Positions 1 to 46,311 are shown, counted from the first letter of the stretch. The stretch: DNA of 46,311 bases from Anaeromyxobacter sp. (GCA_036523995.1 DATDDC010000562.1:1-46311); one strand, 5' to 3'. Notes: a model not told the origin generated them from the sequence alone. Numbers and translations are program-made.

Positions 1-1289
1 GCGAACACCATCGAGCTCATGAGGTTCCGGGCGTCCACGACGAGCCGCACGTCGCGGTAGAGCGCGGGGTCCTTGAACGGATCGTGCGCCGTGGAGACCA
101 CGAGCGCGTCGTGACGGCCGAACGCCTCGGGCGTGAGGGGGATCGACTCGAGGTCGAGGTGGTGCTGGCGGCCCTTGCGGGCCCTGGGGAAGAACGGATC
201 GCAGTAGGCCACCTCGGCCCCGCCCTCGCGGAGCAGCTCCAGGATCTCGTAGGAGGGCGACTCCCGGTCATCGTCGATGTTGGCCTTGTAGGAGAGGCCC
301 AGCACGAGCACGCGCGAGCCCTTGAGCGCCTTGCCGTCCTCGTTCAGCCCCTGCATCACCTTCTGGACGACGTAGCCGGGCATGCGGGTGTTGATCTCGC
401 CCGCCAGCTCGATGAAGCGGGCCCAGTGCCCGTACTCGGCGGCCTTCCAGGACAGGTAGAACGGGTCGAGCGGGATGCAGTGCCCGCCCAGCCCCGGGCC
501 CGGGTAGAAGGGCATGTAGCCGAACGGCTTCGTCTTGGCGGCCTCGATGACCTCCCAGACGTCGATGCCCATGCGATCGAAGATGACCTTGAGCTCGTTC
601 ACGAGCGCGATGTTCACCGAGCGGAAGATGTTCTCGAGGAGCTTCGACGACTCGGCCACGCGCGCGTGCGAGACCGGCACCACCCGGTCCATGGCCGCGC
701 CGTAGAACGCCGCGGCCGCCTCGGTGGACGCCGCGTCGACACCGCCCACGATCTTCGGGATGGTCTTGGTGGTGAAGTCCTTGCGGCCCGGGTCCTCGCG
801 CTCGGGCGAGAAGGCGAGCAGGAAGTCCTTCGAGCAGGTGAGCCCGCTCTCCTCCAGGATGGCCCGCACCTCGGTGTCGGTGGTGCCGGGATAGGTCGTC
901 GACTCGAGGATGACGAGCTGCCCCGCGCGCAGCCGCTTCGAGATCTGGCGCGCCGTCTCGTGGATGTACGAGTTGTCCGGCTCGCGGTGCGGGCCGAGCG
1001 GCGTCGGGACGCAGATGACGATGGCGTCGCAGGCGCGCAGCCGGCCGAAGTCGGTGGTCGCCTGATAGCGCCCGCCGGCCACGGCGGCCGCGACCCGCTC
1101 CGGGCCGATGTGCTTGATGAAGGACTCGCCTCGCGAGATGGCCTCCACCTTCCTGGGGTCGACGTCGAAGCCGGTGACGGTGAAGCCCGCCTCCGAGAAC
1201 ACGAGCGCGAGGGGCAGGCCCACGTAGCCCTGGCCGATGACCCCCACGAAGGCGCTTCGGTTCCTGATCTTCTCGAAGATGTCGCTCAT
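1..1289 (-). CDS. wbpA: UDP-N-acetyl-D-glucosamine 6-dehydrogenase family nucleotide-sugar dehydrogenase (WbpA/WbpO/TviB-like); 3' end truncated by the window edge
   Basis: Not in the ORF track because there is no stop in the window. Manual minus-strand translation from ATG 1289 gives MSDIFEKIRNRSAFVGVIGQGYVGLPLA (Rossmann motif), KLLENIFRSVNIALVNEL, catalytic PGPGLGGHCIPLDP, GLSYKANIDDDRESPS and VVDARN near position 25. Confidence 0.9.
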   Translation of the reverse strand, partial: MSDIFEKIRNRSAFVGVIGQGYVGLPLALVFSEAGFTVTGFDVDPRKVEAISRGESFIKHIGPERVAAAVAGGRYQATTDFGRLRACDAIVICVPTPLGPHREPDNSYIHETARQISKRLRAGQLVILESTTYPGTTDTEVRAILEESGLTCSKDFLLAFSPEREDPGRKDFTTKTIPKIVGGVDAASTEAAAAFYGAAMDRVVPVSHARVAESSKLLENIFRSVNIALVNELKVIFDRMGIDVWEVIEAAKTKPFGYMPFYPGPGLGGHCIPLDPFYLSWKAAEYGHWARFIELAGEINTRMPGYVVQKVMQGLNEDGKALKGSRVLVLGLSYKANIDDDRESPSYEILELLREGGAEVAYCDPFFPRARKGRQHHLDLESIPLTPEAFGRHDALVVSTAHDPFKDPALYRDVRLVVDARNLMSSMVF

Positions 1290-1333
1290 GAGCACGTCGC
1301 GGCGACGTGAGGTCGCCGCGATCCCGGGGCATT

Positions 1334-2374
1334 CTACTGAGAGGAACGGGCCTGGTCGATGTACCACGACGCCGCGACGTCGAGGCCCTGCGCCACCGTG
1401 TGCGTGGCCTCGTATCCTAGAAGGGAGCGCGCCTTCCCCACGTCGGCGAGCGAGTGCCGGACGTCGCCCGCGCGGAAGTCGCGGTACACCGGCTCGCGCT
1501 TCGCGGCGTCCGGCGCCACGCGGGCCACCCTCTCCCGGATGAGGGCGAAGAGCTCGTTGAGCGTGGTGCGGCCGCCGCAGGCGACGTTGAAGACCTGGCC
1601 CACCGCCTCGGCCCGCTCCGTCGCAGCCGCGAGCAGGTTCGCCTGCGCCACGTTGTCCACGTAGCAGAAGTCGCGGCTCGTCTCGCCGTCGCCGTTGATG
1701 AACACCTCGCCTGCGCCGAGCAGCCCGGCGAACCAGAGGGGGATCACGGCGGCGTACGGGCCCTCGGGATCCTGCCTCGGCCCGAAGACGTTGAAGTAGC
1801 GGAGCCCGACGAGCTCGAGGTCGTAGCACCGCCCGAAGGCGTGCGCGTACAGCTCGTCGGCGTACTTCGAGGCCGCGTAGGGGGAGAGGACGCGCCCCAC
1901 CGCCTCCTCCACCTTCGGCAGCCCGGGGTGGTCTCCGTAGACCGAGCTCGAGCTCGCGTAGACGATCCGGCGGATGCCGGCCTCGCGCGCCGCCTCGAGG
2001 ACGCGCAGGAACCCGGTGACGTTGACCTCGTGCGTGTTCATCGGGTCCTTGATCGAGCGGGGGACCGAGCCCAGGGCCGCCTCGTGGAGCACGACGCCGG
2101 CGCCGCTGCAGGCCCGCCGGCACGCCGCGGGGTCGCGGATGTCCCCCTCGATCATCGTGAACCGCTCCGCCTGGCGAGGCGCGACGCGGGCGCGGACGGC
2201 GGCCACGTTGGCCTTGCTCCCGGTGGAGAAGTCGTCGAGCCCCGTCACGACCTGATCGAGCGAGAGCAGGCGCTCGACGAGATGGGATCCGATGAATCCC
2301 GCCGCGCCGGTCACGAGCCACTTCCTCGGGCGCTCGCGCAGGCGCGCCGTCACGGAGTCGTAAAGCGATGCCAC
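1334..2374 (-). CDS. wbpP: UDP-GlcNAc(A) 4-epimerase, extended SDR (WbpP/TviC-like), 346 aa
   Basis: KWLVTGAAGFIGSHL, HEAALGSVPRSIKDP, YASSSSVYGD, SPYAASK, LRYFNVFGPRQDPEGPYAAVIP, FRAGDVRHS. Start re-called at GTG 2374 with an AAAGGGG RBS-like element upstream. Confidence 0.9.
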   Translation of the reverse strand: MASLYDSVTARLRERPRKWLVTGAAGFIGSHLVERLLSLDQVVTGLDDFSTGSKANVAAVRARVAPRQAERFTMIEGDIRDPAACRRACSGAGVVLHEAALGSVPRSIKDPMNTHEVNVTGFLRVLEAAREAGIRRIVYASSSSVYGDHPGLPKVEEAVGRVLSPYAASKYADELYAHAFGRCYDLELVGLRYFNVFGPRQDPEGPYAAVIPLWFAGLLGAGEVFINGDGETSRDFCYVDNVAQANLLAAATERAEAVGQVFNVACGGRTTLNELFALIRERVARVAPDAAKREPVYRDFRAGDVRHSLADVGKARSLLGYEATHTVAQGLDVAASWYIDQARSSQ

Positions 2375-2741
2375 GTTCGTCCGCCCCTTTCGATGGTCGG
2401 CGGAATGTACCCCGGCGCCGCAGCGCGCACCACCGAGGCGGTGAAGGGCGCACAGGAGCGAGGTTCGACCACACTCCCTTGTCGGCAGCCCTTCTCGGCG
2501 CCGGCCCTTCCAGGTGGGACCGGGCGCGCGCGCGATGCGGAGTGCGCGTTCAGGCGCCGGGGCGGGCGCTTCCTCGGGCGCCTCATCACCATTCGTGAAG
2601 TAGTCGCTTTTGCCAAACGGAGATTTCCGGGGCTTCCCGCTTGCCTTTCCCACGCGGCCCTCGCCATATCCCAGCGTCGCGAGCCACCCCCGCCGAGCTC
2701 GCGGCGCGAGCCCGACATCATCCGCTCCGCAGGAGGCCCCG

Positions 2742-5700
2742 ATGGACTTCTCGATCCCCGCGAAGATCGACCGCTCGAGGATCCTCGGGGCGATCGGCGT
2801 CCTCTCGCTCCTGGCGGGCGCCGCCTGCGGCGCCGGCGGGAATGGCGCCCAGGGTGGACGGCCCCCAGGCGCCGCTCGAGTCGCCGCGCCGCTCGCGGCC
2901 ACCGTCTTCCCGCTGAAGGCGTCGGCGAACGGCCGCTACCTCGTGGACCAGACCGGGACGCCCTTCTTCATGGTGGGCGACTCGGCGCAGAGCGCCGGCT
3001 CGAACCTCACCCTGGCCGAGTTCCAGACCTACCTCGACAGCCGCGTCGCCAAGGGGTTCAACACCGTCAACATCAACCTCATCGACCACAAGTTCGCGAA
3101 GGGCGGGCTCGGCGCCACGCTCTCGGGCGTGCCCACCGACACGAACGGCGACCTGCCCTTCACCCAGAACGTGGCCGGCGGCGCCTTCGACGGAACATGG
3201 AACACGGCGTACTTCGGCTCTCCCAACGACGCCTACTTCCACGAGGTGGAGCAGGAGGTCGACTACGCCGCGAGCAAGGGCGTGCTCGTCACGCTGAACG
3301 TCTTCTACTGGGGGTTCGGAGGCGGCGACGAGGGCTGGTCCGTGGAGCTCGGGCTGTCCGCCAACACGCAGGCGGTGTGCCTCGCCTTCGGCCAGTACAT
3401 CGGCAACGGCCGCGGCGTCTTCGGCGGATTCAGGGGCAAGACCAACCTCATCTGGATGATCGGCGACGACCAGGCGCCCGCTCCGGGCAGCGAGACCGAG
3501 ACGCGGCTGCACCGGATCATGGAGGGCATCCAGGGGACCGCGCCCGTCTCCACCCTCTGGACGGGCTCGTGGGGCGCGCCCAGCATCTCGACCGATCAGG
3601 CCGCCTTCGCGGCCGCGATGACGCTCAACGCCGTGTACGCCTACGGCATGGCGGCGGTGGACGCGCAGTCGCGCAATGCCTGGCAGCGCGCTCCTGCCAT
3701 CCCCGCCTACATGAAGGAGACCGCGTACGAGCTGTCCCAGGTCGGCGTGAGCGGCACGAGGCTGGCCCTGAGGCAGGCGATGTACTCGTCGATCCTCGCC
3801 GGTGCGACGACGGGCGGGCTCTACGGGCATCGCGACATCTGGTCGTTCAACACCTCCACGTGGCACGCGACCGTCGACTCGACGGCGAGCGGTCCGTGGT
3901 CGAGCGAGCTCGACTCCCCGGGGGCCTTCGACCAGGCGCGCGTGGGAGCCCTGTTCGGCTCGCTCGCCTGGTGGAAGCTCGTCCCCGACGGCCAGGGCGC
4001 GAGCGGCACGCTCGTCACGGCGGGCGCGGGGACCTTCGGCGGCTCCGACTGGATCGCCGCCGCGGCCGCTTCAGACGGGACCGCTCTCGTGGCGTACGTC
4101 CCGCCGAACGGGATCCTGGGCCGGAGCTTCTCCGTGAACATGGCCGCCATGAGCGTCGCGTCGCACGCGCACTGGTGGGATCCGACGACGGGCCTCTACA
4201 CCGAGATCGCGACCGGGATCCCGAACGGCGGCACGCGCTCGTTCACGACGCCGGGGGCCAACTCCACCGGCGAGAACGACTGGATCCTGGTCCTCACGCC
4301 GGCGGCGCCGAGCGCGCCGCCGACGGTGGCGACGCCGGCCTCGGCGACGCCGAACCCGGTGACCGGAACGTCGACGAGCCTGAGCGTGCTCGGCGCCGAC
4401 GACGGCGGCGAGGCGAGCCTCGTCTACACCTGGTCGGCGGTGGGGACGCCGCCCGGTCCCGTGACGTTCTCGGCCAACGGCACGAACGCCGCGAAGAGCA
4501 CCACGGCCACCTTCGGCGCCGCGGGGAGCTACACACTCCAGGCGACCATCCGCGACGCGGATGGCCAGGCGGTGACGAGCGCGGTGGCGGTGACGGTGAG
4601 CCAGACGACGACGCGCATCTCCGTGGCGCCGGGGAGCGCGACGGTGGCGACCGGGGCGACGCAGCGGTTCACGGCGAGCGCCCTCGATCAGTTCGGGCGG
4701 CCGCTGGCGACGCAGCCGTCCTTCGCCTGGACGGTGAGCGGGGGCGGTGCGATCGACGCGACGGGCCTGTTCACGGCGGGTCCCACGGCGGGAGGCCCGT
4801 TCACGGTGACGGCGTCGGTCGGGATCCTGAGCGGCGGGGCGAGCGTGACCGTGGCGGCGGCGTCGGCCCCGCGCTACCAGGTGAACGGCGGGGGCGCGGC
4901 GGCGGGGACGTTCTCGGCGGACCAGCTCTTCTCGGCGGGGAGCACCTTCCGCACGGCGGGCGCCATCGACGTGAGCGGAGTGGCGAGCCCGGCCCCCGCG
5001 GCCGTCTACCAGACGGAGCGCTACGGCAACTTCACCTACGCCTTCGGCGGGCTCACCCCCGGCGCCTCCTACGTGGTTCGGCTCCACTTCGCGGAGATCT
5101 GGTGGACGACCGCCGGGAGCCGCCTCTTCGACGTCGCCATCAATGGTGTGCAGGTTCTCTCCAGCTTCGACGTCTTCGCCGCGGCTGGAGGAACCAACCG
5201 GGCGATCGTCGAGGTGTTCACCGCGCCCGCCGACGGGGGAGGCCAGGTCGTCATCCAGTTCACGACGCTGAAGGACAACGCCAAGGTGAGCGGCATCGAG
5301 ATCCTGGGCGCGTCGAGCGCGCCGCCCACGGTGGCGGCGCCGGCCTCGGCGACGCCGAACCCTGTGACGGGGACCTCGACGAGCCTGAGCGTCCTCGGCG
5401 CCGACGACGGCGGGGAGGCGAGCCTCGTCTACACCTGGTCGGTCCTGGGGACGCCGCCCGGGCCGGTGGCGTTCTCGGCGAACGGCACGAACGCGGCGAA
5501 GAGCGCCACGGCCACGTTCGTGGCGGCGGGGAGCTACGCGCTGCAGGCGACGATCCGCGACGCGCAGGGGCAGACCGCGACGAGCGCGGTGACGGCGACG
5601 GTGAGCCAGACCGCGACGCGCATCTCGGTCGCGCCGGCGAGCGCCACGGTGCTCACGGGGGCGACGCAGCAGTTCACGGCGAGCGCTTTCGACCAGTTCG

Positions 5701-6320
5701 GCCGAGCGCTGGCGACGCAGCCGACCTTCGCCTGGACGGTGAGCGGAGGCGGGACGATCGACCCGACGGGCCTCTTCACCGCGGGGACCGTGGCGGGCGG
5801 GCCGTTCACGGTGACGGCCTCGGCCGGGCTCGTCGGCGGGAGCGCGAGCGTGACGGTCGTCGCGTCGGCGGCCCCGCGCTACCAGGTGAACGGCGGGGGC
5901 ACGGCGGCGGGGACGTTCGCGGCGGACCAGCTCTTCTCCGCGGGGAGCACGTTCCGGACCGCGAGCGCCATCGACGTGAGCGGGGTGACGAACCCGGCCC
6001 CGGTGGCCGTGTACCAGACCGAGCGCTACGGTAGCTTCAACTACGCCTTCGGCGGGCTCACTCCCGGCGCCGCGTACGTGGTGAGGCTCCACTTCGCGGA
6101 GATCTGGTGGACGACCGCCGGGAGCCGCCTCTTCGACGTCTCCATCAACGGTGTGAATGTGCTCTCGAGCTTCGACATCTTCGCCACGGCCGGCGGCGCC
6201 AACCGGGCGCTCGTCGAGGCGTTCACCGCGCCCGCCGAGGCGGGAGGCCAGATCGTCATCCAGTTCACCACCGTGAAGGACAACGCCAAGGTGAGCGGCA
6301 TCGAGATCCTGGGTCCCTGA
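2742..6320 (+). CDS. Exported (probable lipoprotein) DUF4038/GH140 apiosidase-like hydrolase with collagen-binding-like domain and two tandem [Ig-like x2 + malectin] modules, 1192 aa
   Basis: AGGAGG at 2731-2736 precedes ATG 2742. Hydrophobic leader ends in AGAAC. FPLKASANGRYLVDQTGTPFFMVGDS, KGFNTV, NLIWMIGDD and WWDPTTG...NDWILVL are typical of DUF4038 plus the collagen-binding-like domain. VYQTERYG..VRLHFAEI..RLFDV.ING..NAKVSGIEIL (malectin) occurs twice. Confidence 0.8.
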   Translation: MDFSIPAKIDRSRILGAIGVLSLLAGAACGAGGNGAQGGRPPGAARVAAPLAATVFPLKASANGRYLVDQTGTPFFMVGDSAQSAGSNLTLAEFQTYLDSRVAKGFNTVNINLIDHKFAKGGLGATLSGVPTDTNGDLPFTQNVAGGAFDGTWNTAYFGSPNDAYFHEVEQEVDYAASKGVLVTLNVFYWGFGGGDEGWSVELGLSANTQAVCLAFGQYIGNGRGVFGGFRGKTNLIWMIGDDQAPAPGSETETRLHRIMEGIQGTAPVSTLWTGSWGAPSISTDQAAFAAAMTLNAVYAYGMAAVDAQSRNAWQRAPAIPAYMKETAYELSQVGVSGTRLALRQAMYSSILAGATTGGLYGHRDIWSFNTSTWHATVDSTASGPWSSELDSPGAFDQARVGALFGSLAWWKLVPDGQGASGTLVTAGAGTFGGSDWIAAAAASDGTALVAYVPPNGILGRSFSVNMAAMSVASHAHWWDPTTGLYTEIATGIPNGGTRSFTTPGANSTGENDWILVLTPAAPSAPPTVATPASATPNPVTGTSTSLSVLGADDGGEASLVYTWSAVGTPPGPVTFSANGTNAAKSTTATFGAAGSYTLQATIRDADGQAVTSAVAVTVSQTTTRISVAPGSATVATGATQRFTASALDQFGRPLATQPSFAWTVSGGGAIDATGLFTAGPTAGGPFTVTASVGILSGGASVTVAAASAPRYQVNGGGAAAGTFSADQLFSAGSTFRTAGAIDVSGVASPAPAAVYQTERYGNFTYAFGGLTPGASYVVRLHFAEIWWTTAGSRLFDVAINGVQVLSSFDVFAAAGGTNRAIVEVFTAPADGGGQVVIQFTTLKDNAKVSGIEILGASSAPPTVAAPASATPNPVTGTSTSLSVLGADDGGEASLVYTWSVLGTPPGPVAFSANGTNAAKSATATFVAAGSYALQATIRDAQGQTATSAVTATVSQTATRISVAPASATVLTGATQQFTASAFDQFGRALATQPTFAWTVSGGGTIDPTGLFTAGTVAGGPFTVTASAGLVGGSASVTVVASAAPRYQVNGGGTAAGTFAADQLFSAGSTFRTASAIDVSGVTNPAPVAVYQTERYGSFNYAFGGLTPGAAYVVRLHFAEIWWTTAGSRLFDVSINGVNVLSSFDIFATAGGANRALVEAFTAPAEAGGQIVIQFTTVKDNAKVSGIEILGP
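4311..6320 (+). repeat. Intragenic tandem duplication, 2 x 1005 bp (335 aa): Ig-like/Ig-like/malectin module
   Basis: AGCGCGCCGC starts at 4311 and 5316, and GAGATCCTGGG starts at 5298 and 6303 (period 1005 bp). The two protein copies are near-identical with many synonymous differences. Confidence 0.95.
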
Positions 6321-6423
6321 GCGAGGGGACACCGCGTCGCGCCTCCGCGCGAGCCCGTTCGGGCGTCTCATCGGGGCTGCGATGGCGCTAGAATGCGCGT
6401 CTTCCGTGGCGGGGAGTCCCTTC

Positions 6424-8367
6424 ATGAGCCGAGCCGCTCCGCTTGCGTTGCTCGCTGCCGTCGTGGGCGGCTGCGCCGCGGGCTGCACGTCGGGCCGCGT
6501 CTCGCCGAAGGGGGCGAGCGCCGCGATCGTGACGACGATCGCCCCGACCGACACGAGCGTGGGCGTCGGCGGCACCGTCGCGTTCACCGGAACGGTGACG
6601 GGCACGTCGAACACCGCCGTGCACTGGTCCGTCGTCGAGCCCGCCGGCTGCGGCGCGGTCTCCCCGACGGGCGTCTACACCGCGCCGCCCGCCCCCGCAG
6701 TCTGCCACGTGCTCGTGGCGAGCGCGGCCGATCCCGGGAAGACCGCCACCGCGAAGGTCACGGTGACGGGGACGCCCCCCTCGTTCACCATCTCGCCCGA
6801 CCCGGCCACGGTCCTCGTGAACGGGACGCAGCAGTTCACGGTCTCCCCGGCCGCAGCCGTCACCTGGAGCGTCGTCCAGACCGCGGCGACGGAGGCGCCC
6901 GCCTTCCCGCTCGCGCTCTCCGCGAACGGCCGGTACGTCGTCGACGGGAACGGTCGCCCGTGGCGCGTCCAGGCCGACGCAGCCTGGTTCATGACGGCGC
7001 TCGCCACGCCGGCCCAGGTGGACACCTACCTCGCCACGCGCAAGGCCCAGGGGTTCAACGCCTTCTATCTCATGTCGATGGTGCACCCGGGCGGCTACGC
7101 GGCCGTCCCCAACGCGCCCGACGACTACGCCGGCCACCCGCCGTTCACGGGGGCCCTCTGGACCACGCCGAACGCGGCCTACTGGTCGAACGTCGACGCC
7201 ATCATCGACAAGGCCGCGGCGCAGGGCATGGTGGTGATGTTCGCGTTCGAGTACCTGGGCTATCCCTCGACCAATCAGGGCTGGCACGCCGAGGTCAACG
7301 CCCGGAGCGCCGCCGACTCGACGACCTGGGGCACCTGGCTCGGGAACCGCTACAAGACGAAGGGCAACCTCATCTGGTTCGCTCTCGGCGATCAGACGCC
7401 GGACCCCGCGGGCCCGGAGCCGAACGTCCAGGCGCACCATCAGGCCGCCATCGCCGCCATCCAGGCGGCGGGCGCCTCGCAGCTCTTCATGGCCGAGCCC
7501 ATGGGCGGAAACTCGAATCCCGTCATGGACGCGCCGGCCTTCGCGTCCGTCCTCGACCTGAACAGCTACTATGGCTACGGGCCGAACGGGCACGGCGACT
7601 GCTACCCGCAGGCCGATCGCGCCTACCGCGGCGTCATGCCGCCGAAGCCGGTCTGGGTCCAGGAGGGCGGCTACGAGTTCGAGAACAACACCGGGGGCTT
7701 CACCGGCCAGCCCTACGAGACGCGCCGCACGCGCTTCTGGAGCGTGCTCGCCGGCGGCACCGCGGGCGACGGGTTCGGCAGTCGCGACGCGTACCAGTGG
7801 ATCTCGTTCCCGAACGGCCTCGGCACGCCCGGGGCGGCGTTCTCCAAGGTCGCCTTCGAGCTCTTCGCGACGCTGCCGTGGTGGGACCTCTTGCCCTCGG
7901 GGACCGGGACCGGCTTCGCGGGCAAGACGCTCGTGACGTCGGGAGGCGGAACGAACGGAGGGCTGGACTGGGTCACGTCCGCGGTGACGTCGACGGGCTC
8001 GCATCTCCTCGCGTACGTCCCGACGACCGGCGGGACGGGCTCGCGCACCCTCACCATCGACATGACCGCGATGAAGGGCTCCGCGCAGGCGAGCTGGTGG
8101 GATCCGGCGAGCGGGGCGAAGACGGCCATCGGCACCTTCCCCAACACCGGCACGCAGGCGTTCACCTCTCCCGGCGCCAACGCGGGCGGGCAGAACGACT
8201 GGGTCCTCCTCCTCGATGCCGCGGGGGTGGGGCCCTGCGGGACCATCTCCGGCACGGGGCTCTACACGGCCCCGGCCGCGGTGCCGATCGGCGGCGCCTG
8301 CAGGGTGAGGGCCGCGCTGCAGGCGAATCCGAGCTCCGTCGCGTACGCCAGCGTCATCGTCCAGTGA
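6424..8367 (+). CDS. Lipoprotein with Ig-like domains and a DUF4038/GH140-like catalytic unit plus collagen-binding-like domain, 647 aa; paralog of the upstream gene
   Basis: GGGGAG precedes ATG 6424. Leader MSRAAPLALLAAVVGGC is lipobox-like. FPLALSANGRYVVDGNG, QGFNAF, NLIWFALGD, EGGYE and WWDPASG..FTSPGANAGGQNDWVLLL match the paralog. Confidence 0.8.
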   Translation: MSRAAPLALLAAVVGGCAAGCTSGRVSPKGASAAIVTTIAPTDTSVGVGGTVAFTGTVTGTSNTAVHWSVVEPAGCGAVSPTGVYTAPPAPAVCHVLVASAADPGKTATAKVTVTGTPPSFTISPDPATVLVNGTQQFTVSPAAAVTWSVVQTAATEAPAFPLALSANGRYVVDGNGRPWRVQADAAWFMTALATPAQVDTYLATRKAQGFNAFYLMSMVHPGGYAAVPNAPDDYAGHPPFTGALWTTPNAAYWSNVDAIIDKAAAQGMVVMFAFEYLGYPSTNQGWHAEVNARSAADSTTWGTWLGNRYKTKGNLIWFALGDQTPDPAGPEPNVQAHHQAAIAAIQAAGASQLFMAEPMGGNSNPVMDAPAFASVLDLNSYYGYGPNGHGDCYPQADRAYRGVMPPKPVWVQEGGYEFENNTGGFTGQPYETRRTRFWSVLAGGTAGDGFGSRDAYQWISFPNGLGTPGAAFSKVAFELFATLPWWDLLPSGTGTGFAGKTLVTSGGGTNGGLDWVTSAVTSTGSHLLAYVPTTGGTGSRTLTIDMTAMKGSAQASWWDPASGAKTAIGTFPNTGTQAFTSPGANAGGQNDWVLLLDAAGVGPCGTISGTGLYTAPAAVPIGGACRVRAALQANPSSVAYASVIVQ

Positions 8368-8459
8368 GCCCCGGCTCCGCGCCGGCCGAGCGTCCGGCGC
8401 GAGGGGGCCCCCGAGGGACGACGCGCCGCTGCGACCCGGTGGGATTGCACCCGATCCCC

Positions 8460-8539
8460 GGTACATGGTTACACGAACCGTGTACCCGCGTCGCGGTACA
8501 CGGCCCTGCGCCATGGGGGAGCGGCGCGTCGGATATACT
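8460..8539 (+). promoter_or_regulatory. Putative operator (clustered GGTACACG-like octamers; palindrome CCGTGTACC-N8-GGTACACGG) with a TATACT -10-like hexamer upstream of the CDP-sugar genes
   Basis: ggtacatg 8460-8467, gttacacg 8468-8475, cgtgtacc (inverted) 8479-8486, ggtacacg 8495-8502 and TATACT 8534-8539, all in the intergenic gap 8368-8607. Confidence 0.45.
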
Positions 8540-8607
8540 CCTCGCCCGTACCTTCATCGTTTGCGACGCGGCGTCACATCGCGCCGGTCCGTCGTTCCGG
8601 GGGATGG

Positions 8608-9648
8608 ATGAGAGTGCTCGTCACGGGAGCACGCGGCTACATCGGGACCGTGATGGTCCCGATGATGCTCGAGGCGGGCCACGAGGTGGTCGGGATCGAC
8701 ACCGACCTGTACCGCAGGTCCACGTTCGGCTCCTGGCGCGAGCCCATCGACACCGTCGTGAAGGACGTCCGGGCGGTGGACCGGGCGGACCTCGTGGGCT
8801 TCGACGCGGTCGCGCACCTCGCCGCGCTGTCGAACGACCCCCTCGGCGATCTCAACCCCGAGCTCACCTACGACATCAATCACCGCGCCTCGGTGCACCT
8901 CGCCCGGACCGCGAAGGCCGCGGGCGTGAGCCGCTTCGTCTTCGCCTCGTCGTGCAGCAACTACGGCGCCGCGGGCGACGCGCCCGTCGACGAGACGTCG
9001 GAGCTGAACCCGGTGACGGCGTACGGCCGCACCAAGGTGCTCGTCGAGGAGGACGTGGCGAAGCTCGCAGACGACCGCTTCGCGCCCACCTTCCTTCGCT
9101 GCGCGACGGCCTACGGGGCGTCGCCGCGCCTTCGCTTCGACGTGGTCCTGAACAACCTCGTGGCCTGGGCGTTCACGACGGGCAAGGTGTTCCTGAAGAG
9201 CGACGGCACACCCTGGCGCCCCATCGTGCACATCGAGGACATCTCGCGCGCCTTCCTGGCGGTCCTGGCCGCGCCCCCCGGCGTGGTGCGGGCGCAGGCC
9301 TTCAACGTCGGCCGCAACGACCAGAACTACCGGATCCGGGAGATCGCCGAGATCGTGAAGGAGACGGTCCCCGGCTGCGAGATCGCGTTCGCGGCCGACG
9401 CGGGGCCCGACAAGCGCAACTACCGCGCCGACTTCGGGAAGATCGCGCGGCTCCTGCCGGCGTTCGAGCCGAAATGGGACGCGCGCAAGGGCGCGAGGCA
9501 GCTCCTCGAGGCCTACCGGGCCGTCGGGCTCAAGCTGGAAGACTTCGAGGGGCCGCGCTACCGGCGCATCGACCAGCTCAAGCGACTCATGGCGGACGGG
9601 TACCTGGGGCCGGATCTCCGCTGGGTGAAGGAGCCGATCGCCGCCTGA
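8608..9648 (+). CDS. NAD-dependent epimerase/dehydratase (extended SDR), 346 aa
   Basis: [37 protein letters not shown] (YxxxK), [20 protein letters not shown]. Confidence 0.9.
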
Positions 9649-9673
9649 GGCGGCGGCCGGCGAGGAGCCGACG

Positions 9674-10504
9674 ATGAAGGTCGTGATCTTCTGCGGCGGG
9701 CTGGGGATGCGGCTCAGGGATTACTCCGAGACCATCCCCAAGCCGATGGTGCCGGTCGGCTATCGCCCCATTCTCTGGCACCTCATGCGCTACTACGCGC
9801 ACTTCGGGCACAAGGAGTTCATCCTGTGCCTGGGCTACAAGGGCGACAGCATCAAGAAGTACTTCCTCGAGTACGACGAGACGGTCTCGAACGACTTCGT
9901 CATGAGCGAGGGCGGCAGGAAGATCGATCTCCTCGCGAGCGACATCCAGGAGTGGAAGATCACCTTCGTCGACACCGGCATGAGCTCCAACATCGGCCAG
10001 CGGCTCAAGGCCGTGGAGCCCCACGTGGCCGGGGACGAGATGTTCCTCGCCAACTACAGCGACGGCCTCTCGGACCTGCCGCTGCCCGACGCCATCGAGT
10101 ACTTCCAGCGGCGGCCGGAGATGGTGGCCTGCTTCGCGGGCGTGGCGCCGACGTCGAGCTTCCACCTCGTGTCGCTGGAGGACGGCGGCAAGGTGAAGGC
10201 CATCCAGCACGTGAAGGACGTGGGGATGAGGATCAACGGCGGGTTCTTCGCCTTCCGGAACGAGATCTTCCGCTGGATGAACGCGGGCGAGGAGCTCGTG
10301 CAGGAGCCCTTCCAGCGGCTCGCCGCGGCGGGCCGCCTGCTCGCCTATCCCTACGACGGATTCTGGGCCTGCATGGACACGTTCAAGGAGAAGCAGCTCC
10401 TCGAGGACATGTACTCGCGGGGTCACACGCCCTGGGAGGTGTGGAAGAAGAACGGGAACGGCAGGGCGCAGCCGGCCTCGTCCAGCCGCGCCAAGGCGGG
10501 CTGA
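9674..10504 (+). CDS. rfbF: Glucose-1-phosphate cytidylyltransferase family (RfbF-like), 276 aa
   Basis: GAGGAG RBS; MKVVIFCGGLGMRL, PKPMVPVG, LCLGYKG, VDTG, NYSDG, INGGFF, GFWACMDTFKE. Confidence 0.85.
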   Translation: MKVVIFCGGLGMRLRDYSETIPKPMVPVGYRPILWHLMRYYAHFGHKEFILCLGYKGDSIKKYFLEYDETVSNDFVMSEGGRKIDLLASDIQEWKITFVDTGMSSNIGQRLKAVEPHVAGDEMFLANYSDGLSDLPLPDAIEYFQRRPEMVACFAGVAPTSSFHLVSLEDGGKVKAIQHVKDVGMRINGGFFAFRNEIFRWMNAGEELVQEPFQRLAAAGRLLAYPYDGFWACMDTFKEKQLLEDMYSRGHTPWEVWKKNGNGRAQPASSSRAKAG

Positions 10505-10509
10505 CGCCG

Positions 10510-11163
10510 GTGCAGCGCCTCGGGCTCTTCTCCGGTCCCGACGGACCCAAGCGGATCCTGGTCCTGGGGGCGCACCCCGACGACATCGAGATCGGCTGCG
10601 GGGGCACCATGCTGCGGCTCGCGGCGGAGCGGCCCGACGCCGAGGTGCTCTGGGTGGTGCTCGCGGCGAACGAGGAGCGGGCGCGCGAGGCCGAGTCTTC
10701 GGCGCGGGCCTTCCTCCAGGGCTTCGCCAGGAGCCGCCTCGTCGTGAAGCGCCATCGCGACGGCTTCCTGCCCTGGTCGGGCGCGGCCGTGAAGGAGGAC
10801 TTCGAGGCGCTGAAGCGCGAGGTGTCGCCCGACGTCGTCTTCACGCACTTCCTCCAGGATCGCCATCAGGATCACCGGCTCGTCGCCGAGCTCACCTGGA
10901 ACACCTGGAGGAACCACCTCATCCTCGAGTACGAGATCCCGAAGTACGACGGCGACTTCGGGACGCCGAACCTGTTCTCGCCGCTGTCTGCCGCCACCGT
11001 CGAGCGCAAGATCGCGCTCGTCCGCGAGCACTTCCCGTCGCAGGCCGAGAAGCACTGGCTCACGCCCGACCTCCTGCGGGCCGTGGCCCGCATCCGGGGC
11101 ATGGAGTGCGTCGCGCCCGAGGCGCTCGCCGAGGCGTTCACCTGCCGGAAGGCCGTCTTCTAG
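10510..11163 (+). CDS. PIG-L/LmbE family N-acetylhexosamine deacetylase, 217 aa
   Basis: C-terminal part of the 9826..11163 ORF: ILVLGAHPDDIEIGCGGT, DRHQDHR, ILEYEIPKYDGD, HFPSQ, AEAF. GTG start 5 nt after the rfbF stop. Confidence 0.85.
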   Translation: MQRLGLFSGPDGPKRILVLGAHPDDIEIGCGGTMLRLAAERPDAEVLWVVLAANEERAREAESSARAFLQGFARSRLVVKRHRDGFLPWSGAAVKEDFEALKREVSPDVVFTHFLQDRHQDHRLVAELTWNTWRNHLILEYEIPKYDGDFGTPNLFSPLSAATVERKIALVREHFPSQAEKHWLTPDLLRAVARIRGMECVAPEALAEAFTCRKAVF

Positions 11164-11179
11164 AGACGACCGGCGCGCC

Positions 11180-12253
11180 TCACCCCGAGCGCGGGCCGGG
11201 AGCTCCAGCGGCGCGGGCGGCGGGCGGCGCGTCGCCGGAGTCCGGGGACTCCGCCGCCGGCGCTTCCGCCGGGGCCTCCGCGCGCCGGAGCCACCCCTCG
11301 CGCCAGTACGGATAGATCTGGCGGGGGCAGAACCAGCGCGCGAGGCTGCGATCGCCCGAGCAGACGACGCCCTCGAGCGTCACGCAGTCACTCTTCATCT
11401 CGATGAGCTCGCCGGTGCGGTCGTCCACGATCTTCGTGATCCGGCGCCGGACCCGGAAGGTGCGGCCGCAGAAGGCGAGCATCTCGCGGTCGAACCAGAG
11501 GCCGCGGTTCTTCCCCTTGTCGTTGAGCGTGCCCTCGATCTCGGCCGCGGACCTCACCTGGACCCACTCGCCGGGCCCGAGCCCGAGCTGCTCGGTCTTG
11601 GGCGACGACGGGGAGGTCCCCTTCACCGGGACGTCCGCGACCAGGCCCAGCCTGGCCAGCGGCTCCTCGATGGCGGCGCGCGCCGTGACGCGCAGGAACC
11701 GACCGAGCGACACGTTCCCGCAGGTGAGCTCGCGCAGGTAGGGTCGGGGATCGAGGGTCCGCAGCCGCACGGTCGCGCGGGGAAGCTCGGTCGCCTGGCA
11801 GCGGTAGCGGAGCGCGGAACCCTTCTCTGCCTGGACGGTCCGCGTGGTGTGCGCGCCGGCGCGGGCCGCGAGCTCGCGCACGGCCTCGTCGTGGCCGGGT
11901 GGCGGCGGGGAGCTCGGCGCTCCCGGCTCGACCCGGCGCAGCCAGGCCTCCTTCCAGAAGAGCCTGCACTCGGCCTGGCAACCGGCGTGCCCGGCCCCGT
12001 CGCAGCGCAGGTCCGCGAGGAGCACGGTGTCCGCGAGGCGGCGGCTGCCGGAGTAGCGGACCGTGTCGCAGACCTTCTCGGCGCGCCCGGCCACGGGGAA
12101 GCGGCGACCGACGTACCCGATCATCTCGGGCATGAAGGGGAGCGCGTCGAGCTCGCCCTCCGCGTCGAGGGTCGCGAGGATCTCCGCCGCCCCCCGGACC
12201 TCCACCAGATCCCCGGCGCGGAGCGGTCGCCCGCTCGTCTTCTCGTTCGGCAT
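11180..12253 (-). CDS. Conserved hypothetical protein with an internal duplication of a Cys-containing SH3-like module, 357 aa
   Basis: Two homologous halves: GDLVEVRGAAEILATLD..LPFMPEM..CD..CDG..H.GCQAEC..FWKEAWLRR and GEWVQVRSAAEIEGTLN..LWFDREM..FCG..CSGD..FCPR..YWREGWLRR. Confidence 0.75.
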   Translation of the reverse strand: MPNEKTSGRPLRAGDLVEVRGAAEILATLDAEGELDALPFMPEMIGYVGRRFPVAGRAEKVCDTVRYSGSRRLADTVLLADLRCDGAGHAGCQAECRLFWKEAWLRRVEPGAPSSPPPPGHDEAVRELAARAGAHTTRTVQAEKGSALRYRCQATELPRATVRLRTLDPRPYLRELTCGNVSLGRFLRVTARAAIEEPLARLGLVADVPVKGTSPSSPKTEQLGLGPGEWVQVRSAAEIEGTLNDKGKNRGLWFDREMLAFCGRTFRVRRRITKIVDDRTGELIEMKSDCVTLEGVVCSGDRSLARWFCPRQIYPYWREGWLRRAEAPAEAPAAESPDSGDAPPAARAAGAPGPRSG

Positions 12254-12359
12254 GAGGCGGCGATGATATCGAGCGGCACCGCGCGGGTGTCAATTACCGA
12301 GCGCGTGGGATGCTCAGCAGGGAGCGTGCACGGGGAGCGACCCTGATAACATCCACGGG

Positions 12360-13613
12360 ATGACGGACACCCACGTTCGATCGAGCCGCGGCTGCCTGTT
12401 TTGCGGCACGCCCCTGCGCAGGACGTTCGTCGACCTCGGCATGTCGCCCCTTTGCGAGAGCTACGTCCCCGCCGAGAAGCTGAACCAGATGGAGCCGTTC
12501 TATCCGCTCCACGTCTACGTCTGCGAGAAGTGCTTCCTCGTCCAGCTGCAGGAGTACGTGAGCCCCGAGTCGATCTTCTCCGAGTACGCGTACTTCTCGT
12601 CGTACGCCGACAGCTGGGTCGAGCACATGCGGCGCTACGCCGACATGGTCACGGAGCGGCTCGGGCTCGGGAAGGACGCCTTCGTGGTCGAGGTGGCGAG
12701 CAACGACGGCTACCTCCTGCAGCACTTCGTGAAGAAGGGCATCCCGGTCCTCGGCATCGAGCCCGCCGCGAACGTGGCGAAGGTCGCCGTGGAGAAGGGC
12801 GTCCCGACGCTGGTGGACTTCTTCGGGGAGCGGACGGCGCGGAAGCTGGCGGCCGAGGGCCGGAGGGCGGACCTCGTGTGCGGCGCGAACGTCCTCGCCC
12901 AGGTGCCCGACCCGAACGACTTCGTGAAGGGGCTCCAGATCCTGACGAAGCCAGGCGGCGTCGTCACCATCGAATTCCCGCACCTCATGCGGCTCATGGC
13001 GGAGAACCAGTTCGACACCATCTACCACGAGCACTTCTCCTACTTCTCCTTCGTGGCGGCCGAGGCCATCTTCGCCGCGCACGAGCTCGTCCTCTACGAC
13101 GTGGACGAGATCCCGACGCACGGTGGGTCCTTGCGGGTGTGGGCGCGCCACGCGGAGGACCGGACGAAGCCCGTCACGGACCGCGCCCGAGCGTTGCGGC
13201 AGCGCGAGGTGGACGGCGGGCTCCTGCGGCTCGAGACCTACGCCAGCTTCGGCGAGCAGGTGAAGGAGACCAAGCGGAAGCTCCTCGAGTTCCTCATCGG
13301 CGCGAAGCGGGCCGGGAAGCGGATCGCGGGCTACGGAGCGCCGGGGAAGGGGAACACCCTCCTCAACTACTGCGGCATCCGCTCCGACTTCATCGACTTC
13401 ACCGTCGATCGGAACCCGTACAAGCAGGGGAAGTACCTCCCCGGCACGCACATCCCCATCTTCGCCCCCGAGAGGATCGCGGAGACGAAGCCCGACTACG
13501 TCCTCATCCTGCCGTGGAACTTCCAGGGCGAGATCGTGAAGCAGATGGCGCACGTGCGGGAATGGGGAGGCCGCTTCGTCGTCCCCATCCCCGAGGTGAA
13601 GGTGCTCGACTGA
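12360..13613 (+). CDS. SAM-dependent NDP-sugar C-methyltransferase (EryBIII/TcaB9/NovU family), 417 aa
   Basis: N-terminal Zn site CLFCG...CEKC, then EVASNDG, ANVLAQ, FDTIYHEHFSYF, HGGSLR, GYGAPGKGNTLLN and KQGKYLPGTHIPI. Confidence 0.9.
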   Translation: MTDTHVRSSRGCLFCGTPLRRTFVDLGMSPLCESYVPAEKLNQMEPFYPLHVYVCEKCFLVQLQEYVSPESIFSEYAYFSSYADSWVEHMRRYADMVTERLGLGKDAFVVEVASNDGYLLQHFVKKGIPVLGIEPAANVAKVAVEKGVPTLVDFFGERTARKLAAEGRRADLVCGANVLAQVPDPNDFVKGLQILTKPGGVVTIEFPHLMRLMAENQFDTIYHEHFSYFSFVAAEAIFAAHELVLYDVDEIPTHGGSLRVWARHAEDRTKPVTDRARALRQREVDGGLLRLETYASFGEQVKETKRKLLEFLIGAKRAGKRIAGYGAPGKGNTLLNYCGIRSDFIDFTVDRNPYKQGKYLPGTHIPIFAPERIAETKPDYVLILPWNFQGEIVKQMAHVREWGGRFVVPIPEVKVLD

Positions 13614-13634
13614 GCGCTGCCCGGAGGAAGCATC

Positions 13635-14201
13635 GTGCGCTTCATCCCCACGGACGTCCCGGGTGCCTTCCTGCTCGAGCAGGAGCGGCATGGCGACGAG
13701 CGCGGCTTCTTCGCGCGCACCTGGTGCGCCCGCGAGCTCTCCGAGCACGGGCTCGATCCGCGCCTCTCCCAGTGCAGCGTGTCCTTCAATCACCGGAAGG
13801 GGACCCTGCGCGGGTTGCACTACCAGGCGCCCCCGCGCGCGGAGGTGAAGGTCGTCCGCTGCACGCGGGGGGCGATCTACGACGTGGCGGTGGACCTGCG
13901 ACCCGACTCGCCCGGCTTCCGCCGCTGGGTCGGCATCGAGCTCACGCCCGAGAACGGCCGCGCGCTCTACATCCCGAGGGGCTTCGCGCACGGGTTCCTC
14001 ACCCTCGCGGACGCGACCGAGGTCGCCTACGACATCTCCGAGGAGTACAGCCCGGCGCACGCACGCGGCGTGCGCTTCGATGACCCGTTCCTCCGCGTCG
14101 CCTGGCCCGCGGCGGTTGAGATCATCGCGGCGCGCGATCGGGACTACCCGGACGTCGCGCCCGAGCGGCTCGAGGAGCTGCGGGGGCTCGCCTCGCCATG
14201 A
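13635..14201 (+). CDS. rfbC: dTDP-4-dehydrorhamnose 3,5-epimerase family (RmlC/RfbC cupin), 188 aa
   Basis: GGAGG RBS; DERGFFAR, GTLRGLHYQ, E.KVVRCTRGAIYDVAVDLRPDS, LYIPRGFAHGFLTL. Confidence 0.9.
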   Translation: MRFIPTDVPGAFLLEQERHGDERGFFARTWCARELSEHGLDPRLSQCSVSFNHRKGTLRGLHYQAPPRAEVKVVRCTRGAIYDVAVDLRPDSPGFRRWVGIELTPENGRALYIPRGFAHGFLTLADATEVAYDISEEYSPAHARGVRFDDPFLRVAWPAAVEIIAARDRDYPDVAPERLEELRGLASP

Positions 14202-15574
14202 CCACGGCCGGCGAGCCCGCAGCAGCGCTTCGCTCCGACGGCGCGGCCGAGGACCTTCGCCGGCTCGCGGACGGGCTCGACGCCGCCGCCCTCGGCGAGG
14301 AGATGCACGCCCTCGTCCGAGAGCTCTACCCCATCTGCCGGAGCATCACAGGTGACGGCCTCCGCGCGTCGCTGCGCATCCTCCAGCGCGTCGCGCCCCT
14401 CGCCCTCCACGAGGTGCCGAGCGGCACCGCCGTCTTCGACTGGGTCGTTCCGCGCGAGTGGAACCTCGGTGCGGCGCGGCTCACCGCGCCGGACGGCACC
14501 GTCGTCGCGGACGCAGGACGCAACAGCCTCGAGGTGCTCAACTACAGCGCCCCGTTCCGCGGCAAGGTCCGCCGCGAGGGGCTGGAGCCCCACCTGCACT
14601 CCATCCCGGAGCAGCCCGCGCTCGTCCCATACCGGACGAGCTACTACCGGGAGGACTGGGGATTCTGCGTCCCTCACGAGGTGCGCCAGCGCCTCCCGCC
14701 CGGCGAGTACGACGTGGTCGTGGACACGACGCTCGCGGACGGCTCGCTCACGTACGGCGAGCTCGTCGTGCCCGGCGCTCGCCCGGACGAGGTCCTCGTC
14801 TCCGCGCACTGCTGCCATCCCTCCCTCGCGAACGACAACCTCTCCGGCATGGTGGTGGCGGCCACGCTGGCGAAGCTCCTCTCCCGCCTCTCGCCGCGCT
14901 ACACGTACCGGTTCCTGTTCATCCCGGGCACCATCGGCTCCATCACCTGGCTCGCGCTCCACGAGGCGGAGGCGCGGCGGATCGCGCACGGGCTCGTGGC
15001 CGCGTGCCTCGGCGACTCGGGGAAGCTCACCTACAAGCGGAGCCGCAGGGGGAACGCGGAGATCGACCGGGCGGTGGCCCACGTGCTCGCCCGGAGCGGC
15101 GAGGCGCACGAGCTCCGCGACTTCAGCCCCTACGGCTACGACGAGCGCCAATACTGCTCGCCGGGGTTCGACCTGGCGGTGGGATCGCTCACCCGCACGC
15201 CGCACGGTGAGTACCCCGAGTACCACACCTCCGCCGACGCGCCGTCCCTCGTGAAGCCCGACCGCCTGGCGGACTCGCTCCGGCGCTACCTCGAGGTCTT
15301 CGAGGTGCTGGAGGGGAACCGCGCCTACGTGAACCTCTCGCCGAAGGGCGAGCCGCAGCTCGGAAAGCGCGGTCTCTACGGATCCGTGGGCGGGCGCAGC
15401 CACGCCGTGGCGAGCCAGCTCGCCCTGCTCTGGGTACTGAACCTCTCCGACGGAGGTCACCCCCTCCTCGACGTCGCGGAGCGCGCCAAGCTCGGCTTCA
15501 CCGAGATCGCCGCCGCCGCGCGTGCGCTCGAGCGCGTGGGGCTCCTCCACACGGCGGAGTCGTCCGGCCGATGA
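14198..15574 (+). CDS. DUF4910 family protein (aminopeptidase-like fold with C-terminal winged helix), 458 aa
   Basis: LYPICRSITGDG, VFDWVVPREWN, PYRTSYY, HCCHPSLANDNLSG, DERQYCSPG, YPEYHTSAD, GEPQLGKRGLY, LWVLNLSDG. ATGA overlap with the epimerase stop. Confidence 0.85.
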   Translation: MTTAGEPAAALRSDGAAEDLRRLADGLDAAALGEEMHALVRELYPICRSITGDGLRASLRILQRVAPLALHEVPSGTAVFDWVVPREWNLGAARLTAPDGTVVADAGRNSLEVLNYSAPFRGKVRREGLEPHLHSIPEQPALVPYRTSYYREDWGFCVPHEVRQRLPPGEYDVVVDTTLADGSLTYGELVVPGARPDEVLVSAHCCHPSLANDNLSGMVVAATLAKLLSRLSPRYTYRFLFIPGTIGSITWLALHEAEARRIAHGLVAACLGDSGKLTYKRSRRGNAEIDRAVAHVLARSGEAHELRDFSPYGYDERQYCSPGFDLAVGSLTRTPHGEYPEYHTSADAPSLVKPDRLADSLRRYLEVFEVLEGNRAYVNLSPKGEPQLGKRGLYGSVGGRSHAVASQLALLWVLNLSDGGHPLLDVAERAKLGFTEIAAAARALERVGLLHTAESSGR

Positions 15575-15710
15575 AGAAGCCCTCCCCAGGATTGAGCCGC
15601 GGGCCGCCGTCACCTCGGCCCGCCACCGGCCCAGCGCCCGGGCAGGCGCTGCACCGCGTCCATGGCACACCACGGCGCGTGACGGGGGAGTACGCTCCCG
15701 GCCGACATCC

Positions 15711-17177
15711 GTGCAGGACATCAAGCAGAGAGTGCTCCGAGGGGGCGTCGCGAAGATCGGCGCCCAGGCCACGACCTTCGCCATCCGCATCGCGTCGATG
15801 GTGGTGATGGCCCGCCTCCTCGATCCGGCCGAGTTCGGGCTCGTGGCCATGGTCGGCGCGGTGACCGGCATCTTCAACATGCTGCGCGACGCCGGGCTGT
15901 CGCGCGCCACGATCCAGCGCGAGTCCGTCACGGACGATCAGCTCTCCACGCTCTTCTGGATCAACGTCCTGCTGGGCCTGGTGCTGACGATCGCCTTCGC
16001 CGCCCTCGCCCCGGCCATGGTCGCCTTCTACCGGGAGCCCCGGCTCTTCTGGATCACCGCGGCCCTGGGGCTCGGCTTCTTCCTGAACGGCCTGGGCGTG
16101 CAGCACTCCGCCCTCATCCAGCGGCACATGCGGTTCACCGCCGGCGCGGCGATCGACATCGCCGCGCTCGTCGCCAGCACCGCCGTCGGCGTCCTCATGG
16201 CCTGGCGGGGCCTCGGATACTGGGCGCTCGTGGGCTCGGCGCTCGTGAATCCCGCGATCAGCTCGGCCGGCGCGTGGCTCGTCGCCGGCTGGATCCCGGG
16301 CAGGCCGCGCCGGGGAGTGGGCGTCCTCTCCATGGTGCGCTTCGGCGGCACGGTCACGCTGAACTCGGTGCTCGTCTACGTGGCGTACAACCTCGACAAG
16401 GTGCTCCTGGGCCGCTTCGCGGGGGCCGACGCGCTCGGGATCTACGGCCGCGCCTACCAGCTCGTCTCCATCCCCATCGACAACCTGAACGGCGCCGTGG
16501 GGGGGGTGGCGTTCTCCGCGCTCTCCCGCGTCCAGGGCGATCCCGCCCGCTTCCGCAGCTACTTCCTCAAGGGCTACACGCTCGTGCTGACGGTGACGCT
16601 CCCCATCACCATCGGCTGCGCCGTCTTCGCGGGGGACATCGTCCTCGTCGCGCTGGGCGCGAAGTGGCTGCGGGTGGTGCCGCTCCTGCAGCTCCTCGCG
16701 CCCACCATCCTCGTCTTCGCGCTCATCAACCCGATGAGCTGGCTCATGCTGGCCCACGACCTGGCGGGCCGGAGCCTCCGCATCGCCATGGTGATCGCCC
16801 CCCTCGTGATCCTCGCCTACGTGCTGGGGCTTCCCTACGGCGCGACCGGCGTGGCCCTGGCGTTCTCGGCGACGATGGTGCTCCTGGCCGTTCCGGTCAC
16901 GATGTGGTCCGTTCACGAGACGCCGGTGTCGATGCGCGACATCGTGGCGGTGGTGAGGCGGCCCCTGCTCTCGGGCGCGGCCGCCACGGCGGCGGCCCTC
17001 CTCGCCTGGCCGCTCCTCGCGAAGGTGGGGCCGGCGCTGCCGCGCCTCTTCGTCGAGTCGGGCCTCCTCTTCGCGGTCTATGCGTGGACGCTGCTCGACG
17101 TGATGGGGCAGAGGGCCTTCTACCGCGATCTCTTCCGCAGCATGGCGAAGCGTCCGTCGGCGGACCCTGCGACGTAG
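15711..17177 (+). CDS. wzx: Wzx/WzxC-like oligosaccharide flippase (first), about 488 aa
   Basis: MARLLDPAEFGLVAM, DAGLSRATIQ, STLFWIN, NLDKVLLGRF.GADALGIYGRAYQL and many TM segments. Start re-called at GTG 15711 (uncertain). Confidence 0.85.
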   Translation: MQDIKQRVLRGGVAKIGAQATTFAIRIASMVVMARLLDPAEFGLVAMVGAVTGIFNMLRDAGLSRATIQRESVTDDQLSTLFWINVLLGLVLTIAFAALAPAMVAFYREPRLFWITAALGLGFFLNGLGVQHSALIQRHMRFTAGAAIDIAALVASTAVGVLMAWRGLGYWALVGSALVNPAISSAGAWLVAGWIPGRPRRGVGVLSMVRFGGTVTLNSVLVYVAYNLDKVLLGRFAGADALGIYGRAYQLVSIPIDNLNGAVGGVAFSALSRVQGDPARFRSYFLKGYTLVLTVTLPITIGCAVFAGDIVLVALGAKWLRVVPLLQLLAPTILVFALINPMSWLMLAHDLAGRSLRIAMVIAPLVILAYVLGLPYGATGVALAFSATMVLLAVPVTMWSVHETPVSMRDIVAVVRRPLLSGAAATAAALLAWPLLAKVGPALPRLFVESGLLFAVYAWTLLDVMGQRAFYRDLFRSMAKRPSADPAT

Positions 17178-17197
17178 GGTGCGAGGGATCGGGCCCG

Positions 17198-18205
17198 CTA
17201 GCCCGGGCGGGCCGGCGTTCCCGCTCCCGCGGCGCTCCCGCGCGCCCGGGCGATGCGCCGCGCCGTGGTCAAGGGGTCGAGCGCGATGCGCGCGAGCTCG
17301 CGGAGCACGCCCGGCGCGAGGTCCCGCCGGCGCAGGGCGAGGCCGACCGAGGCGAGCCCGGCCCGGTGATACTCCCAGAACCGCCGCGGCATGCGCCGGA
17401 ACAACGCCCCCGCGAGATAGCGGAAGTACTCGCGGCGCACGGCGGCCCTCGTGCGCGAGGCCTCCTCCGGAGCGAGGGCCCTCGCGGCGTAGCGCTCCGT
17501 GACGATGAGCCGATCGAGCAGGTTCGGGCGGAAATCCTTCACGGCCGTGGAGATGGAGACGTTGTCCGTCCGGATGAAGCTCAGCACCTGGTGGACGAAG
17601 CCGAGGTCGTGCTCGAGGAGGATCTCGTAGGCGAGCTCGGTGTCCGGGTGCAGGCGCCCGGCCTCGAAGAAGGGCGTCCGGGCGCGCAGGACGTCGGCGC
17701 GATAGAGGACGCTGGTCGGGGATCCCACCATGAACTTGCGGTCGACGAGCATCATCCGGCAGGCCTCGCGCCCGCCGAGGCGTCGCACGGTGCGGGGGAC
17801 TCCCGCGCCGCCGAGATGCTCGCCGAAGAAGTAGTAGGCGCCCACCAGGCCGGCGGCGGGCTCCCGCTCGGCGACCTCGACGAGCCTCGCGACGCACTCG
17901 GGGAAGAGGACGTCGTCGGAGAGGGCGAACTTGACGTACTTCGCCTCCGGGCTCGCGAGGCTCAGCGCCCGGTTGAAGTTGCTGGCCTGGTCGAGGAACT
18001 CCGGGTTCACCACGAGGCGGATGCGCCGATCCATCGAGGCGTAGCGCTCGGCGATCTCGCGCGAGCCGTCGTCGCTGCGGTTGTCGACGATGAGGTGCTC
18101 GAAGTCGGGGTAGGTCTGCGCGAGAACGCCCTCGATGCACTCCGCGAGGTACTCCGACGTGTTGTAGAGCGGGGTGATGATGCTGACGAAGGGCGCTTCG
18201 GCCAT
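17198..18205 (-). CDS. Glycosyltransferase family 2, 335 aa
   Basis: C-terminal part of the 17198..18979 ORF: MAEAPFVSIITPLYN..YLAECIEGVLAQTY..VDNRSDDGS..NFN..SDD. Confidence 0.9.
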   Translation of the reverse strand: MAEAPFVSIITPLYNTSEYLAECIEGVLAQTYPDFEHLIVDNRSDDGSREIAERYASMDRRIRLVVNPEFLDQASNFNRALSLASPEAKYVKFALSDDVLFPECVARLVEVAEREPAAGLVGAYYFFGEHLGGAGVPRTVRRLGGREACRMMLVDRKFMVGSPTSVLYRADVLRARTPFFEAGRLHPDTELAYEILLEHDLGFVHQVLSFIRTDNVSISTAVKDFRPNLLDRLIVTERYAARALAPEEASRTRAAVRREYFRYLAGALFRRMPRRFWEYHRAGLASVGLALRRRDLAPGVLRELARIALDPLTTARRIARARGSAAGAGTPARPG

Positions 18206-18372
18206 GTGCCAGGGTCGCTCCGGTCCCCGCCGGATGGAAGGCGCGATCATCGTGAAGTGACTCCCCCCTCCGGCCGATTGCCATGAACACGGGGCAGGCC
18301 GGCGCAGCCGCAGCGCGCGGCGGTCGCTGCGCCGCCGATGCGCCGGGCATACCGGGCGGGTACGTACCGGCG

Positions 18373-18960
18373 CTACGGCACGTAGAGCTGGTCCCCGGCG
18401 AGGAGCGTCAGGTTCGCCTCGGGCTGCTTCCCCTCGAGCACGGCCGGGTAGTCGATGGGGATCTCGCGCAGCTTGCCGGCCCGGTCGCGCCGCAGGATGC
18501 GGGTACCGCGCGGCGAGGCGAAGCGGTTCGGGCCGCCGGCGAGCTGCACCGCCTCGAGCACCGTCACGTACTTCTGGGACGAGTAGACGCCGGGCCGCTC
18601 GACGTTGCCGCTGACGGTGAAGGTGTAGCTGTTCACGCCCGTGACGGCGACGGTGACGACGACGCCCTCGTCGCGCACGTACCTCGTGAGCTGCCTCGTG
18701 ATGTCGTCCCGGAGCTGGGTCGGGGTCCGCCCGTTCGCCTCGAGATCGCCGATGAGCGGGATGGTGATGGTCCCGTCGGGGCGCACGATCGCGTCCCGGG
18801 AGAGCTCGGGGTTCTTCCAGACGTGGATGGCCAGGTGATCGGCCACGCCGATGACGTACTCGCTGCGGCGCGGATCGGGCTCCTTCGCGTAGTCGTACTT
18901 GACCCTCGGTGATGGGCACGCGGCGAGGAGCACGAGCAGGGTGGGCAGGATTCGTCTCAT
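18373..18960 (-). CDS. wza: Short OPX polysaccharide export lipoprotein (Wza-like, Poly_export domain plus one SLBB domain only), 195 aa
   Basis: MRRILPTLLVLLAAC lipobox; YVIGVAD.L.I.VWKNPELS, VRPDGTITIPLIGDL, VSGNVERPG, TVLEAVQLAGG. Ends at LLAGDQLYVP. Confidence 0.9.
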   Translation of the reverse strand: MRRILPTLLVLLAACPSPRVKYDYAKEPDPRRSEYVIGVADHLAIHVWKNPELSRDAIVRPDGTITIPLIGDLEANGRTPTQLRDDITRQLTRYVRDEGVVVTVAVTGVNSYTFTVSGNVERPGVYSSQKYVTVLEAVQLAGGPNRFASPRGTRILRRDRAGKLREIPIDYPAVLEGKQPEANLTLLAGDQLYVP

Positions 18961-19264
18961 CGGTCGCGGCAGTGTGCACCGTCCGGGGCGCCGCGTCCCG
19001 CGACGCAAGGGTGCCGAATTCAAGGGACTTGCCCGAAAGTCGATCCTAGGTGCCAAGAGAGGGACGAGTCAACGACGCCGCGGCGGCGTCCATGGACGCA
19101 TCTTGGCGCCTGTGCGAACATTCCCACGTCTGGACGGCGGCTCGTCACCGGCGTCCGCGGAGCCGCGCATGCGCGGCTCCCCGGAGCGGGAGGCGTGTTC
19201 GCGCCGCCCCAGCACGTGCGCCTCGACGCGAGGGGGCTTTACGGAATCCACGTCTCCTCGACCG

Positions 19265-20485
19265 ATGTCGGCGGCGTCGCCGAGCGCCGTCCGTCCCGCC
19301 GAAGACGCGCCGATGCGGGTCCTCGTGGTGACGCGGCAGTTTCCGAACGCGACCGATCCGCACTTCTCGCCCTTCAACCGGCAGCAGTTCGCCGCGCTGG
19401 GGAAGCGCTGCGCGGTGGACGTGCTCGCGTCGGTGCCGTGGTTCCCCGGCGCGCGCCTGTTCGCTCGCTGGTCGCTGGCCGGCCGCTTCGCGGGCATCCC
19501 CCGGAGCGAGTCCATCGACGGGCTCGATGTGGAGCACCCGCGCTACCTGCACCTGCCGCGCGTGGGCCGCCGCGCCGCGGGGACGCTCTACGCGGCGTCG
19601 CTCGCGCGCGAGGCCCGGCGGCGGCGCGGCCGCTACGACGTCCTCCTCGCGTCCTGGGCGTTCCCCGACGGCGTCGCCGGGGTCGCGCTGGCGCGGATCC
19701 TCGGCGTGCCCGCCGTGGTCAAGGTCCACGGCTCGGACATGAACGTCGTGGCGAGGATGCCGGACGTGGCGCGCAGCCTCCGCGACGCGCTGCCCCGGGC
19801 GAGCCGCGTGGTGGCGGTGTCGAGGCCGCTCGCCGACGTGGTGGCGTCCTTCGGCGTCCCGCGCGATCGCATCGACGTCGTGGGCAACGGCGTCGACGGG
19901 GAGCTCTTCCACCCGCGCGGTCGCGACGAGGCGCGGGCCGGGCTCGGCCACGGCGGCGACGCGCGCCGCTGGCTCCTCTACGTCGGCCGCCTCGAGGAGG
20001 CGAAGGGCGTGCTCGATCTCCTGGAGGCCTTCTCGCTCCTGGCCCGCCGCCGCCCGGACGTCCGGCTCGTCATCGTGGGCGACGGGGCAGCGCGCGCGGC
20101 GTGCGAGCAGGCCGCCGGCTCGCTCGGCGATCGCGTCGTCGTGGCCGGGGCGCGCCCGCTCGAGGAGGTGCCCCGCTGGATGGGCGCGTGCGACGCGCTC
20201 GTCCTGCCGAGCTGGGCCGAGGGAGCTCCCAACGTCGTCCTCGAGGCCCTCGCCTGCGGGCGTCGCGTGGTGGCGACGGACGTGGGCGGGACGCCGGATC
20301 TCGTCGCCGGGCCCGAGCTGGGCGAGCTCGTGCCGCCCCGCAACCCCGCGCTCCTGGCGGAAGCGCTGGACCGCGCCGCCGACGCGGTCTATTCGCCCGA
20401 GCTCGTGGCGCGCGCAGGGGCGCGGCACGGCTGGGGCGAGAGCGCGCGCCGCCTCGAGGCATCGCTCCGGAAGGCCCTGGCTTGA
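19265..20485 (+). CDS. Glycosyltransferase family 4 (TuaC-like), about 406 aa (alternative start 19313)
   Basis: MRVLVVTRQFPN, WAFPDG, KVHGSD, NGVDGELFHP, YVGRL..KG, LPSWAEGAPNVVLEALACG..VVATDVGG. Confidence 0.9.
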   Translation: MSAASPSAVRPAEDAPMRVLVVTRQFPNATDPHFSPFNRQQFAALGKRCAVDVLASVPWFPGARLFARWSLAGRFAGIPRSESIDGLDVEHPRYLHLPRVGRRAAGTLYAASLAREARRRRGRYDVLLASWAFPDGVAGVALARILGVPAVVKVHGSDMNVVARMPDVARSLRDALPRASRVVAVSRPLADVVASFGVPRDRIDVVGNGVDGELFHPRGRDEARAGLGHGGDARRWLLYVGRLEEAKGVLDLLEAFSLLARRRPDVRLVIVGDGAARAACEQAAGSLGDRVVVAGARPLEEVPRWMGACDALVLPSWAEGAPNVVLEALACGRRVVATDVGGTPDLVAGPELGELVPPRNPALLAEALDRAADAVYSPELVARAGARHGWGESARRLEASLRKALA

Positions 20486-21558
20486 GCTCCACCGCTCCCA
20501 TCTCCGACGGGACCTGGATCTCCGACGAGCCGCGGCTCGGGTCGGTCGCGCGCCTGGTCCTGGCCCGCGCGCTGCGCCGCCGCACCCCCATCCTCGTCGT
20601 GGCGCTGCTCGCGACCGGAGGCGCCACCGTCCTCCGCTGGCTCAAGCATCCGACGCACGAGGCCACGCTCTACTTCCGCCTGGAGGAGGGAGACCTCGGC
20701 GACGTGGGCCACGGGCTCCGGCCGCCCTCGGACATCCGGCAGCACATCGCGAACGTGGCGCTGTCACGAACGCAGCTCGAGCAGATCATGAGGAAGTACC
20801 ACTGGTCGGAGGGGTGGCTGGCGCGCGATCGCGCAGCGGCCATCGACGAGTTCCGCGCGAGCATCGAGATCTCCGTCGACCGGAACTACTTCATCTACCC
20901 CCGGAGCCCCGGGGAGGATCCGCGCTCGGCGGAGGTGCGGATCTCCCTCTCCGGCCCCGACGAGGAACAGGTGCGGGTCATCCTGCGCGAGATCGGCGAC
21001 GCCATCCTGCTCGACCAGGAGGTGCAGCGCCGCGGGCGTCTCCAGGAGGCGCGCGAGATGTTCCGCGCGCAGCTCGAGCATGCCCGTTCGCGGACGAGGA
21101 CCCTGCAGGACCTCATCGCCCGGCTCGCGCTCGAGGCGGCCGGGTCGGACGAGCGGGCCGCCATCGGCGCCCGGGCGCGCCTCGCGGTGCTCCAGGCCGA
21201 GGCGAAGGGCGCCCTCGAGCAGGAGCTCGCGCTGGAGAAGCGGGCCGCCGCCGTCGCCTTCAACGCGGCCAAGGAGGAGGAGCGGCTCGGGATGAGGTTC
21301 GAGTTCGTGGACGAGCGCGTGGCCACCTTCGCGCCCAGGCTCACCGCCGTGGAGCTGGCGCTCCGCGCGGCGCTGATCTTCGGGGCGGTGCTCACCGTCA
21401 CGGCCACCGTGGTGGGCGCGTTCGACGACCGGATCTACGCCCCGCAGGACCTGGCGGCGTGGGGCCTGCCGCTGTTCGGAGCGCTTCCTCGATTCCCTGG
21501 CGACGACGCGGGCTCGTATCGCGCGCGCGCGCCGGCCGGCCGTGCCTGGGGGCCATGA
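20482..21558 (+). CDS. Polysaccharide co-polymerase / chain-length determinant-like membrane protein without kinase domain, about 358 aa
   Basis: TTG overlapping the GT4 stop (TTGA). N-terminal TM, LSRTQLEQIMRKY, long coiled-coil, C-terminal TM followed by FDDRIYAPQDL..WGLPLFGALP, which is the typical PCP cytoplasmic tail. Confidence 0.7.
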   Translation: MSSTAPISDGTWISDEPRLGSVARLVLARALRRRTPILVVALLATGGATVLRWLKHPTHEATLYFRLEEGDLGDVGHGLRPPSDIRQHIANVALSRTQLEQIMRKYHWSEGWLARDRAAAIDEFRASIEISVDRNYFIYPRSPGEDPRSAEVRISLSGPDEEQVRVILREIGDAILLDQEVQRRGRLQEAREMFRAQLEHARSRTRTLQDLIARLALEAAGSDERAAIGARARLAVLQAEAKGALEQELALEKRAAAVAFNAAKEEERLGMRFEFVDERVATFAPRLTAVELALRAALIFGAVLTVTATVVGAFDDRIYAPQDLAAWGLPLFGALPRFPGDDAGSYRARAPAGRAWGP

Positions 21559-23969
21559 GCGCTTCCGCCCAGACGCCGCACCCGAGCGACGTCCTCGAGC
21601 CCGCCCTCCGGCTGGCGCGGCGCGCGGTCCGGTTCTGGCGGGCCGGCCTCGTCACGTTCGCCGCCGCGGCCGCGGTCGCGGTGGTCGCCGTCGCCCTCCT
21701 GCCCAGGCACTACCGGTCCGAGGCGGTCGTCTACTACCGGGAGGGCCTGCAGTGGGCCACGAGCGAGGGGGCGAGCCCGCGCCGCGTGGGGCAGCGCCTC
21801 AAGGACGTGCTGCTCGCGCGCGTGCAGCTCGCGAAGGTCGTCGAGGAGCTCGGCCTCTACCCGGAGCTGGTCCAGGCGGGCCGCGCCGCCGATGCCGTCG
21901 AGGAGATGCGGAACGCCACGAACTTCAAGTTCGCGGACGGCGACGTCTTCGTCATCTCCTTCACCGGCAGGACACCCGCCGAGGCGCAGCGGGTGACCGC
22001 CACGCTCACGGACGTGCTCATCGGCCAGAACTCGAGGCTGCGCTCGCAGCAGGCGGAGGTGGCGAGGGAGTTCCTCGACGCCGAGAAGAAGCGCAAGGCG
22101 GACGAGCTGGCCGCGAAGGAGGCCGAGCAGCTCCGCTTCCTCGCCAGGCACCCGGAGTTCGCGCAGGAGCAGGGCACGGCGGTGGGCGTGACGCTGCGCG
22201 CGAGGAGGAGAGCCGGGGAGGGCGCCGGGCCGGCGAGGGACGACAGCGCCATCGGGGCCCTCCGCCGCGAGGAGCAGCGGCTCAGGCGCCAGCTCCGCTC
22301 GCCGGGACAGGTCCTCTCCCCCCCGCAGGAGCCGTCCCTGCACTCGGCCAAGAACGAGGCCGAGGCCAAGCTGGCGGCGGCGCAGCGCGAGCTGGCGGAC
22401 CGGCGCGCCCGCTTCACCGAGCAGCACCCCGACGTGCGGATGGCCAAGGCCGTGGTCGCGTCGGCCGAGGAGGCGTACCGGCGCGCCGCCGAGGCGCTCG
22501 AGGCGACCCAGCGGCCCGTCCCCATGGACGTGCTCCGGGATCGCCTGGCGCGGGTGGAGAAGGACATCGCCGCCTACGAGCGCGACCACCCCCAGGCCAA
22601 GGACGCCAAGGCCGATCTGGTCGAGAGCAGCGACGCCGCGAAGCGCATCGTGGCCGTCGAGACCGAATGGGCACGGCTCGTCCGCGAGGTCGCCGAGGCG
22701 CGCGAGCGCCTCCAGCAGCTCGACTCCCAGCAGTTCATGGCGTCGATGACGGCGAGCATGCTCACGAGCGGGCAGACGGCCCAGATCATCGTCATCGACC
22801 CGGCCTTCCTGCCGGCGCATCCCATCGGGCTCTCCTTCTCGAAGAAGATCCTGGCCGGCCTCGCTGCGGCGCTCGCCCTCGCCTTCGCCGTGGCGCTGGC
22901 CCTGGCGCTGTTCGAGGACGTCATCTACGACGCGATCGACCTCGAGCGGCTCGGGATCGCCCCCGTGCTGACCGAGGTCCCCGCGGCGAGCCTGCAGGTC
23001 GCCGGGAACGCGCCGGCGGCGGCCCCGCGTCCGGGAGCCCTGGCGCTCGCCGGCGGAAGGTCCCTGCCCGCCGTGGTCCCGGTCCAGCGGATCGCCAAGC
23101 CCAGGGTGATGCTCGCGTCCTCGGGCGAGGACCCGGTCGCCGGCGCCCGTTCCGGCGCCGAGGGGGCCCGGGCCGTCGCGCCGGGCCCCGTGCCCGAATC
23201 GCCGAAGGCGGCCCAGGGCGCGGCCCTCGCGCTCCCCGCGCACGTGGCGGAGCCGAACGGGGCCGCGAACCTGCCCGCCACGACGTTCTTCTCCTTCGAG
23301 AGCGACTTCTCGGACTTCGTCCGCATCCATCGCGTCGCCTCGGCCCCGGCGGACGGGCGCCTGGTCATGCTCGGGCCGCCCGACTCGGCCGCCGCGGCGA
23401 GCTTCCGCGTCCTGCGCCACCGCCTCACCGAGCGCAGGGGCGCGAAGACCATCGTGGTCACGAGCCCCGATGCCGGCGAGGGGAAGACCCTCACCGCCGT
23501 CAACCTGGCGCTCGCCATGGGCGAGACGGGGCTCGCGCGCGTCCTCCTGCTCGAGGCGAACTTCCGCAGCCCCTGCCTGGCGCGCCTGCTCGGCTTCCGG
23601 CCGCCCATCTGCCTCACCCAGCAGTTCGAGATCCACCGCGCCCTCCCCACGGAGGAGCCGTGGGTCGTGGTCGAGACCGTCGCCCCCTGGCTCCACGTGG
23701 CCGCGGTCTCGCCCGACACCGAGACGCGCCCCATGCTCGACGGGCGCGCGCTGGCGCTCTGCCTCGACGACCTGCAGGCCGGATACGACACCATCATCAT
23801 CGACGGGCCGCCCATCCTGGACAGCGCGGACGTGAACCTCATCGAGGAATGCGTCGACGGCATGATCGTGTCGCTTCGGGCCGGCGCGTCGCGCGTGCGG
23901 TCCCTGCGCAAGGCGGTCGATCAGGTGGGGGCCGGCAAGCTCCTCGGCGTCGTGCTGCTCGGGACCTGA
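21555..23969 (+). CDS. wzc: Wzc-like co-polymerase fused via an Ala/Pro linker to a BY-kinase-like domain, 804 aa
   Basis: ATGA overlap. TM-YRSEA, RFTEQHPDV, coiled-coil, IIVIDPAFLP-TM-EDVIYDAIDLERLGIAPVL, then SFRVLR, Walker A SPDAGEGKT, LLEANFRSP, Walker B IIIDGPP, and LLGVVL at the end. Confidence 0.85.
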   Translation: MSASAQTPHPSDVLEPALRLARRAVRFWRAGLVTFAAAAAVAVVAVALLPRHYRSEAVVYYREGLQWATSEGASPRRVGQRLKDVLLARVQLAKVVEELGLYPELVQAGRAADAVEEMRNATNFKFADGDVFVISFTGRTPAEAQRVTATLTDVLIGQNSRLRSQQAEVAREFLDAEKKRKADELAAKEAEQLRFLARHPEFAQEQGTAVGVTLRARRRAGEGAGPARDDSAIGALRREEQRLRRQLRSPGQVLSPPQEPSLHSAKNEAEAKLAAAQRELADRRARFTEQHPDVRMAKAVVASAEEAYRRAAEALEATQRPVPMDVLRDRLARVEKDIAAYERDHPQAKDAKADLVESSDAAKRIVAVETEWARLVREVAEARERLQQLDSQQFMASMTASMLTSGQTAQIIVIDPAFLPAHPIGLSFSKKILAGLAAALALAFAVALALALFEDVIYDAIDLERLGIAPVLTEVPAASLQVAGNAPAAAPRPGALALAGGRSLPAVVPVQRIAKPRVMLASSGEDPVAGARSGAEGARAVAPGPVPESPKAAQGAALALPAHVAEPNGAANLPATTFFSFESDFSDFVRIHRVASAPADGRLVMLGPPDSAAAASFRVLRHRLTERRGAKTIVVTSPDAGEGKTLTAVNLALAMGETGLARVLLLEANFRSPCLARLLGFRPPICLTQQFEIHRALPTEEPWVVVETVAPWLHVAAVSPDTETRPMLDGRALALCLDDLQAGYDTIIIDGPPILDSADVNLIEECVDGMIVSLRAGASRVRSLRKAVDQVGAGKLLGVVLLGT

Positions 23970-23992
23970 GGCGGGGTCGGGTGGGAACCGGG

Positions 23993-24583
23993 ATGCCCAG
24001 CATTCACGAGACGCTCCGCGCGGCGGGCATCTGGCTCATGGCGGGCGACGAGTGGCCGTCCCTGGGCGCCGAGTGCGCAGGCCTGGCGCGCCGGCTGCGC
24101 GAGAAGCGCGCGCGCACGGTCGGCCTCGTCCCCGCGGACGACGACGTGGCCGTGCCCGCCGTGGCCATCCACCTCGGGGGCGCGCTCGCGGGGAGGAGCG
24201 CACGGCCCGTCGGCGTGGTCGACGCGCAGGGGAGCTGGGCGGGGGCGTCCGTCGCCGGCGAGGCCGCAGCGGAGGGCGGGACGGGCCTCGTCACGAGCTG
24301 GCTCCGCGACGACCTGGCCGTGCTCGCACCGCGCGCCGGCGGGGCGGGGGCGGCGCTCCAGCACGTGCGAGGCATCCTCGCGGCGGAGGGGAACGTCTTC
24401 GACCACCTGGTCTTCGACCTCACCGGCTTCGACCACCGCGGCGAGCAGCTCACCGCCTGCGAGCTGCTCGAGGCGGTGGCCCTGGTGGCGCGCAGCGGGC
24501 GGACCACGGTGCGCCGCATCGAGCGCGGGCTGCGGGACCTCCCTGCGGCGCGCTGCCTCGGCGTCCTCCTGACCGGGATGTGA
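23993..24583 (+). CDS. Degenerate stand-alone BY-kinase/P-loop-fold protein (pseudokinase-like), 196 aa
   Basis: C-terminus of the 21542..24583 ORF: TVGLVPADDDVAVPAVAIHLG.ALA..VGVVDA..FDHLVFDL..VALVARSGRT..LGVLL is colinear with BY-kinase topology but has no GKT/S. Confidence 0.6.
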   Translation: MPSIHETLRAAGIWLMAGDEWPSLGAECAGLARRLREKRARTVGLVPADDDVAVPAVAIHLGGALAGRSARPVGVVDAQGSWAGASVAGEAAAEGGTGLVTSWLRDDLAVLAPRAGGAGAALQHVRGILAAEGNVFDHLVFDLTGFDHRGEQLTACELLEAVALVARSGRTTVRRIERGLRDLPAARCLGVLLTGM

Positions 24584-24597
24584 GATCAGGATCCCCC

Positions 24598-25707
24598 GTG
24601 CTCTCGCGTCTTCGATCGAAGAACCTGCACACCTGGCTCGGCGCGTACGCGCTCGACGTGGCGAGGCGTGCGGTCCGGCCGGGCCGGGACGGCCCGCGCC
24701 ACCTCCTCTTCGCGGTGTGCGACCACTACGAGCCGCTCTGGAACGACGCCTCGCCCGCGGTGGGCCGCGACCGGGTGCGCGCCTGGGCCGAGCGATACCC
24801 CGCGACGTTCGGGGAGTTCCGGGACGCCGAGGGCCGGCCGCCGCGGCACAGCTTCTTCTTTCCGGGGGAGCAGTACGCGCCCGAGTACCTGGAGCCGCTC
24901 GCGGCGCTCGCTCGCCGCGGGCTCGGCGAGGTCGAGGTGCACCTGCACCACGACGCGGACACCGCGGCCGGGCTGCGCCGCGGCCTCGACGAGCTGCTCT
25001 CGAACTTCGGCCGCCACGGCCACATCTCGAAGGACGGCGAGGGCCGGCCGCGCTGGGCCTTCATCCACGGCAACTGGTGCCTCGCCAACGCCCGCCGCGA
25101 CGGACGCTGGTGCGGCGTGGACTCGGAGCTCCCCATCCTCTTCGACTCCGGGTGCTATGCGGACTTCACCTTCCCGTCCGCGCCGGACGAGACCCAGCCC
25201 GGCATCGTGAACCGCATCTACTGGCCGGTGGGCGACCTCGCGCGCCGGCGCTCCTACGACCGCGGGGAGCGCGCGCGCGTGGGCTCGGTCCGGCGCGATC
25301 GGCTGCTCTTCATCCAGGGGCCCATCGCGCTGGCGCGCCGCCCCGGCCGGGCGGCGCTGCGCATCGAGTCCGCCGCGCTCCAGGCCGGCGATCCCCCCTC
25401 GCCGGATCGCGTCGACACCTGGGTCTCGCAGGACGTCCACGTGGAGGGACGGCCGGAGTGGGTGTTCGTGAAGGTCCACACCCACGGCGCGCCGGAGAAG
25501 AACGCGACGCTGCTCCTCGGTCCCGAGGGCCGCCGGCTGCACGAGTACCTCCGTGCGCGCTACAACGACGGGCGGCGCTGGATCCTCCACTACGTCACGG
25601 CCCGTGAGATGTACAACGTCGCGATGGCGGCGATGGGGGGCGCGAGCGGGGATCCGTCCGCCTACCGCGATCACGTCGTCCCGCCGCCCCCCGTGGCGGT
25701 TCGCTAG
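24598..25707 (+). CDS. Conserved hypothetical protein, His/Asp-rich putative metal-dependent polysaccharide deacetylase-like enzyme, 369 aa
   Basis: DHYEP, RPPRHSFFFPGEQY, EVEVHLHH, FIHGNWCLAN, GCYADFTFPS, WVFVKVHTHG, LHYVTAREMYN. Sits in frame-tight operon context. Confidence 0.65.
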   Translation: MLSRLRSKNLHTWLGAYALDVARRAVRPGRDGPRHLLFAVCDHYEPLWNDASPAVGRDRVRAWAERYPATFGEFRDAEGRPPRHSFFFPGEQYAPEYLEPLAALARRGLGEVEVHLHHDADTAAGLRRGLDELLSNFGRHGHISKDGEGRPRWAFIHGNWCLANARRDGRWCGVDSELPILFDSGCYADFTFPSAPDETQPGIVNRIYWPVGDLARRRSYDRGERARVGSVRRDRLLFIQGPIALARRPGRAALRIESAALQAGDPPSPDRVDTWVSQDVHVEGRPEWVFVKVHTHGAPEKNATLLLGPEGRRLHEYLRARYNDGRRWILHYVTAREMYNVAMAAMGGASGDPSAYRDHVVPPPPVAVR

Positions 25708-25708
25708 C

Positions 25709-27073
25709 ATGTTCGCGCTGCCAGGCCTGCTGGCGCTGATCTTCGTCGACTACGTGCGGCCGCAGGAGTACTTCCCGTTCCTGTACGCCGTGCCGCTCCT
25801 CCACATCGCGACCGGCCTGGCCGTGCTCGGCTTCGTCCTCGACCTGCGGCTCGGGCTGTCGCGGCGGGACCCGGCGCCGCACCTCGTGCTCGCCGTCCTC
25901 CTCTTCCTCTGGTGCCTCGTCACCGTGATGGTCCGCGCCCCGGACCAGCTCGGCATGCGCGCCCAGTCGCTCCTCGTCCCCATCGCCATCTACGCCGCGG
26001 TGGCGCACGGCATCCAGAGCTTCCGCAGCCTCCAGGTGCTCTGCGCGCTGCTGCTCGTCATCTGCCTGGGGCTCGCGGCCATCGGCGTCCACCAGGGGCT
26101 CGCCTCGTACGGCTGCCACCGCATCGCGGCGCGCGCGGGGCAGATCGTCTACCTCTACGACGGCCGCCCGTGCGACGAGGGAAATCGCGCCGTCTGCGAC
26201 GACGACACCGCCGAGCCCGGGGCCGACTACGTCTGCGAGAAGGTCGGCCTCCTCGGCACGCAATCGGACCACGGCCGGGTCCGCTACCGGGGCACGCTCC
26301 AGGATCCGAACGAGCTGTCGCTCGCCCTCGGCATCGCCGTCCCCTTCGCGTTCGCGTTCCTCGATCGGCGCCGCTCGCCGGCGCGCGCCGTCGTCGTGGC
26401 GCTCACGGTCGCCGCCGTGGGCCTCTGCGCCTACTTCACGCAGTCCCGCGGCGGCCAGCTCGTGTTCGTGACCGTGCTCGGCATCTACTTCGTCCGCCGC
26501 CTGGGCGTGAAGCGCGGCCTCGCCATCGGCGCCCTGCTGGCCCTGCCGCTCCTCTTCTTCGGCGGGCGAGAGGGCGGCGAGGTCTCCACCCTGGAGCGGC
26601 TCGAGTGCTGGTGGGTGGGGCTGCACCTCATCCTGCGCTCGCCCGGGTTCGGCGTGGGCTTCGCCCAGTTCAACGAGCACCACTACCTCACCGCGCACAA
26701 CAGCTTCATCCTCTCGGCCGCCGAGCTGGGCCTGCCGGGGATGCTGCTCTGGACCTCGATCGTCTACCTCGCGATGAAGATCCCGATCCAGGCCCTGCGC
26801 GCGCACCTGCCGCCGGTCAGCCGCTCCTGGGCCATCGCGCTCCTCGCCTCGACGGCGGGCCTGGCCGTGGGGAGCTTCTTCCTCTCGTACTCGTACAAGG
26901 ACGTGCTGTGGATCTACGTCGGCCTGACCGGCGTGCTATATCACGCCATCCGGCGGCACGAGCCGGGGTTCAAGGTGGGGTTCGGCGTCCGCGACCTGGG
27001 GGTCGTGGCGGCCGTCGACGGGGCTCTCCTCTTCGCGCTCATAGGCTATACCGGCGCCAAGCTGGGCTGGTGA
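25709..27073 (+). CDS. wzy: Wzy polymerase / O-antigen ligase family membrane protein, 454 aa
   Basis: YVRPQE, GTLQDPNEL, TQSRGG, GVGFAQF, TAHNSFILSAAELGLPG and multiple TM segments. Confidence 0.8.
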   Translation: MFALPGLLALIFVDYVRPQEYFPFLYAVPLLHIATGLAVLGFVLDLRLGLSRRDPAPHLVLAVLLFLWCLVTVMVRAPDQLGMRAQSLLVPIAIYAAVAHGIQSFRSLQVLCALLLVICLGLAAIGVHQGLASYGCHRIAARAGQIVYLYDGRPCDEGNRAVCDDDTAEPGADYVCEKVGLLGTQSDHGRVRYRGTLQDPNELSLALGIAVPFAFAFLDRRRSPARAVVVALTVAAVGLCAYFTQSRGGQLVFVTVLGIYFVRRLGVKRGLAIGALLALPLLFFGGREGGEVSTLERLECWWVGLHLILRSPGFGVGFAQFNEHHYLTAHNSFILSAAELGLPGMLLWTSIVYLAMKIPIQALRAHLPPVSRSWAIALLASTAGLAVGSFFLSYSYKDVLWIYVGLTGVLYHAIRRHEPGFKVGFGVRDLGVVAAVDGALLFALIGYTGAKLGW

Positions 27074-27084
27074 GGTTCGCATCC

Positions 27085-29199
27085 ATGCACCATGTGGGAC
27101 TGGTAGGGACCGGATCGATCGCGGAGCACCACGTGGCCGCGCTCCGCGGCACCCCGGGGATCGAGCTCGTCGGCGTGACGGACCTCGACGCCGAGCGGGC
27201 GCGCGCCTTCGCCGAGCGGATGGGGACGAGGAGCTTCCCGTCGCTCGCCGCGCTGCGCGAGGCGGGCGCGGACGTGATCCACGTCCTGACGCCGCCCGAG
27301 TCGCACGCCCAGGTGGCCATCGCCGCGCTCGAGCTCGGCTGCCACGTCCTCGTCGAGAAGCCGCTCGCCACGCGCGTCGAGGACTGCGAGCGCGTCCGGG
27401 CCGTGGCCGAGAGGAAGGGCCTCGTCGTCTCGGTCGATCACTCGCTGCTCTTCGATCCCCAGATCGTCCGCGCGCTCCAGATCGTGCGCTCGGGCAAGCT
27501 CGGCCGGATCGTCTCCGTCGACATCCTGCGCGGCTCGGCCTACCCGCCCTACCGCGGCGGTCCCTTGCCGCCGCACTACCGCTCGGCGGCCTATCCCTTC
27601 CGCGATCTGGGCGTGCACGCGCTCTACCTGCTCCAGGCCTTCCTCGGGCCCATCGAGGGCGTCCACGCCACGTGGGAGTCGCGGGGCGGGGACCCGAACC
27701 TCGCCTACGACGAGTGGCGGGCCCTCGTGCGCTGCCGCGACGGCCTGGGCCAGTTCCAGCTCTCCTGGAACGTGAAGCCCATGCAGAGCCAGGTCATCGT
27801 GCAGGGCACGCGCGGCGTCCTGCGCATCGATCTCTTCCTCCTGTTCCTGGCGCGGCGGATGTCGATGCCGCTGCCCAAGGCCGTCGAGCGCGTGGTCAAC
27901 GCCTTGACCGACTCCCTCCGGCCGCTCGTCGAGGTGGCGAAGGGCGTCGTCAAGTTCGTCCTCCGGGCCGTGAAGCCGTACCAGGGGCTCCACGGCTTCG
28001 TGCGCGCCTTCTACGAGGCGCTCGACGGCGCGCGGCCCGTTCCGGTGGAGCTGGCCGAGGCGACCACCACGGTGCGCTGGGTCGAGGAGGTGGCCGGCGC
28101 CGCCGAGGCGGAGTTCGCCGCCCGCGTGGCCCGCCTGCCGCGCTCCGAGACGGCGGACGTCCTCGTCACGGGCGCGTCCGGCGCGCTCGGCGAGCGACTC
28201 ATGAAGACGCTCGCCCAGGAGGGCAGGGTGCGCGCCTTCGTGCGCCGGCTGCCCGAGGGGCTCCCCGCCGGCGTCGACGTGGCGCTCGGCGACCTCGGCG
28301 ATCCCGACGCGGTCGACCGGGCCGTGAGCGGGGCGCGCACGGTGGTCCACGTCGGCGCGGCCATGAAGGGCGGATGGGAGGAGCACGAGCGCGCCACCGT
28401 GGTGGGGACCCGGAACGTCGTCGACGCCTGCCGGCGCCACGGCGTGAGGAAGCTCGTCCACATCTCCTCCATGTCGGTGAACGACTGGGCGGGCGGAGAC
28501 CGCGGCGTCCTGTCCGAGAGCTCGCCCTACGAGCCGCGCCCGCTCGAGCGCGGGCACTACACGCGCGCCAAGCTCGAGGCCGAGAAGATCGTTCGCGCCG
28601 CGGTCGCGGATCACGCCCTCCCCGCGGTCATCCTGCGGCCGGGCCAGATCTTCGGCGGCCGGCTGCCGCTCCTCACGCCGGCCGTGGCGCGCCGGGTGGG
28701 GGCGCGCTGGCTCGTCCTCGGCGACGGGCGCCTGCGCCTGCCGCTCGTGTACATCGACGACGTCGTCGATGCCATCGTCGCCGCGCTGCGGGGGCCGCTC
28801 GAGAACGGCGAGGTCATCCAGCTCGTCGATCCCCACGCGCTCACGCAGAACGAGGCGCTCGCCGTGGCCCTGCCCGGGGGCGCCAAGGTCCTGCGCCTGC
28901 CGCGGGCGCTGGTCTTCGCCACCGGCAGGCTGTCGGAGCCCATCCTGGCGGCGCTGGGGCGGAAGTCGCCGGTGTCGGCCTACCGCCTCAAGTCCGCCCT
29001 GGCGCGCGTGGGGTTCGTCTCGGAGAACGCCCGCGAGCTCCTCGGGTGGCAGCCGCGGGTCGGCGTGGTCGAGGGGATCCGCCGGGCGGCGGGCGGGGAC
29101 CTCCCTGCCCTGGTCGCCTCGCCCGAGGCGGCCGTGAAGGACATCCGGCCGGCGGCGGAGGAGGAGCCGCCGGTCCGCCGCGCCGACCGGACGGCATGA
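27085..29199 (+). CDS. Fusion of a Gfo/Idh/MocA oxidoreductase and an NAD-dependent epimerase/dehydratase (SDR), 704 aa
   Basis: N-terminal VGLVGTGSIA, HVLTPPESH, HVLVEKPLA, DLGVH. C-terminal VLVTGASGALG, HISSMSV, YTRAK, ILRPGQIFG, LVYIDDVVDA. No stop between the two domains. Confidence 0.85.
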   Translation: MHHVGLVGTGSIAEHHVAALRGTPGIELVGVTDLDAERARAFAERMGTRSFPSLAALREAGADVIHVLTPPESHAQVAIAALELGCHVLVEKPLATRVEDCERVRAVAERKGLVVSVDHSLLFDPQIVRALQIVRSGKLGRIVSVDILRGSAYPPYRGGPLPPHYRSAAYPFRDLGVHALYLLQAFLGPIEGVHATWESRGGDPNLAYDEWRALVRCRDGLGQFQLSWNVKPMQSQVIVQGTRGVLRIDLFLLFLARRMSMPLPKAVERVVNALTDSLRPLVEVAKGVVKFVLRAVKPYQGLHGFVRAFYEALDGARPVPVELAEATTTVRWVEEVAGAAEAEFAARVARLPRSETADVLVTGASGALGERLMKTLAQEGRVRAFVRRLPEGLPAGVDVALGDLGDPDAVDRAVSGARTVVHVGAAMKGGWEEHERATVVGTRNVVDACRRHGVRKLVHISSMSVNDWAGGDRGVLSESSPYEPRPLERGHYTRAKLEAEKIVRAAVADHALPAVILRPGQIFGGRLPLLTPAVARRVGARWLVLGDGRLRLPLVYIDDVVDAIVAALRGPLENGEVIQLVDPHALTQNEALAVALPGGAKVLRLPRALVFATGRLSEPILAALGRKSPVSAYRLKSALARVGFVSENARELLGWQPRVGVVEGIRRAAGGDLPALVASPEAAVKDIRPAAEEEPPVRRADRTA

Positions 29200-30677
29200 C
29201 CGAGCAGCGCGATCCGGACCGCGCCAGCGTCACGCGGCGAGCGGTCCGCGGGATGGCGTGGACCTTGCCGACGAGCCTCGGCGCCCGCGTCGTGGGGCTC
29301 GTGGGCACGCTCCTCCTGGCGCGGTACCTCGCCCCCTCCGACTACGGGGAGGTCTCGGCCGCGGTGATCGTGGTCCTGACGGCGAGCAGCATGACCACCT
29401 TCGGCGTCGGGATCTACCTCGTGACGAACCGGGACGTCACGCGCGCCGACGCCTTTCACGCGACGTTCTGGTTCCTCGCGGTCGGCCTCGCCGCGTTCGC
29501 CCTCGCCTTCGGGCTGAGCGGCCCGCTGGGAGCGTGGTTCGGCGCGCCGAGCCTCCGGCACTTCGTCCCGCTCCTCCTCGTCTCCGGCCTCCTCGACCGC
29601 GTCGGGTACGTGCCGGAGCGCATGGCGGTGCGCCAGCTCCGCTTCGGCTGGGTCTCGACGGCCCGGGCGCTCGGCGAGCTGGCCTACACCTGCGTCTCGC
29701 TCCTCCTGGCCGCGCTCGGATTCGGGGCGATGGCCATCGCCTGGGGAAACGTGGCGCGCTCGGCCGTCCGATTCGCGCTCATCACGCCGTCGGTGGGATG
29801 GCGCGAGTGGCTCGAGCCCCACCGCTTGCGCCTCGCCACGCTGGCGCGGATCATCGTCTACGGCGTGAACGTCTCCGCGACCTCCATCGCCGCCTTCGCC
29901 ATGCGGCGCTGGGACAACCTGCTCGTGAGCCGGTACTTCGGCCCGGCGGCGATGGGGGCCTACAACTACGCGTACAACCTGGCCGACACCCCCGCCGTGG
30001 CGATCGGCGAGCAGATGACCGACGTCATCACCGCCTCCTTCCCGCACGTGAACCGGGAGAAGCGGGCCGACGCCCTCGTGCAGGCGTGCACCATGATCTC
30101 GGTCATCATGTTTCCGCTCGCCTTCGGGCTCGGCGCCGTCTCGCAGACGGTGGTGGAGACGTTCTTCGACCGCCGCTGGGCCGGCGTGGGCACGATGCTG
30201 ATGCTCCTCTCGGTGCTCTCCGCGACGCGGCCCATGGCGCACGTCCTCGTCGGCTACTTCTACGCCGGCCAGCGCCCGGGCGTCGTGCTCTGGCTGGAGT
30301 GGCTGAGCCTGGGCGCCATCGTGCTCGCCATCCCCACCATCGGTCGCATCAGCACCACCTGGACGTGCATCTCGGTCGGCTCGGTGTTCGTGCTGCGCAC
30401 GCTCGCGGCGACGTGGATCGCGCAGCGGCTCGACGGCGCTCGGGTGTCGAGCCTGCTCCGCCCGCTGGTGGGCCCGCTCCTCGCCTGCCTCGCCATGGTG
30501 GGGGCGATCCTGGCCGCGCGGCCCGAGCTCCAGGGCCTCGCGCCGGCCCGGCGGCTCGCCGCCGAGGTGTCGCTCGGCGGCCTCGTGTACCTGGCGGGCG
30601 CGTTCGTGCTCTTCCGCTCGACCTCGCGGGAGCTGCTCGGGCTCGTCCGCTCCGCGCTGTGGCGAGGTGGACGTTGA
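29196..30677 (+). CDS. wzx: Wzx-like oligosaccharide flippase (second), 493 aa
   Basis: ATGA overlap. AVRGMAW, LARYLAPSDYG, RWDNLLVSRYFGPAAMGAYNYAYNLA and many TM segments. Confidence 0.85.
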   Translation: MTEQRDPDRASVTRRAVRGMAWTLPTSLGARVVGLVGTLLLARYLAPSDYGEVSAAVIVVLTASSMTTFGVGIYLVTNRDVTRADAFHATFWFLAVGLAAFALAFGLSGPLGAWFGAPSLRHFVPLLLVSGLLDRVGYVPERMAVRQLRFGWVSTARALGELAYTCVSLLLAALGFGAMAIAWGNVARSAVRFALITPSVGWREWLEPHRLRLATLARIIVYGVNVSATSIAAFAMRRWDNLLVSRYFGPAAMGAYNYAYNLADTPAVAIGEQMTDVITASFPHVNREKRADALVQACTMISVIMFPLAFGLGAVSQTVVETFFDRRWAGVGTMLMLLSVLSATRPMAHVLVGYFYAGQRPGVVLWLEWLSLGAIVLAIPTIGRISTTWTCISVGSVFVLRTLAATWIAQRLDGARVSSLLRPLVGPLLACLAMVGAILAARPELQGLAPARRLAAEVSLGGLVYLAGAFVLFRSTSRELLGLVRSALWRGGR

Positions 30678-30693
30678 TCGCTCGGGGAGGAAG

Positions 30694-31560
30694 ATGACCC
30701 TCTCGATCTCCGCCGTGATCCCCTACTACAACGGCTCGCGCACGATCGCCGAGGCGCTGGACTCGGTCCGCGCGCAGACGCTCGCCCCGCTGGAGATCAT
30801 CGTGGTCGACGACGGCTCGCGCCCCGAGGAGGCCGAGGCCCTCGATCGCGCGGCGCACGGCTGCACCGTCATCCACTTCCCCAGGAACCGCGGCGTGTCG
30901 GTGGCCCGGAACGCCGGCGTCGCCCGAGCCCGCGGCGACTGGATCGCCTTCCTCGATTGCGACGACCTGTGGGAGCCGAGGAAGCTGGAGCTGCAGGCGG
31001 CGGCCGTCCGGGCGAACCCCGACTGCGTGGCCATCCACTGCGGCATGGTGAACGTGAGGCTCGACGGCCGCGAGATCGTGCACCCCAAGGGCGAGATCAC
31101 CTTCGACGACTTCCTCGACTTCCCGTGCCCCATCTTCCCCTCGGCGGTCCTGATGCAGAGGCAGGTCCTGCTCGAGTGCGGGCTCTTCGATCCCACCCTG
31201 CGCTGCTGCCAGGACCTCGATCTCTTCATGCGGTTCTGCTTCAGCCACGGGAAGTTCTACTCGGTGCCGGAGCCGCTCTTCGTCCGGCGCATCCAGAAGG
31301 ACGGCGTGTCGCGCAACATCGCGGTCTTCTGGGACGAGGCCGAGCGGGTCTATCGCGGGTTCGCCCCGCTCTTCCGGGATCAGAAGCGCGGCCGCGCCGT
31401 GATGCGCGAGATCCACGTCGACATGGCCCTGCGCGCGATGTACGCGCGCGACCTGGGGCTCCTGTGGCGCATCCTGCGCCGGGGCTCGCGGGCCGACGGG
31501 CCCGCGGGGCGGGTCCTCGCCGCCGCGCTGTGGCGGGCGCTGCGCGAGCGCCTGCGCTGA
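30694..31560 (+). CDS. Glycosyltransferase family 2, 288 aa
   Basis: GGGAGG RBS; ISAVIPYYN, ALDSVRAQT, VVDDGS, NRGVSVARNAG, IAFLDCDD, GLFDPTL..CQDLDL. Confidence 0.9.
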   Translation: MTLSISAVIPYYNGSRTIAEALDSVRAQTLAPLEIIVVDDGSRPEEAEALDRAAHGCTVIHFPRNRGVSVARNAGVARARGDWIAFLDCDDLWEPRKLELQAAAVRANPDCVAIHCGMVNVRLDGREIVHPKGEITFDDFLDFPCPIFPSAVLMQRQVLLECGLFDPTLRCCQDLDLFMRFCFSHGKFYSVPEPLFVRRIQKDGVSRNIAVFWDEAERVYRGFAPLFRDQKRGRAVMREIHVDMALRAMYARDLGLLWRILRRGSRADGPAGRVLAAALWRALRERLR

Positions 31561-31570
31561 GGTCGGGACG

Positions 31571-33052
31571 TCAGAACGACGTGCTGAGCTTCACGGCCAC
31601 GTCGCTGTCGATGGCGTTGCAGACCGCGAAGTCCGGCTTGCCGTTTCGATCGAAGTCGCCGGTGGCCACGCCGTAGGAGAAGGCTCCGGTCTTGCCGGCG
31701 TCGATGGGCGCCTCGAAGCGGCCGTCGCCGATCCCGATGAGGACGCTGGCGGTGCCGCTCAGGAAGTTCGCCGTCACCACGTCGGGGACGCCGTCCAGGT
31801 TGAAGTCCGCGACGGCGACCGAATAGGGTCCGGCGCACGGCAGGGAGGCGCAGGGGCCGACGCGCACGCTCGACACGATGGGATCGCCGAACGTCCCGTC
31901 GCCGGCGCCGAGGAGCACGCTCACGTCGTCGCTCTGGCGATTGGCGCAGACGACGTCGAGCACGCCGTCGAGGTTCACGTCCCAGGCGATGCAGTTGTAG
32001 GGCGGCACGCCGCCCTCGGGGAAGGCGACCTCGGGGGCGAAGGTGCCGTCGCCCTTTCCCAGCCGCACCACGATGGAGAGGTTCACCATGTCGGCGATGG
32101 CCACGTCGCCCTTGCCGTCGCCGTCGAAGTCGCCGATGGCCGCCGAGAACGGCGCGGAGCGCCGATTCGCCACGGGGAGGTTGATCGACGGGTCGAGCGC
32201 GCCGCCGGGCCGGCCGAGGAAGACCGACACCGAGCCGGTGGCCGGGTTGGTCGCCACGACGTCGAGCCAGCCGTCGCCGTTCAGATCGCCCAGCGCCAGG
32301 TTCGACGTCTGGGATCCGGCCTCCGTCGGATAGGTGCTCGCCGCGCCGAGCGTGCCGTCTCCCGCCCCGAAGAGCACGCTCACCGACTCGCCGTGGTAGT
32401 TGGCGGTCACGACGTCGGGGATGCCGTCGCCGTCGAAGTCCGCGATGGCGAGACCGGTCGGATAGGCGCCCGTGGGGAAGTTCGTGGCCGAGACGCGCTG
32501 GAAGGTCCCGTCGCCCAGGCCGAGGAACACCGTGATCGAGTCCTCCTCCTCGTTCGCCGCCACCAGGTCGACGAGCCCGTCGCCGTCGAGATCGCCGGAC
32601 GCGAGGACGTACGTCTTGAGCCCCGATCCGTACGAGACGGCGTCCGCGAACGACACGGTCCGCAGGGAGGAGCAGGTGCTCGTGCCCGGGTCGCACTTGC
32701 CGTCGAAGCAGTCGGAGCCCGAGAGGCAGTGCCGGCCGCCCGAGCACTTGCGGCACGTGCCGCCGCCGCAGTCCACGTCGGTCTCGGCGCCGTCCTGGAC
32801 GCCGTTCACGCAGGGCATGGGCACGCACATGCCGGAGACGCAGTTGCCGCTCTTGCAGTCCGCCGCGGAGCCGCACCCGCGGCCCAGTGCGCAGCGCGCC
32901 GGGCAGGTCCCTCCGCAGTCCACGTCGGTCTCGTGGCCGTTCAGGATGGCGTCGTCGCACCGCGGGTTCAGGTAGAAGATGCATCCCGCCATGCCCATGC
33001 AGGCGGCGACGGCGGCCGCGAGGACGCGCCCGGGAGACATCCGGCCCGTCAT
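31571..33052 (-). CDS. Lipoprotein with Cys-rich ETDVDCGG repeats and FG-GAP/VCBS beta-propeller repeats, about 493 aa
   Basis: C-terminus of the 31571..35920 ORF. Leader ...[13 protein letters not shown]; two C.(D/N)...[10 protein letters not shown] repeats; seven D(L/F/V)(D/N)xDG..D motifs (the last DFDRNG). Confidence 0.85.
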
Positions 33053-33054
33053 GA

Positions 33055-34923
33055 TCAGCTCACCCAGCGGTCGTGCCACAGGTTCAGCACCATGGCGGTC
33101 CACAGCTTGTTGCTGTAGTCGCGCTCCCGCCTCCTGTGGCGCTCCAGCAGATCGGCGAGGGTCGCCCGGCGCAGGATTCCACGCTTCGTGAATCCGCCCT
33201 CGAGGAGCACCGGGCGCGCCCAGTCGGCCAGCCGCCCCGCGAACAGCTCCTGGACCGGCGTGCGGAACCCCTGCTTGGGCCGGTAGATGATGTCGCTCGG
33301 CAGCACGCCCTCGATGGACTTCTTGAAGAAGTACTTCACCCAGCCATTGCGCCACTTGAACGAGGACGGGACGTTGTACACCCAGTGTGCATAGGCCGGC
33401 GCGGTGTACGGGCAGCGCGACTCGAGCCCCAGCCGCGACGAGAGCAGGTCGAGCTTCGAGAGCATCAGGTTCCCGAAGTAGTTGTCCTGCATCATCGCAT
33501 AGATCATGTAGTTCAAGTAATCGCGCCGGCCGTGGGGGCTCGCGTCGACGCGCCTGCGGTTGCGGGCCACGATGGTGTCCGGCAGCTCCGGCTTGCAGCG
33601 CTCCCACAGGTCCGCGGGGACGAGCCCGCCGAGCTCGCTCTCGGGCCACGCCACCTCGTAGCTCCAGAAGTACTCGCTCTCGTCGGCGGCGCGGCGCAGC
33701 ACGTCCCGGCGCCGGGGCGAGAGGAGCGGCGCCAGCGTCGCCGCCGCCCGGCGCAGCGGCCGGGGCAGGCGCATGAGCCGCTGCCACCGCGCGTAGTAGC
33801 CCTGGCGGATCTCCACCATGCCGCCGTGGCCGCAGCACAGCTCGTCGTTGGCCTCGCCGGTGACCACCACCCGGACGCCCTGCGCCTTGGCCATGCGCAG
33901 CGCCTGGAAGAGGAAGACGCTCGACGGCTCGGAGACGAGGTCGTCCTGCGCCTCGATGGTCTCCGGGATGGCCGCGAGGAACTCGTCCGTCGACAGGAGC
34001 GCGTCGTGGTGCTGCGTCCTGGCCTCCTGCGCGACCTTGCGGGCGTAGTAGAGGTCGTTGTACTTCGTGTCGCCCTCGAACTCGGCCAGGCCCACCGTGA
34101 AGGTGTGGAGCGGCGCGGCTCCGTTGCGCGCCAGCAGGCTCACGTTGGCGCTCGAGTCGTTGCCGCCGGAGAGGAGCGCGCCCATGGGCCCGGGCACGCC
34201 GCGCCGCCGCACCGCCGCCTGGTGCAGCTCGCGCGTGCGCTCCACGTAGAAGCCCTCGTCGTCCCGCTCCTCCACCGGGGCGTCGAGCAGGTCCCAGTAG
34301 CGGCGCTCCCGGGCGGCGCCGTCCGGGGCGAGCTCGACCGCGCACCCCGCGGGAACGCGGCGGACGCCGGCGAAGAGCGTGCGCGGCCCCGGCGCGGTGA
34401 GGAAGGTGAGGAACTGGACCACCGCGATCTCGTCGTAGCCGCGCGTCACCGCGGGATGCCGGAGCAGCGCCTTGATCTCCGAGGCGAAGATCGCGCCGTC
34501 GGCGGAGGCCCAGTAATAGAGGAAGCGGACGCCCAGCGGGTCGCGCGCCAGGGTGAGGCGGCGGCGCTCCCGCTCCCAGATGGCGAGGGCGAACTGCGCG
34601 TCGAGGTCGTGCCATCCCTCGGGGCCGCGGGCCGCGAACCGCTCCAGGAGCGGCGCCACGCCCTGGGCGCCGTCGTCCCCGAAGGCGTGGCCGTCGCAGG
34701 CCATGACCAGGTTGCCGTCGCGGGCCATCGGGATGCCGGGGCTCTCCTCGCCCGGCCGCGTCCGCAGCCAGCGGAAGCCCAGCCGCGCCTCGCCGCCCGG
34801 ATCGGCCCAGGTGGCGGCGCCGTCGGGCGCGCGGAAGGCCAGCGCCTCGAGCATGGCCGAGAGGTGCTTCTCCGCGGTCGGTCGCCGCGCGTAGTTTCCG
34901 ATCATTCCGCAGATGGCAGACAT
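33055..34923 (-). CDS. Asparagine synthetase B-like amide ligase lacking the N-terminal catalytic Cys, 622 aa
   Basis: Starts MSAICG (not MCG). RAPD, ACDGHAF in place of [45 protein letters not shown]. Confidence 0.85.
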
Positions 34924-34938
34924 GGGGGCTCGGGCTCG

Positions 34939-36153
34939 CTAGGAACGGGGTCCGTCGTAGAGCGCCTGGTAGGCGCCGGCGACCGCTTCGATGCTGTGCC
35001 TTCGCTTCGCGTCCGCGAGGGCGTTCTTGCCGAGGGAGCGGCGAAGGGCGGCGTCCGCCACGAGGCGCCCGAAGGCCCGGGCCATGGCCCCGGGCTGCTC
35101 GGGCGGAACGAGCAGGCCGCTCACGTCGTCCTCCACGATCGTCGGGATCTCGTTCACGGCCGTGGCCACGATGGCGGCCCCCGCGCACTTCGCCTCGAGG
35201 AGGGCGACGCCGTAGGGCTCGAACTTGGACGCGATCACGAACACGTCGAGCGCGCGGAGGAGCTCCGGCACGCGGCTCCAGCTCCCCAGGAGGACGACGC
35301 GATCGGCGATGCCCAGCTCGGCGCACTGCGCCTCGATGGCGGAGCGGAGGGGGCCGTCGCCGGCGAGGACCATGCGCAGCCGCGGCTCGGCCCTGGCCGC
35401 CAGGGCGAAGGCGCGGAGCTGCGTCGGGTAGTCCTTCTGCTCGATGAGCCGGCCCACGCTCCCCACGAGCACGGTGTCGCGCTCCGCGCCGACCCGGGCC
35501 CGCAGCGCCGCGACGTCCTCGGCCCGGACGGCCTCGTAGGCGGCGAGGTCGATCCCGTAGGCGATGGCGCGCATCTTCCGGCGCAGCGCCTCGTAGCCGT
35601 AGGCGCCGAAGGGGGCCGCGGCGTCGGCGGTGAACCGGCAGAACCGCTCTCCCAGCTCGTCGGACACCGCCACCACGTTCCGCATGAGGCCGCAGGCGAG
35701 CTGGTTGCGCAGCGCCTGGCGGCGCCCGCGGTTCACGAGCTCCTGCGGGAGGAACGCGTACTCGCGGTCCGGCACCTGGCAGGCGAAGGCGCTCAGGGAG
35801 CCCACGGTGGAGCGGATGCCGAGGAGCCTCGCCGCGATCCCGGCGTACAGCAGGGGACGCGGATTGATGGCGTGGACCACCTTCACGCGGTGGCGCCGCA
35901 TCAGGGCGCCGAGCTTCCACACCGCGTCCGGGCGGAGCCCCGCGGGCACCGGCGCGAGCTCGACGGGGACCGAGCGCTCCCGCAGCCGATCGACGAGCGG
36001 GCTCTGCTCCTCTCCCAGCGAGCAGAAGACGGGACGGTAGCGGCGCGGATCGAGGTGCAGCGCGAGATCGATGTAGCCCTTGGTGCGTCCGGAGACGCCC
36101 AGCGTGTCCATCACGTACAGGACGTTCTTCGGCGCCGCGGGCTGCTCGTTCAT
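34939..36153 (-). CDS. Glycosyltransferase family 4, 404 aa
   Basis: C-terminus of the 34939..38520 ORF: [60 protein letters not shown] overlap with asnB. Confidence 0.9.
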
Positions 36154-38087
36154 GGCGCGAACCAGCGCTCGTACCAGCCCGACAGGTTGATGAGGCACCA
36201 CAGATCGAAGGAGTGATCGGCCCGCCCCTCGCGGTGGATGCGCCAGAGGTCGAGGACGTAGTCGAAGTCGAGGAGCCCGAGGCGACGGAGGGGCGAGCGG
36301 CGCAGGACGTCCTCGGCCCAGCCGGCCAGCTCGCCGCGGAGCCAGGCGGGGAGCGGCACGCGGAACCCCTGCTTCTTCCGCTCCACCACGTCGGCGGGGA
36401 GCCAGGCGTGCGCGGCGTCCTTGAGGACCGTCTTGGTGCGCGTCCCGTTCATCTTCATGGACGCCGGCAGGGACAGGGCGTAGGCCGCGAGCTCGTGGTC
36501 GAGGAACGGCGCGCGCGCCTCGAGCGAGTGCGCCATGGAGAACTTGTCCACGCGCATGAGGAGCAGCTCGGGGAGGCGGTTCCGCAGCTCGACGTACGAC
36601 ATCTGCTGGCTGAAGTCGGCGCCCGGGCGGCGCCCGAGGATCTCGGCGTAGTAGCCACCCACGGTGTCCGCCGCCTTGTGCGGCATGGCGCGCCGCCCCT
36701 CCTCCGTGTAGAGGCGGGCCTTCTCCCAGTCGAAGAACACCACGTCGAGGCCCATGTAGAGCGGCTCGCCGTCGGCGGCCCGGCGCAGGACGTCGACGCG
36801 CCCGCCGGGCGCGCCGGCCAGCTCGGCCCCCGCCTTCACCGCGCGCCGCACGAAGCGCGGCATCTTCCTGAGGAGCGACCAGCGGCCGTTGAAGGTGCGG
36901 AGCAGGGCGGGGAAGTCCGGGTAGCCGCAGAAGACCTCGTCGCTGCCCTCGCCCACGAGCACGACCTTGATGCCGGCCTCTCGCGCCGCGCGGGACACGA
37001 AGTGCATGGGCAGGCAGGCGGGATCGCCGAGCGGCTCGTCCTGGCCCTGCACCATCTCGGAGAGATAGCCCACCGCCTCCTTCACCGAGACCGGGACCTC
37101 CGTGTGCCGGCAGCCGAACATCGACGCGACCTGCCGCGCGTAGGGGACGTCGTGGAAGTTCTCGGCGGGGCCGAAGCCGGTGAACTCGACCGTGAAGGTC
37201 TGGAGCGGCGTCGACACGAGGCGGCTCATGAGCGCCACGTTGGTGGACGAGTCGACGCCGCCGCTCAGGAACGCGCCGACGGGGACGTCGGCCATGAGGC
37301 GCTTCCGCACCGCCTCCTGCACGAGATCGCGCACGCGCTCCACCGCCTCGCCGCGGTCGCGCGGCGGGGTCCAGGCGGGCCCGTCGAGCGGCGACCAGTA
37401 GCGCTCGACCGCGATCGAGCCGCGCCTGTCGCAGACGAGCGTGTGGCCCGGCGGCAGCTTGTGGATGCCCTCGAACAGCGTGCGGGGCTCGGGGACGTTC
37501 GAGAACGTGAGGTACTGGTTCAGCGCGGCGAGGTCGAGGCGGCGCGCCACGTCGGGGTGCGCGAGCAGCGCCTTCACCTCGGAGGCGAAGAGGAGCCGGC
37601 CGCCGGCGATGGTGTAGTAGACGGGCTTCTTGCCCATGCGGTCGCGCACGAGCAGGAGGCGCTCCCGGGCCTGGTCCCAGAGCCCGATCGCGAACATGCC
37701 GTCGATGGCCTCCACGAAGGCGAGCCCCTGCTCCTCGTAGAGGTGGAGGAGCACCTCGGTGTCGGTGCGCGACCGGAAGCGGTGGCGGTCGTCGAGGCGG
37801 AGGCGCTTGCGGAGCTCGGCGTGGTTGTAGATCTCGCCGTTGAAGGTGATCCAGACCGTCCCGTCCTCGTTGGACATGGGCTGGTGGCCGGCCGAGCTGA
37901 CGTCGACGATGCTGAGCCGCCGGTGGCCCAGGACCACGCGCCCGTCCGCGCTCTGCCAGAGGCCGGCGTCGTCCGGACCGCGGTGCGCGATGCTGTCCCG
38001 CATTCGCAGGACGAGCTCGCGGTCGCGCGCGCTGGTGTCGCGGTCGGCGGGACCTCCGAAGCTGTACTGACCGACGATCCCGCACAT
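36150..38087 (-). CDS. asnB: Asparagine synthase (glutamine-hydrolyzing) family amidotransferase, polysaccharide-associated (WbpS-like role likely), 645 aa
   Basis: [74 protein letters not shown]. Confidence 0.92.
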
Positions 38088-38168
38088 TCCGTGATTGCCC
38101 GAATAACACCGAGGTGGTTCTTGTGTCGAGGACGGGGAAGCGCGCTCGTGACCTGGGCCGCGTCCCGC

Positions 38169-39338
38169 TCAGCCGGGGCCCGGCGAGCACGAGGGGGCGC
38201 CGCGGGGTGCCGCCCGCCCGGCGCGGCGCGACAGGACGCGCTCGTAGAGCTCGACGTACTCGCGCCGCATCCGCTCGGCCGAGAAGCGCGCCACCGCCGC
38301 CGACCGCGCCCGCCGCCCGCAGGCGCGGCTCCTCTCCGGATCCGCCTCGAGCGCCGTGAGCCGCCCCCGGAGCGCCTCCTCGCTGCCCACCGGGACGAGG
38401 AATCCGGTCACGCCTTCCTCGATCACGTTCGGGACGCCGCCCACCCTCGTCGACACCACCGGGAGCCCGGTGGCCATGGCCTCGGGGATGGCGAGCGGGA
38501 GGCCCTCGGTGTTCGAGCACAGGACGAAGACGTCGAGCGCGTTCAGGACGTCCGGCACGTCCCGCCGGACGCCGAGCAGGTGGACGAACGGCGCCACGCC
38601 GAGCGCTGCGGCGAGATCGGACAGGCTCTGGAGGAGGGGTCCGTCGCCCGCCACGACGAGGTGGCTCCGCGGCGAGAGGAGCGGCGCCGCCGCCCGGAGG
38701 AGGAGCTGCTGGTTCTTCTCCACCGCGACCCGGCCGACGGTGCCCAGCACCCAGGCCCTCTCCTCGATGCCGAGCTCCTGGCGCACCCGCCTGCGGGCGG
38801 ACGGCTCGGGATGGAACCGTCCCAGCTCGATGCCGTTCGGGATCACCGTGAGCCGGCGCTCGTCGATCTCGCGCCTGCGGCGGGCGAAGGCCGCGGTCTC
38901 CTCCGACACCGCCACGAAGGCGTCGAGGAAGCGCCCGGCGAGGTTCCCGGCGATGAGCCGCGTCCCGCCCTTCGGATTGTTGCCGTGCTTCGTGTGCACG
39001 ACCGCGATGCCGGAGAGCCGCGCCGCGGGCGCGCCGTAGATGAGCGCCATGCGGTTGTGCGTATGGGCGAGGTCGGCGCCGTTCTCCTTGAGCCAGCGGG
39101 AGAGGCGAAGGATGAGCGCCAGGTCGACGCCCGGCCGCGGCCGCGACACCCGCGCCACCTCCGCGCCCGCCGCCCGGAACTCGGCCGCGAGCGGCCCGTC
39201 GGGCGGCGGCGCCAGGGAGAGCGCCGTCACGCGATAGCCTTCGCGGAGCTGGCCGATGGCGAGCTCGAGCGCCACCCGCTCCTGTCCCCCCATGGCGAAG
39301 GACGACAGGACGTGGACGATGTGGCGTCTGGCGGGCAC
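38169..39338 (-). CDS. Glycosyltransferase family 4, about 389 aa
   Basis: GGAGG precedes GTG 39338. HVLSSFAMGGQER, HTH, HTKHG, IPNGIE, TVGRVAVEKN, DVFVLCSNTEGLPLAIPEAMATGLPVVSTRVGG. Confidence 0.9.
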   Translation of the reverse strand: MPARRHIVHVLSSFAMGGQERVALELAIGQLREGYRVTALSLAPPPDGPLAAEFRAAGAEVARVSRPRPGVDLALILRLSRWLKENGADLAHTHNRMALIYGAPAARLSGIAVVHTKHGNNPKGGTRLIAGNLAGRFLDAFVAVSEETAAFARRRREIDERRLTVIPNGIELGRFHPEPSARRRVRQELGIEERAWVLGTVGRVAVEKNQQLLLRAAAPLLSPRSHLVVAGDGPLLQSLSDLAAALGVAPFVHLLGVRRDVPDVLNALDVFVLCSNTEGLPLAIPEAMATGLPVVSTRVGGVPNVIEEGVTGFLVPVGSEEALRGRLTALEADPERSRACGRRARSAAVARFSAERMRREYVELYERVLSRRAGRAAPRGAPSCSPGPG

Positions 39339-39487
39339 TCCAGCCTCCCCACTTCCCCCGCGGGGGTCCCAGGACCGCGTTTCGGCTCGGGAATGCAATA
39401 GGAACCCGAGCGACGCCGCGACGCCATCACGCGTTCACCGGACACGTCACTTCCGGGATCGCGCGCACGGTATCATCGGGGGACGCC

Positions 39488-41404
39488 GTGGCCCCGAGAA
39501 GAAGGCAGACCCTCGCCGCGCTCCTCGGCGTCGCCGGCGCCCTCCCGGCGTGTCGGAATGCCGCGCTGCCGCGGGCCTTCGTCCTCGACGACGGCGTGAA
39601 GATGAGCGCCGACGGCCGGCTCATGAGCCTCGTCGACCTCCCCGGCTACGCGAAGGCGAACCCGGCCTGGGACGGGGGCGCCATCACGCTCGCCGGCGCC
39701 CGCGGCGAGACCGTCGCGTTCCAGGTGATGGTGCAGGCCGGAGCGCGCGACCTCCCGGGCGCCACGGTGAGCGTCTCGGACCTGCGCCGCGACGGAGGCG
39801 GCGTCATCGCGGCGGAGCGGCTCACCCGCTTCCGGGAGTGGTACGTCGCGGTGACCGTGCCGAGCGCTTCCCCGGGCGGCAGCGCCGGCAAGGGCGAGTA
39901 CCCGGACGCCCTCGTCCCCGCCGACACCCCGGGCTTCGGCCTCCCCGTCGACGTCCCCGCCGCGAGGACGCAGGGCATCTGGGTCGACTGCGCCATCCCG
40001 GCCGCGGCGGCGGCCGGCACGTACCGGGGCGCGCTGGTGGTGAGCGCCGGCGGCGCCGAGCTCGCGCGCTTCGACGTGAGGCTCGAGGTCCACGGCTTCG
40101 CCCTGCCCGTCGAGCGTCACCTCCCGTGGCGCATCGGGTACAGCGGCTGGGAGAGCGTGCCCGCGCGCCTCGGCATCGCCGAGGGCAGCGCCGGGTGGCT
40201 CGAGCTCGAGAAGGACCTCTATCGCCTCGTCTGGGAGGGCCACCGCGCCGTCCCCACGACGCACTACCACGATCTCCGCCTCGAGACCCGGGGCGCGGGC
40301 GCGGCCCTGCGGATCGACTGGGCCCGCTTCGACCGCCGCTTCGGCGGCTACCTCGACGGCTCCGCGTTCGAGAGCGGACAGCCGGTGAACGCCTTCTCCC
40401 TGCCCGTCAACCTGCACCGCGGCTGGCCCTTCCGCCTCGGGCCGGACCCGGCCGCTGTGGACGCCGGGAGGCTCGCGGCCCTCTCCCGGCTCGTGGCCCG
40501 GCACTGGGACGAGAAGGGCTGGCGCCTCGCCGACGCCTTCGCCTACGTGGCGGACGAGCCGGGCCGGGATCGCATCGCGAGCGTTCGCAAGGCGTGCGCC
40601 GCCATCCACCAGGGCGACCCGCGCATCCGCACCTCGGTCGCGCTCTACACGGAGCTCGGGCGCGACGCGCGCGGCCTCGTGAAGGAGCTCGCCGGGCACG
40701 TCACGAGCTGGGAGCTCGCGGGCGACTACGCGGATCTCCCCGCCCTGCGCGAGCGGCAGGCGGCGGGAGACCGCCTCGGCCTCTACCAGGGAGGGGAGCC
40801 CTACGAGGGGGGCGAGGCCGTGGACGACGACGGGCTCGCCCTCACCACCTGGCCGTGGATCGCCTGGCGCTACGGCCTCGACTCGCTCTTCCTCTACAAC
40901 ATGACGGAGTGGGACTACGCGCGCCTCGACCGGGCGAACGTGCCCTGGGCGAAGGGCAAGCGCGAGATCTGGGAGAACCCGCTCAATCAATCCTGGGCGA
41001 CGAACAGCCAGGGCGTGCTCCTCTATCCGGGGCCGTACGTGGGGCGGAAGGGCGTCGTGGCCTCCATCCGCCTGAAGCAGGTCCGGCGCGGCCTCCAGGA
41101 CTACGAGTATCTGTGGCTCGCCCGGCGCGGCGGCGACGGCCCGAAGGCCGACGAGATCTCGCGCCGGCTCGTGCCGCGCGCGCTCCACGAGGCGGGCCCT
41201 CTCGGGAAGGTCGGGCGAGGCCGCGGCGCCTGGGAGCGCGACCCGCGCGCCTGGGCGGCGGCGCGGCTCGAGCTGGCGAGGGCCATCGAGGCGAGGAGCC
41301 CTCAGCGCCTCGTCGAGCCGCCCTCCGAGAACCCCGCCCGATCGCTTCCGTCGACCCGCGCCCCGAGCGACGGCGCGGGCGGCATGCGCCGCGCGTTGGA
41401 GTAG
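39488..41404 (+). CDS. Lipoprotein with DUF4091/GH123-like glycoside hydrolase domain, 638 aa
   Basis: Leader ending ALPAC; GARGETVAFQ, YPDALVP, QGIWVD..IP....GTYRG, YVADEP, G.LLYPG, ASIRLKQVRRGLQDYEYL. Confidence 0.7.
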   Translation: MAPRRRQTLAALLGVAGALPACRNAALPRAFVLDDGVKMSADGRLMSLVDLPGYAKANPAWDGGAITLAGARGETVAFQVMVQAGARDLPGATVSVSDLRRDGGGVIAAERLTRFREWYVAVTVPSASPGGSAGKGEYPDALVPADTPGFGLPVDVPAARTQGIWVDCAIPAAAAAGTYRGALVVSAGGAELARFDVRLEVHGFALPVERHLPWRIGYSGWESVPARLGIAEGSAGWLELEKDLYRLVWEGHRAVPTTHYHDLRLETRGAGAALRIDWARFDRRFGGYLDGSAFESGQPVNAFSLPVNLHRGWPFRLGPDPAAVDAGRLAALSRLVARHWDEKGWRLADAFAYVADEPGRDRIASVRKACAAIHQGDPRIRTSVALYTELGRDARGLVKELAGHVTSWELAGDYADLPALRERQAAGDRLGLYQGGEPYEGGEAVDDDGLALTTWPWIAWRYGLDSLFLYNMTEWDYARLDRANVPWAKGKREIWENPLNQSWATNSQGVLLYPGPYVGRKGVVASIRLKQVRRGLQDYEYLWLARRGGDGPKADEISRRLVPRALHEAGPLGKVGRGRGAWERDPRAWAAARLELARAIEARSPQRLVEPPSENPARSLPSTRAPSDGAGGMRRALE

Positions 41405-42618
41405 CGCATGGTGAGGCCCGCGAGGAAGACGTGCGTCTGCACCGGCTCGAGCCCGGCCGGCTGGTCGTACTGGTAGGCCATGGTGTAGTGCGCCGTCGCC
41501 AGCACCTCGTCGGCGAGGCCCCAGAAGAGCGCGACGTCGGCGGTCGCCGCGTTGCCGAGCCCCGCGGCCGCGCGCGACGGCGCCTGGCCCAGCGGCGCCG
41601 CGTGCAGGAAGCCGGCGGAGAGGGCGAGCTGGCGGGGGTACTCCGCGTCGAAGCCGAAGAACAGGCGCGCCACGGCGCCCTGGCCGAGCGCCACGGTGCC
41701 GGTGTGGAGATCGGCGGTCGAGCCGTAGGTGAGGCCGAGCGACGCGCCCCCGTCGCGCGTGGCGTACCGCACGGTGAGGCTGCCGGTGGGGAGGATGGCC
41801 AGCGGATAGCTGCCGGCGAAGGTGAGGACCTGCTCGACGCCCGCCGTCGCCTGCCCGTTCCAGCGCCAGCTGAAGTCGTGGTTCCAGCGGGCCACGAGCG
41901 CGTTCCGCGTGGTCCAGGACGGATGCGGCGAGTCCTCCGAGGACCTGAGGAAGTCGCCGCTCGCGCGCAGCTCGGCCCCGATGGCGTCGCGCGCGCCCGG
42001 GCCGTACTCGTTCCGGAGCTCGCGATCGAGGGCCAGGGAGCCGGTCAGCGTGGCGTTGAAGCTCCCCAGCGCGCCCTGGGGCGCGACGAGCGACCCGCTC
42101 AGCGCCTGGCCGAAGCGGAGCTGGGGCGAGGCCTCGAGCGCGTACGCCTCGGCGAGCGAGGCGGTCACGAGATCGGCGTCCGAGCGCGAGCGGAACGTGG
42201 GCTCCCCCGCGTCGGCTTGCCGGTGCGCGAGCTGGAACGCCGTCCCTCCCTGCGTGACGTTTCCGCTCACGAGCAGGGCGCTGCGGCTCGAGAGCTCCGC
42301 GCCGAGCGCCAGGACGAGCTGATTGGCGTACGAGGAGGCCACCTCGTACTGGCCGAGCGTGAGGTTGCCCGCGAAGAGGTACCCGGCGCGCCAGGTCACC
42401 CGCGGGGACTGGAGCTGCAGCGTCAGCGCGGGGCCTACTTCGGTGAAGGCGTGGTGATCGCTCTGGCCGCCGCTCGTGTCGACGTACCCGGCGTTCGCGA
42501 CCCCGTCGAGCTGGACGACGGTGTCCGCCGCCGCCGGCGGGGCGGCGAGGGCGAGCGCGAGCGAGAGGATCCGGGCTGCGTGCGCGGCGGGGCGGCGTGG
42601 GAGGCGCGTGCGCTGCAC
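41302..42618 (-). CDS. Probable outer-membrane beta-barrel protein (candidate EpsX/Wzp-type partner of the short OPX), about 438 aa
   Basis: Signal peptide ILSLALALAAPPAAA. Alternating amphipathic strands with aromatic girdles (VTWRAGYLF, RWNHDFSWRWNGQATAG, AHYTMAYQY, HVFLAGLTMRY). Start re-called at GTG 42618. Confidence 0.65.
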   Translation of the reverse strand: MQRTRLPRRPAAHAARILSLALALAAPPAAADTVVQLDGVANAGYVDTSGGQSDHHAFTEVGPALTLQLQSPRVTWRAGYLFAGNLTLGQYEVASSYANQLVLALGAELSSRSALLVSGNVTQGGTAFQLAHRQADAGEPTFRSRSDADLVTASLAEAYALEASPQLRFGQALSGSLVAPQGALGSFNATLTGSLALDRELRNEYGPGARDAIGAELRASGDFLRSSEDSPHPSWTTRNALVARWNHDFSWRWNGQATAGVEQVLTFAGSYPLAILPTGSLTVRYATRDGGASLGLTYGSTADLHTGTVALGQGAVARLFFGFDAEYPRQLALSAGFLHAAPLGQAPSRAAAGLGNAATADVALFWGLADEVLATAHYTMAYQYDQPAGLEPVQTHVFLAGLTMRYSNARRMPPAPSLGARVDGSDRAGFSEGGSTRR

Positions 42619-42709
42619 GATGGTGCGGATCTCCGAGGTCGCTCGACGGCAGCGGCCGCTCGACTGTACCAGACCGACGCGCCGAGCCCGCTGGTGGAGG
42701 GCTCGAACG

Positions 42710-44839
42710 ATGCTAGAGTGCAGCGCCTTGGCGCTCGGAGCAAAGCGCGCATGCGGTCCCTTGGCCGCGGTACTCGCGCTGGGCGGCGTCTTCGGCCCGC
42801 TCCCCGCCTGCGCGTCGCCGCGCGGCGGCGGAGGCCCACCGCCGCCGGACGTCGCCCACCCGCTCCTGATCCCTCCGGGGCGCCTTCCGGCGATGCGCGC
42901 CGCGGCCGCGAAGGGAGCGCCCGCCTGGCGGGCGCTCAAGGCCGTCGTCGACGCCAACTACAAGAAGGAGGGGCTCGGCGACGCCGGCGTCATGAACGTC
43001 GCCGTCGTCTACCTCGTCACGGGCGAGCGCAGGTACTGCGAGAGCCTCGCGGCCGAGGCCCGGCGCACCATGGCCGCGGCCAACCCGCGCGCGGACAGCT
43101 ACTACGGCTACGCCGGGATCATGGGCGCCCTCGCCACCGAGCTCACCCATTGCGAGCCGGTCCTGGACGCGCCGCTGCGCGCGGACATCGCGACCTACCT
43201 CGACACCTGGACCGACGAGCTCTGGTTCCACAACAAGGGCTCGGGCTGGGGGCTCGAGGATCCCGGGAACAACTACCACGTGTCCTTCCTCCTCGGGACG
43301 GCGTGGGCGGGCCTCGCGCTCCAGGCGATGGGGCACCCGAGCGCGGCGAAGTACCTCGACATCGTCGCGAGGGGCGTGGACCGGGAGCTCGCCTACCTCG
43401 CGGAGCGCTGCGCGGGCGGCGGCTGGCCGGAGGGCACGAACTACGGCGAGGGCGCGAAGGGGCGGCTCGCCGACCTCTTCTCGCTGCTGGCGGCGGCCGG
43501 AATCCGGAACGCGTTCCAGTCGAGCGACTGGTTCCCCGCGGCGCTGCGGTACGCGCACTACCAGCTCCAGCCGGACGGCGCGCACCTCTATCCGGCCGGA
43601 GACATGGCGCGCGAGTCGGACATGACCGCCAACTCCTACGACCGCCAGTACGTGCAGCAGATGGTCTACTGGCTCGCCGACTCGGAGGCCCGGGCCCTCG
43701 GGCAGTGGTACCTGGAGAACGTCGCCCGGGACTACCAGACCGGGTTCCGCCACCCGGCGGCGCTGTGGCGGGATCTGGTCTACGCCGTCGACGTCCCCGC
43801 GAAGCCCCAGTCCACGCTTCCGCTCGCCTACCGGGCGAGGGGAGACGAGCTCGTGTCGATCCGCAGCGGCTGGGACGCGGACGCCACCGCGCTCACGGTG
43901 TCCGGCGCCTCGCGCATCGATCAGTCCCACGCTCACCTCGACACCGGCGGCTTCACGCTCTGGCGCAACGGCTGGCAGCTCGTGGACGCCGTGACGTACA
44001 GCCACTCCGGGCTCCTGCAGGAGCCAGGGGCGCACAACCTCATCCACGTCGCGGGCGCGAGAAAGGTGGCGGCGGCGACGCCGAAGGGGATCGTCCGCTT
44101 CGAGGACGACCCCCGCGCGAGCTATCTCCAGATCGACGGCACCGCTCTCTACGCGCGCGGCGACCCGAGGCGGTCAGGGAACTTCCTGGTGCGGGAGCTG
44201 CGGGGGCTCCTGCGCGACAAGAACCTCCTCCTCGAGGAGTTCACGCGCGAGATGGTGTTCCTGAAGCCGGACGTGCTCGTCGTCTACGACCGGGTGCGGC
44301 CGGCGGAGCCGGGCACGGCGTTCGACTGGCGGTTGCACTTCCCCGTCCAGCCGTCGCTCTCCGGCGCCACCCTCCGCTCCACGAACGGCAAGGGCGGCGT
44401 CACCGTGGCGCTCCTCCTCGGGGACGCGCCCGCCGTCGTGCCCGACGCCGACCTCGCGCCCGACGGCAGCAAGGCCTGGCGAGCCCAGGCGACCACGCAA
44501 TCGGGCAGGTTCCTCGCCGTGGCGCGGGTCGCGTCGGGAGGGGCGCCGCCGCTCGACGCCTCGCCGGTGACGACGACCGGCGACATGGAGGGCGCCGCCG
44601 TCGGCGGCGACGTGGTGCTGTTCAGCAAGCTCCCCTTCGGCGCGGCGCCCCGGCTCGGCTTCAGCTACACGGTCCCGACCGTGCCCGGTCGCGTCCACAC
44701 GCTCGTCGACATGGCGGGGAGCGTGGGCGTCTCCATCCGGCGCGAGGGCGCGAACACCGTCGTCACCATCGGCAAGGGATCGGATCGGACCGCCAGCGCG
44801 GAGGGGGTCGTCCGCTTCAGCGAGCCGCCACCTCGTTGA
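42710..44839 (+). CDS. Heparinase II/III-like polysaccharide lyase-fold lipoprotein, about 709 aa (start uncertain: 42710 or 42728)
   Basis: Leader ending GPLPAC; helical domain with GNNY and GGGWPEGTNYG; then RSGW, HAHLDTGGFTL, AHN and beta-rich C-terminus VVYDRV..WRLH. Confidence 0.7.
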   Translation: MLECSALALGAKRACGPLAAVLALGGVFGPLPACASPRGGGGPPPPDVAHPLLIPPGRLPAMRAAAAKGAPAWRALKAVVDANYKKEGLGDAGVMNVAVVYLVTGERRYCESLAAEARRTMAAANPRADSYYGYAGIMGALATELTHCEPVLDAPLRADIATYLDTWTDELWFHNKGSGWGLEDPGNNYHVSFLLGTAWAGLALQAMGHPSAAKYLDIVARGVDRELAYLAERCAGGGWPEGTNYGEGAKGRLADLFSLLAAAGIRNAFQSSDWFPAALRYAHYQLQPDGAHLYPAGDMARESDMTANSYDRQYVQQMVYWLADSEARALGQWYLENVARDYQTGFRHPAALWRDLVYAVDVPAKPQSTLPLAYRARGDELVSIRSGWDADATALTVSGASRIDQSHAHLDTGGFTLWRNGWQLVDAVTYSHSGLLQEPGAHNLIHVAGARKVAAATPKGIVRFEDDPRASYLQIDGTALYARGDPRRSGNFLVRELRGLLRDKNLLLEEFTREMVFLKPDVLVVYDRVRPAEPGTAFDWRLHFPVQPSLSGATLRSTNGKGGVTVALLLGDAPAVVPDADLAPDGSKAWRAQATTQSGRFLAVARVASGGAPPLDASPVTTTGDMEGAAVGGDVVLFSKLPFGAAPRLGFSYTVPTVPGRVHTLVDMAGSVGVSIRREGANTVVTIGKGSDRTASAEGVVRFSEPPPR

Positions 44840-46172
44840 TGATGAAGCGCGCCTTGCCGGCCGCGGTGCGAGGGATCCAGTCCACGTAGCGGATGTCGAT
44901 CTCCGCGTCGCTGCCGAGGTGCTGCTTGAAGATGCGCTGGATCTTCGGCTCCTCCACCGCCGGCACGTAGGAGCCTTCCCGCCGCACGATGTGGATGGTG
45001 ATCTGGCCGGCTCGCTTCTGCACGATCTGGAACTGCTCGACGCCCTGGACCATCTTGAAGGCGTGCGGCCCGATGGCGCCGGAGATGGCGTCGCCGCTCG
45101 CCCGGTAGAGGACGTCGTTCACGCGTCCGTCGAGGCGGGTGATGCGGCCGAGGGTGCGCCCGCAGCGGCAGCCGTGCGGCGCGAGGACGCCGGCGTCGCC
45201 GTTCCGGTAGCGGATCATGGGCGTCGCCAGGTTGTCGAGGTCGGTGACGAGGAAGGGCCCCTCGCCGGCGAGGGCGGCGCCGCCGCCCGGCTGCTCGACC
45301 TCGATGACGGAGTGCTCGTCGCAGGTGTGGTAGACGGGCACCTCCGCCTCGGGGCAGGCGTAGCCGAGCGACTGGATCTCGCCGCAGCCGTAGTAGGGCA
45401 GGACCTTCGCCCCGAAGGCCCGGGCGATGGTCTCGCGCCAGCTGTCGAGGAGGAGCTCCGCGGTGGGGAAGACGGCGTCGAGCTCGACGCGGACGCCGCA
45501 CCGCTCGGCGTGGCACGCGAGGAGGTAGAGCGCCGAGGTGTAGCCGACCAGGAAGCGGGCCCCCGAGGCGCGGATCTCGTCGAGATATCGCCGGGCATTG
45601 TCCGGCCCGAGCTCGAAGGCCGGTAAGAAGGTCTTTCCGGAAAAGAAAGATTTGACGCGATCGAGCCGGCGGCGCTTCGCGACGCCGAGCGTTCCGCCGA
45701 AGAGCTGGACGAACGGCTCGCCCAGGCGCAATCCGCCCCAGCCGAACCCGCGCCAGTAGCAGCCGCGCTGCCACACCGAGCCGGCCCGGTCGCGCGCGAT
45801 CTGGATGGGAATCCCCGTGGTGCCGCCCGTCGCGCCGATCTCGACGGGGATGTCGCCCGCGAGGCGCAGCGCGTCCCCGTGCTCGCGCAGCGCGTCCTTG
45901 GTGAGGATGGGGAGCCTGGGCAGGTCGGCGAGGCCGCGCACGTCGTCCGGCCGCACGCCGCGCTCGTCCATCATGCGGCGGTAATGTGGGCTCCGCGCGT
46001 ACGCCTGCTCGACGAGGCGAACCAATTTTTTGTTGCGGAGATCGTCGAGGCGCGCGCGCTCCCATCGCTCGCTCTCGTGGAGGAACCGGAGCGCCGCCGT
46101 GAGGCCGAACCCCTCCGCCCGGGACCTTGCCTCCCAGTGAAATCGGTAGAGCCTGGCGCGAAGCGACGTCAT
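44817..46172 (-). CDS. Phenylacetate-CoA ligase/CapK family adenylate-forming enzyme, about 451 aa
   Basis: LADLPRLPILTK, ATGGTTGIP, GYTS, YYGCGE, VTDLDN.ATPMIRYRNGD, CRCGRTL, GRVND, QFQIVQ. Confidence 0.85.
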   Translation of the reverse strand: MTSLRARLYRFHWEARSRAEGFGLTAALRFLHESERWERARLDDLRNKKLVRLVEQAYARSPHYRRMMDERGVRPDDVRGLADLPRLPILTKDALREHGDALRLAGDIPVEIGATGGTTGIPIQIARDRAGSVWQRGCYWRGFGWGGLRLGEPFVQLFGGTLGVAKRRRLDRVKSFFSGKTFLPAFELGPDNARRYLDEIRASGARFLVGYTSALYLLACHAERCGVRVELDAVFPTAELLLDSWRETIARAFGAKVLPYYGCGEIQSLGYACPEAEVPVYHTCDEHSVIEVEQPGGGAALAGEGPFLVTDLDNLATPMIRYRNGDAGVLAPHGCRCGRTLGRITRLDGRVNDVLYRASGDAISGAIGPHAFKMVQGVEQFQIVQKRAGQITIHIVRREGSYVPAVEEPKIQRIFKQHLGSDAEIDIRYVDWIPRTAAGKARFIINEVAAR

Positions 46173-46311
46173 CCGTTTGCCGAGATTTCGGCATGATAGC
46201 ATCCGGCGCGCGGCGGCGGGCGCGTGAAACCCCGGCGGTCGCGGTACCCGCGAGGCGCGCGCGCCGCGGCCGATGCGTGCGCGCGACGGTCACGCGAGGC
46301 CGCCGCCGCGC

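Follow-up and report, generated by a model that had tools for sequence, protein, structure and literature searches.

The 46,311-nucleotide stretch of Anaeromyxobacter sp. DNA analysed here (the window) probably encodes a Wzx/Wzy pathway of a conserved myxobacterial family that is distinct from the three pathways of Myxococcus xanthus. The likely product is an amide- and acyl-decorated HexNAcA exopolysaccharide, and the lyase-like and GH123-like lipoproteins of the locus are predicted to trim or clear it. The gene content, the join to a second contig (C721), the family-wide synteny, the folds and the retained catalytic residues are directly supported. The suggested sugar specificities follow family names, several of them matched below curated cut-offs. 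The core, which marks a conserved family, includes a GT4, two co-polymerases, a likely pseudokinase, the CE4-like g19, Wzy, Wzx, a short OPX lipoprotein and a barrel.

The 32 genes of the window cover 95.7% of its length. Every item listed in a preliminary description was found among them: HexNAcA precursor genes (g1, above the TIGR03026 cut-off, and TviC-like g2, below its cut-off), a branched CDP-sugar cassette (g5–g7, g9–g11), five glycosyltransferases (g13, g15, g23, g26, g28), two Wzx flippases (g12, g22), Wzy (g20), OPX (g14), a barrel (g30), three ligases (AsnB-like g25 and g27, PaaK/CapK-like g32) and two deacetylase-like proteins (g7, g19). The four glycan-cleaving enzymes it ascribed to three folds (g3, g4, g29, g31) are also present, but belong to three families rather than folds; GH140 and GH123 share the TIM-barrel fold. 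That inventory left out g8, g11, g16–g18, g21 and g24.

The locus had been regarded as one contiguous unit, which holds for the 32 genes of the window, but it is cut off there and continues on C721. The full locus has 45 genes in about 64 kb, 13 of them on C721, and the join is spanned on both sides by one 10,102-base contig from an independent run (X2). C721 adds a priming transferase (a PF02397 gene, absent from the window itself), an adjoining kinase/STAS/phosphatase switch whose kinase and STAS parts, two separate genes in relatives, are fused and accompanied by a GAF-PP2C protein, two further glycanase-like lipoproteins (one of them lyase-like), an AsnB and two deacetylases. The PF02397 gene and the X2 join rule out a loss of the priming transferase from the locus. 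Once C721 is counted in, all core pathway parts are present, with the glycosyltransferases, Wzx flippase, co-polymerase and OPX of a Wzx/Wzy pathway all found; OPX, barrel and Wzy are each single across the 64 kb. At the left end, g1 reaches the contig end without a stop codon, and a search for a joining contig found none. GC3 of all 32 window genes is 0.94–0.98, and neither GC nor GC3 separates the left module from the core. The tRNA and Rfam searches gave no match, and no sigma-54 sites were found above chance. A separate OPX/co-polymerase locus lies elsewhere in the same genome (C90, C806).

Table 1. Features of the window. Fractions of loci refer to the 18 related loci.
Feature	Position	Strand	Evidence
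g1 NDP-sugar (likely UDP-GlcNAc) 6-dehydrogenase	3..1289	-	PF03721/PF00984/PF03720; TIGR03026 417 bits, cut-off 190
g2 TviC/WbpP-like C4 epimerase	1334..2374	-	NF011728 407 bits, below cut-off 760
g3 GH140-like lipoprotein, left module	2742..6320	+	PF13204, PF11721; lipobox; D and E motifs
g4 GH140-like lipoprotein with Ig domains, left module	6424..8367	+	PF13204; 8T9W, 3KZS/5MSY matches
g5 SDR, likely NDP-sugar C4 dehydrogenase, cassette	8608..9648	+	PF01370; 6VO6 nearest solved chain, E 6e-31
g6 glucose-1-phosphate cytidylyltransferase-like, cassette	9674..10504	+	TIGR02623 212 bits, below cut-off 300
g7 PIG-L-family deacetylase-like, cassette	10510..11163	+	PF02585; HPDD, HQDH motifs
g8, no known family	11180..12253	-	no Pfam/NCBIfam match
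g9 NDP-sugar C-methyltransferase, cassette	12360..13613	+	PF08484, PF08421
g10 RmlC-type 3,5-epimerase, cassette	13635..14201	+	TIGR01221 above cut-off
g11 DUF4910/DUF2172/HTH_47 protein, cassette	14198..15574	+	domain matches
g12 Wzx flippase A, left module	15711..17177	+	PF13440
g13 GT2, travels with cassette	17198..18205	-	PF00535
g14 short OPX lipoprotein, 195 aa	18373..18960	-	Poly_export + SLBB; lipobox
g15 GT4, opens conserved core run	19313..20485	+	domain match; 14/18 loci
g16 short kinase-less polysaccharide co-polymerase	20482..21558	+	profile match to g17 periplasmic part, probability 94.7%
g17 co-polymerase with fused BY-kinase domain, no Tyr tail	21555..23969	+	TIGR03007/TIGR03018 below cut-off
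g18 likely BY pseudokinase	23993..24583	+	C-terminal 69 columns against g17 kinase
g19 CE4/NodB-fold deacetylase-like, no signal peptide, family marker	24598..25707	+	model pLDDT 89.9
g20 Wzy-type polymerase, family marker	25709..27073	+	PF04932 (Wzy_C) 44 bits, cut-off 32
g21 Gfo/Idh/MocA oxidoreductase-SDR fusion	27085..29199	+	domain matches; 9/18 loci
g22 Wzx flippase B, core	29196..30677	+	domain match; 13/18 loci
g23 GT2	30694..31560	+	domain match
g24 Cys-rich FG-GAP repeat lipoprotein	31571..33052	-	PF13517; lipobox
g25 AsnB-like amide synthetase, degenerate glutaminase domain	33055..34923	-	motif inspection
g26 GT4	34939..36153	-	domain match
g27 AsnB-like amidotransferase, glutaminase motifs intact	36150..38087	-	TIGR01536 above cut-off
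g28 GT4	38169..39338	-	domain match; 14/18 loci
g29 GH123-like beta-HexNAcase lipoprotein	39488..41404	+	PF22680, PF13320; 8K2F/8K2J matches; lipobox
g30 outer-membrane beta-barrel, BBP2/EpsX-like	41302..42618	-	Atlas feature score 0.96-0.97, TM 0.70-0.80
g31 heparinase-II-fold lyase-like lipoprotein	42710..44839	+	model pLDDT 81.6; Foldseek; lipobox
g32 PaaK/CapK-like adenylate-forming ligase	44817..46172	-	NF041878, TIGR02155 below cut-off; TGGTTG motif
Contig end overlapping the C721 right end, in reverse	46265..46311		sequence overlap

The locus, initially seen as a one-off elaborate arrangement, belongs instead to a widespread family. The g15–g22 synteny is kept in Anaeromyxobacteraceae-like genomes at 42–80% identity, and the run is reshuffled in Polyangia-labelled genomes. 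Among the 18 related loci, the priming transferase was found in 15, g14 in 14, g16 in 13, the kinase/STAS genes in 11 and PP2C in nine. Homologues of g1 and g2 occur in four and six of these loci, and g25 and g27 in three and two; this scarcity implies that polymer chemistry varies within the family. Of 201 genomes in the class Polyangia (the class of G421), 60 have a Wzy of the g20 type, as have 53 of 121 in the family of G420, which includes a pathway copy in cultured Chondromyces apiculatus (G420:C52). At E 1e-20 this Wzy was found in none of the 178 genomes of family f6, taken by inference as Myxococcaceae, the likely home of Myxococcus. The second marker, g19, has 589 related loci and is missing from 105 of 106 f6 genomes, with a weak match in the remaining one; all 38 genomes picked on g19 contain the g20-type Wzy. 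No donor is visible in a quick tree of g19, whose deep support is weak.

The family was set apart from the EPS, MASC and BPS pathways of M. xanthus by gene lists (S2 table of PMC7310880), curated models and searches of f6 genomes, and the earlier view of a myxobacterial Wzx/Wzy locus with a gene list unlike all three was borne out. The EPS pathway (EpsZ/Wzx/Wzy/EpsV/EcpK/EpsY/EpsX with the hydrolase MXAN_7450; PMC7310880, PMC12004946, PMC9601211) shares with it the Wzx/Wzy logic, a short OPX with a barrel, a glycanase in the cluster and a kinase-less co-polymerase accompanied by a pseudokinase, a likely one here. In contrast to EPS, the locus has a second co-polymerase, with a kinase, and scores 83.5 with the EpsY model against a cut-off of 320; the EPS list lacks the amidotransferases, CapK-like ligase, g19, lyase-like genes and partner switch of the locus. 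Orthology with EPS was not found: NF041843, NF041875 and NF041876 are below cut-off, the gene list differs, and the f6 searches gave no Wzy orthologue. The BPS pathway (WzcB, WzyB, WzxB, WzaB, WzpB), with a ManNAcA-rich product, also has a co-polymerase-kinase fusion, and the present locus likewise probably makes an acidic, HexNAcA-rich product. Its list includes O-acetyltransferases and ten glycosyltransferases and, unlike the present locus, no AsnB, CapK-like, CE4, lyase or C-methyltransferase genes. Neither WzyB/WzcB/WzaB orthology nor a BPS gene list emerged from the f6 searches and list comparison, where the nearest f6 matches are distant (OPX 39–42%, co-polymerase 25–29%). A contiguous Sandaracinus 'BPS' cluster may belong to the present family. 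The MASC/SPS (exo) pathway has a short OPX, a barrel, a polysaccharide deacetylase and acyl-transfer genes in common with the locus, but another co-polymerase set-up; its FemABX pair and WecE have no Pfam/NCBIfam match in the 32 window genes and no Pfam match in the 13 C721 genes.

The co-polymerase g17 carries GEGKT, EAN and DGPP motifs, and none of 11 relatives has a Tyr within the last 45 residues. Homology of g18 to the g17 kinase is modest (C-terminal 69 columns, probability 55.7%, E 1.2e-4), with no Walker A and no Tyr tail in the alignment; EcpK/HfsB-type BY pseudokinases are the comparison type. No solved or named relative was found for g18 or for g8, which has only unnamed Atlas clusters as relatives and a homologue in one of the 18 related loci. 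PF04932, matched by g20 above cut-off, covers both polymerases and ligases, and the context of g20 favours a polymerase. The g14 and g30 products fit a class 3 (D1D2) OPX/beta-barrel translocon, with a short OPX lipoprotein lacking Wza_C and a barrel gene in the cluster. The amide synthetase g25 has Cys at position 5, replaced HRRL and NGE motifs and a conserved PP-loop, and its N-terminus is the same in three of three orthologues. The g19 model is consistent with a CE4/NodB deacetylase, having a distorted barrel and invariant D42, H43, H115, H117 and H118 (top fold matches 3QBU, 5ZNT and 3RXZ, TM 0.44–0.48 by query). The g24 lipoprotein is kept at 65–70% in the three closest loci. It was rejected as a fifth enzyme, as only a repeat-level match was found, and as a toxin, as the weak TcdB_toxin_midN match (E 0.006) overlaps the FG-GAP repeats and gives no evidence of a toxin.

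Lipoboxes are present in g3, g4, g29 and g31, and indicate lipoproteins, not surface exposure; catalytic residues are retained in all four. The g3 protein contains PKD/Ig stalks and two malectin domains, and its core is 35% identical to g4. The catalytic D and E of g4 (GD and EG positions), and likewise those of g3, align with 3KZS/5MSY, where the counted spacing of 97 residues fits the catalytic pair D187/E284. The Asp-Glu dyad of g29 (YVADEP, aligned to 8K2J) is kept in all four relatives checked; its PF13320 match is barely above cut-off, and GH123-like paralogues are found on three other contigs of the same genome. The best fold match of g31 is 2FUT (Foldseek, E 1e-22, TM 0.64), and the invariant residues of its family are N188, Y189, Y245 and H407. 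Its modelled toroid and beta-sandwich, with candidate catalytic Tyr and His, fit the heparinase II-type lyase clan (PL21/15/35 and kin). Assignment to heparinase II (PL21) proper was rejected: Tyr189 replaces the first catalytic His, identity is 15%, and PF07940 scores 23.2 bits, below the cut-off of 24.

In 21 of 42 panel genomes a lyase-like gene lies no more than 30 kb from Wzy, as it does in 10 of the 31 panel genomes outside the training set (0.41 expected). Lyase-like genes were also found in 32 of 49 further Wzy-positive and 4 of 20 Wzy-negative genomes. In this independent set, where many contigs are short, such a gene is within 30 kb of Wzy in six of 49 genomes (0.6 expected), and 17 of the 49 Wzy-positive genomes have none at E 1e-40; the pathway can thus do without the lyases, most copies of which are encoded elsewhere. 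GH140-like genes occur in one and GH123-like genes in five of the 18 related loci. The expected co-occurrence with biosynthesis genes holds for the lyase-like genes, far above chance; a conserved four-enzyme toolkit is contradicted by the GH140 and GH123 counts. Kinship among the genomes makes p-values too strong. The glycanase-like lipoproteins vary from genome to genome and form no fixed toolkit.

Alternatively, these lipoproteins could attack foreign glycans in foraging or predation; they would then have gathered in a surface-glycan island and not act on the cell's own polymer. The malectin domains of g3 stand on long stalks, solved GH140 relatives are apiosidases, GH140-like copies mostly stand alone, lyase-like copies of the independent set are mostly away from Wzy, and the same genome has three other GH123-like genes. 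We nevertheless consider this explanation unlikely: lyase-like genes near Wzy are 10 to 25 times above chance and track Wzy presence, g31 overlaps g32 and is itself kept at 69–73%, in that position, in G415 and G417, and no uptake transporter is found among the 45 genes. Foraging is most plausible for g3 and g4 and least for g31. That the heparinase-II-like proteins are instead polymer-level C5 epimerases, shaping the polymer without cutting it, seems distinctly improbable. Dermatan-sulfate epimerase 6HZN has the same fold (rank 13, TM 0.59, E 4e-8), and the family has an invariant Asn-Tyr where alginate lyase 3A0O has Ser-His; however, all 12 better structural matches are lyases, and PL35 chondroitinase 9O3Q is also aromatic (Asn-Trp) at that position.

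The left block g3–g13 includes the two GH140-like lipoproteins, the C-methyl-sugar cassette and its own Wzx (g12) and GT2 (g13); the GH140 pair and the cassette look like a detachable module. The cassette and g13 were found in the same four of 18 related loci, and g12 has its best match in none. In G285 and G432 the cassette is part of another polysaccharide locus, next to another OPX, so that the single polymer originally claimed is unsupported. We doubt that all 45 genes make one decorated polymer with a C-methyl-branched sugar, for which the GH140-like proteins would be dedicated debranching enzymes. In its favour, 4 of the 7 panel genomes that have a close C-methyltransferase carry GH140-like genes, as do 2 of the 35 others (Fisher p 0.004, overstated since kin genomes are not independent), two GH140-like genes flank a locus also holding the cassette in G417, the cassette genes of G418 and G419 are mixed in among g19, OPX and Wzy, and the 64 kb have only one OPX, barrel and Wzy. 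Yet three of the four overlapping genomes are closely related to the window, only three of nine GH140-like copies with a neighbourhood read adjoin polysaccharide genes, the cassette belongs to another locus in G285 and G432, and g12 is 21% identical to g22, without a counterpart in the 18 loci. Tight GH140-cassette coupling, tested across panel genomes, was not borne out. Exosortase-linked loci have been proposed to glycosylate sorted surface proteins, and it is very unlikely that this is the main role of the present locus, with g20 as an O-oligosaccharyltransferase. Several genes find their best NCBIfam match in an XrtA/PEP-CTERM-associated family, and the G285 locus holds an exosortase-CAAX fusion; but these TIGR families are all below cut-off, the 45 genes include no exosortase and no exported protein with a PEP-CTERM-like tail, and the co-polymerases, OPX and barrel indicate long-polymer export.

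In the preferred reading, a Wzx/Wzy pathway for a decorated HexNAcA polymer, g1 and g2 would supply UDP-GlcNAcA/GalNAcA, the C721 transferase would prime undecaprenyl phosphate under the gate of the kinase/STAS/PP2C switch beside it, and seven glycosyltransferases would assemble the repeat unit. Carboxylates may be amidated by g27 and the C721 AsnB; g25, with no working glutaminase, could take another amine or partner g27. Amines freed by g19 and the two C721 deacetylases would be re-acylated by g32-type ligases. Flipping is assigned putatively to g22, polymerisation to g20 and export to g14 plus g30, with g16 paired with pseudokinase g18 beside g17 and no Tyr cycle. The heparinase-II-like proteins would act by beta-elimination at uronic-acid linkages, most likely in envelope housekeeping by analogy with AlgL. 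The left block may form, via a C4 dehydrogenase, a 6-hydroxy C-methyl-branched sugar, which would go into either a second glycan or an optional side unit. A 4,6-dehydratase reading of g5 was dropped, because TIGR02622 is absent from its matches and 6VO6, which we take to be the C4 dehydrogenase Cj1427, is the solved chain closest to it. In G416 and G417 the cassette lies near wzm/wzt genes and, unlike here, with a class III aminotransferase. PMC4000134 ties the DUF4910 family to modified-sugar operons and describes, in many phyla, a similar neighbourhood (CA_C2195) with epimerase/dehydratase, nucleotidyltransferase, glycosyltransferase, methylase and exporter genes.

Other systems resemble parts of the locus. 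AlgL of Pseudomonas aeruginosa alginate, which clears the periplasm, and WceF of Pantoea stewartan, which cuts the cell's own EPS, are polymer-cleaving enzymes encoded within biosynthesis clusters; those are single enzymes of other folds, whereas up to six predicted glycanase-like lipoproteins of four kinds are found here. Vibrio fischeri SypA/SypE and Anabaena HenR/All4160 similarly control polysaccharide production by a STAS protein with a kinase and a phosphatase, but here a kinase-STAS fusion and GAF-PP2C adjoin the priming transferase. Every ingredient has a precedent elsewhere, and thus a known kind of system is widened with no new mechanism added.

We tentatively suggest that this is a fourth, unrecognised myxobacterial pathway and provides many Polyangia with their main slime or fruiting-structure polymer, with a co-polymerase ring in which kinase-less g16 and its pseudokinase g18 are mixed with tail-less kinase g17, a kinase/STAS/phosphatase gate at priming and its own unclassified Asn-Tyr lyase family. 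The two-co-polymerase and pseudokinase module, the partner switch by the priming enzyme, the glutaminase-dead amide synthetase and the unclassified lyase group are testable parts. The three M. xanthus pathways are the present basis of myxobacterial polysaccharide genetics; a fourth family, in roughly 30–44% of sampled Polyangia genomes, offers a direct target for the question of which polymer these bacteria secrete.

The locus does not stand alone in the myxobacteria. A search of GTDB genomes for g19-type proteins (CE4-like) found at least 589 loci, and the labels of 80 of these are mostly Polyangiaceae, Kofleriaceae, Haliangiales and Anaeromyxobacteraceae. We compared 18 extended related loci, picked for their long contigs. 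Their genes include Wzy (18 loci), g19 (16), a priming transferase (15), OPX and the GT4 genes g15 and g28 (14 each), the co-polymerases g16 and g17 and the flippase g22 (13 each), g18 and kinase/STAS genes (11 each), PP2C (9) and the barrel (8). The block g22–g32 is retained at 47–86% in G415, G416 and G417. Within the genus, g19 occurs in 2 of 37 genomes. The g20-type Wzy is present in all 38 genomes chosen by g19 (drawn from 38 of the 80 loci), in 60 of 201 genomes in the class of G421, which is Polyangia because G421 is labelled Labilithrix, in 53 of 121 genomes in the family of Chondromyces apiculatus (G420), and in none of 178 genomes of a comparison family taken by inference as Myxococcaceae. 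One Chondromyces contig (C52) holds lyase-like, Wzy, transferase, STAS, co-polymerase, kinase, barrel, GH123, PP2C, dehydrogenase, Wzx and OPX genes together; its g19 homologue sits elsewhere. Judged by sequence comparison, the locus is a member of a family and not a one-off.

The window is the longest of 817 contigs of a 5.5-Mb genome with 72% GC; its 32 genes cover 95.7% of it, and the closest named related loci carry the labels Anaeromyxobacteraceae and Haliangiales. Family profile searches recovered every item of the gene list in the preliminary description, whose observation is confirmed; its interpretation, a decorated polymer with its own remodelling enzymes, is supported in part only. 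Five proteins without a family match could still be assigned: g19 has a CE4/NodB barrel (predicted structure and fold search), g30 resembles BBP2/EpsX barrels, and the predicted fold of g31 is close to heparinase II. The other two were assigned by sequence, g16 as a short co-polymerase and g18 as a likely pseudokinase. Family and cluster searches assigned no known family to g8; in one Myxococcota cluster the g8-type protein carries a fused GNAT domain. A lipobox, which carries no information on surface exposure, is found on g3, g4, g14, g24, g29 and g31.

The locus was proposed as a candidate undescribed system, and it has no gene-for-gene match to the Myxococcus xanthus EPS, MASC and BPS gene lists in PMC7310880. 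Window proteins score below cut-off with EPS-specific profile models, and the nearest OPX and co-polymerases of the comparison family show 25–42% identity. The export parts fall in the known short-OPX/barrel class (PMC9601211 and bioRxiv 2022.02.11.480155), and polymer-cleaving enzymes within biosynthesis clusters have a precedent in the literature. A 2025 review counts three pathways (PMC12288465). No description of the family was found in the literature, with subscription papers, figures and bioRxiv supplements outside the scope; published synteny figures may contain family members under EPS or BPS labels.

No priming transferase is present among the window genes; one of the two in the whole genome lies on a second contig, C721. 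In relatives, genes next to the locus match those of C721 at 50–84%. The right ends of the two contigs overlap imperfectly. A contig of 10,102 bases (depth 9.49) from an independent sequencing run of a separate study spans the last 3 kb of C721 and the last 863 bases of the window; the 12-base gap at the window end is probably an assembly slip or a strain variant. C721 contributes 13 genes, giving a locus of ~64 kb and 45 genes whose left end runs off the contig. Kinase and STAS are two genes in relatives and one fusion on C721; these switch genes, with PP2C, recall SypA/SypE and HenR/All4160. The NadE-like and AsnB pair stays together in 6 of 18 loci, adjoined by an AMP-binding ligase in G417 and G421. 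Further polysaccharide genes lie on contigs C90, C806, C498, C46 and C611: a second OPX/co-polymerase set, the second priming transferase, GT clusters and a g1 paralogue (57%).

Features of the locus, its extension onto C721 and related loci
Source	Position	Feature	Remark
Window	11180-12253	g8	conserved; two similar Cys-containing halves; homologues in several phyla
Window	20482-24583	two co-polymerases and likely pseudokinase	Tyr tail on none
Window	31571-33052	g24, Cys-rich FG-GAP lipoprotein	2 bases downstream of g25; 65-70% in three closest loci
Window	33055-34923	g25, AsnB-like	glutaminase motifs lost, synthetase loop kept; intact AsnB in same run
Window	46265-46311	contig end, very GC-rich	lacks 12 bases present in C721 and the independent run
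C721	L136:1530-2258 and 7547-8824	kinase-STAS fusion and GAF-PP2C	beside priming transferase
C721	L136:4275-7300	NadE-like and third AsnB	
C721		priming transferase	
C721		second lyase-like lipoprotein	catalytic motifs seen
C721		lipoprotein	weak beta-helix match
C721		two CE4 deacetylases	
C721		two GTs	
C721		DUF362 protein	
C721		protein of no family	putative GNAT-like label given by eye
G417	L117:10035-11339	class III aminotransferase of cassette	none in window
G416	L122:260-1561, 8626-9903	class III aminotransferase and pyruvyl-transferase-like gene of cassette	none in window
G285	L096:10383-11837	exosortase-CAAX protease fusion	related locus
G423	L146:7072-8340	tRNA-synthetase class II-like gene	related locus; below cut-off

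In the co-polymerase module, the final 45 residues of the g17-type kinases are free of Tyr in all 11 relatives; the Walker A pattern is matched in 6 of the 11, and A' is EA(N/S/T/G/P) where scored. Several Polyangia-labelled loci encode the kinase as a separate gene. Together with the putative g16 and g18 pair this resembles EpsV/EcpK and HfsA/HfsB (PMC12004946), here with a second co-polymerase. The g25 N-terminus is identical in type in all three orthologues, and a CapK-like gene lies within 10 kb of g19 in 30 of 80 loci (of at least 589).

The C-methyl-sugar cassette of the left module (g5–g7, g9–g11) was found in 4 of the 18 related loci, all four with g13; the flippase g12 has no counterpart in any of the 18. 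The cassette lies in a separate locus with a different OPX in G285 and G432, near an ABC exporter in G416 and G417, and within the core in G418 and G419. The solved chain closest to g5 is 6VO6, which we take to be the C4 dehydrogenase Cj1427; this nearness therefore suggests a 6-hydroxy branched sugar as the cassette product. The function of Cj1427 (PMC10680097) and a DUF4910 gene neighbourhood of the cassette type (PMC4000134) have been described. The G416 cassette also has a pyruvyl-transferase-like gene, and the window has none.

Catalytic positions are retained in alignments of g3/g4, g29 and g31. The proposal of a single enzyme toolkit does not hold, as the glycanase-like enzymes vary from locus to locus, with GH123-like genes in 5 and GH140-like genes in 1 of the 18 related loci. 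Three more GH123-like genes (25–28% to g29) lie outside the locus on contigs C350, C143 and C483. Six of the 42 panel genomes carry GH140-like genes, and 4 of these six are among the 7 genomes with a close C-methyltransferase, but polysaccharide genes adjoin only 3 of the 9 GH140-like copies with a neighbourhood read, a set that omits two copies in G424 and a G416 match below threshold. The lyase-like genes co-occur with Wzy, as an optional link. A profile built from 18 lyase-like proteins has matches in 35 of the 42 panel genomes, within 30 kb of Wzy in 21 of 42 and, without the 11 training genomes, in 10 of 31 (0.41 expected). In a second, fresh genome set the gene is present in 32 of 49 Wzy-positive versus 4 of 20 Wzy-negative genomes; it lies within 30 kb of Wzy in only 6 of 49 (0.6 expected), less favourable than the panel, and 14 of these 49 Wzy genes are less than 15 kb from a contig start. 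Both sets of counts therefore point to lyases that are linked to the pathway yet optional, and often located elsewhere in the genome.
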